From positions 96,001 to 160,000 of the forward strand of contig CAVQUB010000032.1 of assembly GCA_963716725.1 (NCBI GenBank): DNA of 64,000 bases. Reading direction: 5' to 3'. Of this stretch, positions 1-64,000 are shown in pieces. The stretch's first letter is position 1. Every line of letters begins with the position of its first letter. Source of the stretch: an uncultured delta proteobacterium (GTDB taxonomy: Bacteria > Myxococcota_A > Polyangia > Polyangiales > Polyangiaceae). Below the pieces are notes generated by a model. The model searched no databases. It saw only the letters and a list, made by a program, of their open reading frames with translations, and had not been told where the DNA came from. A program made the position numbers and the translations under genes.

Positions 1-2
1 GC

Positions 3-149
3 GCGGCAAATGACGTCGCCGTCGTCTGGCCGCCCGGGCGGCCCCCCATCTTGATTGCGGCCTATTCGAGCGATTCGACAAGGGCGCTGGCGCAGCTCGA
101 TGCCGCCCACGCCGAGATCGGTCGCCTCATCGCGGTCGCGTTCGGCTGA
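3..149 (+). CDS. C-terminal end of a class A serine beta-lactamase-like protein (partial, runs off window start)
   Basis: Frame 3 reads AANDVAVVWPPGRPPILIAAYSSDSTRALAQLDAAHAEIGRLIAVAFG*, matching the NDxAxxWPxxRxPI C-terminal strand of class A beta-lactamases. Confidence 0.75.
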   Translation, partial: AANDVAVVWPPGRPPILIAAYSSDSTRALAQLDAAHAEIGRLIAVAFG

Positions 150-228
150 GCGGCTTTCGCACCGCGCGGCGAGGTGCTGACCGCTGCCTCCGCTGCTAGA
201 GTCAGCGGCGTGAGCCTCTTGGGCTCGA

Positions 229-2763
229 TCAATCCGGCGATGACGGCCGATCCGCCGCGGCGATTGGCTCGGCGTCGGCGGATTCGCTCGAGTCGGACTC
301 ACCGGAGCTCGGAGTGGTCTCGGTGTCGGGCGGGCTCGCGCCCGGATCGACATCCTCGGCGGGAGGCGCGTCCGCAGAGACGGGATCTTCGGCTGCCGCC
401 TCCTCCGCGCTCGGACTGGGTTCTTCGGCGGGTGCGGGGGGCGCGGAGTCCGGGGGCACGCCGACGGGCGCGAGCTGCCGCGCCAAGCCGAAGTCGCTGG
501 CGAGGGTCACCAAGAGCAGCGCCGCGGTACAGACCACGATCAGCGCGCTCGAGAAATAGAAGTGCAGGCCCAGGTCCTTCTCGATGGCGACGAAGTACTG
601 AGCCGCGCACATGCCCAGGAGCGCGATCCACAGGCCTCCGCCGGCGGGCTTCATCGGCCAGAGCGCGCCGCCCTTCTTGGAGTCGTTCAGCTCCACGGCC
701 AGCATGGGCAGGACGAAGATGAAGTGGGCGTAGTAGTTCGCCGGATGAAACACGATGGGGATCATCAGCGTGCCGAGCGTGGCGGCGAGCGCGATGTTCT
801 TACGGCGGCCGCCGACGGCGACCATCACCGCAAACAGGATGATGCCCGCCGCGAAGAGGCTGGAACGCGCCGCGAGAACGCGGTTGTGGATGCCGTCCGG
901 TCCGCCAATCAGCGCACGCAGACTCACGTGGTTGACGTGCGGATCCCGGTGCAGCATCCCGACCTTGTGCAGCCACTCGGGCCACGATCGGAAGCCGAAG
1001 AGGGCCGATGAGGCCAGGAACAAGACGACGCCGGTGATCAAGGCACCGAGGGCGACCTTCAGGATCGGCATCTGGTGCTGCTTGATGATCGCGATGCTGG
1101 GCAGCCGTTTGTTCGCGACGATATGTTCGCCGAACCACCAAATTGCCGGCAAGGCCGCGCCCACGAGGGCGAAGAACGGGAAGGCGCGGATCAGGCCCGA
1201 GAGCATGAGCAGCGCGCCGGCGAGCATCCACTTTTCGAGTTTGAGCAGGGCGATTCCGATGGCCAGGTACGCGAGCCAGTCGTGTCTCAGCGTCGCGCCG
1301 GCCCAACAGGTGCCGAACATGTAGAAGTCATTGGCTCCGAACACGATGGCGCAGATCAAAGCCGTGCGGACGCCAAACGCGCGCCAGACCAAGCCCAAGG
1401 CGATGATCATCAGGATGGGGTCGAGCATCGCGGTGATGGTCAGCGTGGTGTTCGACGCCCAGGCGTTTCTGAACAGAGCATGCCCAAAGAGGAACCACAC
1501 CGGTGTCGCGTTGCCCCCGTGGTCGCTCATGCTGCCCAGGTAGTCGCGCACCCCCATGTTCTCGCGGAAGTAGCGCATGTCGCGCTTGAAGTCCTCCCAG
1601 CGCTGGGGCGAAAACCGACTCTGGACCTCCTTGATGTCGGCCATCGAGTCGCCGACGCTCTGCATGCGGTGCGTGCGCAAGCTGCGGAGTTGCTGATTGC
1701 GCAAGGACTCGAGGGTGACGCTCTTGTCGTCGTCGACGTAGGCCGCGACGCTCCCGAGGTAGAGCCCATCGAAGCGCAGTTCCTTGAAGTACTTCGCGAT
1801 GGGGAAGTACACGCGCATGTCGAAATTGTGGACGAAGCCCGGACGCCCGTTCTGATAGTCGTGAAACTGCGGGTGCCCGAGGTTGTAGAAGGCTCCGATG
1901 GAGAGGGCGGCGCAGACGCCGAAGGCCCCAATCGTGACGCGACGGTTGGCCAGGAGCTTGGCCGGCGCGAAGACCTCTCGCACCACGACCAAAGCCCCGA
2001 CTGCCGCCACCACGCCGCGAACCAGGGCAACTTCCCGCGTGCTCGGCGGCCAGGCGATGGAGAGCGCACGCCAGAGGTCGAAGCCCGCGGCCGCGGGCAC
2101 GAGCAGCAGCAGCAACGTCCACCAGATCGGCGCGCCCTTCCAGGTGAAGATCACCAAGATGGACAGCGCGAGACCGAAGGCGAGGATCTTGTTGCGGAGG
2201 ACCTCGTCGGGCGGGATCGAGTCTTTGACGGTGGGCTTGGGCGGCCAAGTGCCGGGCGTCTGCGAGAAGACCTGGAACTCGGAGAGCGCGTAGGAGCCGT
2301 CGCCGCCAGTCGCGCTCACACGGACGTAGCGCGCGGTCTCCTTCAAACCGTCGGCGAATCGCGGTTGAAGCCCGCCGCCACCGACCGGGCGTCCCTCCCA
2401 GAGTGGGCGATACGTCTGACCGTCGTCCGAGACGCTGACGTTGTACGAGTCGTTGTCGTCCCCGGTCAGGTACAGGGCAGCGATGGAGGTGGGTTGACCC
2501 AAGTCCCACTCGGCGAACGCCGTCGACGACGAGAAGATCGTCGTGAGCTCGCTCTTCCAGGAGTCGCCTCGCGGGGCGATCACGTTGTCCGTCAGTCGGA
2601 CTTCTCGGCGCAGTCCGCTGTGGTTCGTCGGGAGCTTCCCGTGGATCACGCTTTCGCTCGCGTTGCCGAATCCGAAGCTGCTCGCTGCGCGCTTGCACCC
2701 CGGGAGAAACACCGCGACCAGGACGAGCACGAGCCCCAAGAGGAGCGCCAGTTTCTTCTTCAC
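229..2763 (-). CDS. Membrane protein: signal/lipoprotein leader, discoidin (F5/8 type C)-like domain, then multi-TM GT-C (GT87-like) region and acidic Pro-rich tail
   Basis: ORF 229..2853; GTG at 2763 gives VKKKLALLLGLVLVLVAVFLPGC. WDLG...Y.VSVSDDG...ARYVRV...LSEFQVF is discoidin-like; many hydrophobic helices follow. Confidence 0.65.
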   Translation of the reverse strand: MKKKLALLLGLVLVLVAVFLPGCKRAASSFGFGNASESVIHGKLPTNHSGLRREVRLTDNVIAPRGDSWKSELTTIFSSSTAFAEWDLGQPTSIAALYLTGDDNDSYNVSVSDDGQTYRPLWEGRPVGGGGLQPRFADGLKETARYVRVSATGGDGSYALSEFQVFSQTPGTWPPKPTVKDSIPPDEVLRNKILAFGLALSILVIFTWKGAPIWWTLLLLLVPAAAGFDLWRALSIAWPPSTREVALVRGVVAAVGALVVVREVFAPAKLLANRRVTIGAFGVCAALSIGAFYNLGHPQFHDYQNGRPGFVHNFDMRVYFPIAKYFKELRFDGLYLGSVAAYVDDDKSVTLESLRNQQLRSLRTHRMQSVGDSMADIKEVQSRFSPQRWEDFKRDMRYFRENMGVRDYLGSMSDHGGNATPVWFLFGHALFRNAWASNTTLTITAMLDPILMIIALGLVWRAFGVRTALICAIVFGANDFYMFGTCWAGATLRHDWLAYLAIGIALLKLEKWMLAGALLMLSGLIRAFPFFALVGAALPAIWWFGEHIVANKRLPSIAIIKQHQMPILKVALGALITGVVLFLASSALFGFRSWPEWLHKVGMLHRDPHVNHVSLRALIGGPDGIHNRVLAARSSLFAAGIILFAVMVAVGGRRKNIALAATLGTLMIPIVFHPANYYAHFIFVLPMLAVELNDSKKGGALWPMKPAGGGLWIALLGMCAAQYFVAIEKDLGLHFYFSSALIVVCTAALLLVTLASDFGLARQLAPVGVPPDSAPPAPAEEPSPSAEEAAAEDPVSADAPPAEDVDPGASPPDTETTPSSGESDSSESADAEPIAAADRPSSPD

Positions 2764-2883
2764 GTCGACCAACCCAGTCCGCCGTTCTGCCTCAGCGAGC
2801 ACCACGACCCGCTCGAGGACGCGCGAGGATAGCAGCGACCCCCGTCCCGCCAAGCCTTCTCGCCAAGACGGAGCTTTTCGGCG

Positions 2884-3888
2884 CTACTCGTAGTTTCCGC
2901 CAGGGATTTTCGGGCCCTTGTGCACGAGCACGCCGTTCACCAGCGGCAGAGCCATGATGTTGCCGCCCGCGGCCCAGACTCCGCCCTTGGGGTCGATCCA
3001 GACCGAGTGGAAGTCTCCGAACACGTCGAACCCGAGTGGCTCGTCGACCCAGGAGCCGCTCTTCCGTCGCATCACGCTGCCTCCCGTGCCCGCCGCGTAC
3101 CCGTCGTCGCCGCGCGTGCGGATGCCGATCATGGCGTGGGTGGGCGGCGGGGGGCTCGCGTCCTGCCAAGTACCTGCCGTGTCCTCGAGGATCACCGCTT
3201 GGCTCATGCCGCCGACCGCGGTGTAGCGCCCGCCCGGCTCGGCGAAGAGCGTCAGCAGGCGACGGTTCGTCGGCGAGTCGATCTGCTGAAACCCCTTGCC
3301 GTCATAGTGGACGATGGCGCCGTCCATGCCGACGAAGCGCACGTCGTCCGCGGCGCGCCCCCAGACCTTGAACCACGAAGCGATGGGCACGCTCGGGAAG
3401 TCACTGGGCGCGCTCCAGGTGGTGCCATCGAAGCGCCAAACGAATGCTTTTCCCGACTTCGCTGGGTCGCCGCCGACTGCCCAGAGATCATCCGCGGCCA
3501 TGCCCCAGATCCCGAACACCGTGGCGGTGTCGGGCGTTGGCAGCTTTTCGAAGGTGTCGTTCTGATATCGGAGGATGGTGCCGCCGCTGCCGCCGAAGAA
3601 CACGGGGCCGCCAGGGACCGGGTGGACCCACCACAGGTCCACCTGGTGGCCCGTGGGCTTGCGCGCCCACTTGCCGTCGAAATGCAGCACGAAGGCGCCG
3701 CTGCCGTCCCCCGGGTTTCCGCCAACCGCCCACACGTCGTCGTGTGCAGTGCCCGAGACGCTGATCAGGGCGCCGGGCAGCGAGTCGAAGGTCTGCACCC
3801 ATTTGTTCGGGTCGTGTTCGACTTTCGTGCCGTCGTCGTTGCCGCAAGCGGCGAGCATCAGGGCTGCGAAGATCAGGGGCCGGCGCAT
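2884..3888 (-). CDS. Lipoprotein with beta-propeller-like repeats
   Basis: Lipobox LMLAAC; repeated (V/I)WG.AADD(V/L)WAVG and hHFDG/YDG units. Confidence 0.7.
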   Translation of the reverse strand: MRRPLIFAALMLAACGNDDGTKVEHDPNKWVQTFDSLPGALISVSGTAHDDVWAVGGNPGDGSGAFVLHFDGKWARKPTGHQVDLWWVHPVPGGPVFFGGSGGTILRYQNDTFEKLPTPDTATVFGIWGMAADDLWAVGGDPAKSGKAFVWRFDGTTWSAPSDFPSVPIASWFKVWGRAADDVRFVGMDGAIVHYDGKGFQQIDSPTNRRLLTLFAEPGGRYTAVGGMSQAVILEDTAGTWQDASPPPPTHAMIGIRTRGDDGYAAGTGGSVMRRKSGSWVDEPLGFDVFGDFHSVWIDPKGGVWAAGGNIMALPLVNGVLVHKGPKIPGGNYE

Positions 3889-3897
3889 GGGAGAAAG

Positions 3898-4791
3898 CTA
3901 GCCCATTTTCTGGTCGTCGGAGCCGGGGTTTCGTCCGAGCAGCGCCCCGCACTCTGCTTCACGCCCACGCACCACGCGCCGGCCTGCGAGGGGCCCGCGC
4001 ACTTCGGTCACCACCGTGCACTGTCCTTCGTGACCGTTCTCCTCGTAGAAGAGGATGACCCAGTCACCGGTCTTTCCCAGCTCATGGGCACGAGCCGTGT
4101 TGGAGTGGAGCGCGGTGAAGTTCCAGCTGCCGCGCGTGGTGTGCAGGATGGAGAGCCACGCCTTGCCCTCCGCGTTGAAGCGGCGCGGTGCGATTCTCGG
4201 CAACTCCTCGCGTTTGTTCCGCGTTCGGTATTCATCGTCCACGTCCAGCAGCAATTCGACGCTCGGCGTGTCCCCGGCGGGCTCGGACGACGGAATGAAT
4301 CGCGCGCGCCGCCGAGCTGAGCGCGAGAGCCGGGCGGCCAGCAGATCCCGGAGCGCTTGGACCCGGCGGCGCCCAAAGCCAGGGACCGCCTCCAGCCGAC
4401 CGTCGTGGGCGCAGAGTTCGAGCTGCTCGAGCGTCTCGATGTCGAGCACCTGGTGCAGTCGCTGCGCCAGCGCGTCACCGATCCCCGGCAAGGTGGTGAA
4501 CAGGTCTTCGGGCGAGATCTGCCCCCGGAGGCGTTCGAGCAGCGCGATGCGTCCGGAGTAAACCAGCTCGCCGATCGAGGTCGCGATGCTCTTGCCGATG
4601 GCTGGCAGCTCCGCGAGAGCCTCGGGACCGTCGGCTTCCACGATCTCTGCCAGCGGCCGCGCGCTCTTCCTGGCGGTATCGCCGGCGCGGCGATAGGCGC
4701 GCACGCGGAAGGCGTCGCCCCCCTGAGCGGCGAGGAGATCGGCAATTTGATCGAGCGTGTCTGCGATTTCGCGGTTGCCCGGCGCCCTCAC
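3898..4791 (-). CDS. Helix-hairpin-helix DNA-binding protein (PolX-like N-terminal HhH domains, no evident polymerase domain)
   Basis: NREIADTLDQIADLL..FRVRAYRRA, LPAIGKSIA, LPGIG..LA and VPGFG HhH motifs. Confidence 0.8.
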   Translation of the reverse strand: MRAPGNREIADTLDQIADLLAAQGGDAFRVRAYRRAGDTARKSARPLAEIVEADGPEALAELPAIGKSIATSIGELVYSGRIALLERLRGQISPEDLFTTLPGIGDALAQRLHQVLDIETLEQLELCAHDGRLEAVPGFGRRRVQALRDLLAARLSRSARRRARFIPSSEPAGDTPSVELLLDVDDEYRTRNKREELPRIAPRRFNAEGKAWLSILHTTRGSWNFTALHSNTARAHELGKTGDWVILFYEENGHEGQCTVVTEVRGPLAGRRVVRGREAECGALLGRNPGSDDQKMG

Positions 4792-5123
4792 TTGCCGCGG
4801 GTGGCGCGGGCCTTCGGGGACGTCGTGGCTCGGGTTTGGCGACGCTTCAGGTTCGAGTCGGGCTTGGAGCGGTTCGAGCTGCCACGAGTCGACTTACGCG
4901 AGGCCTGTCCGGTTGCCGAGTCTTCCAGCTTGAAGGACGCCTTGGTGTCGGCCCGCTTCGAGACATTCCGCGTTCCGGCGCGACCTTGGCCCACCTTCTT
5001 GTCCGTCGCGCTCACGCCGGGCAGCGAGGTGTCGACGCTCGCGGGTTTCTTCTTCTTGGGTGCCGCCGTCTTCTTCTTTGGGCGAACGGCGTCACGGTGG
5101 AATTTGGCGGCCTTCCTCAACAT
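4788..5123 (-). CDS. Small, very basic hypothetical protein
   Basis: K/R-rich 111 aa ORF; its stop overlaps the start of the HhH gene by 4 bp. Confidence 0.55.
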   Translation of the reverse strand: MLRKAAKFHRDAVRPKKKTAAPKKKKPASVDTSLPGVSATDKKVGQGRAGTRNVSKRADTKASFKLEDSATGQASRKSTRGSSNRSKPDSNLKRRQTRATTSPKARATRGK

Positions 5124-5181
5124 GGGTCCGAGGCTAGCCGAGCCCGCGGGAATGAGCGAAGGGTTTTGGTGGGCTCTGGCG

Positions 5182-7404
5182 TCAACCGAGCTCTTCGTCG
5201 TCGACCGCGGCGATGCGCAGGGTGAACTCGGCGCCGCCGCCGTCGACGGCCCGCGCCAACAGCCGACCGCCGTGCTGTCGCGCGATTTGCTGCGAGAGCG
5301 CCAGTCCCATGCCGGTACCGCTTGCCTTGGTTGTGTACCCGGGGGTGAAGATGCTGACCAGGTCGGCGATGCCCGGGCCGGTGTCGCGGACAGAGAGCTC
5401 GTAATCGCCTCCCTGGCGGCAAACCGCCAGGGTCGCGACGCGGGTGTCGGTGCCGGCCATGGCCTCGATGGCGTTGCCGACCAGGTTGTGCACGAGCTGC
5501 TTCAACTTGTCCGGGTGGCCGAGCACCCAGGCGGGCTCCCGAGCCAGATGTTCTTCGAGGTGGATCCCGCCGTCGGCCATGCTGGCGGCGTGGGCCCGCC
5601 CAACGCTCCCGGCGATTTCGTTCAAGTCGACCCGCTGCAGCTCGAGGGACCCCGATTGGGGGCTCATCGACAGATACTCGTTGGTGAGGCTGGTCAAGCG
5701 AGCGAGCTCACTCTTGACCACGGCGATGGACGAAGCGACGCGGTCGCGGTCCTCGCTCGCGAGCTCGAGCCTGGAGGTCCGGCGCTCGAGCAACGCGAGC
5801 TCGAGCCCGAGGCTGTTCAGTGGGTTCTTGATTTCATGGGCCAGCAGGCGACCGAAGGCCCCGAGCGTGCTCCACTGCTCAGCGAACCGCAGGCGCGCTT
5901 CGAGCTGAACGCGAGCGAGGGCGCTGGCCGCGACCGGAGCCATGGCCGTTGCCGCCCGCACATCTTGTTCGGTGAACTCCGGCCGTCCGCGTGCCAGACA
6001 AATCACGCCAATCGGCCGATCATTCACCCGCAGGGGCACCACGAGTTGCGGGCCTGGGCAGCGTTGCTGCAAGCTCGTGCAGGCACCGCTCTCGCCGTCG
6101 GCCAGCGCCCGGACTCCCGCGGGCACGCCGGAATCGCCCACGGCGCCCACGCGCTCGAGTCGATTCGAGTGAATGGCCCACGTGTCTTCCACGCGCCCCT
6201 CCGAGTCGTAGAGTTCTATCACCGCGCTGTCGTGGGCGATGAGTCGGCCGAGGCTCTCACCGATCTCCTTGGCATCGGGCCGCCCGGAAAGCCCGCCCAG
6301 CGCCGTGGCGAGCTGGCCTTGGAGGGTCTTCGTCGCCAGAAGCCGGCCCGCGAGACAAGCGATGGAAAAAACCTGCGAGAGTGTGTCGATCAAGATCTCG
6401 TCGGAGTCGCCGCGGCCTTCGCGGGGGTTTCGCAGGCGGAGGGAGCGACCGGCCAGCTCCGAATCAGGCACGAGCTCGGCGATCTCGTGGCCGGTGGCGC
6501 CTGCCACTTCAGTCAGCGCTCTCTCGAGGGAGCCGCTCCCGGCGAGCCACGCGCCGAGGGCGTCAGCCACGCTGCGGGTGGCGAGCTGCTGCAAGGCCAG
6601 GGACTCCGCGCGCCTCGCTTCGTCTCTGCTCTGCTCCCGCTCGACGGCGATGCCTCGACCGAGCGCATCGGCCAGCCCGTCGAGCTCATCCGTGCCGACG
6701 ATCTGCGCGGCGATCGCGCGGTCGTCACCCAGGTCGACCAAGGCGCGGAGTCGCCGGATTCGGCCGAAGATCTGCCCGACTCCGGCCGCCACCAGCGCCA
6801 CGAGCAGTACCGAGCCGGCGCTGGCCCAAGAGCCGAGCCGAGCGTTGTGCTCGAGGCGCGTCTCGACGATCCGGGCCACGGCTCGCACGGTGAGGTCCAG
6901 CTCGGTCAGCTCCAGGAGCACATCCGTGACCAGCGCGCCGCCGACCGGGATGTCGCTGTCGAGCTCAGCCCGAATGCGCGGGAGCAGCTCCGCCCTCCAC
7001 CGGGTTCGGTGCGCTTTGAATCGTTCGCACACTTCCCAGGTGGGACACGCCGCGAAGCCCACCGACGGATCACCAGACACAGCGCGATCCAGCAGTTCGT
7101 CCTGTTCCCCGAGCATGGTTTCGAAGCGGGAGCGCGTCCCGGGATCCGTGCGAGCTTGCGGCAGCTGTACCAGGACCTGCAGTAGGCGAAAGCGTAGGGA
7201 GCCTGCCTCCTGGATGGCCACCGCGAATCCGTCCGTACTCCGTCGCAGCTCGTCGGTGACCAGCCAGGGCACGAGGGCCAGACCGGCGAGCGCGGTCAGC
7301 AGCAGGTAGAAGCGAGATCGGAGCGAAGGCAGGACGCGCTGCGCCCAGGTCGGCGACCTTCGAACGGGCTGAGCGGCTGCCATGGCGGAGGGAGTTGCGC
7401 GCAC
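5182..7404 (-). CDS. Membrane sensor histidine kinase with NarX/PilJ-like periplasmic region and GAF domain
   Basis: AIQEAGSLR box after TM1; LAHEIKNPL H-box, NLVGNAIEA N-box, DTGPGI, F.PGYTTK, GTGMGL. Confidence 0.9.
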   Translation of the reverse strand: MRATPSAMAAAQPVRRSPTWAQRVLPSLRSRFYLLLTALAGLALVPWLVTDELRRSTDGFAVAIQEAGSLRFRLLQVLVQLPQARTDPGTRSRFETMLGEQDELLDRAVSGDPSVGFAACPTWEVCERFKAHRTRWRAELLPRIRAELDSDIPVGGALVTDVLLELTELDLTVRAVARIVETRLEHNARLGSWASAGSVLLVALVAAGVGQIFGRIRRLRALVDLGDDRAIAAQIVGTDELDGLADALGRGIAVEREQSRDEARRAESLALQQLATRSVADALGAWLAGSGSLERALTEVAGATGHEIAELVPDSELAGRSLRLRNPREGRGDSDEILIDTLSQVFSIACLAGRLLATKTLQGQLATALGGLSGRPDAKEIGESLGRLIAHDSAVIELYDSEGRVEDTWAIHSNRLERVGAVGDSGVPAGVRALADGESGACTSLQQRCPGPQLVVPLRVNDRPIGVICLARGRPEFTEQDVRAATAMAPVAASALARVQLEARLRFAEQWSTLGAFGRLLAHEIKNPLNSLGLELALLERRTSRLELASEDRDRVASSIAVVKSELARLTSLTNEYLSMSPQSGSLELQRVDLNEIAGSVGRAHAASMADGGIHLEEHLAREPAWVLGHPDKLKQLVHNLVGNAIEAMAGTDTRVATLAVCRQGGDYELSVRDTGPGIADLVSIFTPGYTTKASGTGMGLALSQQIARQHGGRLLARAVDGGGAEFTLRIAAVDDEELG

Positions 7405-7554
7405 AGCTCCGAGTGGCCATTCAGAGGCGACATGTCGGGCGCGCGCCGTGACGAGATGAGTGACGCATTATACACATGGGTGCGGCGCATCGAGCGTCAT
7501 CGTGCACGCTCCTTTGGAGCTTCGCTGACGCCTGCACCGTCGGTCGAGGTGGGT

Positions 7555-8421
7555 TCAGAGCACGAAATCCAGCATCTGCAGCCGCGTCAGGTGATCCTCA
7601 ATCGCGCGGTTGTAATCCTCGATCAGAAGATCCAGCTTGATCACGAACTCCGTGCCGTCGCTGCCCTCGACGGTGCCGCTCACGGCGATCTCGCGCTCCG
7701 GCAGCAGCAGCACGCCGCTCCAGTCGTCGCCGCGCTTGGGACTGCCCGCGCTCGCCGGCAGATGCAACCAGCCCTTGCTGATGGACTCGACGGCCACGAC
7801 GGAGCCGTCGTCAAGGCGCACGGACGTCGGGAGAGCCTCGGCCGGCGCGACCAGGTAGTGACCCTTCTTGTTCTGCTCGATCAGGGACTCGAGTTCGTCG
7901 AAGAGTTGCTTGCTGAGAGGGGTGTCGTCGCCTTCCAGGAGCGCGTCGCGCATGCGCTTCATCGCCTTCTGCGTCGTCATCAAGTTGTGACGCATCTCTT
8001 CGAGTCGGCGGGTGTCCCGGCGGATCTTGTCGGCGACTACCCGCAGCAGGTTGTAGTGGAAGGGGAACGCGACATCGCCGTGTTCCTCGAAGAACTGCAT
8101 CAGGTCTTTGACCGCGATGTCGAGCAGTTCGACCTTGGACGCTGCCACTGCCGTCGTGCGACGTTCGAGGCGCGCGATGGCGCCCAGCTCGCCGACTGGT
8201 GCGATGGGCTTGAGCCGGAAGCGCTCTTCGCCCCCGTCGCGCAGCGAGACCTCGCCGCTGGTGAGGATCAGGAATCGATCCGAGACGGAACCGGCCTCGA
8301 ACAAGACCTCTCCGCTCTCCGCCGTTCTGGTGTCGCAGGCGGCGACGAGTTGAGCGAGGTGCTCGTCGGTGATGTTGGAGAGCAGGGGGATCTTGCGCAA
8401 ATCGGACGGGGCGACGGGCAT
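7555..8421 (-). CDS. Cyclic nucleotide-binding domain protein
   Basis: LRKIPLLSNI..GEVLFEAG..FLILTSGEV..VGELG..RRTTAVA. Confidence 0.85.
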   Translation of the reverse strand: MPVAPSDLRKIPLLSNITDEHLAQLVAACDTRTAESGEVLFEAGSVSDRFLILTSGEVSLRDGGEERFRLKPIAPVGELGAIARLERRTTAVAASKVELLDIAVKDLMQFFEEHGDVAFPFHYNLLRVVADKIRRDTRRLEEMRHNLMTTQKAMKRMRDALLEGDDTPLSKQLFDELESLIEQNKKGHYLVAPAEALPTSVRLDDGSVVAVESISKGWLHLPASAGSPKRGDDWSGVLLLPEREIAVSGTVEGSDGTEFVIKLDLLIEDYNRAIEDHLTRLQMLDFVL

Positions 8422-8537
8422 GCTGTGACCTCTCGGGGGGGACGGAGTCTAAACCGGATGAGGCCCGCGACCGACGAAAACTCGGTCTCGCGTGCAAGGC
8501 CGAGCTTCACCGGGTATCTTGGAGGTGAGGTGCACAA

Positions 8538-9131
8538 ATGGTTGGGCGGTGCTTAGCGTCGGCTTTGGTGGTTGGGCTCACCCTGGGCTGCGGCTCGGAT
8601 GGTGGTGGTAGCGGCCTTTCGGGGACCGGCGGCGCGAGCAGCGGCGGCGCGAGCAGCGGCGGCGCGAGCAGCGGCGGCGCGAGCAGCGGCGGCGCTGCCG
8701 GGCAAGCGGGCGGTGGCAGCGCGGGCGTGGGGACTGGTGGCGGTGCGGGTGCGGGCGGTGCGGGCGGCTCGGGCGCCGGCGGTGCGGGCGGCTCGGGCAC
8801 CGGCGGCTCGGGCACTGGCGGCTCGGGCACTGGCGGTGCGGGCACTGGCGGTGCGGGCACTGGCGGCACGGGGAGTTGCTCAGGCGTCGCCACCGGGCTT
8901 CCGCCGGCGTGTGACGCGTGCGTGAAGGGTGCGTGCTGCAAAGAAGTGCTCGCCTGCCAGGCCAACACGCCCTGCACTCAGCTCGTCGCCTGCCTCCAGC
9001 AGAAGTGCGTCGGCGTCCCGGATCTGACGGCCTGCGCCATTCAGAAATGCTCCAGCTTCCTGGCGGGCGCGACCCTCGCGACGGCGATCCAATCCTGTCA
9101 ACAGAAGAGCTGCCCCACGCAGTGCCCGTAG
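8538..9131 (+). CDS. Gly-rich lipoprotein with Cys-rich C-terminal domain
   Basis: Lipobox LTLGC; GGASS and GTGG(S/A) coding repeats; CDACVKGACC..C..C Cys cluster. Confidence 0.75.
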   Translation: MVGRCLASALVVGLTLGCGSDGGGSGLSGTGGASSGGASSGGASSGGASSGGAAGQAGGGSAGVGTGGGAGAGGAGGSGAGGAGGSGTGGSGTGGSGTGGAGTGGAGTGGTGSCSGVATGLPPACDACVKGACCKEVLACQANTPCTQLVACLQQKCVGVPDLTACAIQKCSSFLAGATLATAIQSCQQKSCPTQCP

Positions 9132-9137
9132 CCGAGA

Positions 9138-10058
9138 TCAGCCACGCTTCTTCTTGGTCTTCGGTGCGCCCTTGCGCTGCTGCGGAGGCTTCGAGGGCAT
9201 GGCCGCCGGCTTCTTGCCAGAGCGCAAGAAGATCACGGCTTCGCGGATTTGAGCGTCGGTCATCGAGTGTCCGACGTTGCGTCGGCCCACGACTAGGCTC
9301 TTCCAGCCCATAGCCCGGAGCGCCCGGCCGAGTCGCGCCGGATCCTTGCGCGCGCGATCCTTGTGTCCGTAGCCGACGTATACGGGCACCTTCGGCTGAG
9401 TACCCTTCGCCCAACGTTCGACCCCTTTGGGTGCTCCCCCGCCGGCGAACACAGCGTAGCCAGCCACGTCGAGACGTCCGCGAAGCGCAAGCCCCGCGGC
9501 GTAGTATGCACCCGCTGAAAACCCCCACACGAACACCTTGGCGAAGGGGCGACCGTTGCGTTTCTCGAGGGTCTCGCGGGCCTGCTTCCACTCAGCTAGC
9601 ACTTCGGCCTCGAGCGCGTTCTGTCCGGCGACGGACGAAGGCCAATTCCAGTGGTCGGCGAACTTGCTCGAGCCCGCGCCCACTCGGCCTCGAGGTGTGA
9701 TCACCGAGAAGCCGTGGGCCTTCGCCGCGCGCGCGAGCCCGCGCTGGCCGTTCCACTGCCACGTCGTTCCGACCTTGGTCAGCCCGTGCAGAAAGATCAC
9801 CAGCGTATCGGGGGCACGCTCCGGAGGTACCGGCGAATAGTGGCAGACCGTCGGCGTCAGCTCCTCGATGCCCTCGCCCCGATAGCACCAGGGCTGCTCC
9901 GCCCCCGCCTCGTCGGCGGTGCCGGCGTCGGGACTGAACAGCGCGTCTGGCTCACCCAGGTCATCGGCAAATCGCGGGGCGGCGGCTTGCGCGAGCGCAT
10001 CGCAGGGAAGGGCGACGGCGAGTGCCACCGCCGTCACCCAGAAGGGCGGGGGAGCCAT
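9138..10058 (-). CDS. Secreted alpha/beta hydrolase (esterase-like)
   Basis: ATG at 10058 starts a signal peptide; LVIFLHG, nucleophile elbow WGFSAGA, C-terminal VGH. Confidence 0.8.
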   Translation of the reverse strand: MAPPPFWVTAVALAVALPCDALAQAAAPRFADDLGEPDALFSPDAGTADEAGAEQPWCYRGEGIEELTPTVCHYSPVPPERAPDTLVIFLHGLTKVGTTWQWNGQRGLARAAKAHGFSVITPRGRVGAGSSKFADHWNWPSSVAGQNALEAEVLAEWKQARETLEKRNGRPFAKVFVWGFSAGAYYAAGLALRGRLDVAGYAVFAGGGAPKGVERWAKGTQPKVPVYVGYGHKDRARKDPARLGRALRAMGWKSLVVGRRNVGHSMTDAQIREAVIFLRSGKKPAAMPSKPPQQRKGAPKTKKKRG

Positions 10059-10165
10059 GACAGTCAACTCCCTAACATGCGGGACTCGATCAGCCCATTT
10101 GGGACCGCCGTCGTTCGGCACGAGCCTTGCTCGATGCACTCGCAAGCGACCCGAAAGGTGCCCCA

Positions 10166-10861
10166 ATGAGACCTTCAATCGAAATCGACTCTGGCCTGCT
10201 CGTCCCGCCGTCCCAGCGCTCTGGCACAGGTCGGCACACGCTGCCCGGCACGCCCATCGCGCTCCGCGATCGGGACTCGCTCGGTGGAGTGGCCGAGGAC
10301 TTCTTCTCCGCGGGAGACGACGGCAGCTACGAAGGCGCCGAGGCCGAGCCGCTCGAAGGGGTCGAGCTCGAGCCAGTGAGGGTGGTGGTGCGATCACCGG
10401 AGATGGAAGCACGCCGCGCTCGTGGCATTCGAGTGGTCGCCGGCGTCGTCGGCTGCCTGACGGCGTTGCTCGCCTTTGGAGTCGTCCGCTCGAACGTACC
10501 GGGCGAGGCCGTTGCGACGGCTCCAGTCAACGGCCTTCACCACGCAGAGGCGGCGCGCGAGCCCGCGTCCATCGGCAGAGCAGCTGCTCGAGGGCTCGAG
10601 GCGGCGCCAGCCGGCGAGCAGACCCCTCGAGCCGCGCCCGCGAAGCCCTCGACACCTGTCAGCGCTCCCGCCGTTGCCCGGGCAACCTCAGCCCTTTCGC
10701 GGGCTCTGTCGCCGCCGGTAGCCCTCGTGTCGCCGGTCCGCGCTGCCGCGAGGCCTTTGGCCGATGCCCCGCCCAGCGTGGCGAATTTTGCTGCTCGGTC
10801 CGGCGACTCGCCAAAGTCTGCGGGGCGAGTGCCGACCGCTTCGTTCGCGCCCGCGCGGTAG
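10166..10861 (+). CDS. Hypothetical single-TM protein with Ala/Pro-rich C-terminus
   Basis: ORF 10127..10861, ATG at 10166; acidic N-terminus, one hydrophobic helix. Confidence 0.6.
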   Translation: MRPSIEIDSGLLVPPSQRSGTGRHTLPGTPIALRDRDSLGGVAEDFFSAGDDGSYEGAEAEPLEGVELEPVRVVVRSPEMEARRARGIRVVAGVVGCLTALLAFGVVRSNVPGEAVATAPVNGLHHAEAAREPASIGRAAARGLEAAPAGEQTPRAAPAKPSTPVSAPAVARATSALSRALSPPVALVSPVRAAARPLADAPPSVANFAARSGDSPKSAGRVPTASFAPAR

Positions 10862-10891
10862 GCGCAGGGGACGACCGACCGAAGTTTTGGC

Positions 10892-11839
10892 ATGCTTCGC
10901 TCGATGCGCCTCGTCACCGTCGCTCTGACCCTGTGCTTCATCTCGGGTTGCGGCTCGTCGTCGAGCGACGAGCCCCGGTCGGCACCGGGAGCGCCTGCGT
11001 CCTCGAGCTTCGACTGTACGGCGGTCGGGCCGCCCGAGCGCAGGACGCCGGTTCCCGCGAGCTGTGCGACGGATCGGACCTGCACCGAGCGTATGGTGTC
11101 AGGCCATCGGGGCACCGGAGGAGAGCTGGGCGCGCTGGCGCCTGAGAACACCCTCTCTGCCGTGCGCGCTGCCATCGCCGCGGGTGCAGACTTCGTCGAG
11201 ACCGATCCCCGCCCGACCAAGGACGGCGTGCTGGTGAACCTGCACGACACGGAGGTCGATCGCACCACGCATGGCAGCGGCGTCGCTTCCGACATGACCC
11301 TGGTGGAGATCCAGGCGCTGCAAATCGATGCCTCGAACCTCGCGGGGGATTTCTCCTGCGACCGGGTGCCCACCATCCATGAGGTGCTGGCAGCCGCCAA
11401 AGGTCGCATTCACGTGCTGCTGGACGCCAACAAGACCAGCCGGGTGGATCTCCTGGTTCAGGCCGTCCACGACACCGACACGCTCGATTGGGCCATCTTC
11501 GACACCGACGACACCAAGAAAATCCAAGATGCCCTGCTGCTCGAGCCCGCGCTGCACACCATGATCCGAGTCACCGACGAAGCTGAGATCGACGCCGAGC
11601 TCGCGCTGTTCAGCGCGCACCCGCCGGTCATCGTCGAGATCCACGACGGAGCGGATCCCAAGCTCCTGGCGCCCAAGCTGCACGCCGCTGGCCATCGGGT
11701 CCTGATGGACGTGTTCGCGCTGGATCTGTCGGCGAAGTTGGCACAAGACGCTCAGATCTACGCGACGCCTTTCGCAAACGGTGTGGACATCGTGCAGACC
11801 GACCGTCCCGAACTGGTCGCGCAGTACCTGAAGCGATGA
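10892..11839 (+). CDS. Glycerophosphodiester phosphodiesterase family lipoprotein
   Basis: SGHRG...APENTL, ETD..TKDGVLVNLHD, GVDIVQTDRP. Confidence 0.92.
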   Translation: MLRSMRLVTVALTLCFISGCGSSSSDEPRSAPGAPASSSFDCTAVGPPERRTPVPASCATDRTCTERMVSGHRGTGGELGALAPENTLSAVRAAIAAGADFVETDPRPTKDGVLVNLHDTEVDRTTHGSGVASDMTLVEIQALQIDASNLAGDFSCDRVPTIHEVLAAAKGRIHVLLDANKTSRVDLLVQAVHDTDTLDWAIFDTDDTKKIQDALLLEPALHTMIRVTDEAEIDAELALFSAHPPVIVEIHDGADPKLLAPKLHAAGHRVLMDVFALDLSAKLAQDAQIYATPFANGVDIVQTDRPELVAQYLKR

Positions 11840-11888
11840 CGACCGGGGCGATCCGCGCTAGGTTCCGCCGGCTTCCTGGAGGTACGAA

Positions 11889-13082
11889 ATGAAGAAGCTC
11901 AGCCGTGAAATCTGGATTGTCGCTGCCAAACGCACGCCCTTCGGCGCGCTCTCGGGCGGGCTCAAGGACGTGAGCGCCATCGATCTGGCGGTGCACGCTG
12001 GCAAGGCGGCCATCGCCCAGAGCGGCGCGCAGCCGAAGGACTTCGACCACGTCATCCTCGGCAACGTGCAGCAGACCAGCGCGGACGCCATCTACGGCGC
12101 GCGGCACGTGGGCTTGAAGGCCGGCCTGCCGATTGAGACGCCGGCCCTCACCGTCAACCGCCTCTGCGGATCCGGGTTCCAAGCGGTCGTGAACGCGGCG
12201 GAGCAGATCCTGCTCGGCGAAGCCCGTTGCGTGCTCGCGGGAGGCTCGGAGAACATGAGCCAGGCGCCGCATGTCCTGTGGGGCCTGCGTGACGGTGCGA
12301 AGTTCGGCAGGCCACCCAAGCTCGTGGATTCGCTCTGGGAGGCGCTCACGGACAGCTACTGCCAGACTCCGATGGCAGTGACGGCCGAGAACCTCGCCGA
12401 GAAGTACGGCGTCACCCGGGAGATGGCCGATGCCTTTGCGCTACGCTCGCAGAAGAACTGGGCGGCTGCCCAGGAGTCCGGGGCGTTTTCCGATGAAATC
12501 TGCCCGATGGAAATCCCACAGGGACGAAAGACGCTGACCGTCGATCGCGACGAGCATGCCCGCCCGCAGACGACGCTCGAGACGTTGGCGAAGCTGCCGA
12601 CCGTGTTCAAGAAGGACGGTGTCGTGACCGCAGGCAACGCGAGTGGCATCTGCGACGGAGCGGCGATGCTGGTGGTCGCTGACGCCGAATGGGCGAAGGC
12701 TCAGGGGCTGAAGCCGCTGGCCAAGCTCGTGCAGTGGGGCGTCGCCGGGGTCGAGCCCAGCCTCATGGGCATCGGGCCGGCGCCTGCCATCCGCAGCGCC
12801 CTCGAGCGCGCCGGCGTCGCCATCGGCGACGTCGACTTGTTCGACGTCAACGAGGCGTTCGCGCCGCAGTTCTTGGCTGTACAGAAGGAGCTCGGCCTCC
12901 CCGACGAGAAGGTCAACGTGAACGGTGGAGCCATCGCCCTCGGTCACCCGCTCGGAGCATCCGGCGCCCGCATCACCGCGAACTTGATCTACACCTTGAA
13001 GAAACGCGGCAAGCGGCTCGGGGTCGGTTCGGCCTGCATCGGCGGCGGCCAGGGCATCGCAGTGGTTCTCGAATCGGTCTGA
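11889..13082 (+). CDS. Thiolase (acetyl-CoA C-acyltransferase)
   Basis: VNRLCGSG, NEAFA, GGAIALGHPLGASG, CIGGGQG. Confidence 0.97.
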   Translation: MKKLSREIWIVAAKRTPFGALSGGLKDVSAIDLAVHAGKAAIAQSGAQPKDFDHVILGNVQQTSADAIYGARHVGLKAGLPIETPALTVNRLCGSGFQAVVNAAEQILLGEARCVLAGGSENMSQAPHVLWGLRDGAKFGRPPKLVDSLWEALTDSYCQTPMAVTAENLAEKYGVTREMADAFALRSQKNWAAAQESGAFSDEICPMEIPQGRKTLTVDRDEHARPQTTLETLAKLPTVFKKDGVVTAGNASGICDGAAMLVVADAEWAKAQGLKPLAKLVQWGVAGVEPSLMGIGPAPAIRSALERAGVAIGDVDLFDVNEAFAPQFLAVQKELGLPDEKVNVNGGAIALGHPLGASGARITANLIYTLKKRGKRLGVGSACIGGGQGIAVVLESV

Positions 13083-13085
13083 CGC

Positions 13086-14291
13086 TCACGGCGCGTCGTG
13101 ACCCGGTCGGTGGGTCACGGCGCGGCGGACGCTCGGACTGGCGAAGAGCGCAGCGAGCGCCAAGAGCAACAGAGCCGAGCTGGCGTAATAAGGCAGGTCG
13201 GCTCGAATCGTGTACAGGCCCGTGCCGACCACCGGACCGAGTACTCGTCCCAAGCCGTGTGCCGCGTGGCTGAGCCCGGCTGCCGCACCTTGCTCGTGCT
13301 CGCCCACCGCGAGGGAGGCGGCGGCAGTCACGCCTGGCAACGCGAGCCCCTGTCCGAGCCCCTGGACCGCCAGCGCGGCGGTGAGGGGGATGAAATCGTG
13401 GGCGAAGATCAGCCCGATGAAGCCACACAGCGCAATCGGGACGCCGGCGCTCAAGAGCACGTGCGGGGGCCACTTGTAGCGTCGGACCAGGAAGCCCTGC
13501 ACGAAGACCGCGACGATGCCGTAGAAGACCAGCGAGAGGCCCACAGTGCGGGCCGTCTCGTGTTCGGTCAGGTGCAGGCGGTCCTGGAAGTAGAACGCCA
13601 CGGTCTGCTCCATGGCGACGCTGGACAGGCTGATCACCAGCCCCAGTGCGAGCACGGGCCACATTCGCACGATGAGCGACGTCGGGTGTTCCTCGTCGGG
13701 CGGCCTGACGTGTTTGACCGGTTCGGGAAGCTTGATCCAGACGAAGACCGCGTTCAGAAGGGCGAACCCAGCAGAAAAATACACGGGCGCGAGCAGACTC
13801 AGCGTCGACAGCGCCGCGCCAATGGCAGGGCCGATCACCACACCCAGGCCGAATGCAGCGCCGATGAGCGCCATGCCCGCGGTCCGATCCGCGCGATCCG
13901 TGGTGTCCGCAATGTAGGCCTGCGCCGTTGGCAGGGTCGCCGACGAAAAGACGCCGCCCGCGACCCGCGACGCGAGCAAGAGCCCGAAGGTCGTCCAGCG
14001 ATCGAAGAGGCCTTGTTTGCCCAGCTGAGCGATGATCGCGAAGGCGAGGAACGACAGCGCGAAGCCGATGATTCCGACCAGCAGCACCGGCTTGCGCCCA
14101 ACGCGCTCGCTCCGCCGCCCCCAGAACGGGCTCATGACGAACTGCATGAGCGCGTAGCTGGTCGACAAGAGGCCGACCTCGATCTCGGAGAAGCCGAGCC
14201 AGCGCCCGAGCGGGGCCAGGATCGGAAACAGCACCGACAGCCCGAGGATGCTGTTGAACAGCGTGATGAACAACAGCCCGCGGGGCGACAC
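13086..14291 (-). CDS. MFS transporter (TetA/DHA1-like)
   Basis: Multi-TM pattern; WGRRSERVGRKPVLL motif A; AQAYIADTT; GPAIG motif C. Confidence 0.93.
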   Translation of the reverse strand: MSPRGLLFITLFNSILGLSVLFPILAPLGRWLGFSEIEVGLLSTSYALMQFVMSPFWGRRSERVGRKPVLLVGIIGFALSFLAFAIIAQLGKQGLFDRWTTFGLLLASRVAGGVFSSATLPTAQAYIADTTDRADRTAGMALIGAAFGLGVVIGPAIGAALSTLSLLAPVYFSAGFALLNAVFVWIKLPEPVKHVRPPDEEHPTSLIVRMWPVLALGLVISLSSVAMEQTVAFYFQDRLHLTEHETARTVGLSLVFYGIVAVFVQGFLVRRYKWPPHVLLSAGVPIALCGFIGLIFAHDFIPLTAALAVQGLGQGLALPGVTAAASLAVGEHEQGAAAGLSHAAHGLGRVLGPVVGTGLYTIRADLPYYASSALLLLALAALFASPSVRRAVTHRPGHDAP

Positions 14292-14347
14292 GTGGCTACT
14301 CTACTCGATGTGCTCGTGAGGGCGCGTGATATGCTCGCGCGTTCCGA

Positions 14348-15139
14348 GTGACGGCGCGTGTATCCTCTTTGTCGGCCTATCCGGTCAAGTCCTGCGGTGG
14401 CGTCCGCTTGTCTCGGGCGTGGGTCGAACGCCGCGGGCTCTCCCACGATCGACGCTTCATGTTGGTGGACGAATGCGGTGAGTTCATCACTCAACGGCGA
14501 GAAGGCGTGTTGGCGCAGACTCGGCTGGAGCTTGGTGAACGGCACTTCAGGGTGACCGCACCCGGGCGCGAGGCGCTAGAGGTTCCCCTCGTCCCCGCAG
14601 GGGGAGAACGCATTCGCGTACGGGTCTGGAACGACGAGAGCGAGGGCCTGCTCGTGCCGGAAGCCGCCGACTGGTTCAGCGCGCTCGTGGGGCGCCCTCT
14701 GCGTTTGGTCTACATGCCGTCGGACGTGTCTCGCCGGGTGGATCCCACTTACGGCGCGGAAGGGGACATCGTGAGCTTTGCCGATGGCTTCCCGCTGCTG
14801 CTCGTCTCCGAAGGCTCCCTCGAAGAGCTCGCGCATCGGGCGGGGAGGGCCTTCGAGATGCAACGGTTCCGCCCCAACGTGGTCGTCTCGGGTACGGAAG
14901 CCCACGCCGAGGACTCGTGGCGACGGATCCGCGTGGGCGCGGTCGAAATGCGTGTCGTGAAGCCCTGCTCTCGCTGCGCGATCCCGACTCGGGACCCCGA
15001 CACCGGCGCGCTCGGCAAGGAGCCCCTCACCACCCTGGCGACCTACCGCAAGCGGGACGGGAAGGTGATGTTCGGGATGAACGTGATCCCAGACTTCGAA
15101 GCCGAGCTGCGAGTCGGCGATCCGGTCGAGGTGCTGTGA
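14348..15139 (+). CDS. MOSC domain protein (YcbX/mARC-like)
   Basis: YPVKSC, DRRFMLVD, FADGFPLL, RFRPNVVV, KPCSRC, FGMN. Confidence 0.95.
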   Translation: MTARVSSLSAYPVKSCGGVRLSRAWVERRGLSHDRRFMLVDECGEFITQRREGVLAQTRLELGERHFRVTAPGREALEVPLVPAGGERIRVRVWNDESEGLLVPEAADWFSALVGRPLRLVYMPSDVSRRVDPTYGAEGDIVSFADGFPLLLVSEGSLEELAHRAGRAFEMQRFRPNVVVSGTEAHAEDSWRRIRVGAVEMRVVKPCSRCAIPTRDPDTGALGKEPLTTLATYRKRDGKVMFGMNVIPDFEAELRVGDPVEVL

Positions 15140-15197
15140 CGCGGCTGGAGCTTCGACAAGCTAGCCCGGGTCCGCCACCCGTGCGAAAGTTGGCGCC

Positions 15198-15836
15198 ATG
15201 AACTGCCCCCGTTGCGGTGGAGTTGTCTGGAGTCGCGCGCTACCGGCCGGATCGGGTCACGCCTGTGGCAGCTGCGGGGGCGTCTGGCTCGACACGGCCG
15301 CGGCCGCGCGTGTGACCGAGGTGATGTGCGCCGACACCCTCGCCCACGCGGACGCCGGCGCCCAGCTTTCGAAACACGCGGTGGACACCCGGGGTGCCGT
15401 CGCCTGTCCGGTCTGCGGCGCGCCCATGGAGCGCAGCGTTGCCGGGCAGACCCGCGTCGAGCTCGACACATGCCGCTCGCATGGCACTTGGTTCGATCGC
15501 GACGAGCTCGGCCGGGTCGCACAGGCGCACGCCACTGCCCGGGCCTACGGACAGCACGGCAGCGCCGCCTTGGTGGGTGGCGCAGCGGTGGGCGGCGCGG
15601 CGGTGGTGGGCGCGGCCGCGGTGGGCGCGGCGGTCGCCGCAGATCAAGGGTTCTTTGCCCGCCAATTCCAGCATGTCGACGCCGCGGACGCCGCGGAGAT
15701 CGCCATCGAAGGCGGCAGCGCGGCCTTCGATGTGGGCGGTGCCATCGGTGACGCGGCCGACGCTGCGGGCGGGGGCGCCGAGATCGCGGGGACTGTCTTC
15801 GAGCTGCTCGGTGGGCTGTTCGAAGGCTTGGGGTGA
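15198..15836 (+). CDS. Double zinc-ribbon (zf-TFIIB-like) protein
   Basis: CPRC...CGSCGGVWLD and CPVC...C..HGTWFDRDEL. Confidence 0.85.
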   Translation: MNCPRCGGVVWSRALPAGSGHACGSCGGVWLDTAAAARVTEVMCADTLAHADAGAQLSKHAVDTRGAVACPVCGAPMERSVAGQTRVELDTCRSHGTWFDRDELGRVAQAHATARAYGQHGSAALVGGAAVGGAAVVGAAAVGAAVAADQGFFARQFQHVDAADAAEIAIEGGSAAFDVGGAIGDAADAAGGGAEIAGTVFELLGGLFEGLG

Positions 15837-16894
15837 TGCGCAGGCTGCGCGCCGCGGCGCTCTCTGCCGGACTGCTCGTAGCCGCGTGCGGAGGGCCACC
15901 GGCACCGTCAGCGCCAGCGGGGCCGGCGCGAGTCGACACCGGACGCGCCCTCTACGATCGCTACTGCGCCCTGTGTCACGGTGCAGGGGCGGTCGGCTAC
16001 TCGGCTGACAACGCGAGTCAGCTGAAGAACCGGACGTTCTTGGGTACGGTCACCGACGAGCACCTGCGGGTCGCCATCGAGAGCGGCCGTCCGGGGACTC
16101 CGATGTCGGCCTTCGGCGTCGCGCGCAGGGGTCCGCTCGCCGCGTCGGATGTCGGCGCCCTCATCGCGTACCTGCAATCACTGGGCGACGGCGCCGCGAT
16201 GGACGTGCATCGGGCGGGGGCATCGGGGAACGCTGCGGCTGGCGGGAAGAGCTACGGCGCACGCTGCGCTGCCTGTCACGGACCGAAGGGCGAAGGCCGG
16301 ACCGCGATCAGCTTGAACAACCCGACCTTCCTCGCCACGGCCAGCGACGGATTCATCCGATACGCCATCGAGCACGGTCGCCCCGGCACGCCGATGCCGG
16401 CCTTCGGCAAGCTGCTCGCGCCGAGCGAGCTCGACGATCTCACCGCGGCGATTCGCGGGTGGGCGAGGCCCATCGGCCCGGCGACGGCGGCCGCCACTTG
16501 GCTCCCGGCCGTGGCGGATTTGGTGATTCACCCCCAGGGTCCGCACCCGAAATTCTCCCTTCGGGAGGGTCGCTACGTGCCGGCGGCCGAGGTCGCCGAG
16601 GCGCTGCGCACTGGCGCGCGTTTGGTGGTGCTCGATGCGCGGCCGCTCTCCGATTGGCACGCCGGTCACATCCCAGGCGCCACGCCCGCCCCCTTTCACG
16701 ACAGCCTCGACACCATTGCCGCGGCCCTGCCCCGCGACGGCACCTGGATCATCGCTTATTGCGCCTGCCCGCACGCGGCCTCCGGCAAGGTCGTGGACGC
16801 GCTGCGCGAGCGCGGGTTTTCGAACACGGCCGTCCTCGACGAAGGCATCCAGATCTGGCAGGAGCGAGGCTATCCGATGCGACCGGCGCCTTGA
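15833..16894 (+). CDS. Di-haem c-type cytochrome lipoprotein fused to a rhodanese-like domain
   Basis: CALCH and CAACH, each followed by GRPGTPM; VLDAR..GHIPGA..YCACP..LDEGI..W. Confidence 0.88.
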   Translation: MMRRLRAAALSAGLLVAACGGPPAPSAPAGPARVDTGRALYDRYCALCHGAGAVGYSADNASQLKNRTFLGTVTDEHLRVAIESGRPGTPMSAFGVARRGPLAASDVGALIAYLQSLGDGAAMDVHRAGASGNAAAGGKSYGARCAACHGPKGEGRTAISLNNPTFLATASDGFIRYAIEHGRPGTPMPAFGKLLAPSELDDLTAAIRGWARPIGPATAAATWLPAVADLVIHPQGPHPKFSLREGRYVPAAEVAEALRTGARLVVLDARPLSDWHAGHIPGATPAPFHDSLDTIAAALPRDGTWIIAYCACPHAASGKVVDALRERGFSNTAVLDEGIQIWQERGYPMRPAP

Positions 16895-16918
16895 CGCTCG
16901 CCCCCTCGCGGTGGTCCC

Positions 16919-18100
16919 GTGCTCGGAGTGGCGCTCGGCGTCGTTCTCCAGGTGGTCCTCGGGCTCGTCGCTGCCAGCGTCGCTTACACGCTGTACTGCA
17001 CGGTCCGCGGCCTTCACGCGCTGATCGAGCCCCCGGAGCAGGTCGAGCCCCGGTCGACGTGGCCGCGGGTCAGCATGATCGTCCCGGCGTGCAACGAAGC
17101 TGACACCCTCGAGGCGGCGACGCGGGCCAAACTCTCGAGCGACTACCCGAACCTCGAGCTCGTGTTGATCGACGATCGCTCGACGGACGGCACCTCCGAG
17201 ATCGTGGACCGCATCGCGGCGAGCGACCCACGGGCACGGGCCGTGCACATCTCGGAGTTGCCACCCGGTTGGCTTGGTAAAGTGCACGCGCTCAGCCGGG
17301 GTTGCGAGGAGGCGACGGGGGAGTGGCTGCTGTTCTGCGACGCCGATGTGCACATCGATTCGGACTTCTTGCGGCGGGTGATGGCCGAATCCCTGCGACG
17401 AGACCTCGAGTTCGTCACGCTCTTGCCGAGGATCCTGTCATCGTCGTTTGCGCTGGACATCGCGCTGGCGACCTTCACCCGCATCCTGGTCGCGGGTGGG
17501 AGGCTCTGGCTGGTGGCAGATCCCAGGTCACGCGTCGCCGTCGGGGGAGGCGTGTTCAACCTGGTCGAGCGCCGCGCCCTGGATCGCACCCGCGGCCTCG
17601 AATGGCTGCGGCTCGAAATCGCCGACGACGTCGCGTTGGGTCAAATGTTGAAGCGCTCGGGCGCGCGCTCGGCGGTGTTCGACGGCACTCGGGGCGTCCA
17701 CCTGCACTTCTACCGATCGCTGGGCGAAATGATGCGTGGGCTCGAGAAGAACGCCTACGCGGTCTTCGGGGGTCTACGCCCGCTCCAGCTCGCGCTGATG
17801 CTGTCGCTCATGGTCTCCATCGAGCTGTTTCCAGTGGTGGCGCTGGCACTGCCCTCGACGACGGCGAGGGTCGCAGGCGCGGCTATGCTGGCCACCACCG
17901 CGCTCAGCCAAGCCCTGGTGGCTCGGGCGGGCAAGCGGGGGATCGGGACCGCGCTGGTCCCGGCGCTCGGCCCGCTGCTACTCTCGTGGTTTGGGCTCCG
18001 GTCAGCCGTACTCGCCCATCTTCGGGGCGGGATCGTCTGGCGGGGCACACACTACTCGCTCGCCGAGCTGCGCGCTGGCCGTCGATTCGAGGTCTTCTGA
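16919..18100 (+). CDS. Glycosyltransferase family 2, membrane-bound
   Basis: VPACNE, DDRSTDGT, LPPGWLGK, FCDADV, DDVALG. Confidence 0.9.
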   Translation: MLGVALGVVLQVVLGLVAASVAYTLYCTVRGLHALIEPPEQVEPRSTWPRVSMIVPACNEADTLEAATRAKLSSDYPNLELVLIDDRSTDGTSEIVDRIAASDPRARAVHISELPPGWLGKVHALSRGCEEATGEWLLFCDADVHIDSDFLRRVMAESLRRDLEFVTLLPRILSSSFALDIALATFTRILVAGGRLWLVADPRSRVAVGGGVFNLVERRALDRTRGLEWLRLEIADDVALGQMLKRSGARSAVFDGTRGVHLHFYRSLGEMMRGLEKNAYAVFGGLRPLQLALMLSLMVSIELFPVVALALPSTTARVAGAAMLATTALSQALVARAGKRGIGTALVPALGPLLLSWFGLRSAVLAHLRGGIVWRGTHYSLAELRAGRRFEVF

Positions 18101-18108
18101 AGCGCGAG

Positions 18109-19917
18109 TCAGCGAGCGTTGGCGTCGTTCAACCCGCGTGACAAAAAGCTCAGGAGCGCGCGCCGATCTGCTTTGGACAGCGCAAACGCGCGAACGTCGG
18201 GATCGAAGCTGGGCGGCGCGATGCCCAGCCCCTCGCCGGCCCCCGCGGCGTAGAAGTCCACGACCTCTTCCAGAGTGCGGAACGCGCCATTGTGGAAGTA
18301 GGGCGCCGTTCGCGGCAAGTTGCGCAGGCTCGGCACCTTGAATGCGTGGCGCCCGGTCGTTTGTTTCTCCAGCCCGCCGCGACCGAGATCCGGATCCAAC
18401 TCGCGGGTGCCCGGGCGTTTCGGGACACCGATGACCGAGACCTCGGCCTTCGTGAAACGCGGAGGTGCGGCCCCGCTGGTGAGTGGCAGGCGGTGACAGC
18501 GGCTGCAGCGCGCCTCGCCATAGAAGATGTCGAAGCCCCGGAGCTCGCTGGCGCCCAGCGCGGCGCGATCACCGCGCACGTACCGATCGAAGGGCGCGTC
18601 GTCGCTCTGAAGAGTCCGCTCGTGAGCGGCCAGCGCACCCGTGATGGCTTCCTTGCTGACGCCACCCGGCAGCGCGGCTGTGACCTCGGGGTCGTCGCGC
18701 AGTCGATCGACGATGGTGGGCCAGTCTCCGCCCATGTCCTGCTCGACGGCGAGCTCGGTCTGACGAGTCAGCGTGCTCGCCCTCCCGTCCCAGAAGAGCA
18801 TGGGCTCGTAGGCGACGTTGAACAGGCTCGGGACGTCGCGGATCACGGATTTGCCGTCGAAGCGCCGCGGGCGAGTTGGCCCGGACGACAGCGCAGCGCT
18901 CTCGCGGTGACAGCTCGCGCAGCTCAGCGTGCGGTCTTTGCTCAACCGCGTGTCGCCGAACAGGCGCTTGCCGAGGGCCGCCTGCCGCTCGTCCGGCGCG
19001 GCTCCGGGCAGGCGGGGAAAAGTCGCCGGGCTCACGGGCTCGGCGAAGTGGTCCTTCTCGGTCGGTCGGCGCGGCGCAAAGGCCGGCGGGACGACGGCGC
19101 CCTTCCGCGCAAGCTCGACGCGCAGGGCGGCGCCGAGCTCGCCGCTCGCGATGAGCCCGTCGAGCTTTTGATCGATTCGGCCGCCCTTCTCCCGGGCCGC
19201 GAGCCAGGCGTCGAATCGCGCGACAGCGCTCGACAGCTGCCGCGACCCGCCGGTCAACGCGCGCACCTCGTCGATGTACTCGAGCAGCGCTCGCCCCCCG
19301 CCGATCACGTCGATCCGGTTCTCTTGGGCGCTCTCAGCTCCGGAGCCGTCGAGCATGACGCCCCAGTGGAACACCGCACGCGTCAGGGAGTGGGCGAGCT
19401 TGGGCAGCGAGAGCGAGATCGTGCGTGGCTCGTTCGGGGCGAGCTTCGACGCTGGACCGGTTCGGTGCAGTGACTGAGCCAGGACCTCCCACTTCGGCGG
19501 ATCGGTCGCGAGCGCGCCGGCAATGGGGCGCAGGCCCAAATCCTCGGGGACCTCGTCGGCCTCGTCGCTCTCGGGTTCTAACGTTCCAGTGTACGTGAGC
19601 ACCGCTGACAGCGGCAGCAGGCGCCGCCAAGCGCGACGAAGATCGAGGTAGGCGCGGCGGGCCGACGCTGCATCTTTTGCGCGCGACGCGCCCTCGAGTC
19701 GCTCGAAGGCCTCCGCCACGAATCGTCCGTCGCGCTCGGCGATACTCCTGATTTTCGACAGCGCGGGCACGACAGATGCAGAGGCCGGCAGGGCGGCTGA
19801 CGAGAGGGCCGGCAGGGCGACCGACGCGACGGTGACCGCCGGCTGCGGGTCGGCGCGATCCCGACACGCGCCGACGGCGAGCGAGCCGACGAGCAGCTGA
19901 ACAGCGAGCCTTCTCAC
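18109..19917 (-). CDS. Di-haem cytochrome c peroxidase/MauG family lipoprotein with long helical N-terminal extension
   Basis: LGKRLF.DTRLS...SCASCH, FWDGRA, CSRCH, FKVPSLRN..TAPYFHNG. Confidence 0.9.
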   Translation of the reverse strand: MRRLAVQLLVGSLAVGACRDRADPQPAVTVASVALPALSSAALPASASVVPALSKIRSIAERDGRFVAEAFERLEGASRAKDAASARRAYLDLRRAWRRLLPLSAVLTYTGTLEPESDEADEVPEDLGLRPIAGALATDPPKWEVLAQSLHRTGPASKLAPNEPRTISLSLPKLAHSLTRAVFHWGVMLDGSGAESAQENRIDVIGGGRALLEYIDEVRALTGGSRQLSSAVARFDAWLAAREKGGRIDQKLDGLIASGELGAALRVELARKGAVVPPAFAPRRPTEKDHFAEPVSPATFPRLPGAAPDERQAALGKRLFGDTRLSKDRTLSCASCHRESAALSSGPTRPRRFDGKSVIRDVPSLFNVAYEPMLFWDGRASTLTRQTELAVEQDMGGDWPTIVDRLRDDPEVTAALPGGVSKEAITGALAAHERTLQSDDAPFDRYVRGDRAALGASELRGFDIFYGEARCSRCHRLPLTSGAAPPRFTKAEVSVIGVPKRPGTRELDPDLGRGGLEKQTTGRHAFKVPSLRNLPRTAPYFHNGAFRTLEEVVDFYAAGAGEGLGIAPPSFDPDVRAFALSKADRRALLSFLSRGLNDANAR

Positions 19918-19934
19918 GGTGTCACGTGTAAGCT

Positions 19935-21339
19935 ATGCCTCGGAGGCAGGTCCAGGTGAAGTCGCATTGGTTGGGATTTGCGTTGTTCATGACCACGGTC
20001 ATCGGGTGCTCGTCCTCCGAAGACGCCGGTGAGCCGACCGTCAAACGCCCCGACGATGCGATCGCCGTGGCCGCCCGCGAAGCCTGCGAGTTCAAGGCGG
20101 GCGCACTGCCCCAAGACACGCTGGGCAAGAGCGAGCCTATCAGCAGACAGATCCCGGTCGATCACATCTTCGTCTTGATGATGGAGAACCGATCCTTCGA
20201 TCACTACTTCTCCAAGCTGCCCGAATACGGCGTCACCGATGTGAACGTGGCGGACGCGAGCTTTTCCAACGTCGACGACACGGGCCAAAAGGTGAGCTGG
20301 TTCCACGAGACGGAGTACTGCGTCGAGGATCCATCTCACGGCTGGAAGGGCAGTCACCGCCAATGGAACGGCGGGAAGAACGACGGCTTCGTTCTCGACA
20401 ACGAGCCCAACGGCCGGCGCGCCATGGGGTATTTCAACGCCGACGACCTGCCCTTCTACTACGCGCTCGCCAAAGAGTTCGCGATCGGGGACCAGTACTT
20501 CTGCTCCCTGCTCGGGCCGACTTGGCCGAATCGCATGTATTTGTACAGCGCGTCGAGCCACGGTCTGACCAAGAACACCCTGCCGACCAACCTCAGCTCC
20601 GCCAACGTCTTTGCGGCGCTGAGCGCCAAGAAGATCGAGTGGAAGGTGTATCGGAGCAACCTGCCCCCGGCAGCGATGTTCCTCGAGACCTGGCTCGAGA
20701 GCACCAAGGGCTGCGGCGCACCCGAAGAGGGTCCCTGTCGCCTTGCCGAAATCGACCAGCTCGAGGCCGACCTCGCCAGCGGTCAGCTGCCCCCCGTGGT
20801 GTTCATCGATCCCGAATTCTCGACGGGGATCAAAGAGACGAGCGAGCATCCTCCGGCCAATCCCCACCACGGCCAGCGCTTCACCTGGAGAGTCGTCGAC
20901 GCGCTGATGAAGAGCCCGCTCTGGAAGCGAAGCGCGCTGCTTCATCACCTATGATGAGCACGGTGGATTCGCGGACCACGTGCCGCCGCCGCCGGCCTGT
21001 CATCCGGGCGACGCCGAGCCCGAAGAGGCCAGCGACGGGACCTTCGACCGACTCGGTTTCCGCGTGCCGCTGATGGTCGTCTCGCCCTTCGCAAAGAAGG
21101 GCTACGTGTCGCATTTGGTCCGGGACCACACGGCGATCCTGCGCTTCATCCAGGCTCGCCATGGCATCGGAGCCTTCACCGCGCGCGATGCAAACTCCGA
21201 CGCGCTCATGGACCTCTTCGACTTCGAGGCCGCACCGCACGCGGTCCCTCCGACCTTCGCGGAGCCAGCCGTCGACCCGGGCAAGCTCAGCGGTGCCAGG
21301 CCGCGTTTCCCGGCGGCAAGTAGGCTCGTCGCGAGCTAG
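19935..21339 (+). pseudogene. Phosphoesterase/phospholipase C family lipoprotein split by one frameshift near 20940
   Basis: MMENRSFDHYF, GPTWPNR, SEHPP in 19935..20954; conserved FITYDEHGGFADHVPPP and LGFRVP.MVVSPFAK continue in another frame from 20941. Could be a sequencing indel. Confidence 0.85.
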
Positions 21340-21927
21340 GTTTCGATTCGATGGGTTGGCACGCTGCTCGGCGGCATCGGGCTCTTCTTGCTGGGCATGT
21401 TGATGCTCACCGACGGCCTGCAGGCGCTGGCCGGCGATCGACTTCGGTCTGCGCTGCGCCGCTACACGCGCACCCGGCCATCCGCCATTTTGACCGGAGC
21501 CGCCGTGACGGCCGTCGTGCAATCGTCGAGCGCGACGACCCTCGCCGTCATCGGGTTCGTCGGAGCCGGACTCTTGAGCTTTCGTCAAGCCTTGGGCGTC
21601 GAGGTGCGCGCGTTTCTCGAACTCTTGGGCGACGGACTTACCCCGCATCGCTCGGTTGCGCCGGGGCTCGAAGACGTCTCCCTGCGAGTCGCCGCACTCC
21701 GGCGCGAAGCGCGAGGAGAACTCTTGAGCCGCACCGCGGACGGCGAGATCGATCCCGCCGCGGCAGAGAACCTGCTCGAGGCCTTCCGCTGGCTCGACCG
21801 GATCGCGTATCACTTCTGGCGCACGGCCCATCACCTCGACGTGATGGATCACGACATGCCCTCCGTCGAGCCGCCTGCCCCCGAATCCCGGGGGCGGCGG
21901 GCCGACGAAACTCACGATATGTCTTGA
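21340..21927 (+). pseudogene. Na/Pi cotransporter family remnant with large internal deletion
   Basis: LLGGIGLFLLGM..LTDGL..LAG and VTAVVQSSSATT..VIGFVGAGLL.F.QALGV (family N-terminus) joined directly to a C-terminal-like RWLDRIAYH.WR segment; under 200 codons. Confidence 0.8.
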
Positions 21928-21949
21928 AGCCGAGTGCCTCGCCGGCCGT

Positions 21950-23023
<1,074 letters not shown>

Positions 23024-23174
23024 GCGCGCCACCCTAGGAAAAGTCGGGCAGAGATACGAGCAGATTGGAAAATTCCGCGAATGCCCCGAGCAATCGTCAT
23101 GGCCCCACGGGCCGAGCCCCACCGGGGGACCAGATTCGATTGCTCGGGCGGCGACCTTGCCGGACAATTACCGA

Positions 23175-24461
23175 ATGCGAGTCAGGGCCCTGGGGTTCGG
23201 GTTGTGTCTGTCCGCTTTGGTCTACTCGGTCGCCTGCGGCAGCGATTCCGGCGGTGAAGCCGGACTGGGTTCCGGTGGGAACGTCGCCACCGGCGGCAAG
23301 GGCGGCGCGGCCGGTGGCGGCAGCGGAGGCCTGGGGCTTGGCGGCGCTTCAGGAGGCGGCGGCGCGGCGGGGGCAGGGGCGAGCGCAGGTGGTGGTGCCA
23401 GCGGCGCGGGCGGCGTCGGCGACGCCGGGTTGCCAGACGTTTCGTTCACCTACGACGCGGGCGGCACGACCGACGGCGGCGTCGGCGACGCCTGCGCCGC
23501 GGTGACCGCCAAGGCGGAGCCCAAGCCCCTCGACATGTACATCATGCTCGACAAGTCCGGCAGCATGGGTTCGGACTGCAACATCGGTTCTTCAACCGCT
23601 TCGAAGTGGTGCTACGCGGTGAACGCGCTGAGCGGCTTCTTCACCTCCACCTCCGCCCCGGGCATGGGCGTGGCCCTCCAGTACTTCCCCATCTCGGGTT
23701 ACTCGTGCACGGGCAACGGTGGCACCGAGGCCACGCCGGCCGTCGCGTTGGGACTCCTGCCGGGCAACCTGAACGCGCTCCAGAACTCGCTCAACGGGAC
23801 GGTGCCCGACGGCGGCAATACCCCCATCGAAGCCGGGCTACGCGGGCTCATCGACTACACGGCCAAGAACAAGAAACCGAACCGCGTGATGATCGCCATC
23901 CTGATCACCGACGGATCGCCCAATGCCTGCAATACCAGCGGCACCTACATGGCGGGGCTCGCCAGCGCGCACTTCGCCGCTAGCGGCGTCCGTACCTTCG
24001 TGATCGGAATGACCGGTGCGAGCTTCGCCACGCTCGAGCAAATTGCGGCGGGCGGCGGGACCACCACGCATCCGGACAACGTCGGCGGCGTCACTGACGC
24101 CTGTGGCAACGGCAACGGGCCCTGCTACCACTGGAACGTCGGCAACGGCAATCCGCAGGCTTTCGTCGCGGCGCTCCAGGCCATCCAACAGTCGGCGGTG
24201 GGCTGTCAGTACAACGTGCCCAAGAGTGACGCGGGCATCGTGGACCCCGACAAGATCGAGGTCCAGTACACCCCGGGCAGCGGCGCGGTGCAGAAGTTGC
24301 AGAAGGTCGCCAACGCCGGCGCGTGCGGCGCGGGTGACGGCTGGCACTACGACAACAACGCGAACCCGACGACCATCATCCTGTGTCCGGCCACCTGCAC
24401 CAAGGTGACCAACGATGCCAAGGCCAAGATCGACATCGTGCTCGGCTGTCTCGGCTCCTGA
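23175..24461 (+). CDS. vWA domain lipoprotein (myxobacterial type)
   Basis: ATG 23175, YSVAC lipobox-like, Gly linker, MIDAS LDKSGSM, NTP, LITDGSP, GWHYDN..P..I.LCP.TC. Confidence 0.9.
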   Translation: MRVRALGFGLCLSALVYSVACGSDSGGEAGLGSGGNVATGGKGGAAGGGSGGLGLGGASGGGGAAGAGASAGGGASGAGGVGDAGLPDVSFTYDAGGTTDGGVGDACAAVTAKAEPKPLDMYIMLDKSGSMGSDCNIGSSTASKWCYAVNALSGFFTSTSAPGMGVALQYFPISGYSCTGNGGTEATPAVALGLLPGNLNALQNSLNGTVPDGGNTPIEAGLRGLIDYTAKNKKPNRVMIAILITDGSPNACNTSGTYMAGLASAHFAASGVRTFVIGMTGASFATLEQIAAGGGTTTHPDNVGGVTDACGNGNGPCYHWNVGNGNPQAFVAALQAIQQSAVGCQYNVPKSDAGIVDPDKIEVQYTPGSGAVQKLQKVANAGACGAGDGWHYDNNANPTTIILCPATCTKVTNDAKAKIDIVLGCLGS

Positions 24462-24499
24462 GTCGCGCGGTATGATTGCCCGGCACTGCGCCGACGTGA

Positions 24500-25939
24500 T
24501 CACTCGCAGCGGCGGAAAGGCAGCCCGTCGACGCTTGGACCGCCAGCCGCGACGCAGCTCGAACCCGTTGGACAGAGACCGTCTTTGGTGCAGTCCCGAG
24601 AGCACTTTTTCGCGCTGCGGTTGCAGTAGCCGAAGAAGCAATCTGCCTCCTTGGTGCACGCCGCGCCGACGGCGCCCGGGCCGAGCGCGGGCAAACACAA
24701 GCCGATGCGACCCGAGCCCACCGAGCCCAGCGCGGTGCACATGCTGCCCAGCGGACAGCCGCTCGGGTATCGACACGAGTCGACGCACGCGTCTCCGGCG
24801 AGCCCATCCGTAGTCACCGGGGACGAGCAGTTGACGGCCGGCGGGTTGGGGATGGTGAACGCCGCGAAATCGATGTGCTGGCCGTCGCCGCAGACGTTGA
24901 CGACCTGGCTCGCACCATTGCAGGCCCACTGAGCCGGCGCCGTGCCGCCCTCGAGCGGACCGTAGATCGCGGTCGCGCCGCTGCTTGGCCTCCGGCACAG
25001 GCCATCGCAGGTCCAAGGCGACATGCCTGCAGCGCGCTGCGGACAGTCGGACGCGGAGCTACACGCCAGCGTGCAGCCGGCGACGACCAAGGACGGCGAA
25101 GTGTCGCACGCCGCCGGCACGATGCAGGCCGCGGTGTTGCTCGAATCACAGGCCTCTGCGGCCTTCACGCAGACCTTCTGTCCCGACACCGGCATGCACC
25201 CCCAGCCGTTCGGACAGTCGCTCCCGTTGGCGCACGGCGACGTGCAGTATTTGACCGACGTCACGCAGGCGTACTGGCACTCCGCAGCGACGCTGCACGC
25301 TCTCCCGATGTCGCTCAGCATGCAGTACTGCTCGTTGCCGCTCGCCTCGCAGCGCGTGCTGCTCGGGCAGCCTGCGCTGGTTCCGACCGCGCTGCAGGCG
25401 CGGGCGCAGCGCTTGGCGAGGCCCTTGCCAAAGGCACGACACAAGAGCGCGCCGCACTCAGCGTCGCTCGAGCAGAGATCCAGCTCGAGTTTGTTGGCGG
25501 GCGAGCCGCCGCCGCCGGGCGAGCCGCCGCCGCCGGGCGAGCCGCCGCCGCCGGGCGAGCCGCCGCCGCTGGGCACGCCGCCGCCGCTGGGCACGCCGCC
25601 GCCGCTGGGCACGCCGCCGCCGCTGGGCGCACCGCCGCTGCCCCCGCTCGGGCTCGCGCCAGTGCCCGCTGAACCATCCGGATCCGCGCCGCCGGTGCCC
25701 GCGCCGCCATCGCTCGGCGGGTCGCAGCGGCCGATCGCAGAGTTGCACACGAAGCCGAAGCTACAGTCGGTATCCAGCTTGCATTCGGACACGCACTCTC
25801 CGGAGACGCATTGCGCGTACTCACAGTCGCTGTTGCGTTCACACTCGGCGGAGGCGCACGAGCCGACGACCGCGCTCGGGCCCATTGCCATCAGTCCGAG
25901 CAACAAGCCTCGCGCCAATCGCCACATCGGGTCGAGCAT
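24500..25939 (-). CDS. Secreted Cys-rich repeat protein
   Basis: Signal peptide; many C..D.DC/C..DCP units; 18-bp GGG(V/S)P(S/G) coding repeats at about 25500-25625. Confidence 0.8.
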   Translation of the reverse strand: MLDPMWRLARGLLLGLMAMGPSAVVGSCASAECERNSDCEYAQCVSGECVSECKLDTDCSFGFVCNSAIGRCDPPSDGGAGTGGADPDGSAGTGASPSGGSGGAPSGGGVPSGGGVPSGGGVPSGGGSPGGGGSPGGGGSPGGGGSPANKLELDLCSSDAECGALLCRAFGKGLAKRCARACSAVGTSAGCPSSTRCEASGNEQYCMLSDIGRACSVAAECQYACVTSVKYCTSPCANGSDCPNGWGCMPVSGQKVCVKAAEACDSSNTAACIVPAACDTSPSLVVAGCTLACSSASDCPQRAAGMSPWTCDGLCRRPSSGATAIYGPLEGGTAPAQWACNGASQVVNVCGDGQHIDFAAFTIPNPPAVNCSSPVTTDGLAGDACVDSCRYPSGCPLGSMCTALGSVGSGRIGLCLPALGPGAVGAACTKEADCFFGYCNRSAKKCSRDCTKDGLCPTGSSCVAAGGPSVDGLPFRRCE

Positions 25940-26043
25940 AGCAGCGCCGCGACCCGGCGTGCGCTTCGGCGGAGGCGGGTGTCGATTCTTCGCTCCGACC
26001 GGTCAGTGAGAGGCGGCAGCGCGATGTCGGTTACACTGCCGGA

Positions 26044-26565
26044 GTGAGCTATCGCGAACCACAGGAGGCGCTGCGAGCAGAGCTCGCCCTGGCCCGGGAA
26101 GAGCAGGCGACGACGCGCCGCGAACGCTCCGCGATCGACCAGAAGCTCGCTCGGGCCGAGAAAGCTCTGGCGGCCTATCGCAAGACCACGGGAACGCCAG
26201 TCACCGATGGCGCCCGCGGCGCCCGCATCCTGGTCGGCATTGGTGTGGCGCTATGGGGCAGCGCGATTGTGGCTGCTATCCAGGACAACCACGACCTCGC
26301 CCGAGTACTGGCCGTGGCTTTCACGGCCTTCGCCCTCTTCGCTCCGCTCGGCGTCTGGGCGGCCGTGCAGCGATTGGGCACTGGGATCGTGTTCGTTTGC
26401 GCGAAGATCATTTTGCCTCTGGGCGTTGCCAACCTCGTGACGTTCAAGCGCGCCGCGAGGTCCCACGACATCGATTCGCTTTTCTGGTGGGGACCGGTCG
26501 TGCTGCTGTGCGTACTTCTGTTCGAGAGCGTCCGGCTGGTTCGGCCCCCGGAGCGCCGACCCTAG
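26044..26565 (+). CDS. Hypothetical membrane protein with N-terminal coiled coil
   Basis: 173 aa ORF with about 4 hydrophobic segments. Confidence 0.65.
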   Translation: MSYREPQEALRAELALAREEQATTRRERSAIDQKLARAEKALAAYRKTTGTPVTDGARGARILVGIGVALWGSAIVAAIQDNHDLARVLAVAFTAFALFAPLGVWAAVQRLGTGIVFVCAKIILPLGVANLVTFKRAARSHDIDSLFWWGPVVLLCVLLFESVRLVRPPERRP

Positions 26566-26630
26566 CCCCGCAATGGGATTCTGAGCCCAGGCCCTCGGCG
26601 CCGGGGCCCCGGCAGGCTACGCTCCGGCGA

Positions 26631-27698
26631 ATGGTGTCGCTCTGCCGCCGAGTCTTCGCCGTTGCCGCGCTCTCCGCTTGGCCTGCGAACGCAGCCTGGG
26701 TGGTCGACGTGCCGCTGACGAGCGGCGCCGGCGCTGCGGATGCGTTCGTGAAGAGCCATGGAGGAAAGCTCCAAGGCGGTACGTTTTCCGGCCAGGGTTG
26801 GACGACGACGAGCCGCAGCGACTCGATGGAGATCCCGCTCCCCGCCGGCATCGACGCGCGACGCGGCAAGCTCACAGTAACCTTTGCCAACCCCGAGCTC
26901 TCCGGGCCAAAGGGGTTCTTCGAGAGCTGGGTGCTCGTGTCCGTCGACACTTCCGGCGTGCCGTTCGCGCCCATCCAAGCAGGTCAGGCGGGGGTGCAGG
27001 TCCTGTACCTTGCGTACAACGAATTCGACGAAACACTCGCGCAAGCGCGCGCCTACTTCAACCTGTACGATCCGAGTTGTACGGATTGGAAACTCTGCAC
27101 CGCTGAAGGCGCTTCCAAGAAGGGTTGGCTCGCCGGAGCTGGCGAGTTCACGAGCGATCAGACTTGGGATGGCCCCAAGGACGCGCTGTCGTTCACGCCG
27201 GGCGGAGGTGCCAAGCAGATCGACCTCAGCGCGACTTCTCCCTCCGGGGCCATCAGCGGGAAGAACCTTGTGCTTTCCATCAACGCCTGCGGTGGTTCGA
27301 AGTCGAATGCTTGTGGGCTTTGGGACGGTGCGACGCACGGGGGGCCGCTGGGCATCACGTATTCGATGGTGAGACTCGAGTTGAGCGACGCGCCGGGCGG
27401 AGTCGACGCCGGCGCAGAGGGAGGGGTGGATGCGGCCAGTGAAGCGGCCGCGGGAGGGAGCGCCGGCGCCGGCGGTTCTCGGTCAACGGCCGGTGCAGCC
27501 GGAACCGCGGCGGCCGGCGGCACCGGTGGGGGCAGCCCTTCAGTCGGAGGCGCCGGCACGGTGGCGGGGGGCGACGCGGACGCTGGATGCGGGTGCCGTA
27601 TCGGGCGCCGGCAGCTGGGTTTTGGCCTCTTCGTGGCTGCCTTGGCGTTCTTCATTCGGCGTCGGCGCGGCCCCCTGAACCCCTGGTCCGCTGTCTAG
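26631..27698 (+). CDS. Secreted protein with MYXO-CTERM-like sorting tail
   Basis: ATG 26631 signal peptide (ANA|A); Gly linker; GCGCRIG + hydrophobic helix + RRRR at the C-terminus. Confidence 0.75.
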   Translation: MVSLCRRVFAVAALSAWPANAAWVVDVPLTSGAGAADAFVKSHGGKLQGGTFSGQGWTTTSRSDSMEIPLPAGIDARRGKLTVTFANPELSGPKGFFESWVLVSVDTSGVPFAPIQAGQAGVQVLYLAYNEFDETLAQARAYFNLYDPSCTDWKLCTAEGASKKGWLAGAGEFTSDQTWDGPKDALSFTPGGGAKQIDLSATSPSGAISGKNLVLSINACGGSKSNACGLWDGATHGGPLGITYSMVRLELSDAPGGVDAGAEGGVDAASEAAAGGSAGAGGSRSTAGAAGTAAAGGTGGGSPSVGGAGTVAGGDADAGCGCRIGRRQLGFGLFVAALAFFIRRRRGPLNPWSAV

Positions 27699-27764
27699 GA
27701 CGCACACCGGCTTGCTAGACAGGACGGAAATCCCAGAGGTTCATGCTAGAGCGGGGCAACCGAC

Positions 27765-29066
27765 ATGAAGTTGCGTTTCGTCTATCCCAAGTTTGCCCGC
27801 CACGCCGATCACAACCCGGAGCTGCGCGAGCACGTCCCGTGCAACGAATACTTCGGACCTCCGTCACTCGGGATCGCTTGTCTCGCTGCCGTCACGCCGG
27901 CCGAGTGGCAAGTGGAGTTCCGAGACGAACGCGTCGAGGACGTCGGTCTCGACGACTGCGCCGACATCGATCTCATCGCGATCTCGTTCTTCACGCCGGC
28001 GGCCACTCGCGCGATCGAGCTGGCTGACGAGTTCCGCAAGCGCGGCAAGAAGGTCGTCGTCGGCGGAATCTTCCCGACGATGATGCCTGAGGTGGTGGCG
28101 CCCCACGCCGACTCGGTCGTGATGCACGAAGGTGAAGGCGTCTGGCCTCAGGTGTTGGCCGATGTCAAGGCTGGCAAGCTGCAGAAGCGCTACCACGGGC
28201 TGCCGGGCGTCGACCCCGCGACCTTGCCCATGCCTCGAGTCGATCTCTACCTCGACAAAGAGAACGACGAATACAAGCCTGACGACTACCCGCTGCAGAT
28301 CGCTCGTGGCTGCCCGCTCAACTGCTTCGCCTGTGTGCTCCCGACCAGCATGGGCAAAAAGATGCGCCATTTCGGCACCGAGCACGCTCTGGGGCAGATC
28401 GACCAGCTGGCGAAGCGCGGCAAGCTCGCCTCACTGACCGAGGACACCAGCCTGTTCTTCGGATCGGGTGCCTCCCGACGCTTCGGGGCCTTGCTCGACG
28501 CCATCGCCGAGCGCGAGGGGCCGGCGCCCTTCAGCTACCTCGGCACCAGCATGCCGATGGTGCGCGTCACCTCGAGTGAGTTCCTCACGCGCATGCGCAC
28601 CGCCGGCATCAACATGTTCTACCTGGTCGGAGGCTTCGACCCCTTCACCATGAAGGCCTTCACCGGCAAGGAGCCGGACGCGCTCCAGAAGGCCCACGAC
28701 GCCGTCCAGAAGTGCTTCGACCACGGCATCGAGCCCTACACCTCGTTCTTGGTCGGTAACGACGATGACGACGAGGGAACCATGGACCGCATGCTCGAGT
28801 TCGCCAACAAGGCGAAGATCCGCAAGGCCGAGTTCGCGGTCATGACGCCCTATCCCGGGACCCGCGTGTGGCACCGGCTGGTCGAAGAGGGGCGGATACT
28901 GCACCGCCGCTGGGACCGCTACAACGACGCCAACGTGGTGTTCCAGCCCAAGCACATGAGCCCCGAGCGGCTGCACGAGGGCTACATCTACCTCTGGAAA
29001 GAGTTCTACAAGTCGCGTCAGGAGCTGCGTGAGCTCGGACAGACCGAGCGAACCATTCAGTTCTGA
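27765..29066 (+). CDS. B12-binding domain radical SAM protein
   Basis: PSLGIACLAA.TP, VVVGGIFPT..P, RGCPLNCFAC (CX3CX2C), TPYPGT. Confidence 0.92.
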   Translation: MKLRFVYPKFARHADHNPELREHVPCNEYFGPPSLGIACLAAVTPAEWQVEFRDERVEDVGLDDCADIDLIAISFFTPAATRAIELADEFRKRGKKVVVGGIFPTMMPEVVAPHADSVVMHEGEGVWPQVLADVKAGKLQKRYHGLPGVDPATLPMPRVDLYLDKENDEYKPDDYPLQIARGCPLNCFACVLPTSMGKKMRHFGTEHALGQIDQLAKRGKLASLTEDTSLFFGSGASRRFGALLDAIAEREGPAPFSYLGTSMPMVRVTSSEFLTRMRTAGINMFYLVGGFDPFTMKAFTGKEPDALQKAHDAVQKCFDHGIEPYTSFLVGNDDDDEGTMDRMLEFANKAKIRKAEFAVMTPYPGTRVWHRLVEEGRILHRRWDRYNDANVVFQPKHMSPERLHEGYIYLWKEFYKSRQELRELGQTERTIQF

Positions 29067-29089
29067 GCTGACCCCGCGCTCCGCCCCTC

Positions 29090-29665
29090 ATGGCCACGAC
29101 CCTCGAGGATCTTCTTTCGATGTCGAACGCCGAGCGCTTCGAGATCGTGCGACGCGCGGCGCCCTTGGATCTCGAAGCAATCGCCGACACGACCTACACC
29201 GGCGTCGATCTCTCGATGCCGGCGCTCTTCCAGCGCCTGTTTTGGCGCTCGTTCCGCAAGACCTTCCACCGCGACCCGGTGAGCGGCCGGCTCCGCGGGT
29301 GGAACGTCAAGGTCGAGCAGACCGGGTGGGATAGGCCGCCGGCGCCGAAGCGCGACCGTCGCGGCGTCGCCCTCAGCTTCGGGCACTACGAGGTTCGCTC
29401 CGCGTCGGGGCTGCGCTTCCCGCGTGGGTGGACTGGCGAGCACTACCTCGACTACCGGGTGGCGGGGAACCGCTTTGGCGACTTGCCCTCGCGCGCCGGC
29501 TACTGTCCGCTCGTCAGCGTGAACCCCAGCGACAGCGATTTGCTCTTGGGCTGGGAGGTCTTCAACTTTGGCGGCGTGCTGGTTCCGCTGAATGATTTCT
29601 GGGCGCTGAAGCGCGAAGGCCCGATCGCGCCCGGCGACATTCTCCCTCGACCGGACGGACGCTGA
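29090..29665 (+). CDS. Hypothetical protein, probably co-transcribed with the radical SAM gene
   Basis: 191 aa ATG ORF 23 bp downstream, protein-like composition. Confidence 0.7.
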   Translation: MATTLEDLLSMSNAERFEIVRRAAPLDLEAIADTTYTGVDLSMPALFQRLFWRSFRKTFHRDPVSGRLRGWNVKVEQTGWDRPPAPKRDRRGVALSFGHYEVRSASGLRFPRGWTGEHYLDYRVAGNRFGDLPSRAGYCPLVSVNPSDSDLLLGWEVFNFGGVLVPLNDFWALKREGPIAPGDILPRPDGR

Positions 29666-29722
29666 CTCGGCTGGCTGGCGATCGCGTTGACGCGTGTCGC
29701 GGCGGGTGAGAGCGTCGATGGC

Positions 29723-30769
29723 GTGAAGCGAGGGTGGTTCGTGGCGGCCTTTGCGCTGGTCGGGGTGGGAGGCTATCTCGTGGCGTGGCCCGTCCCCTTC
29801 GAGCCCGTGGCCTGGTCGCCAGCGCGGGCACCCAGCCTTCCGGCCAACGACGCGCTGGCGAAGGTAGAGCGAATCGGTGGCGATCTCCCGGGGCCGGAGA
29901 GCATCGCCATCGACGCCGAAGGGAGCATCTTCACCGGGCTCGGCGACGGACGCGTCGTCCAAGTTGCGCGAGATGGGACCGTCACGCTGATGGCCACGAC
30001 CGGGGGGCGGCCGCTCGGCATGCAGTTCGACCGAACGGGTCGCCTGATCGTCGCCGATGCCGTGAGGGGTCTCCTGGCGATTGCGAAGGATGGATCCATC
30101 AGCGTGCTCGCGACGGAGCAGGGCGGCGTTCCCTTCCGTTTCGTCGATGATCTCGAGATCGCCTCCGACGGCACGATCTATTTCAGCGACGCGAGCCATC
30201 GCTTCGGCGTGCACGACTTTCGCGACGACGCGCTCGAGCACCGTCCGAACGGTCGGCTGCTCGCGTACCACCCCGACGGACGCACCGAGTTGATCAGGGG
30301 CGAGCTCTTTTTCGCCAATGGCGTCGCGCTCTCCGCCGACGAGTCATTCGTGCTCGTCAACGAGACCTGGGCTTACCGCGTGACGCGGATCTGGCTCAGC
30401 GGAGAGCGGCGCGGGACGAGCGAGGTGTTCGCGGACAACCTGCCGGGTTTTCCGGACAACATCACGCGCTCACCGCGCGGAGATCGCTTCTGGTTGGCGC
30501 TCTTCGCGCCCCGAAACCCCCGGCTGGACTCCTTGGCCGACAAGCCCTTCTTGCGCAAGGTCGTGGCTCGGTTGCCGGCCGCGCTTCAACCCAAACCGGC
30601 CCGCCACGCCATCGTGCTCGCGCTCGACGAAAATGGCGCCATCGTCGAAAATCTGCAAGATCCGACCGCCACTTCGTACTCGCCGATCACCAGCGCGCTC
30701 GAACACGGAGGGCAGCTGTACTTGGGCAGTCTTTGGCGCAGAGAAATTGCGGTTCTACCGGCGCCTTGA
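29723..30769 (+). CDS. Strictosidine synthase / SMP-30 family protein
   Basis: GPESIA, TGGRPLG, F.DDL.IASDGTIYFSDAS, FANGVALS, NLPGFPDNI. Start uncertain (29687 or 29723). Confidence 0.92.
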   Translation: MKRGWFVAAFALVGVGGYLVAWPVPFEPVAWSPARAPSLPANDALAKVERIGGDLPGPESIAIDAEGSIFTGLGDGRVVQVARDGTVTLMATTGGRPLGMQFDRTGRLIVADAVRGLLAIAKDGSISVLATEQGGVPFRFVDDLEIASDGTIYFSDASHRFGVHDFRDDALEHRPNGRLLAYHPDGRTELIRGELFFANGVALSADESFVLVNETWAYRVTRIWLSGERRGTSEVFADNLPGFPDNITRSPRGDRFWLALFAPRNPRLDSLADKPFLRKVVARLPAALQPKPARHAIVLALDENGAIVENLQDPTATSYSPITSALEHGGQLYLGSLWRREIAVLPAP

Positions 30770-30799
30770 TCGGATTTCTGTCCCCGCGACCTACCAGCG

Positions 30800-30920
30800 C
30801 TGACAGGACGCTCGAGCAGTTGAGGGAGCGTCCCCAGGGCATCACGCTGGAGCTGCCGATTCGGCACCGCAAATACAGTGAAGCCTTCTTGGATCATGGG
30901 CACGCTCCGGTGCCGCTCGG
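30800..30920 (+). pseudogene. Possible short remnant of a molybdopterin oxidoreductase
   Basis: TLEQLRERPQGITLELPIRHRKY|SEAFLDHGHAPVP resembles, from memory, two nearby segments of that family joined by a deletion. Confidence 0.35.
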
Positions 30921-31113
30921 AGACACGCCGCCTGACTCCAGCTCGGGCTCCGACGCGCTGAAGCGGGTCCCTTGCGACGCCAAACCGCTCCGCTGACGCG
31001 GGCCCGCTCGATCGACATCCTAGGGCTTGAGTGGCGTCGTTGCAGGCGCTATCGAGCGCCATTTGGCTTGCGACCCGGTGCTCGCGAAGATCAGCGCTTG
31101 AAGATCGCGGAGA

Positions 31114-32268
31114 ATGTTCGGACAGTGGGCTAGCGCCGCTGCATCGGCGCAGCTCGCCATGTCGAACATCTCCGCCACTTCAGCGCGTGTCGTCGGGGCC
31201 ACGCTCCCCGAGCCGGGCTCGCCCTGGCTGGCGGGGCTGTACCTCGTACTGGCGCTCCTGGGCGGCCACCTGGTCGCGTCGCTTCTCCTGTTTGTCCTGA
31301 AGCGCTGGGCTGGCCGAACCGACACGCACATCGACGACGCCATCGTGGACTTGATGCCCGCGCCGCTCCGCGCGCTCGGAACGCTCGTGGGTGGCCGGCT
31401 TGTCTTGCCCTTGGTTGGGCTCCCAGCGTCGGCGTCGGCGCCGGTCGCGCACGCCCTCCTGGTCGGGATGATATTGGCGGGCGGTTGGGTCCTGGTCAAA
31501 GGCGTCAGGGTCTTTGAAGCGGCCGCAAACCGCCGCGTCGAAGGCGGGGAGAGCGACGATCTGCACGCACGGGCGGTGCGCACGCAGGTGCGTGGTGTGC
31601 GCAACATCGCGGACTTCGTCGTGTTCATTGTCGCTCTGGGCTTCGCGCTCACGACCTTCGAATCGGTGCGTCAAATCGGCAACGGAGTGCTCGCCTCCGC
31701 GGGTCTTGCCGGCGTCGTCTTGGGGTTTGCAGCTCAGAAGACCTTGGCGACGCTGCTGGCCGGTATTCAGCTCACCGTCACGCAACGCATCCGCGTCGAC
31801 GACATCGTCGTCGTCGAGGGCCAGTGGGGCAGCATCGAAGAGATCCGTCTGACCTACGTCGTGGTGCGGATCTGGGACAAGCGCCGATTGATCCTACCGG
31901 CCTCATACTTCATCGAGAAGCCTTTCGAGAACTGGACGCGGTCGTCCACGGATCTCTTGGGCACGGTCCACCTGTGGCTCGACTACAGCGTGCCCGTCGA
32001 TGAAGTTCGAGCCGAGCTCAAGCGCATCTTGGATGCCTCGGAGCACTGGGACGGTGAGGCGTGGGGCGTCGTGGTCACCGACGCCAACGAGCACGCGATG
32101 TTGGTTCGACCGCTGGCCAGCGCCAAGGACGCCAGCGCACATTGGAACCTGCGCTGTGAGATCCGGGAGAAGCTGATCGGCTTCGTGCAGCGCAACTACC
32201 CGGATGCCTTGCCACGCACGCGCGCCACGCTGGGCCAGTCGCCGGCTGCGGCCGAGTCGGCGCGTTGA
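31114..32268 (+). CDS. Small-conductance mechanosensitive channel (MscS family)
   Basis: LASAGLAGVVLGFAAQKTL, IRVDDIVVVEGQWG.IEEI.LTYVVVRIWD, FENWTR. Confidence 0.95.
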   Translation: MFGQWASAAASAQLAMSNISATSARVVGATLPEPGSPWLAGLYLVLALLGGHLVASLLLFVLKRWAGRTDTHIDDAIVDLMPAPLRALGTLVGGRLVLPLVGLPASASAPVAHALLVGMILAGGWVLVKGVRVFEAAANRRVEGGESDDLHARAVRTQVRGVRNIADFVVFIVALGFALTTFESVRQIGNGVLASAGLAGVVLGFAAQKTLATLLAGIQLTVTQRIRVDDIVVVEGQWGSIEEIRLTYVVVRIWDKRRLILPASYFIEKPFENWTRSSTDLLGTVHLWLDYSVPVDEVRAELKRILDASEHWDGEAWGVVVTDANEHAMLVRPLASAKDASAHWNLRCEIREKLIGFVQRNYPDALPRTRATLGQSPAAAESAR

Positions 32269-32312
32269 GCCGGGAATCCCCCGACTCTGACGGACAATTC
32301 GCAGAATAATAG

Positions 32313-32340
32313 TTGCAGGACTCAATGATTGAGTTATACA
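32313..32340 (+). promoter_or_regulatory. Candidate sigma70 promoter (TTGCAG-16-TATACA) with palindrome ACTCAAT-G-ATTGAGT (32320-32334) in the spacer
   Basis: AT-rich patch upstream of arsM; perfect 7-1-7 inverted repeat. Confidence 0.6.
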
Positions 32341-32374
32341 GCAATTGACTCCCGCAATGAAAGGAACCGTTCCA

Positions 32375-33244
32375 ATGACCACGACTCCGTCCTCATCTTC
32401 TTGCTGCGCGCCGAGCTGCTGCGACGGCGAGTCTTCCCGTCTGCCCGCCGACGCCAGCCCCGACGCCATCCGGGCCGAGGTGCGCTCGCGCTACAGCCAG
32501 GTCGCAAATCGCGGAGGCAGCGATCGGCTGCGCGATCTCTCCATCGGCATCGGCTACTCCGCGGCCGAGCTCGACGGCGTTCCGGCCGAAGCAAACCTCG
32601 GTGTCGGCTGCGGCAACCCGACGGCTCTCGCGGCGCTGCGCCCTGGGGAGAAGGTCCTCGACCTTGGCGCGGGCGCCGGCCTCGACGCGCTGATCGCCGC
32701 CGAGCGCATCGGGCCCGAAGGTCGGGTAATCGGCGTCGACATGACACCTGCCATGCTCGCGCGCGCACGCGAAAACGCGGTCAAAGCCGGTATCGCAGAC
32801 CGCGTCGAGTTTCGCGAGGGCAACATCGAACAGCTGCCCGTTGTCGACGCGAGCATCGACGTCGTGATCTCGAACTGCGTAATCAACCTGAGCCCGGACA
32901 AGCCGCAGGTGTTTCGTGAGGCGTGGCGCGTGCTCAAGCCCGGTGGCCGGCTGGCGGTCTCGGACATCGCGCTGACCGAGAAGCTGCCCCCGGCCCTGGC
33001 CGAGCAGGCAGCGCTGTATTCGGCCTGCGTGGGCGGCGCGATGCTGATCGACGACTACGTGGCGGCGATCGAGGCGGCTGGTTTCGTGGACGTTCGACTC
33101 TCGAGCAAGGGTGTCGGCGAGCTGCTCGGATCCATGTTCGAGGATCCAGGCTTCGCCGACGCCGTGGCGGCCGTGGGGCACGACGAGCTACAGCGGGTGG
33201 CCGGCACCGTGCGGAGCTACGCGGTCGAAGCCAAGAAGCCATGA
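32375..33244 (+). CDS. arsM: Arsenite S-adenosylmethionine methyltransferase
   Basis: N-terminal CC..CC, ANLGVGCGNP, VLDLGAGAGLD, GVDMT..ML..AR.N, ISNCVINLSPDK, ACVGGA. Confidence 0.92.
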   Translation: MTTTPSSSSCCAPSCCDGESSRLPADASPDAIRAEVRSRYSQVANRGGSDRLRDLSIGIGYSAAELDGVPAEANLGVGCGNPTALAALRPGEKVLDLGAGAGLDALIAAERIGPEGRVIGVDMTPAMLARARENAVKAGIADRVEFREGNIEQLPVVDASIDVVISNCVINLSPDKPQVFREAWRVLKPGGRLAVSDIALTEKLPPALAEQAALYSACVGGAMLIDDYVAAIEAAGFVDVRLSSKGVGELLGSMFEDPGFADAVAAVGHDELQRVAGTVRSYAVEAKKP

Positions 33245-33699
33245 ACGACTTCAGCTCGGAGTTGATCGCCATTTGCCGGATGTTCGGCGTGTTCGAGCGC
33301 GAGCAGGTCTGCTGCGGCACTGTCACGGTGCCGCAGTGCCTCGTGCTCCAGGCGTTGCTCGACGAAGGGCGAGACATCAACGGCTTGGCTGACTTCTCCC
33401 GAGTCACGGCCAGCGCGATGACGCGGCTGGTCGACGGCCTGGAGAAGCACGGTTGGGTCACCCGCGATCGCGACCCCGAGGACCGGCGCCGCATCGTGGT
33501 GCGCCTGACCGCGTCGGGCAAGGCGGAGGCGACCCGGCTCCGAGGGCTGACCGAGGCGAGCGTGCTCGCCGTGCTCGACCGCATCCCCAAGCAGAAGCGC
33601 GCGCAGGTGCTCGAGTCGGTGAAGCTCGTGCGCACCGCCCTCGAAGGCGTGCGCTCGGCGCTCGACGCCTGCTGCGGTCCGTCCCGTGGTCCGATTTGA
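33241..33699 (+). CDS. MarR family regulator with vicinal Cys pairs
   Basis: ATGA overlap with arsM; SAMTRLVDGLEKHGWV.R..DPEDRR...LT..G; VCCG near the N-terminus, ACCG at the C-terminus. Confidence 0.9.
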   Translation: MNDFSSELIAICRMFGVFEREQVCCGTVTVPQCLVLQALLDEGRDINGLADFSRVTASAMTRLVDGLEKHGWVTRDRDPEDRRRIVVRLTASGKAEATRLRGLTEASVLAVLDRIPKQKRAQVLESVKLVRTALEGVRSALDACCGPSRGPI

Positions 33700-33702
33700 T
33701 TG

Positions 33703-34244
33703 CCCGTGCGAAGGGGCTACCGTTGGCTTCGGGATGGGCGAGCTTGGCCGCCACGCTCGAGACGCGCAGCAGGCGCACGTACTCGTAGATGGAGCCGTTG
33801 AAGCGCGGCAGATCCTTGGCCAGCGGGGGCGATGCGTTCCAGGTCTGCGTGACCTGCCAGCTCGACACCCAGTCCGGTTCGTTCCAGATTTCCCAGACTT
33901 TGATCCAGGTTTTGTATTGGCTGACGGTGTCGAATACGTATTTCGCCCAGTGGTTTGCGGGATTCACTTGCCCGCCGGCGAGCAAGATCGGCTCGTACAG
34001 ATTCTTGGGTCGTGCCGCCGCCGCTCCCGCCCGAGCCCGCCACGCCGCCCGATCCGGAACCGCCACCGCTGCCGCCCGACCCCGCCGCGCCGCCGCCGCC
34101 GGTCCCGCTGCTCGCAGCACTGCCGCCCGCGCCGCCCGCGCCGCCGCTGTGCTTGGTGCCGTCGCCGCCGTCGCCGCCCGAGCAGCCGAAGACGAGTCAG
34201 GCGCCGAGTCCGAGCAGAGTGAGGAGTTTGCGCGGAGCGGACAT
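33703..34244 (-). pseudogene. Collapsed glycoside hydrolase (clan GH-A-like) lipoprotein
   Basis: ATG 34244 MSAPRKLLTLLGLGA*LVFGC (stop inside the signal peptide), Gly linker, then a frame change into NLYEPI...WEIWNEPDW...YVRLL; truncated. Confidence 0.7.
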
Positions 34245-34342
34245 GGTTCGGGATGTCGGGGGCGTGAACTCCGCCGGGCCCTGAGCGCGCTTTCGCTGCC
34301 ACGGCCTCGGCGCAATTCGCCGCCTCGGCGGCCGGAGCGCGT

Positions 34343-34990
34343 TCACTCGCAGCCTTGCGGTTCGGTCTCCGATTGGGGGCAGTAGGTCGCCTCGAAGCTG
34401 CCCTTCAGGCTGCCGCCGGCGAAGTCGAGCTCGAGCTTGCCCCGTACAGGTGCGCGGTCACTGACCGTCGGGCCGTCGAGCTGCACGCTGCCGGACTGCG
34501 CGTCGACCCGAGTGACCGGTCGGCAGTCTGCGCCGAGCTCCATGAGCGTTGCGCGTTTCGTATCTCGCGATGCTCGCGCCTTCCCGCTCCTGATCGGGTA
34601 GTCGCCGGCGGAAAAGAGGCCGTCCTGATCGTCATTCTGCTTCAGCGAGAGCATGAGCAGCCGCGCGCCGCGCGGCCAGGCTCCGGCGCGGAGGAAATTG
34701 CACAGATTGGGCACATCCGCGAACACGAGCTGCATGTCGTCGGCGAGCGGGCGCCAGTGGAAGACCGCGCTGGTCACCTTCAACGGTCCGCCTCCGGGAT
34801 CTCCGGTGAAGTGGCTGCGTGCTGCGGGCGCGCTCGCCGACGGACTCGCGGGCGCGAGTGATGCCTCCACTCTCGGCGCAGCAGCGGGCTCGACCTCCGT
34901 CGTGGCCACGGTTGGGGCTCCGCAACTCCAGAGCGCGAGCGGCAGCGCCGAGAGTCGGGCCTCGGCCAGCCGTGGCAGCCATCGGATCAT
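34343..34990 (-). CDS. Hypothetical lipoprotein
   Basis: 3' part of ORF 34343..35836; LALWSC lipobox-like, Ala/Pro linker, ends G.F.A.YC. Confidence 0.6.
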   Translation of the reverse strand: MIRWLPRLAEARLSALPLALWSCGAPTVATTEVEPAAAPRVEASLAPASPSASAPAARSHFTGDPGGGPLKVTSAVFHWRPLADDMQLVFADVPNLCNFLRAGAWPRGARLLMLSLKQNDDQDGLFSAGDYPIRSGKARASRDTKRATLMELGADCRPVTRVDAQSGSVQLDGPTVSDRAPVRGKLELDFAGGSLKGSFEATYCPQSETEPQGCE

Positions 34991-35251
34991 TGGTGCCGTA
35001 CATACTGCCGCTCCTGCCGGCGCGCGAGCAGATCTCGCCGTCGGCCCGCTCTGGATTGGAAGTCGGTGAGCCGAGCGCGGCCGTCGAGTTCCTTGTCCGT
35101 CACCAGACGCCCCCAAACGAGTCTTGCTGTCTCTTGCTTTGCCTCGGCGGAGAACGATAGAAGAAGCCATCAATGGCCCCTCGGTGCCCATCCGCCCGCC
35201 GGCGAGCGAGAAATCCCGCGACCGCCGCCGCCACGCGGGCTCCAGGAGTGC

Positions 35252-35701
35252 ATGCCCTCGTTCTTTAGCGTCTCGATGCTGTGGTTCTGCGTGCTCGGCG
35301 TCCTGACGAGCTGCTCCGCAGCCCCCGGATATCACGGGGGCAAGCTCGTTTGCGGATGCCACGAGCCCGACACCTGCTACCGGAGCGCTGCGGACGTCGC
35401 CTCGCGCCAGGGGGAGAACGCCGAAACGGCAGAGACGCTCATGTACTTTGCGCAGTGTGCCTGCTTCCAGGGGAGCCGCGCAGGTTGCAACACGCTGGCC
35501 CACTTCGCCAAGGACTGGACGCGCGCGTGCGAGGAGGGTCGCGACGTCTCCACGTCCTGCGCCATCGCAGGCTTCGTCTACGTGCACGGCGTGCAGCTCC
35601 CTCGCCTCGCGGGGAGCTCTTTCGACGCCGATCCGGCCGCAGCCGCGTCCGCGTTCCAGCGAGCTTGTCGCGCAGGCTCGCGAGTGGCCTGCGAACGATG
35701 A
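35252..35701 (+). CDS. Cys-rich Sel1/Hcp-like repeat lipoprotein
   Basis: LTSC lipobox; AC..G...GC, AC.EG...SC, F.RACRAG...AC units. Confidence 0.65.
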   Translation: MPSFFSVSMLWFCVLGVLTSCSAAPGYHGGKLVCGCHEPDTCYRSAADVASRQGENAETAETLMYFAQCACFQGSRAGCNTLAHFAKDWTRACEEGRDVSTSCAIAGFVYVHGVQLPRLAGSSFDADPAAAASAFQRACRAGSRVACER

Positions 35702-35889
35702 AACATCTCGGGGAAGGCAGCCGGGTACCGCACGAGAAAGCGGGCGCCCAAAGAGCCCCAGGACGACGTCCCCCAAGCTCCGGCCTCGCCCAACGCTCGA
35801 GAGGTGAAGTACGAGCACCTTGGCGGGATCCACCATTCCAGCCGCGCCAAGTCACGGCAGGTTCGAGGGCTTGACCGGTCTTGTGGGGG

Positions 35890-37362
35890 TCAGGCGGTGA
35901 GCGGGCCGCCAGTTCGCCGAGCCTCGGCGAGGAGCAGCGCAGCCTCTTCGGCCACCTGCCGCACGCAGAGCTCCATTTCCGCGCGGCGGGTGCGGAAGCT
36001 CAGCACACAGATGCGGGCGAGGAAGCGCTCGCCGACCGTGGCGCCAGTCAGCATGAGCTGGCCGCGGCGGGTGACGCGTTCCATCAGAGCGCGGGTCGCG
36101 ACGTCTTCGGCCTCGCGCGTGCTCAGGGCTGGATCCGCCAAATGGAAGGCAAATAGCGAGAGTTGAGGCGCAGCGTCCATGACGATGCCGGGAATTTGAG
36201 CGACTCGATCTGCCGCCCAGACCGCCAGTGCGCGTTTCTCGGCCAGCGCGGCGCGGTAGCGCTCGGCGCCGAAGAATTTCAGGGTCAACCAGACGCGCAG
36301 TCCGGGAAAGCCACGCGACAGATCCGGCCCGTACTGGGCCGGATCGTAGAACTCGCTCTGGTTGTCTGGCAGATAGCCGGCAGTGGAGGAATGCAGCGCA
36401 CGCAACGCCTCTCCGTCGCGGACCAGCAAGGCGCCGGTACCGTAGGGCAGGAACAGGCCCTTGTGCGGATCGAGAGTGATCGAGTCGGCGCGCGGCAGTC
36501 CGGCGAGCGAGGGCCTCAGCTCGGGCAGCATGTGGAAGAAGCCACCATAGGCGCCGTCCACGTGATGCCACAAGCGCTCGCGCGCGGCGAGATCGGCCAC
36601 CGCGCCGATCGGATCGACTGCGCCAGTGTTGGTGGTGCCGGCGGTCGAGAACACCATGAAAGGCTTGAGGCCAGCCGCGCGGTCGGCGGCAACGAAACCT
36701 TCCAGTTCATCCACGCGTAGGCGGAACTGGTGGTCGACGTCGATGATTCGGACCCGATCGTGGGCGATTCCGGCGAGTCTTGCCGCTTTCGCGATGCAAT
36801 GGTGCGATTGCGACGACACGTACAGCGTGCCCGCGCGGATGTCGTCGCCGAGCAACTTCTCGCGCGCACAAGCAATCGCGTTGAACATCGCCATCGAGCC
36901 ACCGGTGGTGAACAGTCCGCGCGTTTCGGCGGGAAACTGCATCCAGTCGCGCAGCCAATCGAGCGCGTTGGCCTCCAGTTGCACGAGTGCCGGCGCCGCC
37001 TGCCAGATACCGGTGAAGCGGTTGGTCGTGTCGGCGATGAAATCGGCGAGTGCGGCCGGATAGATGCCGCCGCCCGGGATGTAGGCGAGGTAGCCCGGAC
37101 CCGGAGCCGTGAACGAGCGTGGGATCCACTCATCGAAGAGGGGGGCGAGCAGCGCATCCAAGGCCGTGCCCTGCTCCGGCACGCTTTCACGCATCGAACG
37201 GCACAGGGCTTCGATGCCCCTAAAGTCACCGCAGCTCGGCGCAGCGGGCAAGCCGGCCAAATGCGCGACGACCCGCGCCAGCACGGCTTCGCCCATCGCC
37301 CGCATCTCGGTCGCTGACAGGTCCAGGTTGGCGAGATCATGTTCCCGGCTTTCAGTCATCAC
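35890..37362 (-). CDS. PLP-dependent group II (aromatic amino acid-type) decarboxylase
   Basis: FTTGGSMA, TAGTTNTGAVDP, HVDGAYGG, DSITLDPHKG. Confidence 0.93.
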   Translation of the reverse strand: MMTESREHDLANLDLSATEMRAMGEAVLARVVAHLAGLPAAPSCGDFRGIEALCRSMRESVPEQGTALDALLAPLFDEWIPRSFTAPGPGYLAYIPGGGIYPAALADFIADTTNRFTGIWQAAPALVQLEANALDWLRDWMQFPAETRGLFTTGGSMAMFNAIACAREKLLGDDIRAGTLYVSSQSHHCIAKAARLAGIAHDRVRIIDVDHQFRLRVDELEGFVAADRAAGLKPFMVFSTAGTTNTGAVDPIGAVADLAARERLWHHVDGAYGGFFHMLPELRPSLAGLPRADSITLDPHKGLFLPYGTGALLVRDGEALRALHSSTAGYLPDNQSEFYDPAQYGPDLSRGFPGLRVWLTLKFFGAERYRAALAEKRALAVWAADRVAQIPGIVMDAAPQLSLFAFHLADPALSTREAEDVATRALMERVTRRGQLMLTGATVGERFLARICVLSFRTRRAEMELCVRQVAEEAALLLAEARRTGGPLTA

Positions 37363-38165
37363 GAAGTTCTCCAGATTTGCGCGTCCGAGACGACGTCGTC
37401 AAGCAACTCGCGTGCGTCGGACCCTGCGGCCGACGGCGCCCAGGCAGAACAGATGAGGGCGCAGTTGGCCCGGCTGCCGGAGGATCGGGGGCCGCGAAGA
37501 AGTGTCCTGAACTGCGCCGATGCACGGTAGGACGCACTCCTCGCCACTGCCGCCGCACGCTGCTATTCCGGCGAAGCTCCCATCGCATTCGATCCGCAAG
37601 CTTGCAGCTGCTGTCGGCTTGGTACTCGTCGCCAACGCGCCGAACGGGTGCATCTGCAGCTACCCCGGTCCCAAGGGCGAACCTCCGGAGCTGCCCAGCG
37701 ACCCGCATCCGCTTTCCGATCTCAACACCGAGTGGGAAGGGCGGTTTCGATCTGTACTGCGCGAAGTTCGAGGATCCCTTCGGGAGCTGAGCGGGGCGCT
37801 CGGCGCGCGCTACCGGCCGTCGTGGACGGCAACAGAACCATCGGACGGCTTTGGCGCAGGCGACGGCTTCGCCCGACAGTCCACCGCGCTCCCGTACGGG
37901 TCCACCCACCGGGCGGTCTTGGATCGAACGCAAGGCGCGCAGCACGCATCCGAGTCGCTGCCGCACGCGGCGAGGGTGCCGTACGTCAGAAGCACCGCGA
38001 GCGCAGACAACAGACCGCGATCCATCCCGGACTGTGGCCGAGCCGTTCGCCTGGTCGACATCGACGGCCTTGACGTGATAACAGCACTTCTCGAGCCGAT
38101 CGTCCGGCCGGATTCCGGTTTCCGAATTCCTCCCGTGGCGCGCTCGCGATACCCCAGTTCTCCAG

Positions 38166-38864
38166 ATGAGCCTCGCCCTTTCAGCAACGCTGCTCGGGCT
38201 CGGGGTCGTCGCTGGCCTGGCCTTCGTGTTCTGGCTCTTCCGGCTGCAACGCGCGCGCCGACAGGCGATCTGCGACATGGCCCGCCGGCAGGACTGGCAG
38301 GCGAGCTTTGCCGCGGCGAGCTTTGGCCGGCCGGCGCGGGTCCGCCTCCGCGCCGCTGACGGCGCCTGGCAGGTCGAGGTCGTGCAGCCGACGTCGCAAA
38401 GCACCGGCGGCAACCTCCGGCAGGTGACCGAGTTCATCGCCGCGAGGCCAACCTGGCCCGGCGGCATGGTGATCGTCGGTCCGGCCCTGCCGCCCGAGAC
38501 CGCGTCCTTCGCGTCGATGCTCCTGGCCAGCCTCGACAACCCGCTCGGTCGCAGGCTTCTCGCCGGGCTCGTCGGCGCCGATCTGGCCGATCTTGCCGTT
38601 GGCCTGCGTCCCGTGGGTGGGGCGGCGGGAGTCACGGCACTAGCCTCCGCCGAACTGCCGGCCACGATCGATCTCGACACCATCGCCGCCAGCTTGCGTG
38701 GCTGGCCTCAGATCCAGCGTGGCGAGGAGGGATTTCCGATCCTGATCGTGTCACCGGACGGGGTCAGGCTGCGGCTACGGCACGCGATCACCGATCCGGA
38801 GGGATTCGTTTCGTTCATCGCCCTGGCGCAGGGAGTCGTCGGATACCTGAGCCGCCCGATCTGA
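38166..38864 (+). CDS. Hypothetical protein with N-terminal TM anchor
   Basis: 232 aa ATG ORF, GC3-rich. Confidence 0.7.
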   Translation: MSLALSATLLGLGVVAGLAFVFWLFRLQRARRQAICDMARRQDWQASFAAASFGRPARVRLRAADGAWQVEVVQPTSQSTGGNLRQVTEFIAARPTWPGGMVIVGPALPPETASFASMLLASLDNPLGRRLLAGLVGADLADLAVGLRPVGGAAGVTALASAELPATIDLDTIAASLRGWPQIQRGEEGFPILIVSPDGVRLRLRHAITDPEGFVSFIALAQGVVGYLSRPI

Positions 38865-39026
38865 TCGAGACTGTCCTGGTTGGCAGGGCGCCGGTCGTTC
38901 CGGGCGGCGAGCATGAAGGGTGGAGAGCGCATCGCATGGCTTGGCAATGCGCAGTCGCTCGCTGGAGGCTACAGGGTTTCCGGGTGGCCTGCGCCAGGGC
39001 GACGCCGGACCGGCGCAGAGGGAACC

Positions 39027-39644
39027 GTGCGACAGTCTCGCGTGGTGGTCGAAGCGCTCCCCGAGTGGTTGAAGATGGCGGTCGGCGCGGCCTTCTGTCT
39101 CGCGCTGCCTCTGCTGGTCGGCTGGATGCTCTGGAGCACGCTGCGCGGCGGGCGGGGCATCGCGCAGGGGCTCGCGGGAGGACCGAGCGAGGCGTGCCGC
39201 GCGCTGGGTCTGACGCTCGGCGAACGGGGCGCGCTCTCGGGCTTCGCCGAGGGCAGGTTCCGAGGCCGCTCGGTCCGCGTCTCCTGGGTCGTCGGCCACG
39301 AGCACGGCTACGACGCGTCCCACCACGTCACCCGTGTCGCGGCCGCCATCACGCCTCCGCTCGGGGCCGGGCTCGAGGCGGTCGAGGGCGGCACCGCGGA
39401 GGGCATCGGCTGGCCCGAGCTCGAGCGGCGCGTGGCCGTGCGTGCGGCCGACCCGGCGCGCGCGCGGGACGCGCTGGGCCGCGCGGCACGGACGCTCTGG
39501 AGCTCGCTGGGAGGACCGGGGCGGCTCACGCTCGGGGACGACGCGGTCACCGTGGCGCTACCCGGTGTGAACGTCGGCCGAGCCGGGCTCGAGGCCGCAC
39601 TTCAGCGCGCGACGGCGCTGGCCGCAGCCCTCTCGAGGGCTTGA
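39027..39644 (+). CDS. Hypothetical protein with N-terminal TM anchor
   Basis: Within ORF 38880..39644; GTG at 39027 preceded by GAGGGA. Confidence 0.6.
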   Translation: MRQSRVVVEALPEWLKMAVGAAFCLALPLLVGWMLWSTLRGGRGIAQGLAGGPSEACRALGLTLGERGALSGFAEGRFRGRSVRVSWVVGHEHGYDASHHVTRVAAAITPPLGAGLEAVEGGTAEGIGWPELERRVAVRAADPARARDALGRAARTLWSSLGGPGRLTLGDDAVTVALPGVNVGRAGLEAALQRATALAAALSRA

Positions 39645-40454
39645 GCTCACAGGCATACGAGTCGCATCGAGAAACGAGAGCGTGCGGGGGTCAGGCGTGC
39701 GCTGTCGAGTACGGCGTGTGAACAAGGACGCCTGGTGCCCGCGAGACGAGACGAAGGCGAGCACGCTCATGCTCATGCTCATGCAGAACACAGTGGAACC
39801 TCAGAGCGCCGAGAACACGAACCAGGTCGAGCACCGCGGCGACCTTCGGGACGGTGATTGCAGCAGCTCGGGCGTTTGTACCTGCGCGGTGGCCTGGCGG
39901 CGGGGTTGCCTTCGCTGGTGGTGTTCGTGCTGACGAGTCAGCAATCCTTGCCACTGCTGTGGCACTTCGGCGGCGTGCTCGGCGTTGGGGCCGCGGTGCT
40001 CATCCTGGTTGGCGCTTGGGGGAACACACCCTGACGCTCGACAAACGGGAGGTGGTCGTCGAGAGTGGGCTCGGTTGGCGGCGGCGCGAAGCGATGCCGC
40101 TGGACGAGTTGGAATTGGTGCGCGTCAATCACCAGCTCGACCCGTCGCTCAATTAGATCAGCGACGGCGCCATCATCCGCATGTCGGTGGACCCGGACGA
40201 CGCCGACTGGCTCCGCAGCTGCATCGAGTACCGCATCGCAAAGCGAGCTGGTGCTCTGGACCCCGATGCGGATGAGCCGGAGCGACTCGGACGCTCGTAG
40301 CCGCGTTCGCCGAAGCCGGAGGGGTCGGGGACGCCTCGCCGGAATCACTCCGAGCAACCGGAAACCTCCGCCCCGGAGGCTAGCCCGAGCAAAGAGATCG
40401 TGCGAAACTACCGGTGCCGATGGGGCGAACGCTATGCTTATGGGAAACACTGGG

Positions 40455-41474
40455 ATGCGACTGGGCGCACTTATCGCGGCAAGCAGTTTCACTTTGGCCC
40501 TTGCCTGTGGCGGGTCAGACGACGCGACGAAGTCGTCGTCGGGTGGAGGCGCAGCGGGAACCGCCGGCACCGCAACGGGCGGCGCGGGCGGTGGCTCCGC
40601 GGGCACTGGCGGCAGCGGCGCGACTGCAGGCACCAGTTCCGGCGGCAACGCAGGCACGAGCTCCGGCGGCAACGCAGGCACGAGCTCCGGCGGCAACGCA
40701 GGCACGAGCTCCGGCGGTACGGGCGGTACAGGCACCGGCGGGACTAGCGCGGGCTGCACGAACGTATGGAACAGCGGCTTCGAGAAGGGCTTCCCCGGCG
40801 AGTTCCTGAACTACGACACCGGTGCCTGGTCGGCCAATGGCAGCATGCCATCAGGGCGTGTGTCGGCGTGGACGATCATCGACCAAGGCAGTGCCCAGCC
40901 GGTGCACGGCGGAAGCAAGGCCTACAAAGGTTGGATCGTCGGCGCCGCGGCGGACAGCCACCGCGCGTATCCTGTGCTGCACACCAGCATCGAGACGCCG
41001 CTTGTGAATACGTTTTGGGTCTACCTGGACGTGGACTACGCGAAGCTGTCCCAAACTGATTGGATCCACTTTGGTACCTGGGGCAACGAAGACGGCGGCG
41101 CCGGGGAGTGGGCGCTGCACACCATGAGCGTGCGCGACAAGAAGCTCGAGTTCGCACACACGGCTCCCTTCGGCGGCACCTACATCGGTCCCACGCCGCA
41201 GCCGAATTTCCCGCTCAAGAAGTGGGTACGGTTCACCGCGTACCTCCACTACACCGGAAGCAGCGGCAAAGTGCAGGTATGGCAAGACGGCGTCGCGGTG
41301 CTCAAAGCGGACGTGGCGCAACTCGCGACCAACCCCGGCACCAAAGTGACCCGCGCGCACTGGGGCATGTACGCCAGCGCTACCACCGCGCAGGGCACCC
41401 AGTACAACGATGACATCACGATCTACCGCCTAGCCGCGCCGCTGACCGACTTGGTCAAGGAACCGTGCAATTAG
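40455..41474 (+). CDS. Gly-rich lipoprotein with polysaccharide lyase/ConA-like beta-sandwich domain
   Basis: LALAC lipobox; 24-bp GTSSGGNA coding repeats (about 40628-40715); SGFE, KWVRF, G.VQVWQDG, YNDDITI. Confidence 0.7.
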   Translation: MRLGALIAASSFTLALACGGSDDATKSSSGGGAAGTAGTATGGAGGGSAGTGGSGATAGTSSGGNAGTSSGGNAGTSSGGNAGTSSGGTGGTGTGGTSAGCTNVWNSGFEKGFPGEFLNYDTGAWSANGSMPSGRVSAWTIIDQGSAQPVHGGSKAYKGWIVGAAADSHRAYPVLHTSIETPLVNTFWVYLDVDYAKLSQTDWIHFGTWGNEDGGAGEWALHTMSVRDKKLEFAHTAPFGGTYIGPTPQPNFPLKKWVRFTAYLHYTGSSGKVQVWQDGVAVLKADVAQLATNPGTKVTRAHWGMYASATTAQGTQYNDDITIYRLAAPLTDLVKEPCN

Positions 41475-41478
41475 GGTC

Positions 41479-41805
41479 TTACCTCCTGCACTGACCGTTT
41501 TCGCATTTGGGTTGGCAGGCCGCCTGTGACTTGCGGAGTAGCTCACTCGCTTCATGATCACGACGCTCGTCGTCGCTCAGGGCGACTACGGGCGTACGGA
41601 TGACGGTATCCGTGCGAAAGGAGAGCTCGTCACCCGGTTTTGCGTCCACCACGATGGAAGCGTTCGAGTCCATCAGATTGGCCTGTCCAACTTTCTCACC
41701 GCGGGGACGGACCATGAAGAAGATCAACACGAACATACCGATCACCGTGGCCAGAGTCACGACCGCCAGGAAGGCGACCACGACGGGAGAAGTCGGTTTC
41801 GGAAC
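41479..41805 (-). pseudogene. Possible truncated membrane protein
   Basis: One strong TM helix then a short soluble stretch; no clear start. Confidence 0.3.
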
Positions 41806-41859
41806 CGGACCACCTGATCGCGGACCGCGGCCGGCCGACGCCGAACACCGTCGCTTCGC

Positions 41860-41896
41860 TTGCGCGAGAACGCTACGCCCATTACACTGGGTAATG
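41860..41896 (+). promoter_or_regulatory. Candidate promoter TTGCGC-17-TACACT with CATTAC-N5-GTAATG operator-like inverted repeat
   Basis: Immediately upstream of the antitoxin ATG (41899); the palindrome overlaps the -10 box, as expected for TA autoregulation. Confidence 0.6.
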
Positions 41897-41898
41897 CA

Positions 41899-42162
41899 AT
41901 GAGTGCTGCTTCGTCGCGAGTGACCGCGCAACATCAGATTTCGATTCCCGCCAATGTCCGTAGCAGACTGGGCATCGTTCCCGGCACGGAGCTCGTCTGG
42001 GAGGAACGCGACGGAGAATACGTCGTCAGGCCGAAGCGCTACTCTCTCGAGGACGTTCGCGCCGTGTGTGCGCGCCGCCCGGTGAAGGCTCGGTCGCTCC
42101 GCGCCATGCGCGCGGCACGCGATCGTGCCTTGAAGGCGAAACATGGCCGCGGCCGACACTAA
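41899..42162 (+). CDS. AbrB/MazE/SpoVT-type antitoxin
   Basis: SRVTAQHQISIPANVRSRLGIVPGTELVW; overlaps the PIN gene. Confidence 0.9.
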   Translation: MSAASSRVTAQHQISIPANVRSRLGIVPGTELVWEERDGEYVVRPKRYSLEDVRAVCARRPVKARSLRAMRAARDRALKAKHGRGRH

Positions 42163-42535
42163 CGTCCTGTTGCGCCTCTTGCTCGACGACGACGAGGAGC
42201 AAGCGCGTGCGGCGAGGGCTTTCCTGCGAGCGCATGCCCCGCTGTTCGTCTCGCATGTGGTGATCGTCGAGGCGTCGTGGGTGCTGTCGAGCGCATATCG
42301 GTTTTCGCGTAAACAGCTCGGGGAAGTCTTGAACATGCTGCTCGACACCGAAGGTTTGACCGTCGAGCGTCCCTCGATCGTCTCGGCAGCACTCCGCCAT
42401 TTCGGGGCATCGAGCGCTGACTTCTCCGATTGCTTGATCCTCGCGACGGCGCAGGCCGCTGCTGCCGCGCCACTCGCGACATTCGACCGAAAGCTCGCGA
42501 AGCTGTCGGGGGCACGGCAGATCGGACGCAAGTGA
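42143..42535 (+). CDS. vapC: PIN-domain toxin
   Basis: DTNVLLR, VIVEASWVL, ADFSDCLI, TFDRKL. Confidence 0.93.
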   Translation: MAAADTNVLLRLLLDDDEEQARAARAFLRAHAPLFVSHVVIVEASWVLSSAYRFSRKQLGEVLNMLLDTEGLTVERPSIVSAALRHFGASSADFSDCLILATAQAAAAAPLATFDRKLAKLSGARQIGRK

Positions 42536-42610
42536 GGTGACGCAGAGCACGGGGATCGGGCTGTGGCCCCGATTGCTCCGCCGCGGCCCGCCCCCAAGCC
42601 CCCAACTTAC

Positions 42611-42705
42611 TCACGCCCCAAACCAACGCCGATCCCGAAAGCTCCCCCGCCAGCGTCACCAAGATCTCCCTCGGGTCACTGGTCTTCAACGCCGGCAACG
42701 CCGCC
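42611..42705 (-). repeat. Copy A of the ArsA-family gene 3' end (about 95 bp)
   Basis: Encodes AALPALKTSDPREILVTLAGELSGSALV; aligns to the intact gene from its stop at 56483, with one extra base near the stop. Confidence 0.93.
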
Positions 42706-42778
42706 GGCACGCGGTCGAGGCGTGGCTCGTCATGCGGATTGCCCGCACCGACACTTGCCCCGATTACGCACGCGGCGC

Positions 42779-42979
42779 ATGGTTGTGGGATGCGGGGCGG
42801 CATCGGGCATCGGGCATCGGGCACTCGTACCGCTGTTGAGCGCCCTTCTCGGCTTGGGCTCCAGCGCCTGCGCACCGGAGGGGGACGGCGCGAGCGCCGG
42901 CTACAAGGTCAAGATCTTCCTCGCCTACTGGAACGGTCCCAGCGGGACGACGTTCGGGGTCGCGTGGGACTCGTGGTGA
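42779..42979 (+). pseudogene. Internally deleted copy of the S8 peptidase gene (leader fused in frame to the last ~25 codons)
   Basis: 42740-42899 matches about 53462-53684 and 42901 onward matches 55513 onward; about 1.8 kb missing; (ATCGGGC)x3 at 42802-42822. Confidence 0.85.
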
Positions 42980-42987
42980 GGGAGGCG

Positions 42988-43743
42988 ATGGTGCGGGCGG
43001 TCAGGATTTCAGCCGTGTGCCTGCTTCTGGCCGGGGTCGGCTCGAGCTGTGACGGCAACGTCGCGGGAGAGCCAGACGCCGGGGCGGCGGGCGCGGCCGG
43101 GTTCGGTGGCAGCGACGGAGCTCCGGGTGGGGGCGGTGGCGGCGCCCTCGACGGCTCCGCGGACGCCGACGGCCCCCTCGGGGCGTGCGCCGCGGAGCAG
43201 GCGGCGTTGATAGCGTTCGTGAAGGCGAACAAGGCATGCACGGCGGATGCGGACTGCGTCTTCGTCAGTGCGGAGTCCGGTATTCAGGAGCTTTGCCCGA
43301 GCCAACACATCCAGGCGGGCGGGTTCTACCTGAACGCCTCCCACGCCAAGGCAGAGTTCGAGAAGCTGGCCAATGCCCTCGACGCCTGTCTGCCTCCGCT
43401 TCTGCAGTGCAATCTGAGTCCCTTCCCGGCCGTATGCTGGCATGGGCAGTGCGAGGGCGGCCTGAGCGGCAAGACCCAATGCCTCTCAGACCTCGGCGGC
43501 GAGTCCGCATGTACGAAGTGCGCGTGTGGACCCTGCGCGTCTGCTTGCCGGGGTTTACCGGAGCGCCCCGTCGTCCTCTGTGCCCTGAAGGCCGGGTGCC
43601 TGGGCACGCCGAAGTGCGATCCGGCGTCGCCCGCCTTCCCGTGCAAAGAGATCCTCGCCAACTCGCCAGGCGAGACCTACCACTACTGCAACGAGTGCAT
43701 CGCGGACTGGCAGTGCGCGGCGGACTGCGCCGCCGGCAAGTGA
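42988..43743 (+). CDS. Cys-rich lipoprotein (intact paralogue of 55600-56358)
   Basis: GGAGG RBS, ATG 42988, VGSSC lipobox-like, Gly linker, many Cys. Confidence 0.8.
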   Translation: MVRAVRISAVCLLLAGVGSSCDGNVAGEPDAGAAGAAGFGGSDGAPGGGGGGALDGSADADGPLGACAAEQAALIAFVKANKACTADADCVFVSAESGIQELCPSQHIQAGGFYLNASHAKAEFEKLANALDACLPPLLQCNLSPFPAVCWHGQCEGGLSGKTQCLSDLGGESACTKCACGPCASACRGLPERPVVLCALKAGCLGTPKCDPASPAFPCKEILANSPGETYHYCNECIADWQCAADCAAGK

Positions 43744-43865
43744 GCGCGCAGGTTTGCGGTTGGAGTGCGCCGGCGCGACGCCACCCGACCGTGTCCTGAC
43801 CTGAACCAAGCGCAAGCGACGACCTGTGGTGGACCAGTGGCTTGCACCCTGCACGCCTCAGCGCC

Positions 43866-43991
43866 TCACCCCCCAACCAACGCCGTTCCCCCCAGCTCCC
43901 CCGCCAGCGTCACCAAGATCTCCCTCGGATCGCTGGTCTTCAAGGCAGGCAATGCAAGTAGCGGCGTCTTCTTCCGCACCATGCCCAACAG
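43866..43991 (-). repeat. Copy B of the ArsA-family gene 3' end (about 125 bp)
   Basis: Encodes GMVRKKTPLLALPALKTSDPREILVTLAGELGGTALVGG*. Confidence 0.93.
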
Positions 43992-44453
43992 GGATCGCCC
44001 AACTAGCCCTTAAACAAGCGCTTGCCGAGCCCGGTCGCGAGCCGTGTGAGCGTCAGGGAGCGGGACACACCACGACTGCCGACCTGCGCGAATCGCGCCT
44101 CGGCGCCGACCCGCTGCCCAGAACTCGATGTCCCATCGGCGGTCCGCCTCGAACCCCTTGCCGACACGGACGTGCCATTCGCTCATCAGGAGCGGATCGT
44201 AGCATCCGGTCGTAGCTCGGCCAACACGCCCGCGGCGTACCGCAACTGCGACTCGGTGCCGCCTGCGCCGACGATGCCTTCGACGCGCGTGAGCCGATTC
44301 GGGACGGACCAGTCGAGCACGGGCCCGCTGGAGCCGAGCGTCGCGTATCCAGCCCCACCCGACCGCAACAGCGACATCGAACGGCTCCCAGCACTCGAAA
44401 ACCTCGGGAATTTCGCGGTTCGGAAAGTCGAGTTGCAGGCCCGCGCAACCCTG

Positions 44454-44479
44454 GAAAGCCCTGTGACCGCAGGGCTTTC
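44454..44479. terminator. Hairpin GAAAGCCCTG-N6-CAGGGCTTTC, terminator-like
   Basis: Perfect 10-bp stem; only a weak T tail. Confidence 0.45.
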
Positions 44480-44521
44480 GCGTTTCTGCCACCTGCTTTG
44501 AACTTCGACCGTCGAGCCGCG

Positions 44522-44690
44522 ATGAGCAACGGCGAGAACGCGGACAATGAGAGGACGGCCGCGGTGCTCCCCGCCGCGATCGACGAAGGGATCGCCGAGC
44601 TCGATGCGGGTCTTGGGCAAGAGACGACCGAGGAGCTGATGGACGAGCTCCGTCGCGACGTGGGTCACCGTGGATGTCAGCGTGAGGCAG
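44522..44690 (+). pseudogene. ParD-like antitoxin remnant
   Basis: LPAAIDEGIAELDAGLG..TTEELMDELR resembles ParD C-termini; no cognate toxin follows. Confidence 0.45.
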
Positions 44691-44709
44691 GCTCGTCCAA
44701 CGCGTCATC

Positions 44710-45024
44710 ATGCTCGACCTGTTCATCCCGCCATCCGCGCGACGGCTGGTTCGCTACACCGTGCCCATCAACGTCCGCTTTGGCGCTGACCGTCTCCGCC
44801 TCGCCTGCAAACGCGACCTCGGGCTGACGCTCGATCCGGCGACCGCCGTGCGCTTTCATAATCGAAGGAAGGATACGCTCGTGCTCTACACGCGCGATCA
44901 GAGCGGTAATCGCTGCATCGCGAAGAAGCTGGAGCGAGGCGCGTTCCTCCTCCCCGTTCCTGCGGAGGGCCAGAAGTGCGTGGTGCTCAACGCCTCGAAG
45001 GTCGCGAGTCTGTTTCGCACGTGA
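44710..45024 (+). CDS. IS66 accessory protein TnpB (Orf2)-like, solitary
   Basis: PINVRFG.DRL, FHNRRKDTL.LY..D..G.....KKLERGAF.LP. Confidence 0.7.
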   Translation: MLDLFIPPSARRLVRYTVPINVRFGADRLRLACKRDLGLTLDPATAVRFHNRRKDTLVLYTRDQSGNRCIAKKLERGAFLLPVPAEGQKCVVLNASKVASLFRT

Positions 45025-45073
45025 TCGCGCCCGGAGCGCGCCCCTGCGATCCTGATCGGGCATGGTGGTGTAG

Positions 45074-45880
45074 ATGGCCTCCACGCACGTGTCCGACAGC
45101 GCCGAGCAGAGACGCGCCGAAGCCTTCGTGCTCAAGGCACTCGGGACGAAGCTTGGAGTCGAGCTCCTGCCACGCACGTTGCAGTTGCCGGACGGCTCAC
45201 TCGTCGAGATCGACGGAGGCGCGGACGGCCCGCCGCCGATTCTCGCGGAAGTCTACGCCCTCCAGGGTCGGCTGAAGGGAAGCCAACCGGACAAGCTGCT
45301 TGCCGACGCATTCAAGCTGGTGGCCGCACGCAGGCTCGCGATCCCCTGCGGCCACGCCCGCCTTCTGCTCGTCCTGACTGACGACGACGCTGCCCGCGGG
45401 TTGCGAGGTGGCTGGAGAAAGGCCGCGCTCACCGCGATGGAGGTCGAGGTGCACGTGGTCGCGCTCCCGACCGACATCGCAGCGGGGGTTCGGTCCGCCC
45501 AGAAGCGGCAGCAGATGGTGAACGCGGCCAAGCAGGGCGCCGGATCTGCGTTGCCTCCTCGCCAAAACGAGCGACTTCTCGGGCTGCACAGGATGGTGGC
45601 CGTTCCAACGCAAACCGGGCATCCTTTCATCATGCACGCGCACGCGAACGACCTCGCATCGGCAATCCCAAGCGCGCCGTTCGATGACCTCGACCTCGAC
45701 CGTCCCGAGGACGAGGAGGAGTGGGAGCGCCGGGTGATGGCGCTCGCCGCCGCGCGCATCGCGGCCGAGCGCGTCCGCCTCCAACGGCTCGGCATCATCG
45801 ACGCGAACGGCGATCTCGTCTCGCGCGAGTTGCCGCCGGACATGCTGCCCGACTCGGATACGACGCTCGAAACCGGCTGA
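45074..45880 (+). CDS. PD-(D/E)xK-like nuclease domain (to about 45525) in frame with a small acidic antitoxin-like protein (own ATG at 45632)
   Basis: VEIDG......LAEVYA.QG.LK.SQ..K...DAFKL; atypical linker; then MHAHAND..EDEEEWERR..LQRLGIIDANGDL..ELP.DM. Confidence 0.55.
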   Translation: MASTHVSDSAEQRRAEAFVLKALGTKLGVELLPRTLQLPDGSLVEIDGGADGPPPILAEVYALQGRLKGSQPDKLLADAFKLVAARRLAIPCGHARLLLVLTDDDAARGLRGGWRKAALTAMEVEVHVVALPTDIAAGVRSAQKRQQMVNAAKQGAGSALPPRQNERLLGLHRMVAVPTQTGHPFIMHAHANDLASAIPSAPFDDLDLDRPEDEEEWERRVMALAAARIAAERVRLQRLGIIDANGDLVSRELPPDMLPDSDTTLETG

Positions 45881-45886
45881 CCCGCG

Positions 45887-46471
45887 ATGTCGCAGCCGCG
45901 CATGATCGTCGTCGCCGGCCCCCCAGGCAGCGGCAAGACGAGGTTCTTCCCGGTCACGGGTTTCGGCGTCGATGCGTTCAACATCGACGACCGGTGCGCG
46001 CAGATCCTCGGGAGCTACCGCGCGATCCCGCGCGATGTCCGACGCGCCGTCGCGAAGGAGTGCGAGCGATTCGTCCTCGATCACATCATGCGACGGGAGT
46101 CGTTCGCGGTCGAGACGACGCTTCGGACCACGGCCGCGATCGGGCAAGCGGAGCTCGCACGCAAGAACGGCTTCGCCACCTTGATGCGCTTCGTCGCCAC
46201 GGACTCGATCGCCGAGAACGTGGCGCGCGTGCTGCAACGCGCGCAGGCGGGCGGCCACGGCGCGTCCGAGCGCGAGATCCGCGCGATCCATCAAGCGAGC
46301 GTCGAGAATCTCCGGAAGGCAGTCGGTACCTTCGAGCGCGTTCGTGTCTACGACTCGACCACACGATGGACGCCACCCCGGCTCGTCGCAGTCGCGCGCG
46401 GCGGGCGGCTCGTGGTTCAGGGAGCGACCCCCGGCTGGCTCGAAGCCGCGCTCGCGAACGGCGATGCGTGA
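45887..46471 (+). CDS. Zeta-toxin-like / AAA_33 P-loop NTPase
   Basis: VVAGPPGSGKT, FNIDD, SFAVETTL, RV.QR...GGH, VYDS. Confidence 0.85.
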   Translation: MSQPRMIVVAGPPGSGKTRFFPVTGFGVDAFNIDDRCAQILGSYRAIPRDVRRAVAKECERFVLDHIMRRESFAVETTLRTTAAIGQAELARKNGFATLMRFVATDSIAENVARVLQRAQAGGHGASEREIRAIHQASVENLRKAVGTFERVRVYDSTTRWTPPRLVAVARGGRLVVQGATPGWLEAALANGDA

Positions 46472-46826
46472 CTCACCGCCCAATCGCGATCGACCCAGCG
46501 AACGCTACCCAGACCTCGGAAACCCCCCGAAACTGCTGGGCAGGAAAGTCGAGTTGCTCGTGCACAGCACCCGGTCGGCCAGTGCCTGATCCGGAGCCTG
46601 ATGGTGCCCGCTGGCTCTTTGGCGAGCCGAAAGCAGCGCCCATCCGCCCGCTTCCGAACCGGCTCGACGAGCCAGGCTGAGGGCCGTGGAATCAGACGCG
46701 GGCACGGCATGCCAGGCGCTGGGCGGAAGGACGGGAACGGGCCCCAGCTCAAAAGGCACTCACCCCGCCACCAACGCCGTTCCCCCCAGCTCCCCCGCGA
46801 GCGTCACCAGGATCTCCCGCGGGTCA

Positions 46827-47333
46827 CTAGTGCCGCGCGGCCGAAGTTCGAGTGGATTCGCCCCTGAGACCTGCGCTCATTTGGGCTCTCACAGGAAGGG
46901 CGGAAGAGCGGAAGGATTTGGGGGGGTCAGGCGTGAGCCCCCGCAGGCCATTTCTGAGCGCGGTCACGTTGAAGTTGACGAGCAGGCCGCCAGGCAACTG
47001 CGAAAGGCGCAGATAGGTGATGACCTGCGCTTCGTGAATCGGGAGCAGCCGCTCGACCGCCCCGAGCTCCAGGAGGATATGATCTGGAAGCGACCAGGTC
47101 GAGGCGATAGGCGCAGTCAAGGTGCACGCCTTTTTGGCGGATTGGTAGCGGATTGGTAGCGGTCGCTGCCGCTCGAACCTGAGCCGTCGTTCGGACAGCT
47201 CGGCAGATAGACAGGCCTCGTATGCGGATTCCATCTGCCCTGGACCGAGATGCCGATGCACCTCGATCAGCGCACCGATCACCTCGTCCGTCCCATCCCC
47301 AAATCTTCCGAGCTTTCGCCCTTCCTGTGCCAT
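46827..47333 (-). pseudogene. GxxExxY protein, degraded
   Basis: VIGALIEVHRHLGPGQMESAYE, HEAQVITYL, GLLVNFN; an 11-bp duplication near 47137-47158 moves KGVHLDCAYRLDLV out of frame, later compensated; the usual ELK reads ELG. Confidence 0.88.
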
Positions 47334-47466
47334 CCCCGTGCGAGCGGAACCGTCGGACGACCACCGTGCGCTCGGCCCGCGAACGCGCTGTAGTCGATCA
47401 TGTCACCCCACTACACCGACGACACGCACACGGAAAAGAAACCAGCGAAACTTCTGCCGCGCGCCA
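46831..47466. mobile_element. 636-bp non-autonomous inverted-repeat element carrying a GxxExxY gene
   Basis: Left end TGCCGCGCGGCCGAAGTT, reverse complement of right end TGGCGCGCGGCAGAAGTT (16/18); CTAG duplicated at 46827-46830 and 47467-47470; removal restores copy C. Confidence 0.85.
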
Positions 47467-48352
47467 CTAGTCTTCAACGCCGGCAACGCCGCCAGCGGCG
47501 TCTTCTTCGGCACCATGCCGGCCAGCGCGGTCAGCGCCTGCCGCGTCTGACCTTCCCGCGCCCCGAACTCCCTCCGATACGCGGCGATCGCGTCGCCGAG
47601 GGCGGGCTCACTGCCGATGCGCGCTTCGATTTCAGAAATCCACGCGGGCGTCGCGCCCACCGCGCGATTCAGCAACACCGCGGTCGCATCCAGCGATCGA
47701 TCCCGGAGCTGGCCGATCAGGTACTCCGCGTCGTCGAGGGAGCTGCCGCTCGGGCCGGTCACGACCACGTAGCGCGTGCTCCCTCTTCAGGGACTTGCCC
47801 CTCCGGGCACTTCCCAGGGTCGTCCCAGGGTCGTGGGCAGCGCGATGCGCTTCTCGACGTTGCGCACTAAGTGCAGCCACTTCTCGCGCACCGGCATGAA
47901 CTCCCCGAACAGCGCCGCGATGTCCCGGATCGCGATGGCGCCGACCACGTTCGAGACCAGGTTGTTCCTGCCTCCCCTCGTCTCGCTTCGCTCGCCGGTC
48001 CCCTCCAAGCCCGGTGCGCGCGAGGGGTGGCGTCATGTCAGAAACGCGCACGCCTTGCCGACGCTCGCGCGCACGCGGGCGGAGGGGACGCGTTGCTCCG
48101 GGTGAGTGGCGTTCGTATTCGCCGGGCGTAGGTGGTCCCGAACGGAGCCATGTGGTGGCTCTGGCTGTAGAACTCCTTGAACGCTTCGGCGCAGCGGCGC
48201 CACCTCATAGTCGGGTGGAGGGGACGCGTCGCTCCGCGCTGGGTGCGCGCTCGCCACCTGTGGGCAAGGCTCGCGAGTGGATCAAGCCGTCCTCGGGCCG
48301 TGAGGCATTTGCCGGATGGCGTCGAGCGCCCGAACGAGGACACCGAGGTGGA

Positions 48353-48643
48353 TCACGATCCCGCCGCGGCAGGCCGCCCGGGGTGGATCAGTCGGTGGCC
48401 CGCGAATGGATCAGTCTTAAGCCGCCGCCAAAGCTCGGGCGTCCTGCGATCCTGCTCCCAGTTAAGAAGCGTGTGCACGCTGATCCCGAGCGGCTCGGCG
48501 AACTTCGCCTGACTCAGCCCGATGAATCGCCGTAGGGCAGCGACGTCCCCCGGTTCAAGCTCTCCACGCATGATGCGCTCGCGCTGGCTCCGCCGCAGGT
48601 GTCGTGCAAAGTCGGCTCGGGTGAGTTCACGGGTAGACTTCAT
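48353..48643 (-). CDS. HTH (XRE/HigA-like) antitoxin-type protein, C-terminus probably damaged
   Basis: VAALRRFIGLSQAKFA..LGISVHTL.NWEQ.RR.PE. Confidence 0.75.
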   Translation of the reverse strand: MKSTRELTRADFARHLRRSQRERIMRGELEPGDVAALRRFIGLSQAKFAEPLGISVHTLLNWEQDRRTPELWRRLKTDPFAGHRLIHPGRPAAAGS

Positions 48644-48688
48644 GACCACTTGATGCCGCTCGCTCGCAGCACTTCGCGCGGAACTTCC

Positions 48689-49180
48689 TCAAGCAACCGC
48701 TTGCCACTCGCGCCCCGAAACACGGAGGTTGATCTTCGCCGGCTCGTGACTGTTGGAGTCGATGTTCGCCAACTTCTCCAGTGGGTACTCCTCAATGGGA
48801 CGACCGTGCACCACCATCATGCGGAGAAGCCGGTCGGACTGCTCTCCGATCGGAAGGGCATCGTTCTCCCACTTGGAGAGAATGGTCGGATCCACACCAA
48901 CATGGCGGGCAAAATCGACCCCCGAAAACCCGAGTATCTTCCGCAAGAATCGTACCTCCATCCCCGTGAGCCGGCTCGGCTTCATGGTGACGGCGAGTGC
49001 GATGGCTCGATGAAGATGTTCCACGGCGGAGATGATCACCACGTGCTCTTTGCACATGGGGCAGCGGCGCACCTCCACGTTGTCGAGCCACACATTCGGG
49101 AGCCCCGAATCGGTGTAGTTCACGCGCTCTCGCCCGCTAACGAGATCGCCTTTGCCGCACGCTCTGCACTTTCGTTTCAT
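48689..49180 (-). CDS. MqsA-like antitoxin (zinc finger + HTH)
   Basis: CRAC...GLPNVWL.NVEVRRCPMC, RLTGMEVRFLRK.LG.SG..FA..VGV....SKWEN. Confidence 0.88.
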   Translation of the reverse strand: MKRKCRACGKGDLVSGRERVNYTDSGLPNVWLDNVEVRRCPMCKEHVVIISAVEHLHRAIALAVTMKPSRLTGMEVRFLRKILGFSGVDFARHVGVDPTILSKWENDALPIGEQSDRLLRMMVVHGRPIEEYPLEKLANIDSNSHEPAKINLRVSGREWQAVA

Positions 49181-49479
49181 GGCTGTGATCTCCAAACCGT
49201 CACGACGACCAGCTCGATGTCGTTCTCATCCTCCGCCTCATCGGGGGCAGGCTCGAAGGCAACGACCACCGTGATCCGCTGCGTTCGAACCCGATATCGC
49301 CAGTCTCCGTTCTCGTGCTCCGCCTCGCTGACCGTGCCGGCGCGGAGCACGTTGACGATGTCGACGTCGTTGAGCTGGTCCTTGTCGCGTTCCCTTCGGG
49401 CGTGAGGCGTCAGGTGGAAACTCCCCGCCTGCATGAGCTGGCGGATGAGCCTCTTCGCATCGTCTTTCCGAAGAGGCAC
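49177..49479 (-). CDS. DUF4258-like putative toxin
   Basis: FHLTPHARRE.....L...DI.NVLRAG, WRYRV, LVVVTVW; ATGA overlap with the MqsA-like gene. Confidence 0.8.
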   Translation of the reverse strand: MPLRKDDAKRLIRQLMQAGSFHLTPHARRERDKDQLNDVDIVNVLRAGTVSEAEHENGDWRYRVRTQRITVVVAFEPAPDEAEDENDIELVVVTVWRSQP

Positions 49480-49487
49480 CCATAGGA

Positions 49488-49515
49488 AGCCTAGCCAGGC
49501 TTGGTAAATTGTCAA
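49488..49515 (-). promoter_or_regulatory. Candidate promoter TTGACA-16-TAGGCT for the DUF4258/MqsA-like operon
   Basis: Consensus -35 read on the minus strand just upstream of the start. Confidence 0.6.
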
Positions 49516-49652
49516 GATGGGCACCTGCTGCCAAACGCCCGACGCAGGGCTCAAATCAGCTTGTCCAGTCCACGCGTGGCGTGATCTGCGGTGGACCGGG
49601 TGTCTGCGGATCACGGTGAGGGCAACTACTCCGATCAACTACCCGAGGTGCT

Positions 49653-49985
49653 GCGTCTGACCTTCCCGCGCCCCGAACTCCCTCCGGTACGCCGCGATCG
49701 CGTCGCCGAGGGCGGGCTCTGCGCCAACGCGCGCTTCCAGCTCGGGGATCCACGCCGGCGTCGCGCCCACCGCGCGATTCAACAGCACCGCGGTCGCGTC
49801 CAGCGATCGATCCCGGAGCTGGCCGATCAGGTACGCGGCGTCGTCGAGGGAGCTGCCGCTCGGCCCGGTGACCACCACGTAGCGCGTGCCGGGCAGCGCG
49901 ATGCGCTTCTCGACGTTGCGCACCAGGTGCAGCCACTTCTCGCGCACCGGCATGAACTCCCCGAACAGCGCGGCGATGTCCCGGA
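49653..49985 (-). repeat. Copy D of the ArsA-family gene 3' part (333 bp, equivalent to 56626-56958, truncated at both ends)
   Basis: Encodes RDIAALFGEFMPVREKWLHL...YRREFGAREGQT without indels. Confidence 0.95.
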
Positions 49986-50033
49986 GCGACGGCTGCGGGT
50001 AGTGAAAACCCAACCTCGCCGGGAGAATCGTGA

Positions 50034-50145
50034 TCACGCTGCGAGCCTGTTGTATCGGCGGTGCAATCCGCCGACCCTCGGAAGCTCGACGACGCGACCC
50101 ACCGAGCGAAGCTCGAGGGGACGCGACTCCGGGCAGTCGTTGGCG
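50034..50145 (-). pseudogene. C-terminal remnant of an integrase-core (rve) transposase
   Basis: HLANDCPESRPLE..VGRVVELPRVGGLHRRY.R.AA*. Confidence 0.6.
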
Positions 50146-50284
50146 AGGTGTGGCTTCGGCGCGACCAGGTTGCGGATGGGCGAAGTAGCCACGACAACGC
50201 GCCCTACTCGCCTAAGTTCGCCCATCCGCTTTGGTCTGGCGAGCCTCTTGCTTCCCCGTGCGGGCGAGCCAGAAGCGCGGTACC

Positions 50285-50533
50285 ATGACCGGCATGCACG
50301 CGCGGAAGCTGCGAGTTGCCAACGGTCGGCTGGTGCTCGATGAACCCACGAACCTGCCCGACGGCGCGGAGGTGGAAGTCGTTGTCATCGACGACGGACT
50401 GAGCGCCGAGGAGCGCGCAGACCTCCACGCCTCGCTGGACCGCGCACTGGACGACTCAGAAGCGGGTCGAGGAATGGACGCTTGGGAATACCTGGAGCAG
50501 TATCGAGCCCGTCGTGAAGCTCGTCCTGCTTGA
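50285..50533 (+). CDS. Putative antitoxin
   Basis: RVANGRLVLDEPTNLPDGAEVEV..D.LSAEERA.LHASL..A....EAG; overlaps a RelE/ParE-like gene. Confidence 0.7.
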   Translation: MTGMHARKLRVANGRLVLDEPTNLPDGAEVEVVVIDDGLSAEERADLHASLDRALDDSEAGRGMDAWEYLEQYRARREARPA

Positions 50534-50729
50534 AGAGGCGCAGCGGCAATTTGCAGCTGAGGACGCTTGGTGGCGCGAGAACCCCGACGCGAAGAACCTG
50601 TTCATCGAAGAATTCTCCGCGATGAGCTAATCCAACGCACGCTGATGAAGAAGGCCCGCTGCCACGTCTACTACTTCCACGACCAAGAGCAGGGCGTCAT
50701 CGAAGTCCACTCGGTCTGGGGTGGTCGCC
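50514..50729 (+). pseudogene. RelE/ParE-family toxin, internally deleted/frameshifted and cut by an IS21 end
   Basis: VKLVLLEEAQRQF..EDAWWREN...NLFIEEF then frame change to R.LMKK..CHVYY.......IEVHSVWG. Confidence 0.7.
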
Positions 50730-51071
50730 TGCGCATTTCGCCCATGGTGATCACCTGTTTCACAGCATCCTGATCGCTCAATCCGCCGCATCCTGATCGG
50801 AGCGAAGCGACGTCCGAGTTGTTCGTGTGTCCTGGTTTCTCCTCGTTGGGTTCGGGTCAGCGTATCGCTCGATCCGCGCCTGGCTCAATCCGGCGCGTGC
50901 GTGCAGGTCACGGGGCGTCGGCGGCCGTCTTGCGTCGCGACGGACCCTTGAGCGCGATCCGGTGCGCAGTGTGGAGCACGCGGTCACAGATGGCGTCCGC
51001 CGTGGTTGGGTCGGTGAGGTAGTCGTACCAGTGCTTCGGGTCGATCTGGCTGGTGATGATCGTCGCCCAGC
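50730..51071 (-). mobile_element. istB: IS21-family remnant: terminal repeat region plus 3' end of istB (50908-51071)
   Basis: TGCGCATTTCGCCCATGGTGATCAC end with repeated GCATCCTGATC; ATIITSQ...[30 protein letters not shown]. Confidence 0.85.
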
Positions 51072-52558
51072 TACGGCGCTGAACATTCTGTAGCCGTCAC
51101 GATGCAATTGCACACCGCGAAAACCTTCGCTTTTTTCCGACTCTCCGCGCGCCAATACTGACGCGCCCGTGCATGCTCTGCTGACGACATGAGCACTCGC
51201 TCCCGCCGCACGTACGACCACCGCATCAAGCAGCAGATCGCCGAGACCGGGGATCCGGGGCTGTTTCCGGAGCTCGAGATCCCGCGCTCGACAGTTCGGA
51301 GCTGGATCCGGCGAGGCATGGGGAGCGTCGTCTGTCTGGAGCCGAACCTTGGCGCGGAGGGCGAGCTTCGCGCTCGTGTCGTCGTGCTCGAGCGGCGGAC
51401 CGCGGTGCTCATCACAGTTGTTCGACTGCTTCTGGCATTGCTACGCACTTCTGGATTCAAGCTCGAAACCTGCCGCGTGCCGGATGCGGCCGGCAAGCGA
51501 CTCTTGCTCGATGCGATCGAGCGCGCACGAAAGGTCATGGCCTTATCCGCGGCGCTCCGAGTGCTCCGCCTCTCCCGAGCGCGCTATCACGTCTGGTTGC
51601 GAGCCGAAAAAGCATGCGATCTCGACGACCGCCCAAGCTGTCCGCGCACTGTGCCGCAGCGACTGACCCAGCCGGAGGTCGAGGCAATCGGCAGCCTGGT
51701 TCAGTCCAAGGAACATCGCCACATGTCCATCCGAGCGCTGGCTTTGCACGCCCAGCGCGTCGGTGAAGTCCTCGCTCACCCGGCAAGCTGGGGCAAGCTC
51801 ATCCGACGCTACGGCTGGCGGCGGCCGAGACTCCGTCTCTACCCACCGAAACCCAAGGTCGGCGTGCGCGCGCTCGCGCCGAACGCCGCGTGGCACGTGG
51901 ATGTCACGATCATCAAGCTGCTCGATGGAACGAAAGCGCACTTGCACGCAGTCATCGACAACTTCTCTCGGAGAATCCTCGCCTGGACGATCGCCGACCG
52001 ACTCGATCCCATGAACACCCGCGACGTGCTTGTGAGGGCGGCGAGCAACCTGGAGGGGCCGATGACAGCAGAGGTCTACATGGACTCCGGCGTCGAGAAC
52101 CTCAACGCCAGCGTGGACCCGCTCTTCAGTGAAGGTTTCCTTCGCCGCGTCATCGCGCAGATCGACGTGAGCTTCTCGAACTCGATGATCGAATCGTGGT
52201 GGCGCTCCCTCAAACATCAGTGGCTGTTCCTGCACCAACTCGACAGCATCGCGACCGGCAAGAGGCTCGTGGAGTTCTACGTGGTCGAGCACAACGAGCG
52301 GATGCCCCACAGTGCGTTCGACGGGCAGACCCCGGACGAGATGTACTTCGGGCGCGGGGCTCGAGTGCCTGCCGAGCTCGCTGCTCGGCGGCAAGAGGCG
52401 CGCAAGCGGCGGCTGGACCACAATCGTCAACAAGCGTGCGACCGGTGCTCCCGTCAACACGAGGAGGACGTCGCCGCATGAAGCGTACGCTGCTTTCGAC
52501 CGGGAGTTCTGGCGAGCGCAGTTGCACAGCGTCAGCTCCAGAAGGTTCGGCGCCGCAG
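51072..52558 (+). mobile_element. Complete IS with single-ORF rve/DDE transposase (IS3/IS481-like)
   Basis: About 43-bp imperfect terminal inverted repeats (51069-51111 vs 52518-52560, 33/43 by eye); no target duplication seen. Confidence 0.85.
51189..52481 (+). CDS. DDE-type transposase (integrase core)
   Basis: PNAAWHVDVT, VIDNFSRRILAW, MDSGVEN, NSMIESWW..LK, HN...PHSAF.GQTP.E.Y. Confidence 0.92.
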   Translation: MSTRSRRTYDHRIKQQIAETGDPGLFPELEIPRSTVRSWIRRGMGSVVCLEPNLGAEGELRARVVVLERRTAVLITVVRLLLALLRTSGFKLETCRVPDAAGKRLLLDAIERARKVMALSAALRVLRLSRARYHVWLRAEKACDLDDRPSCPRTVPQRLTQPEVEAIGSLVQSKEHRHMSIRALALHAQRVGEVLAHPASWGKLIRRYGWRRPRLRLYPPKPKVGVRALAPNAAWHVDVTIIKLLDGTKAHLHAVIDNFSRRILAWTIADRLDPMNTRDVLVRAASNLEGPMTAEVYMDSGVENLNASVDPLFSEGFLRRVIAQIDVSFSNSMIESWWRSLKHQWLFLHQLDSIATGKRLVEFYVVEHNERMPHSAFDGQTPDEMYFGRGARVPAELAARRQEARKRRLDHNRQQACDRCSRQHEEDVAA

Positions 52559-53401
52559 CTGGCTTACGGCAACTGCGACCTGTTCCGACTCGTCACCTAC
52601 GATGCCGGCGCTTGCTCGAAGCAAAACGCCCAGGCCGCACGTGACCGCGGGCTTCACTACCTGATGGCCATCAAGAGCACACAGCCGACACTGCACGAAG
52701 AGGCCGTGCGCTGGTTGGGTGAACGTGCGCCGGCACAAGCAGCAGCAACCAGCAGCGACTTCGACCACGGCAACACCGTGGTGCGTCGGCTCTACCTCGG
52801 TGAGGCCGGCGCCGCGCCAGAAGGCTGGGACCACCTGCGCACCGTGCTCCGTGTCGAGGTCGAGACGCTCGACCAGAACGGCAATCGCATCACGGCGGAA
52901 AACCGCTACTTTGTTTCGAGCTTGCCACGCTCTCGGCTGACGGACGCGCAATGGCTCCTCGTCGTGCGTCGCCACTGGGGTGTCGAGACCTCCCACCAAA
53001 TTCTCGACACGGCTTTCGCTGAGGACGACCACCCGTGGATCGAGCAGAACCCGCGAGCGACCGTCGTCGTGATCGTGTTGCGCCGCGTCGCCTATACCCT
53101 GCTCTCACTCTGGCGCGGCGTGACTTTGCGCAGCGACGAGCAGCGCACTCGGCCTTGGCGCGACGTGATGCGCGACATTCTGCTCGCTGCCGTCACCGCC
53201 ACGGCCGAACACCTTCGCGCTTTGCGCCGCCATCGACTCGCGCCCGTCGCCACGTAGTCGAGAAGTCAGGCCTTGCGCCGCCTCGCTCTTTGACAGATCC
53301 GCTCCGGTCACCAGCCCTGGCTTCCGCCCCCTGGCGCTAGCCCTGGTCGGCGAGCCGAGCGCGGCCACGCCCCCCGGTCATCGCCCTCGCCCTTGCCCCT
53401 G
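52559..53401 (+). mobile_element. ISAs1-family remnant: 5'-truncated transposase (stop 53257) and probable right end
   Basis: VTYDA, YLMAIK.TQPTL, ENRYFVSSL, VRRHWGVE..H..LD..F.ED; ends ...CCTTGCCCCTG. Confidence 0.82.
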
Positions 53402-53455
53402 ACTCTCGCACTGGCCGGCGAAGGCCGCGCTCGGCTCGCCGACTTCCGATCAAGA

Positions 53456-55591
53456 GTGCTGTGCCCGCACCGACGCTTGCCCCGACCACGCACATGGCGT
53501 ACGGTTGGGACATGCGGGGCGGCATCGGGTATCGGGTATCGGGTATCGGGCATCGGGCATCGGGCATCGGGCATCGGGCATCGGGCATCGGGCATCGGGC
53601 ATCGGGCATTCGTAGCGCTGTTGAGCGCCCTTCTCGGCTTGGGCTCCAGCGCTTGCGCACCGGAGGGGGACGGCGAGAGCGTCGCGCGTGGCATTCACCT
53701 GCTCTCTGCTCCGCCCCTGGCCTGTGACAATGGCGTGTTCCTCACGGACCATCATCGATTCGAATACATCGGAGTCTCGGTGACGCGCATGCTGTGCACG
53801 CCCACCGGCCTCGTGTTGCCGTCTGTCGTCACGGTTGACTCCAAGACCGGCGCGGTCGTGGAATTCGCGCGATTGGCCGACGCCGATCGCGCAGCGTTTC
53901 ACGGCTGGCACGCTTCGCTCGACCCTCAGTTTCGCTCGACGCTCGAGGTGAAGCCAGACGAACCGCGGGACGCGTACGTCTGGTTCTACGTCGACGAGAG
54001 CGATGCCCCCGAGAAGGAGTGGCTGGTCGGCGAACCCACTGCCGCCGCGGCGACCGTGGCACTACGCGAAAGCCGGATGCGGTCAGCGGCTGCCTCGCTT
54101 TCCAACAAGCTGCATGCTGTGTCAGCGGTCGATGTCGCAACGGACGTGCTCGGACCTCAGGAGTACTGAATCCCGGTCGTGCGCGTTCGCGCCAAGCTTG
54201 CCGACTTGGAAGAGGTCGGAACCTGGCCCGAGGTGTGGCGAATTGACCCCGTGCCCACGACGTTCACGCCGCAGTCGGATACCTATTACTACACCACCGT
54301 GGACAACGTTTTGGACGGCTATTTCGGGTACGACGGAACCGGGCGGACCGTCGCGATGTTCGAGCAAGCCCGCCCTGATTCGTGGGCCAATCTTCCCGGC
54401 GCGGTCGCTGGCTCCTGCGCCAGACGACTTCAACGTCCAGAAGAAGTGTCATTGTGCCGCGGGGACGAAACACGCGCATCCTCGATTGGTTGCGGGCGTC
54501 GTCCGGCGGTCATGGCATGGGAATGGCCAACGAGGCTTCGACTATCGCGGCAAACCATCTGGGCGGCTGCCAGTCCAACGGTCCGGACTCGATCTCGAGC
54601 GCACTGAACTGGGCCACGTCCAACGGCGCTCAGGTGATCGTGACGACGGACATGATCACCCCGGGATCGGCGCTCGACTTCTTCTTCGACTACAAAGCCA
54701 GCGTGTCGCCCTACCCAACCATCGTAGGCGTGGCTGGAAACGACTCAGGGTCAACGTCGGATCTCACCACCGAAACGGACTTGTGACCGGCGGGGCGCTC
54801 GAGTCGCCCTCCGGCAACAGCAACCGGGGCGCGGCAACGACAGACCCCACGAAGTCCTGGAGGAACCCAACGGGAACGGCGGGCTTCGAGGTTCCGCACA
54901 TCGCCGCCATTTCCGAGGACGTTACCAGCGCTGGCTACGACCGCAAGCACAGTGGTGGATACCGGCGGGACGAGCGTCGCGGCACCGCAGGTGGCGGGTG
55001 TAGCGGCCTCGCTCCACGAGGCAAATTCCGCCATCAGGAGCTGGCCGGAGGTCATGGTCCCCGGACTGATGGTAAGCGCAAACGAGGACCTCGACGGGAT
55101 CCGGTTGAATCTCCACGATGACTGGGACGATCGCGACGGTGCAGGGCTGCTGAACGCCCATCATGCGCTCCTCGTGCTCCAGTCCTCATCGAGGGTCCAC
55201 GGCAACAACGCGCCGCCTGCGTGCGGGTCACGACTACCACGGTCTGACTGCCTACAGTACGCCCGAGCAGACGTTCTAGGTTGAAGAGTACTCGGCCCGG
55301 GTGCCTGCCGGGCTCGAGCTCCGAGTCGCCGCGCTCCTCCAGGCTCGACCAACGTGCCCGCAGAACCCCGGCTCCGGGTCGTGCACCGCCGATCCGTATC
55401 CGAACTTCGGGCTGTTCATTTACGACGGCTCGACGCTCGTCGGCGGGGCCTTGAACACCAGCAGCAACTACCAGTACATCTCGCACTTCAACACGACGGG
55501 CGTCCAGAAGGACTACAAGGTCAAGATCTTCCTCGCCCACTGGAACGGTCTCAGCGGGACGACGTTCGGGGTCGCATGGGACTCGTGGTGA
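53456..55591 (+). pseudogene. S8 (subtilase) peptidase lipoprotein with an in-frame stop and several frameshifts
   Basis: GSSAC lipobox-like; TGA at 54167; fragments HAHPRLVAG, GVAGND and GGTSVAAPQVAG lie in different frames; ends AWDSW*. Confidence 0.82.
53524..53607. repeat. Heptamer tandem repeat: (ATCGGGT)x3 + (ATCGGGC)x9
   Basis: Counted directly, 12 units, 84 bp. Confidence 0.95.
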
Positions 55592-55599
55592 GGGAGGCG

Positions 55600-56358
55600 A
55601 TGGTGCGGGCAGCCAGGGTTTCAGCCGTGTGCCTGCTTCTGGCCGGGGTCGGCTCGAGCTGTGACGGCAACGTCGCGGGAGAGCCAGGCGCCGGAGCGGC
55701 GGGCGCGGCCGGGCTCGGTGGCAGCGGCGGAGCTCCGAGCGGTGGCGGTGGCGGCACCCTCGACGGCGCCGCGGACGCCGACGGCCCCCTCGGGACGTGC
55801 GCCGCGGAGCAGGCGGCGTTGATAGCGTTCGTGAAGGCGAACAAGGCGTGCACGACGGATCCGGACTGCGTCTTCGTCAGTGCTGAGTCCGGCATTCAGG
55901 AGCTTTGCCCGAGCCAATACATCCAGGCGGGCGGGTTCTACCTGAACGCTTCCCACGCCAAGGCAGAGTTCGAGAAGCTGGCCACTGCCCTCGACGCATG
56001 TCTGCCTCCGCTTCTACCGTGCAATCTGAGTCCCTTCCCGGCCGTATGCTGGCATGGGCAGTGCGAGGGCGATCTGACAGCGGCAAGACCCAATGCCTCT
56101 CAGACCTCGGCGGCGAGTCCGCATGCACGAAGTGCGCGTGTGGACCCTGCGCGTCTGCTTGCCGAGGTTTGCTGGAGCGCCCCGTCGTCCTCTGTGCGCT
56201 GAAGGCCGGGTGCCTGGGCACGCCGAAGTGTGATCCGGCGTCGCCCGACTTCCCGTGCAAAGAGATCCTCGCCGAAATCGCCAGGTGAGACCTACCACTA
56301 CTGCAACGAGTGCATCGCGGACTGGCAGTGCGCGGCGGACTGCGCTGCCGGCAAGTGA
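55600..56358 (+). pseudogene. Cys-rich lipoprotein, frameshifted paralogue of 42988-43743
   Basis: Near-identical DNA; frame breaks near 56075 and 56275. Confidence 0.82.
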
Positions 56359-56482
56359 GCGCGCGAGGTTTGCGGCTGGAGTGCGCCGGCGCGACGCCCC
56401 CCGACCGTGTCCTGACCTGAACCAAGCGCAAGCGACGACCTGTGGTGAACCAGTGGCTTGCACCCTGCACGCCCCAACGCAC

Positions 56483-57598
56483 TCACCCCCCAACCAACGC
56501 CGACCCCGAAAGTTCCCCCGCGAGCGTCACCAAGATCTCCCTCGGGTCGCTGGTCTTCAAGGCAGGCAACGCCGCCAGCGGCGTGTTCTTCGGGACCATT
56601 CCGGCCAGCGCGGTCAGCGCCTGCCGCGTCTGACCTTCCCGCGCCGAAAACTCCCTCCGGTACGCCGCGATCGCATCGCCGAGGGCGGGCTCACTGCCGA
56701 TACGCGCTTCGATTTCGGGGATCCACGCGGGCGTCGCGCCCACCGCGCGATTCAGCAACACCGCGCTGGCATCCAGGGATCGCTCGCGCAGCTGACCGAT
56801 CAGGTACGCGGCGTCGTCGAGGGAGCTGCCGCTCGGGCCGGTCACGACCACGTAGCGCGTGCTGGGCAGCGCGATGCGCTTCTCGACGTTGCGCACGAGG
56901 TGCAGCCACTTCTCGCGCACCGGCATGAACTCCCCGAACAGCGCCGCGATGTCCCGGATCGCGATGGCGCCGACCACGTTCGAGACCAGGTGGCCGACGC
57001 GCTTCTTGCCCCAGGCCAGGAGGCCGCGCTCCCTCTTCAGGGACGTTCCAGGGTCGTCCGTCGGGCGATCGTCGAGGGCCGATCCCGCGAGCTTGGCCAG
57101 GCCCACCATCCACTCGAGCGTGCGCGCTTCGAGCATGCGGCCCAGCCGTGCGGGGTAATCCAGAAACTCCAGCGCGTGGCGAGAGGGCGCGGTGTCGAGC
57201 ACGACTTCGTCGTAGCGGCCGGATTCGAGCTCGTGGTCGATGAAGGCCACGCTGATCAGCTCGTGCACTCCGGCCAGCGCGTTCGACAGCTCGCGGTACA
57301 TGCCGTTCTCGAACACGCGGGTGCGCGCGGCCGGATCGTCGAACAGCCAGCTCACGAACAGATCGACCGACTTCTCTGCATCGGGCATGCGGGCCCACAG
57401 CTGGGCGCCGTCGATGTTCACCGGGCAGGCTTCGATGCCAACCTGCACGCCGATCGCGTCGGCGAGGCGGCGCGCTGGATCCACCGTGACCACCAGCGTG
57501 CGCCGGCCCGCGCGGGCGAAGGCGAGGGCGAGGGCCGCGGAGGTCGTGGTCTTGCCGACTCCACCGCCGCCCACCACCACCGTCAGCGCCGCGCTCAT
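56483..57598 (-). CDS. ArsA/Get3-family ATPase (downstream gene of a tandem pair)
   Basis: GGGGVGKTT, VTVDPARRLADA, YDEVVLDTAPSRHALEFL, LLNR. Confidence 0.93.
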   Translation of the reverse strand: MSAALTVVVGGGGVGKTTTSAALALAFARAGRRTLVVTVDPARRLADAIGVQVGIEACPVNIDGAQLWARMPDAEKSVDLFVSWLFDDPAARTRVFENGMYRELSNALAGVHELISVAFIDHELESGRYDEVVLDTAPSRHALEFLDYPARLGRMLEARTLEWMVGLAKLAGSALDDRPTDDPGTSLKRERGLLAWGKKRVGHLVSNVVGAIAIRDIAALFGEFMPVREKWLHLVRNVEKRIALPSTRYVVVTGPSGSSLDDAAYLIGQLRERSLDASAVLLNRAVGATPAWIPEIEARIGSEPALGDAIAAYRREFSAREGQTRQALTALAGMVPKNTPLAALPALKTSDPREILVTLAGELSGSALVGG

Positions 57599-58455
57599 GA
57601 GCTGGCTCCGAGGAAGCGCCCGAACTCGCGGGCGGTGGGATCACGAAACAGCTCCGGCACCTCCACGACCCTGTCGGCGCTGACTCCATCGAAGGCCGTC
57701 AGGGCCACCAGCGCGTCGGCGCTGAGCTCGGCGTCTTCGGCCAGGGCGTGGGCGAGGGGAGCGAAGGCCGGATCGCGCTGGGCCGCCGCGCGGGCCTGGT
57801 CGATCTCACCCGAAGCGGGCTTGCGCGGGACGCGGTTGACGACCACGAGATCTGGCGATCGTCCGAGCTCCTGCGTCAAGCGCATGACGAGCTCACGCGT
57901 CTCGGAGGCGACGACCGGCTCGGCGGTGGAGACCACTACGAGGGCGCTCTGCTCGGCGATCAGGATCTCTTCTTGGATGGCCCGGCACATCTTCGCTGCG
58001 GGGCCGATCTTCAGGAAGCGCTCGGCGGAGGCGGGGACGCGCAGCCAGTCGACCGCGTGGCCCGTCGCGGGAAGGTCCACGAAGACTCGGGCGTGGGGGC
58101 TCTCGCTGCGCAGCGATCGCAGGCGATCCAGTGACACCAGCTCGCGCACCGCCGGAACTGCCTCGACCGCTTTCTTGAGGGTGCGTTGCTTGACCACCAG
58201 TCTTCCCAGCAGGCGACTGCCGAGCATCGACGCGATGGAGTGAGCCAGCGCTTCCATGTACTCGATGACGAGGGGAGTCACGCCGTCGGCCTCGGCACCC
58301 AGCGCCCGCGTGGCGCCGGCGGCGGACTCGAACTCGACCAGGATGGCCTGTCCCCCGCGGTCCGCCTCGGCCCGCGCGAGCGCCGCTGTCACGCTGCTCT
58401 TCCCGACGCCGCCCTTGCCGGTGACGAAGACGACCGGTTGCCGCAATGCACGCAC
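57595..58455 (-). CDS. ArsA/Get3-family ATPase (upstream gene of the pair)
   Basis: FVTGKGGVGKSS, VDLPATGH, AEP....ET, VVVNRV; ATGA overlap with the partner. Confidence 0.9.
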   Translation of the reverse strand: MRALRQPVVFVTGKGGVGKSSVTAALARAEADRGGQAILVEFESAAGATRALGAEADGVTPLVIEYMEALAHSIASMLGSRLLGRLVVKQRTLKKAVEAVPAVRELVSLDRLRSLRSESPHARVFVDLPATGHAVDWLRVPASAERFLKIGPAAKMCRAIQEEILIAEQSALVVVSTAEPVVASETRELVMRLTQELGRSPDLVVVNRVPRKPASGEIDQARAAAQRDPAFAPLAHALAEDAELSADALVALTAFDGVSADRVVEVPELFRDPTAREFGRFLGASS

Positions 58456-58596
58456 CGCTCGACCTTTTAGGGGCTCCGCGCCAGCGCGCCAACAGGATAG
58501 AGCGCGCCCGGGCCGTCTTGGCGAAGGATCGGGCATGACGCGCGGAAACCGCGGCGAGCTCGGACGAGCGCCCGCCGGGTCGACCGCGAGGCGGCT

Positions 58597-59331
58597 TCAG
58601 GCTCGAATTGCCCAGCGAACCCGCACTTCCACCGACACGCTGCCGGTGCCACGCTCGATGGGCATGCGCGCCACGTCCGCCGATTCGAGGGCCAGCGTCG
58701 GCGCTGGCGTTTGGTTCGACGCCAGCTCTTCCACCGTGATGGGCCCACCGAGCTTGACGCCGCTCAGGCGCGCCAGCTCTTCCGCTCGCCGGCGCGCATC
58801 GGCCACGGCGCGCTGTCGTGCGTCGTCACGCAGCTTCGAGGGATCGTCGAAGCCGAAGCGGATGCCGTTGACCCGCGTCGCGTTTCCGCCGGCTTCGACG
58901 GCCTCGTCGATCAAGCTGCCGATCTGGTCGAGGTTCCGCGCCTTGACCGTAACGCTGGTCGTCACGCTGTAGCCCGTGATGCGCTCTCTTCCCCCGACCT
59001 GATCGTAGCGCGGCGACACGCTCAGGCTCGCGGTTTGGATATCCTTGGAGTCCACGCCATGCTTCTTCAGCGCGGAGATCACACGCTCCGCGGACTTTGC
59101 TGCGCCGGTTCGCGCGGCGCCGACGCTGGGTGCGTCGACTTCGACTCCGACGTCGAAGAAGGCGACGTCAGGGGCGGCCATCGCTTCGCCGCGGCCGGTC
59201 ACGCTGACGCCGGAGGGATCCGGAGCGTTGACGGAGACCTGCGGCGCGCCGGCGGGCGCGGGGTTGGCGGCAGTGCAGCCTGCGAGCACTGCCATTGAGA
59301 TCACGAGTGAAGAAGCGACCAAGTATTTCAT
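58597..59331 (-). CDS. SIMPL (DUF541) domain lipoprotein
   Basis: LAGC; VSVTGRGE..AAPD.A, DIQT..LSV.P.Y, AVADARRRAE.LA...GVKLG. Confidence 0.93.
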   Translation of the reverse strand: MKYLVASSLVISMAVLAGCTAANPAPAGAPQVSVNAPDPSGVSVTGRGEAMAAPDVAFFDVGVEVDAPSVGAARTGAAKSAERVISALKKHGVDSKDIQTASLSVSPRYDQVGGRERITGYSVTTSVTVKARNLDQIGSLIDEAVEAGGNATRVNGIRFGFDDPSKLRDDARQRAVADARRRAEELARLSGVKLGGPITVEELASNQTPAPTLALESADVARMPIERGTGSVSVEVRVRWAIRA

Positions 59332-59561
59332 GTTCAGGAGATCCTCCGTTGGGATGGTGCAGGTTGAGACGGCCCTCGGAGGCGGAGGATCTGCTCGCCA
59401 CGAGCGTCGGTGCTGCGCGGCTCCCCCGGGATGGACCTCGGCGCCTGCCAAACGCAAGCGTCGCGGCCCGGCTTACACGTCCGGACAAATCGTGGGCAAA
59501 ACGCCGCTTGCCGTTCCCCCCGGGGCGCGGTCTATGCTGCCCGCTTTCGGAGGGAACATCG

Positions 59562-59918
59562 ATGAAGAGTTCGTCACGGTTTACGGTTGGGTTGGCGATG
59601 GGGGTGGTCGTGATCGCGCTCCTCGCGTGCAAGAAGAAGGAAGAGTCGTCAACCACCGGGTCCACCGGCGCTGCGGCGACGGGCGGCGACACCGGCGTGC
59701 CCGAGTGCGACGAGTACCTGACCAAGTACGAGACGTGCTTGAACGAAAAGGTGCCGGCCGTGGCTCGGACGCAGATGCAGGAGAGCTTCAAGAAGACGCG
59801 CGAGACGTACAAGACCCTCGCGTCGAATCCCGCGACCAAGTCGGGCATGGCGATGGGGTGCAAGCAGGCCCTCGAGACCGCGAAGACCGCCATGGGCAGC
59901 TACGGCTGCACCTGGTGA
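59562..59918 (+). CDS. Small Cys-containing lipoprotein
   Basis: LLAC lipobox; TGVPECDEYL.KYETC...CKQA...YGCTW. Confidence 0.8.
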   Translation: MKSSSRFTVGLAMGVVVIALLACKKKEESSTTGSTGAAATGGDTGVPECDEYLTKYETCLNEKVPAVARTQMQESFKKTRETYKTLASNPATKSGMAMGCKQALETAKTAMGSYGCTW

Positions 59919-59925
59919 ACAACCT

Positions 59926-60080
59926 TCAGCTCACGAGCAAGCGATAGTTTTGCTTCGAGCCGGTCACCTCGCCGATCGGCTCGAAGCGGAGCTTGGAGTC
60001 TGGCGCGAGCGCGTCGCGCAGCGCGCTCGTGACCAGGACCTCGCCGGCCTTGGCGCTGTCTTCGCCGAGCTTGCTCGTAG
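59926..60080 (-). pseudogene. Possible C-terminal remnant of a class III adenylate/guanylate cyclase
   Basis: SKLGEDSAKAGEVLVT.A. Confidence 0.4.
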
Positions 60081-60134
60081 ATCGGCCGCCACCTTTCGTC
60101 GACGCTGGAGGGGATCCGGGCGTAACCTCGACCA

Positions 60135-62327
60135 ATGTCGCGCTGTTCGCCCGTGCTCTGCCTGAGCCTCGCCGTCCTCGCCCTCTGTCTCGTGCCCCTG
60201 CGGGACGCCCACGCCTGCGGCATGTTCGTGCCCAGCCTGAAAACGAAGGCGCCGCCGCGCATGGAGCAGGAGCGCACGCTGATCGTCTGGGACGCATCCA
60301 CGCAGCGGCAACAATTCGTCCGCGAGGTGCGCTTCACCAACACCGGCGAGTTGCCCTTCGGGTTCATCGTCACGACGCCGACGCGCCCGGAGGTGAACGA
60401 GGTCAAGAGCGCCCCCTTCGACGCGCTCGAGGCACGGTTTCCACACACGCTGCTCGACACGCCTGACCTGCACTTAGGCGCACCCGGTGGGAAGGGCTCG
60501 GATGAAGGCCGTGGCGCTACCGCGGGCAGGATCGCACCCGTGCAGGTGCTCGAGAAGAAGCGCATCGGTGACTTCACCAGCTTCGTGCTCGCCGCGACGA
60601 ACGCCAAGGCGCTGGCCGATTGGCTCAAGAAGAACCAGTTTCGGGCCACCGAGGCCGGGGAGGCCTGGATCGATCGCTACGTGAAGCTCGGGTTCTTCTT
60701 CGTCGCCCTGCGCTACGAAGGCAAGAAGGCGAAGGCGGCCGGATCCGAGGACCTGGTCAGCCGGAGCATCCGCCTCAGTTTCGACAGCGCGCTGCCCTAC
60801 TATCCCTACCAAGAGCCGGGAGACGCGCCGCAGCAACAGGGACGCGAGCTCCAGGTGTGGCTGGTGACGCAGGGCTTGCACCAGCCCGTCGCGCCCGTCG
60901 TGAGCGGGGGCGCTGTCGCCATGCATCGGCCTTGGAGCGAGGGCGCGCGCTACGACGTGGCTTCCGCGGAGATCGCCAGCGCCTTTGGCAGCGACCTCGC
61001 CGGATTGGTCCCCACGGGTGCGCGCGTTCAGACCTTCGGAGATTGGAAGGAGCATCGTCGAGGTTTCGGCGATCTCGTGCTGGTCCCTGCGCAGCCTGAA
61101 GGCTGTGATTTGCAATGCGTGGCCGCGCGGCGCCCGCTGATGGCGCTGCTCGATCCGACTCCCTCACCGTCGTCGCTCACCGATGCCGAGTTGGTGGTTC
61201 CTCCGCCCGCGCCCCGGGCCGCGACGACTCGGTCGACGCAGGCGCAACCTCCGTCCATTGCCACGGGGTCACCCTTCGGAAACAGCCTGACTCTCGGCTG
61301 CGGCATAGCTCGCACTGGCGGCGCGCCGGGTTTCGGGCTCGTGCTCATGGTTGGCCTCGGGCTCGCGCGCAGAGCGAGGCGTCGCCAGAGCCAGTTGCTG
61401 TTCGTCGCCGGAGTGGCCGCGGCTTGTGCCGGCTGTGGCATGACCCGGCCACCGCCTCCGTCCGAGCCGCCGCCTCCATCCTCGGTGGCGACCACAGCCG
61501 AGGCGCCCACCGGAGTCGTGGCCGGTCCGGGCTTCGTCTCGCCGGGCAAGCTCGACGCGCTCACACTGCCCGAAGATGCCGCGGCGCGGAGCCGCGCCGT
61601 GATGCGCCTGCTGGCCGGGCACAACGACGACAAGCTCATCCCGGTCTGGTCGACGCCCACTGCCCGCGGCATCGGGCACGCCCGGCGGGCGCCGACGAAC
61701 GCCCTCGGTGATCCGGCCGAGATCGAGCGGCGCTGCGCCGCGGACGATCGCGTCGACGGCACCGTCAGCTATGTCGTGGACAGCGACGAGTCCGGCGCGA
61801 CCCGCGCGCGGGTCGAAGGTCCGCTGCCCGGCCCCGTGCTCGCGTGCATCGAGTCCGTCTTGGCCAGCGCCGGTCCGCGCATCGGCCGCGGCATCGACCG
61901 TGGCCACCTCTCGCTCGGCGCCATCACGCCGGAGACCATGGCCTTTCGACGCGGCATCAACCAGAGCAAGCTCGAGGTGGTCGGCGCGGGAGCGACCGCA
62001 GGCGCCGTCGTGGTGAGACGCTTGACCTCGACGAGCTCCGGCGGGCTCGTGCCGGAGCTCGTCCAGCGCGTGATGCGCCGCAGCTTTCCGAGGTTCCGTC
62101 ACTGCTACGCGCGCGATCAGCACCCCGCGAAGAAGGGCAAGGTGACCCTGCGCTTCGAAGTCGGTCCGGTCGGCGACGTCACGACCATGGCAGCCACCGC
62201 GGCGGACGTCGCGGCTTCGACGGCCCTCTGCGTCGGCGACGCCGTGCGCAGCCTGAAGTTCCCGGCGCCCGACGGCGGGCAGAGGGTGAAGGTCAACTAC
62301 ACGCTGGGCTTCGAGCAGCCGAGGTGA
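60135..62327 (+). CDS. DUF2330-like secreted protein with internal MYXO-CTERM-like segment and C-terminal AgmX/PglI (TonB-C-like) domain
   Basis: AHA|CG, E.TLIVWD, FGFIV.TP, L..WLKKN, YVKLGFFFVAL; VQRV.R......R.CY....GKV.LRF.V...G.V...CV......KFPAP.GG..V.V.Y. Confidence 0.8.
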   Translation: MSRCSPVLCLSLAVLALCLVPLRDAHACGMFVPSLKTKAPPRMEQERTLIVWDASTQRQQFVREVRFTNTGELPFGFIVTTPTRPEVNEVKSAPFDALEARFPHTLLDTPDLHLGAPGGKGSDEGRGATAGRIAPVQVLEKKRIGDFTSFVLAATNAKALADWLKKNQFRATEAGEAWIDRYVKLGFFFVALRYEGKKAKAAGSEDLVSRSIRLSFDSALPYYPYQEPGDAPQQQGRELQVWLVTQGLHQPVAPVVSGGAVAMHRPWSEGARYDVASAEIASAFGSDLAGLVPTGARVQTFGDWKEHRRGFGDLVLVPAQPEGCDLQCVAARRPLMALLDPTPSPSSLTDAELVVPPPAPRAATTRSTQAQPPSIATGSPFGNSLTLGCGIARTGGAPGFGLVLMVGLGLARRARRRQSQLLFVAGVAAACAGCGMTRPPPPSEPPPPSSVATTAEAPTGVVAGPGFVSPGKLDALTLPEDAAARSRAVMRLLAGHNDDKLIPVWSTPTARGIGHARRAPTNALGDPAEIERRCAADDRVDGTVSYVVDSDESGATRARVEGPLPGPVLACIESVLASAGPRIGRGIDRGHLSLGAITPETMAFRRGINQSKLEVVGAGATAGAVVVRRLTSTSSGGLVPELVQRVMRRSFPRFRHCYARDQHPAKKGKVTLRFEVGPVGDVTTMAATAADVAASTALCVGDAVRSLKFPAPDGGQRVKVNYTLGFEQPR

Positions 62328-62328
62328 C

Positions 62329-63609
62329 TCAGACCGCGGCCAGGGCTTGAGTCAGATCCGCGATCAGATCTTCGGGGTGCTCCACGCCGATGCTGAGGCG
62401 CACCATGTTCTCGCCGATGCCCATGCGCGCTCGCTCGCTCGGGGGGATGTCCGAGTGGGTCATGCTCGCGGGGTGCTCCGCCAGCGACTCCGTGCCGCCC
62501 AGGCTGACGGCGAGCTTGAACAGTTGTAGCGCGTTCAAGAAGCGAAACGCTTCGGCCTCGCCACCGTGGATAGCAAAGCTGACCATGCCGCCCGGCGCGA
62601 TGCACTGGCGCTTGTAGACCGCGTGCGCCGGATCGTTCTCCGCGAGGTGACCCAGGTAGTGGACCTTCTCGACCTTGGGGTGGTCTGCCAGGAAGTCGGC
62701 GATGTAGCGCGCGTTCTTCATTTGGCTGGTCATCCGGAGCTTGAGCGTCTCGAGGCTGCGCAGGAGCAGCCACCCGGTCCAGGGTCCGCACATGGTGCCC
62801 AGGAAGGTGCGCATGGCGCGCACCTCTTGCATCAGCGCACCGTCACCCAAGCACACACCGGCGATCACGTCGCTGTGCCCGCCGATGTACTTGGTGGCGG
62901 AGTACAGCACCAGATCCGCGCCGTGCTTCAGGGGGTGCTGCCAGAGCGGTCCCAGGAAGGTATTGTCCACGGCGACCACCACGCGCCGCGCTTCAGTGGT
63001 GTGCGAGCGGGCGATCTCGGCGCAGGCGGCGATGTCCACCAGTGCGTTGGTGGGGTTGGCCGGAGTCTCGACGTAGATCATTCGCAGGCGGTCGGCGTGC
63101 CCGCTCTGAGTGAGCCGCGCCTCGATCTCCTCGGGCGCGCAGCCCGCGGGGAAGCCCACGGGGTGGATCCCGAAGCGTGTGAGCACGTGCTTGAAGAAGT
63201 AGTCCGTGCCGCCGTAGACGGGCTCGCTGTGCAAGATCACGTCGCCGGGTGACAAGAGCGCGAACAGCGCGGTGCTGATGGCTGCCATCCCGGACTCGAA
63301 GACGGCCGCGCTCTCTGCGTCGTCCCAGAGCGTCAGTCGATCCTCGAGGATCTCGAGGTCTGGGTTGTTCAGGCGGCTGTAGATCAGCCCCAGACGCTCG
63401 TTGGTACGCGGCTCGCGCAGGCCGTAGGCGAGCTCGAAGAAGCTCTTGCCCTCCTCGGCGCTCTTGAACACGAAGGTGCTGGTCTGAAAGATCGGGCACT
63501 TGAGCGAGCCCTCGCTGAGCCTCGGATCGTAGCCGTAGCTCGACATCAGGCTCTCGGGACGCAGCGCTTTGCCCTGGATGAACGCCTCGGGCTTGCGGGG
63601 GGAGGTCAT
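62329..63609 (-). CDS. Cys/Met metabolism PLP enzyme (cystathionine gamma-synthase / methionine gamma-lyase family)
   Basis: PIFQTSTF, YSRLNNP, ETPANPT, DNTF, SATKYIGGHSD, AVSLGGTESL. Confidence 0.95.
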   Translation of the reverse strand: MTSPRKPEAFIQGKALRPESLMSSYGYDPRLSEGSLKCPIFQTSTFVFKSAEEGKSFFELAYGLREPRTNERLGLIYSRLNNPDLEILEDRLTLWDDAESAAVFESGMAAISTALFALLSPGDVILHSEPVYGGTDYFFKHVLTRFGIHPVGFPAGCAPEEIEARLTQSGHADRLRMIYVETPANPTNALVDIAACAEIARSHTTEARRVVVAVDNTFLGPLWQHPLKHGADLVLYSATKYIGGHSDVIAGVCLGDGALMQEVRAMRTFLGTMCGPWTGWLLLRSLETLKLRMTSQMKNARYIADFLADHPKVEKVHYLGHLAENDPAHAVYKRQCIAPGGMVSFAIHGGEAEAFRFLNALQLFKLAVSLGGTESLAEHPASMTHSDIPPSERARMGIGENMVRLSIGVEHPEDLIADLTQALAAV

Positions 63610-63660
63610 GTCCGGCCCTCTGCCACGGTCCCCGCGCGGCCGCCATGACGCTGGGCAGCG

Positions 63661-64000
63661 CTACTTCTGCGTGAGCTGTCGGGTCAGCGCGGCCACGTCG
63701 GTCAGCGACCAGACCTCGGCGATCTTGCCGTTGGCGAGGCGGTACACCGCGAAGTTCGCGGCCTTCACCCGCTTGCCGGTCGGCTTGATCCCCGCGAAGG
63801 CTCCTTGGTGCGTTCCTTCGAGGGTGACGCGCGCCGCGAGCCGGTCCTTGTCGCGGATCACCTCGTCGACGCTCAGCTTCACGTCGGGGAACGCGGTGAT
63901 CAAGTTCTTCGCCAAATCTTTGAGGTAAGCGGTGCCTTCGCCGCCCTCGGCGTCGGGAGCGACGCTGTGCACCTTCACGCTCGGCGAGAAGAAGCGGTCG
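63661..64000 (-). CDS. SnoaL-like ester cyclase family protein (partial, start outside window)
   Basis: AFPD......VI...D....R....GTHQG.F.GI.PTGK.V, GKIAE.W. Confidence 0.9.
   Translation of the reverse strand, partial: DRFFSPSVKVHSVAPDAEGGEGTAYLKDLAKNLITAFPDVKLSVDEVIRDKDRLAARVTLEGTHQGAFAGIKPTGKRVKAANFAVYRLANGKIAEVWSLTDVAALTRQLTQK

Follow-up and report, generated by a model that had tools for sequence, protein, structure and literature searches.

We find that a stack of cargo cassettes has formed behind an ArsA-family ATPase gene, here called ArsA2, in a soil or groundwater myxobacterium (Polyangiaceae), and that the spare copies of the gene's 3' end within it are in part joined, to the base, to a hairpin element that we call T. 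We put at about an even chance the reading that the cassettes accreted behind ArsA2 by a circle route like that proposed for Rhs arrays, with the closing joint placed at the end of T. The window, that is, the whole stretch of 64,000 nucleotides analysed, lies within a 342-kb contig (C32) of a metagenome-assembled genome (MAG; G000, 7.9 Mb, 84% complete).

ArsA2 encodes an ArsA_ATPase domain with an N-terminal P-loop (PF02374 match over residues 7-168) and has a GC3 of 0.89. Full-length orthologues with 82-90% amino acid identity are present in the related genomes G001-G003 and G005, and the synteny of the neighboring ArsA1 with a SIMPL gene and the gene at 60135 is kept in G001-G003. BLASTN within the window found the 3' part of ArsA2 four more times downstream, always on the same strand and 5'-truncated, and a search of 56483-57598 against the whole 7.9-Mb genome placed such spares at this locus only. 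These searches bear out the four recurring copies claimed in an earlier note on this DNA. The copy that the note had drawn as 46760-47962 is real, but it is a single copy (C) interrupted by a 646-bp multi-copy element, which occurs in the genome in 6 short-form and about 20 long-form copies, with terminal inverted repeats of about 15 bp and a CTAG target. Copy D, which is 92% identical to C, is missing the gene's final 139 nt and with them the stop region. At the protein level the spares are 71-97% identical to ArsA2, with ends homologous through to the stop codon, and the homology of all ArsA2 copies ends no more than 11 nt from that codon.

Table 1. Features of the ArsA2 stack, in window coordinates
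Feature	Position	Strand	Evidence or note
ArsA1, first ArsA-family ATPase gene of the pair	57598..58536	-	Pfam ArsA_ATPase E=1.3e-16
ArsA2, intact head gene, 371 aa	56483..57598	-	Pfam ArsA_ATPase E=1.7e-27
Cargo 1a: Cys-rich protein region and broken protease-like gene	53393..56482	+	weak Peptidase_S8 piece 54952-55281
Cargo 1b: IS pile (rve-type IS and DDE_Tnp_1 IS fragment)	51065..53459	.	Pfam rve, DDE_Tnp_1
ER: outer tip, transposase-upstream end of IS91-family element, abuts copy D	49991..50148	-	
Spare copy D, internal piece	49649..49993	-	gene nt 631-977, 90% identity to intact gene
Cargo 2: DUF4258, MqsA-like and HTH genes	48356..49638	-	Pfam
T1 element, tail (...GGCA + 6 nt) abuts copy C	47959..48110	-	covariance model R1
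Spare copy C, upstream part	47453..47962	-	from gene nt 608, 83% identity
Multi-copy MITE/IS-like element with PD-(D/E)XK_3 gene, inside copy C	46827..47472	-	PDDEXK_3 E=3e-29 (Pfam)
Spare copy C, last part	46753..46831	-	gene nt 1045-1116 + 7 nt
Cargo 3: IS66 Orf2-like, 268-aa ORF, zeta-toxin-like NTPase	44710..46468	+	Pfam
Spare copy B	43866..43985	-	gene nt 997-1116, 86% identity
Cargo 4: second Cys-rich block, protease region deleted	42740..43865	+	duplicate of 53462-53684 + 55513-56480
Spare copy A	42600..42708	-	gene nt 1020-1116 + 11 nt, 91% identity
Cargo 5 or original flank: MazE/AbrB antitoxin and PIN toxin	41860..42532	+	Pfam

Most of the cargo assignments made from the sequence by eye were matched by Pfam: the MazE/AbrB (MazE_antitoxin, E=2.4e-8) and PIN (E=7.8e-15) pair, the IS66 Orf2-like and zeta-like genes, the DUF4258, MqsA-like and HTH genes, and the rve and DDE transposases. 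Two others fared less well. The S8 protease has as its sole support a single 110-aa piece (E=3e-4) under the Pfam cutoff, Pfam being otherwise silent in cargo 1a, and the RelE/ParE-type genes found no counterpart, as none of the 8 small ORFs at 50.0-50.8 kb has a Pfam match. The broken frames of cargo 1a may be assembly errors, since short-read contigs show 1-nt indels at 54419-56365. Copy B and the cargo next to it (42901-43985) duplicate 55513-56602 at 94% identity, and within this block 42901-43864 is 94-97% identical to 55513-56480. The IS pile has copies at 98-99% on contigs C10 and C1 and at 89-91% on C5 and C12. The 268-aa ORF of cargo 3 is without a match and that block has no PADLOC match; among 18 proteins there was no real PADLOC match to a defence system, and no Rfam family was found at E<=0.1 within 40-60 kb.

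Related genomes of the same genus carry such stacks as well, with two spares in G002 and four in G003, as many as in G000 itself, and in G005 ArsA2 fragments lie at contig ends. The downstream regions of relatives, a comparison that the earlier note had proposed, thus hold recurring stacks whose cargo differs from that of G000, and this difference between genomes argues for biology rather than an assembly artefact. The spares are 90-99.4% identical to the gene of their own genome and 74-80% to the genes of other species, so that homologous exchange between ArsA2 and its spares, as co-evolution within each genome, is evident. The 5' limits of the fragments vary: across stacks they start at gene nt 364, 608, 631, 759, 775, 851, 997 and 1020, only nt 364 recurs, and one fixed crossover with short direct repeats was not found.

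What half of the fragments share at their 5' joints is T. This previously undescribed DNA element is 100-150 nt long and comprises two hairpins, with compensatory changes in 10 of 39 pairs of the T1 type and 6 of 22 pairs of the T2/T1b type. Its outer end abuts 7 of 14 spares to the base, the joint lying 17+6 nt past the second hairpin. Within the window an intact T stands at one of the four spares, copy C (covariance model R1, 147 bits, E=1.5e-33), where the junction was aligned to the base. Copy D adjoins an IS91-type tip (ER) instead, which was mapped as the left end of a Y2-transposase element of about 3.9 kb and has 11 copies genome-wide, every one ending ...CACCACCCACA. Upstream of B a sequence resembling a decayed T tail was seen by eye only and went undetected by R1, and A has neither T nor an IS tip at its 5' joint. 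In three species (G002, G003 and a G005-type MAG), gene nt 364 is joined to T1+ACCCTG, T2+ACCCTG and T2+CAAACA; an identical right-hand side also occurs joined to differing T bodies. Exact T-end joints at half of the 5' joints, together with the recurrence of nt 364, suggest a site-specific or end-specific step. The T1 type has no GTT core at its 3' box, no motif is common to the sequences that follow T+6, and no T-like target motif was found at the cargo-side joints. In G002 and G003, T lies upstream of the cargo operons and divergent from them, so it is not their terminator.

T joints are not peculiar to ArsA2. Our survey covered 52 T sites, a number that includes paralogous repeats of the same head genes. 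Twenty-one of them adjoin a same-strand duplicate of a stretch internal to a long upstream ORF, four are unit duplications, and the other 27 have no duplicate; counted by strand, duplicates lie on the same strand at 28 sites and on the opposite strand at 2. Twenty-one of the 70 duplication 5' boundaries fall within 3 nt of the T end, a density of 3.0 per nt compared with 0.045 per nt elsewhere and an enrichment of about 67-fold at the exact T end. Among the head genes at T joints are hemB, purC, Rhs, a kinase, a papain-like protease, YkuD and GNAT. With at least eight different head genes built in this way, ArsA2 is one landing pad among many, and the design is not specific to an ArsA-type gene. 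G000 also contains a true Rhs pair, main gene plus orphan, and a T element sits at the 5' joint of the orphan. Behind purC, the duplicated segment runs up to an attC core. Stacks or broken loci are found in the T-rich genomes (15-39 copies) but in neither of the T-poor G004 and G006 (3 copies each), a correlation among kin that are not independent; the T-poor genomes are also the most divergent. T tails do not generally abut open frames (median longest open run 115 aa vs 192 aa in random controls), and a supposed second stack at C5:760-772 kb proved to be a 56-78-nt repeat without a head gene.

We looked for an enzyme that could act on T. The absence of a recombinase from the stack, as first read, held up: none of the genome's 19 PF00589 matches is on C32. 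The serine recombinase/resolvase family PF00239 has no match in this 84%-complete genome, and no tyrosine recombinase lies within about 120 kb of the G002 and G003 stacks. On another contig, C8, an integron integrase is encoded at 394023-395201 (TIGR02249, 434 bits vs a cutoff of 265) beside a canonical attC family (GCCTAAC...GTTATGC), and T1b copies occur inside an attC array. T itself is not a canonical attC, as the genome's attC family differs from it and has no copy on C32, and attC sites with an AAC...GTT core were not found at the cassette ends of the stack. Intact IntI is moreover present in T-poor G004, so that IntI does not track T abundance. The Y2 transposase family PF04986 has 14 matches in G000, none of them on C32, and was absent from all 14 control genomes. 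The idea that T is the oriIS end of IS91-like elements was dropped because the sequence common to the seven full right ends is not that of T; no T was found at Y2 gene ends, no conserved tetranucleotide follows T, and Y2 counts (5/16/34/4/12) do not follow T. In G002, T is set back by about 150 nt from the transposase-upstream end, within an IS91-like element, and an IS110 gene stands beside a T2-like site; an IS110 'bridge RNA' was set aside, G000 having no PF01548 match, as was a reverse-transcriptase route, the two RVT_1 matches not being generally near T. No gene family recurs near T beyond four regions, DUF559 and the Y2 transposase being the best with four each.

In the reading that we prefer, each incoming cassette would bring a replacement 3' part of the gene and shove the older end downstream, most likely when a circle carrying the gene's 3' fragment and its cargo enters the resident gene by a single homologous, RecA-type crossover. 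Ongoing homologous exchange would then keep the spares like the resident gene. The circle would close at the exact outer end of T, located at the far end of the cargo, with T behaving like the fixed terminus of a one-ended mobile module, rolling-circle-like or attC-like, that is served in trans. More tentatively, since we hold it rather likelier to be wrong than right, T may define a genus-wide cassette system in which an enzyme acting in trans cuts or joins 6 nt past ...GGCA and the captured gene tail serves as homology arm. Circles that carry cargo and an upstream gene's 3' end could then insert after the corresponding gene of other cells, leaving it undamaged. The circle and single-crossover model has already been proposed for Rhs arrays (PMC2935791), and the mechanism is in this respect not new. 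The earlier note's integrase-free, homology-anchored reading stands as regards the recombinase-less stack and the homologous exchange, but not as regards homology as the only maker of the joints.

How much of this could homology do by itself? Displacement driven purely by homology, as first proposed, with T an incidental, terminator-like repeat that ends many cassettes, would account for the concerted evolution of the spares; the Rhs model as published works without any special site, and 7 of 14 spares lack T just as 27 of 52 T sites lack a duplicate. We nevertheless consider it quite unlikely, because the boundaries are enriched about 67-fold at the exact T end, three T variants meet the gene at one and the same nucleotide, T is not the terminator of the G002 and G003 operons, and its orientation follows the head gene (28 to 2). 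Another proposal is that accretion is site-specific in the conventional way, T being the arm of an attachment site for a putative recombinase encoded elsewhere in the genome and homologous recombination only homogenising the repeats later. Base-precise joints at T+6, the recurrence of nt 364 with three T variants, one right-hand side shared by differing T bodies (the pattern of attC x attC exchange), homology that reaches no further than 11 nt from the stop codon, a genuine integron integrase in the genome along with T1b copies inside an attC array, and the purC duplicate that ends at an attC core all speak for it. Even so, we think it unlikely: fragment starts range widely from nt 364 to 1020, at least eight unrelated head genes would each require a matching fragment, the T1 type has no GTT core and the cargo-side joints no common motif, IntI presence does not track T, and no recombinase gene recurs near it.

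Two further explanations were weighed. The stack could be debris of local rearrangement without cassette traffic, left by repeated IS insertions, adjacent deletions and tandem duplications, as the IS pile, the IS91-type tip at D's joint, the MITE within copy C and the internal 94% duplication of the Cys-rich block might suggest. We regard this as improbable, given that the cargo is wholly different from unit to unit and from genome to genome, every copy has the same orientation, the design is repeated in three species and behind housekeeping genes, and a related strain from an independent study keeps B and its joint and diverges at 44114 into other cargo. A concatenation of strain haplotypes by the assembler is very improbable. 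G000 is a MAG, public contigs are short and bridge only some joints (in the pieces listed, most are not bridged), and bin 55804-56357 is nearly uncovered in two runs (X1 and X5). Against this, a difference of 7-17% among the copies is not variation of strain level, and a separate cargo goes with each; the locus is embedded in a 342-kb contig; and G002 (5 contigs) and G003 show the same design. Disregarding public-contig joints with sides under 30 nt, a contig of run X1 bridges B's 5' joint with 0 mismatches, and one of X5, which comes from a different study, covers B together with the joints on either side. No circle was seen: the single back-joint contig, from 49652 to 47543 (run X3), may be a k-mer assembly artefact, as 34 nt are common to both sides, and an 'opposite strands' joint at 47834/50104, seen in three runs, matches another locus (C1:160.4 kb).

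An architecture that swaps toxin tips elsewhere is here found behind ordinary genes, namely those for an ArsA-type ATPase, hemB, purC and a transpeptidase; the protein stays unchanged and the payload is unrelated. If the preferred reading is right, conserved gene tails in large myxobacterial genomes are docking sites of a general kind, through which genes can flow without harm, and T at the joints would offer a first concrete handle on how cassettes are excised and closed. Should T be an enzyme substrate, it would define a new kind of gene-capture module, findable with a covariance model and testable at the bench. The T cassette system, if true, would amount to integron-like capture whose 'attI' is any conserved gene tail, and it would answer the question, left open by Jackson et al., of where the first Rhs-type circle comes from. 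In the titles and abstract openings of the literature searched, T-like elements and displacement arrays of non-toxin genes were not described.

Several known systems share parts of this design. CALINs are clusters of attC sites without an integrase, and a recombinase need not adjoin the array. As in integrons and CALINs, the cassettes are small, co-oriented and often toxin-antitoxin, each ends in a discrete imperfect palindrome with conserved ends and a variable centre, and G000 has IntI and canonical attC arrays. Unlike in integrons, T differs from the genome's attC, T1 has no GTT, the joint lies 17+6 nt past the second hairpin, and each ArsA2 cassette carries a spare head-gene end. In ISCR1 and complex class 1 integrons, one-ended rolling-circle capture is followed by homologous rescue. 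The ArsA2 stack resembles ISCR1 and IS91 in its one fixed hairpin end and the 5'-truncated partial duplicate of a flanking gene region, and IS91 in the abundance of Y2 transposases in G000 and the IS91-type tip at the D joint. It differs in that the IS91-like elements found do not terminate in T, no target tetranucleotide follows T, and Y2 counts do not track T counts. In IS91, oriIS is a fixed hairpin end with two imperfect subterminal palindromes, the variable other end arises from failed termination, and intermediates are circular (PMC13181058).

Tandem islands also form at the 3' end of a conserved gene, as in composite SCC at rlmH, where recombinase-less members are mobilised in trans. 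As there, the ArsA2 cargo blocks lie between direct repeats from one gene's 3' end, the gene stays intact and some units are without their own recombinase. Unlike there, the repeats are 72-750 nt long with variable 5' limits and no short fixed att, no cognate recombinase was found, and many different head genes are involved.

The closest likeness is to displaced-gene-end arrays, a known route by which polymorphic toxins swap warheads, among which CdiA orphan arrays are further displacement-type arrays. For Rhs, Jackson et al. (2009) describe, in the sections on their model, a circle made by homologous recombination whose single-crossover re-insertion shunts the old end downstream; they name Neisseria mafB loci as analogous and explicitly leave the cut-out and closing step open (PMC2935791). 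Like Rhs arrays, the ArsA2 locus has an intact gene and, after it, 5'-truncated fragments of differing length, all in the same orientation and with other genes between them, and the core fragments closely match the resident gene. Unlike in Rhs arrays, the joints are marked by a hairpin that the Rhs model, in those same sections, neither predicts nor reports. The head gene encodes a cytoplasmic ATPase, or elsewhere hemB, purC and others, and the ArsA2 C-terminus is not polymorphic, with no varying toxin tip and immunity gene; what changes instead is the unrelated downstream cargo of toxin-antitoxin pairs, HTH genes and IS.

We searched the window by BLASTN with ArsA2, the second member of a tandem ArsA pair downstream of a SIMPL-family gene, and found that the 3' part of the gene is repeated four times downstream of it, on the same strand. 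The search of window and genome thus confirmed the four same-strand spare ends behind an intact gene that an earlier note had described by reading the sequence. G000, the source genome, is a 7.9-Mb MAG of 35 contigs, and the window (96001-160000) is interior to its 342-kb contig C32; across all 7.9 Mb, ArsA2 3' pieces are confined to this locus. Cargo genes were called by Pfam on all 121 window ORFs of at least 70 aa.

Head gene, spare copies and intervening genes in the window
Feature	Position	Strand	Description
ArsA2 head gene	56483-57598	minus	371 aa, ArsA_ATPase domain, E=1.7e-27 (Pfam)
Two transposases	51189-53254		Pfam
Spare D	49649-49993	minus	gene nt 631-977, 90% identity
HTH, MqsA-like, DUF4258 genes	48356-49638		Pfam
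Spare C, upstream part	47453-47962	minus	gene nt from 608, 83% identity
MITE/IS-like element inside C	46827-47472	-	646 bp, PD-(D/E)XK_3 (PF13366) gene
Spare C, last part	46753-46831	minus	gene nt 1045-1116, 83% identity
Zeta-like NTPase	45887-46468		Pfam
IS66 Orf2-like gene	44710-45021		Pfam
Spare B	43866-43985	minus	gene nt 997-1116, 86% identity
Spare A	42600-42708	minus	gene nt 1020-1116 plus 11, 91% identity
MazE/AbrB plus PIN	41860-42532		Pfam

Spare C is a single copy interrupted by the PD-(D/E)XK_3 element, which has perfect terminal inverted repeats of ~15 bp, a CTAG target and about 26 copies in the genome: 6 of short form and about 20 of long form, the latter with a 436-, 620- or 1103-nt insert at a single internal point (47340). 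These copies are 94-99% identical, so the element has been active recently. B and its cargo (42901-43985) recur, at 94% identity, as the block after the intact gene (55513-56602). Two cargo assignments made from the sequence fared poorly: the RelE/ParE pair is not supported, as none of eight small ORFs matched Pfam, and the S8 protease comes down to one matching piece, sub-threshold in Pfam. Seven single-base indels at 54419-56365 separate the window from short-read contigs, drawn from as many as three runs. They suggest that uncorrected homopolymer errors of long-read sequencing remain in the MAG, so the frames broken there in the protease-like and Cys-rich genes may be artefacts of assembly. 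PADLOC, applied to 18 proteins, identified no known defence system. At 40616-40735, four tandem 24-nt repeats, with a Gly/Asn/Ala/Thr/Ser-rich translation, lie within a 469-aa ORF, itself weakly matched to a polysaccharide lyase.

Some joints of the stack also occur in contigs from public short-read runs, which are short and of about 4-5x depth. One contig crosses the 5' joint of B with zero mismatches, and another crosses the 3' side of C. A contig from an independent groundwater study runs across the two joints of B, shows 11 differences and departs completely from the window at 44114, about 130 nt upstream of B; a related strain therefore holds other cargo there. As read from these contigs, cargo is variable in the population at a fixed boundary, 44114. 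In a further contig, 49652 is joined back to 47543, as recombination between D and C would give, although the 34 bases shared there allow a k-mer artefact.

The other six genomes of the genus all have ArsA2, with upstream synteny kept in G001, G002 and G003. Four spares follow the intact gene in G003, two of them starting at gene nt 364 and the others at 759 and 775; one more fragment, the fifth, is on a separate contig. The G002 stack has two spares: one covers nt 364-1080 and matches the gene of its genome at 99.4% identity, and the other covers nt 998-1080. A second locus in G002 (C2:939746-940830) holds a full-length paralogue of ArsA2, which shares 83% identity with the first copy and reads across two frames; a short fragment of this paralogue, 3.6 kb downstream, is abutted by T2, a variant of the element described below, so the design has been copied to a second locus there. 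ArsA2 fragments in G005 sit at contig ends, the G001 contig stops 1.4 kb downstream of the gene, and G004 and G006 each have a single copy and no spares in the 16-18 kb downstream that were examined. Cargo in the relatives consists mostly of small toxin-antitoxin pairs (PIN, HepT/MNT, DUF433/DUF5615) unrelated to that of G000. The earlier note had proposed comparing the region downstream of the orthologue; with their spares and differing cargo, G002 and G003 do not present a single end with constant downstream genes.

Spare copies resemble the intact gene of their own genome. In G000, C is 93% identical to its own gene over 456 nt and D 90% over 345 nt, with the alignment of B patchy in a similar manner; the corresponding values are 92% over 723 nt for c2 and c3 of G003 and 99% over 717 nt for c1 of G002, while spares share 74-80% identity with the genes of other species. 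Because the joint at nt 364 is common to species, and hence old or recurrent, yet spare sequence tracks the resident gene, these identities indicate gene conversion or crossover between ArsA2 and its spares. As for site-specific recombination, none of the genome's 19 Phage_integrase matches is on C32 and G000 (84% complete) has zero resolvase-family matches. The stacks of G002 and G003 have no tyrosine recombinase closer than about 120 kb, and Pfam found no recombinase among 117 GC3-filtered ORFs within them. The proposal of an integrase-free, homology-anchored stack is borne out in part, as to the missing integrase and the use of homology; the process is, however, neither peculiar to ArsA nor new in principle, as described below.

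We found that ArsA2 homology ends no more than 11 nt past the stop codon in all copies, with unrelated cargo from there on, and that the sequence directly 5' of truncated copies is often a conserved, sharp-ended repeat, which we denote T. Its 5' box contains AAC. Next come a long imperfect C-rich/G-rich hairpin, which measures about 100 nt in variant T1 and about 40 nt in T2 and T1b, then a short GC hairpin and the tail GAG(GG/TT)GG(G/A)GGCA; a 6-nt spacer follows, beyond which the flanks diverge. RNAalifold showed compensatory changes in 10 of 39 pairs of T1 (12 sequences) and 6 of 22 pairs of T2/T1b (14 sequences); no Rfam family matched. T is abutted by 7 of 14 spare ArsA2 copies in four genomes: C in G000; c2, c3 and c4 in G003; c1 and the second-locus fragment in G002; and the G005-type contig L078. 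Gene nt 364 is joined to T1+ACCCTG in G002 and G003, to T2+ACCCTG in G003 and to T2+CAAACA in L078. D has no T at its 5' joint; it abuts an IS91-family element there, at the outer tip of the end that lies upstream of the transposase. B has a T-like remnant, seen by eye only and missed by the covariance model, and A has no T at its 5' joint. DUF559 (Vsr-like endonuclease) genes lie 0-450 nt from T in three places (G002 L033:6804-7505 and two sites on G000:C34), a weak lead to a T-associated nuclease.

Counted with R1, the covariance model of T1, T has 30 matches in G000, 32 in G002 and 39 in G003, all with an ArsA2 stack; 17 in G001 and 15 in G005, where contig ends cut the ArsA2 locus; and 3 each in the stackless G004 and G006, which are also the most divergent of these genomes, themselves non-independent as kin. 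Five other genera of the family gave weak matches only, and no T was found in the 16 other families searched. We then examined 52 T sites, comprising all those in G000 together with clusters from G001, G002, G003 and G005. Twenty-seven have no upstream duplicate, 4 were duplicated along with their T, and 21, which are not independent since several have a common head gene, adjoin a segment with a same-strand duplicate 0.9-24 kb upstream; that upstream copy is in a long open frame with no T before it. Duplicates are on the same strand at 28 of the 52 sites vs 2 on the opposite strand. Between -600 and +500 nt of T ends, 70 duplication 5' boundaries were counted, 21 of them no more than 3 nt from T+6, the position 6 nt past the tail (3.0 per nt, vs 0.045 per nt elsewhere).

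The head genes at these sites show that the process is not ArsA-specific. They include a 1453-aa Rhs protein (a classic main gene plus orphan with differing C-termini), a 1250-aa kinase/AAA/TPR protein, a papain-like protease, hemB, purC, a YkuD transpeptidase and a GNAT acetyltransferase. Fragments start mostly in the last 10-65 codons, and several duplications end 2-10 nt past the stop, others about 220-270 nt further. Behind purC (G000:C34:137687-150800), T elements are interleaved with canonical attC sites, and the duplicated purC tail stops exactly at an integron attC core (after ...CCAGTTA); it seems, therefore, that integron cassettes and T-ended units can both enter this array. Integrons appear sizeable in Polyangiaceae: at G000:C8:385-395 kb, canonical attC sites of ~165 nt recur every 0.5-1.2 kb next to a genuine integron integrase (TIGR02249, 434 bits), and further clusters lie at C7:148-158 kb, beside another tyrosine recombinase match, and at C34:138-157 kb, on a contig with no integrase match.

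How could such stacks arise? In the model proposed for Rhs arrays, homologous recombination excises a circle of core fragment, tip and genes, and a single homologous crossover re-inserts it, shunting the old end downstream (Jackson et al. 2009, PMC2935791). This published displacement model, which already deprives the present case of novelty in principle, accounts for the order, orientation, intact head gene and concerted evolution seen here, and keeps a T-fragment joint once made. It leaves unexplained why the joint falls at the exact end of T and how one nucleotide came to be joined to three T variants. Genes that recur beside T were not found, its abundance is followed neither by Y2 counts nor by those of the integron integrase, and a causal role of T at the joints rests on association. 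Two features appear to be new: stacking of the displacement type behind ordinary genes that are not polymorphic, with cargo unrelated to them, and a conserved structured element at the joints. We found neither described in the open-access full-text literature.

One-ended rolling-circle transposition of the IS91/ISCR type is the closest mechanistic analogue for an element with one hairpin end that is fixed and another end that varies; in these elements oriIS has two subterminal palindromes, and circles are formed (PMC13181058). T differs in not being the terminus of the IS91-like elements that could be defined. The genus is rich in Y2 transposases: G000 has 14 matches, whereas 14 control genomes have none. 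One element of the IS91 family, with a Y2 transposase and a length of ~3.9 kb (G000:C13:124000-132000, with copies on C8, C5 and C13), has many 5'-truncated copies that all stop at one fixed right end, as is typical of one-ended rolling-circle behaviour.
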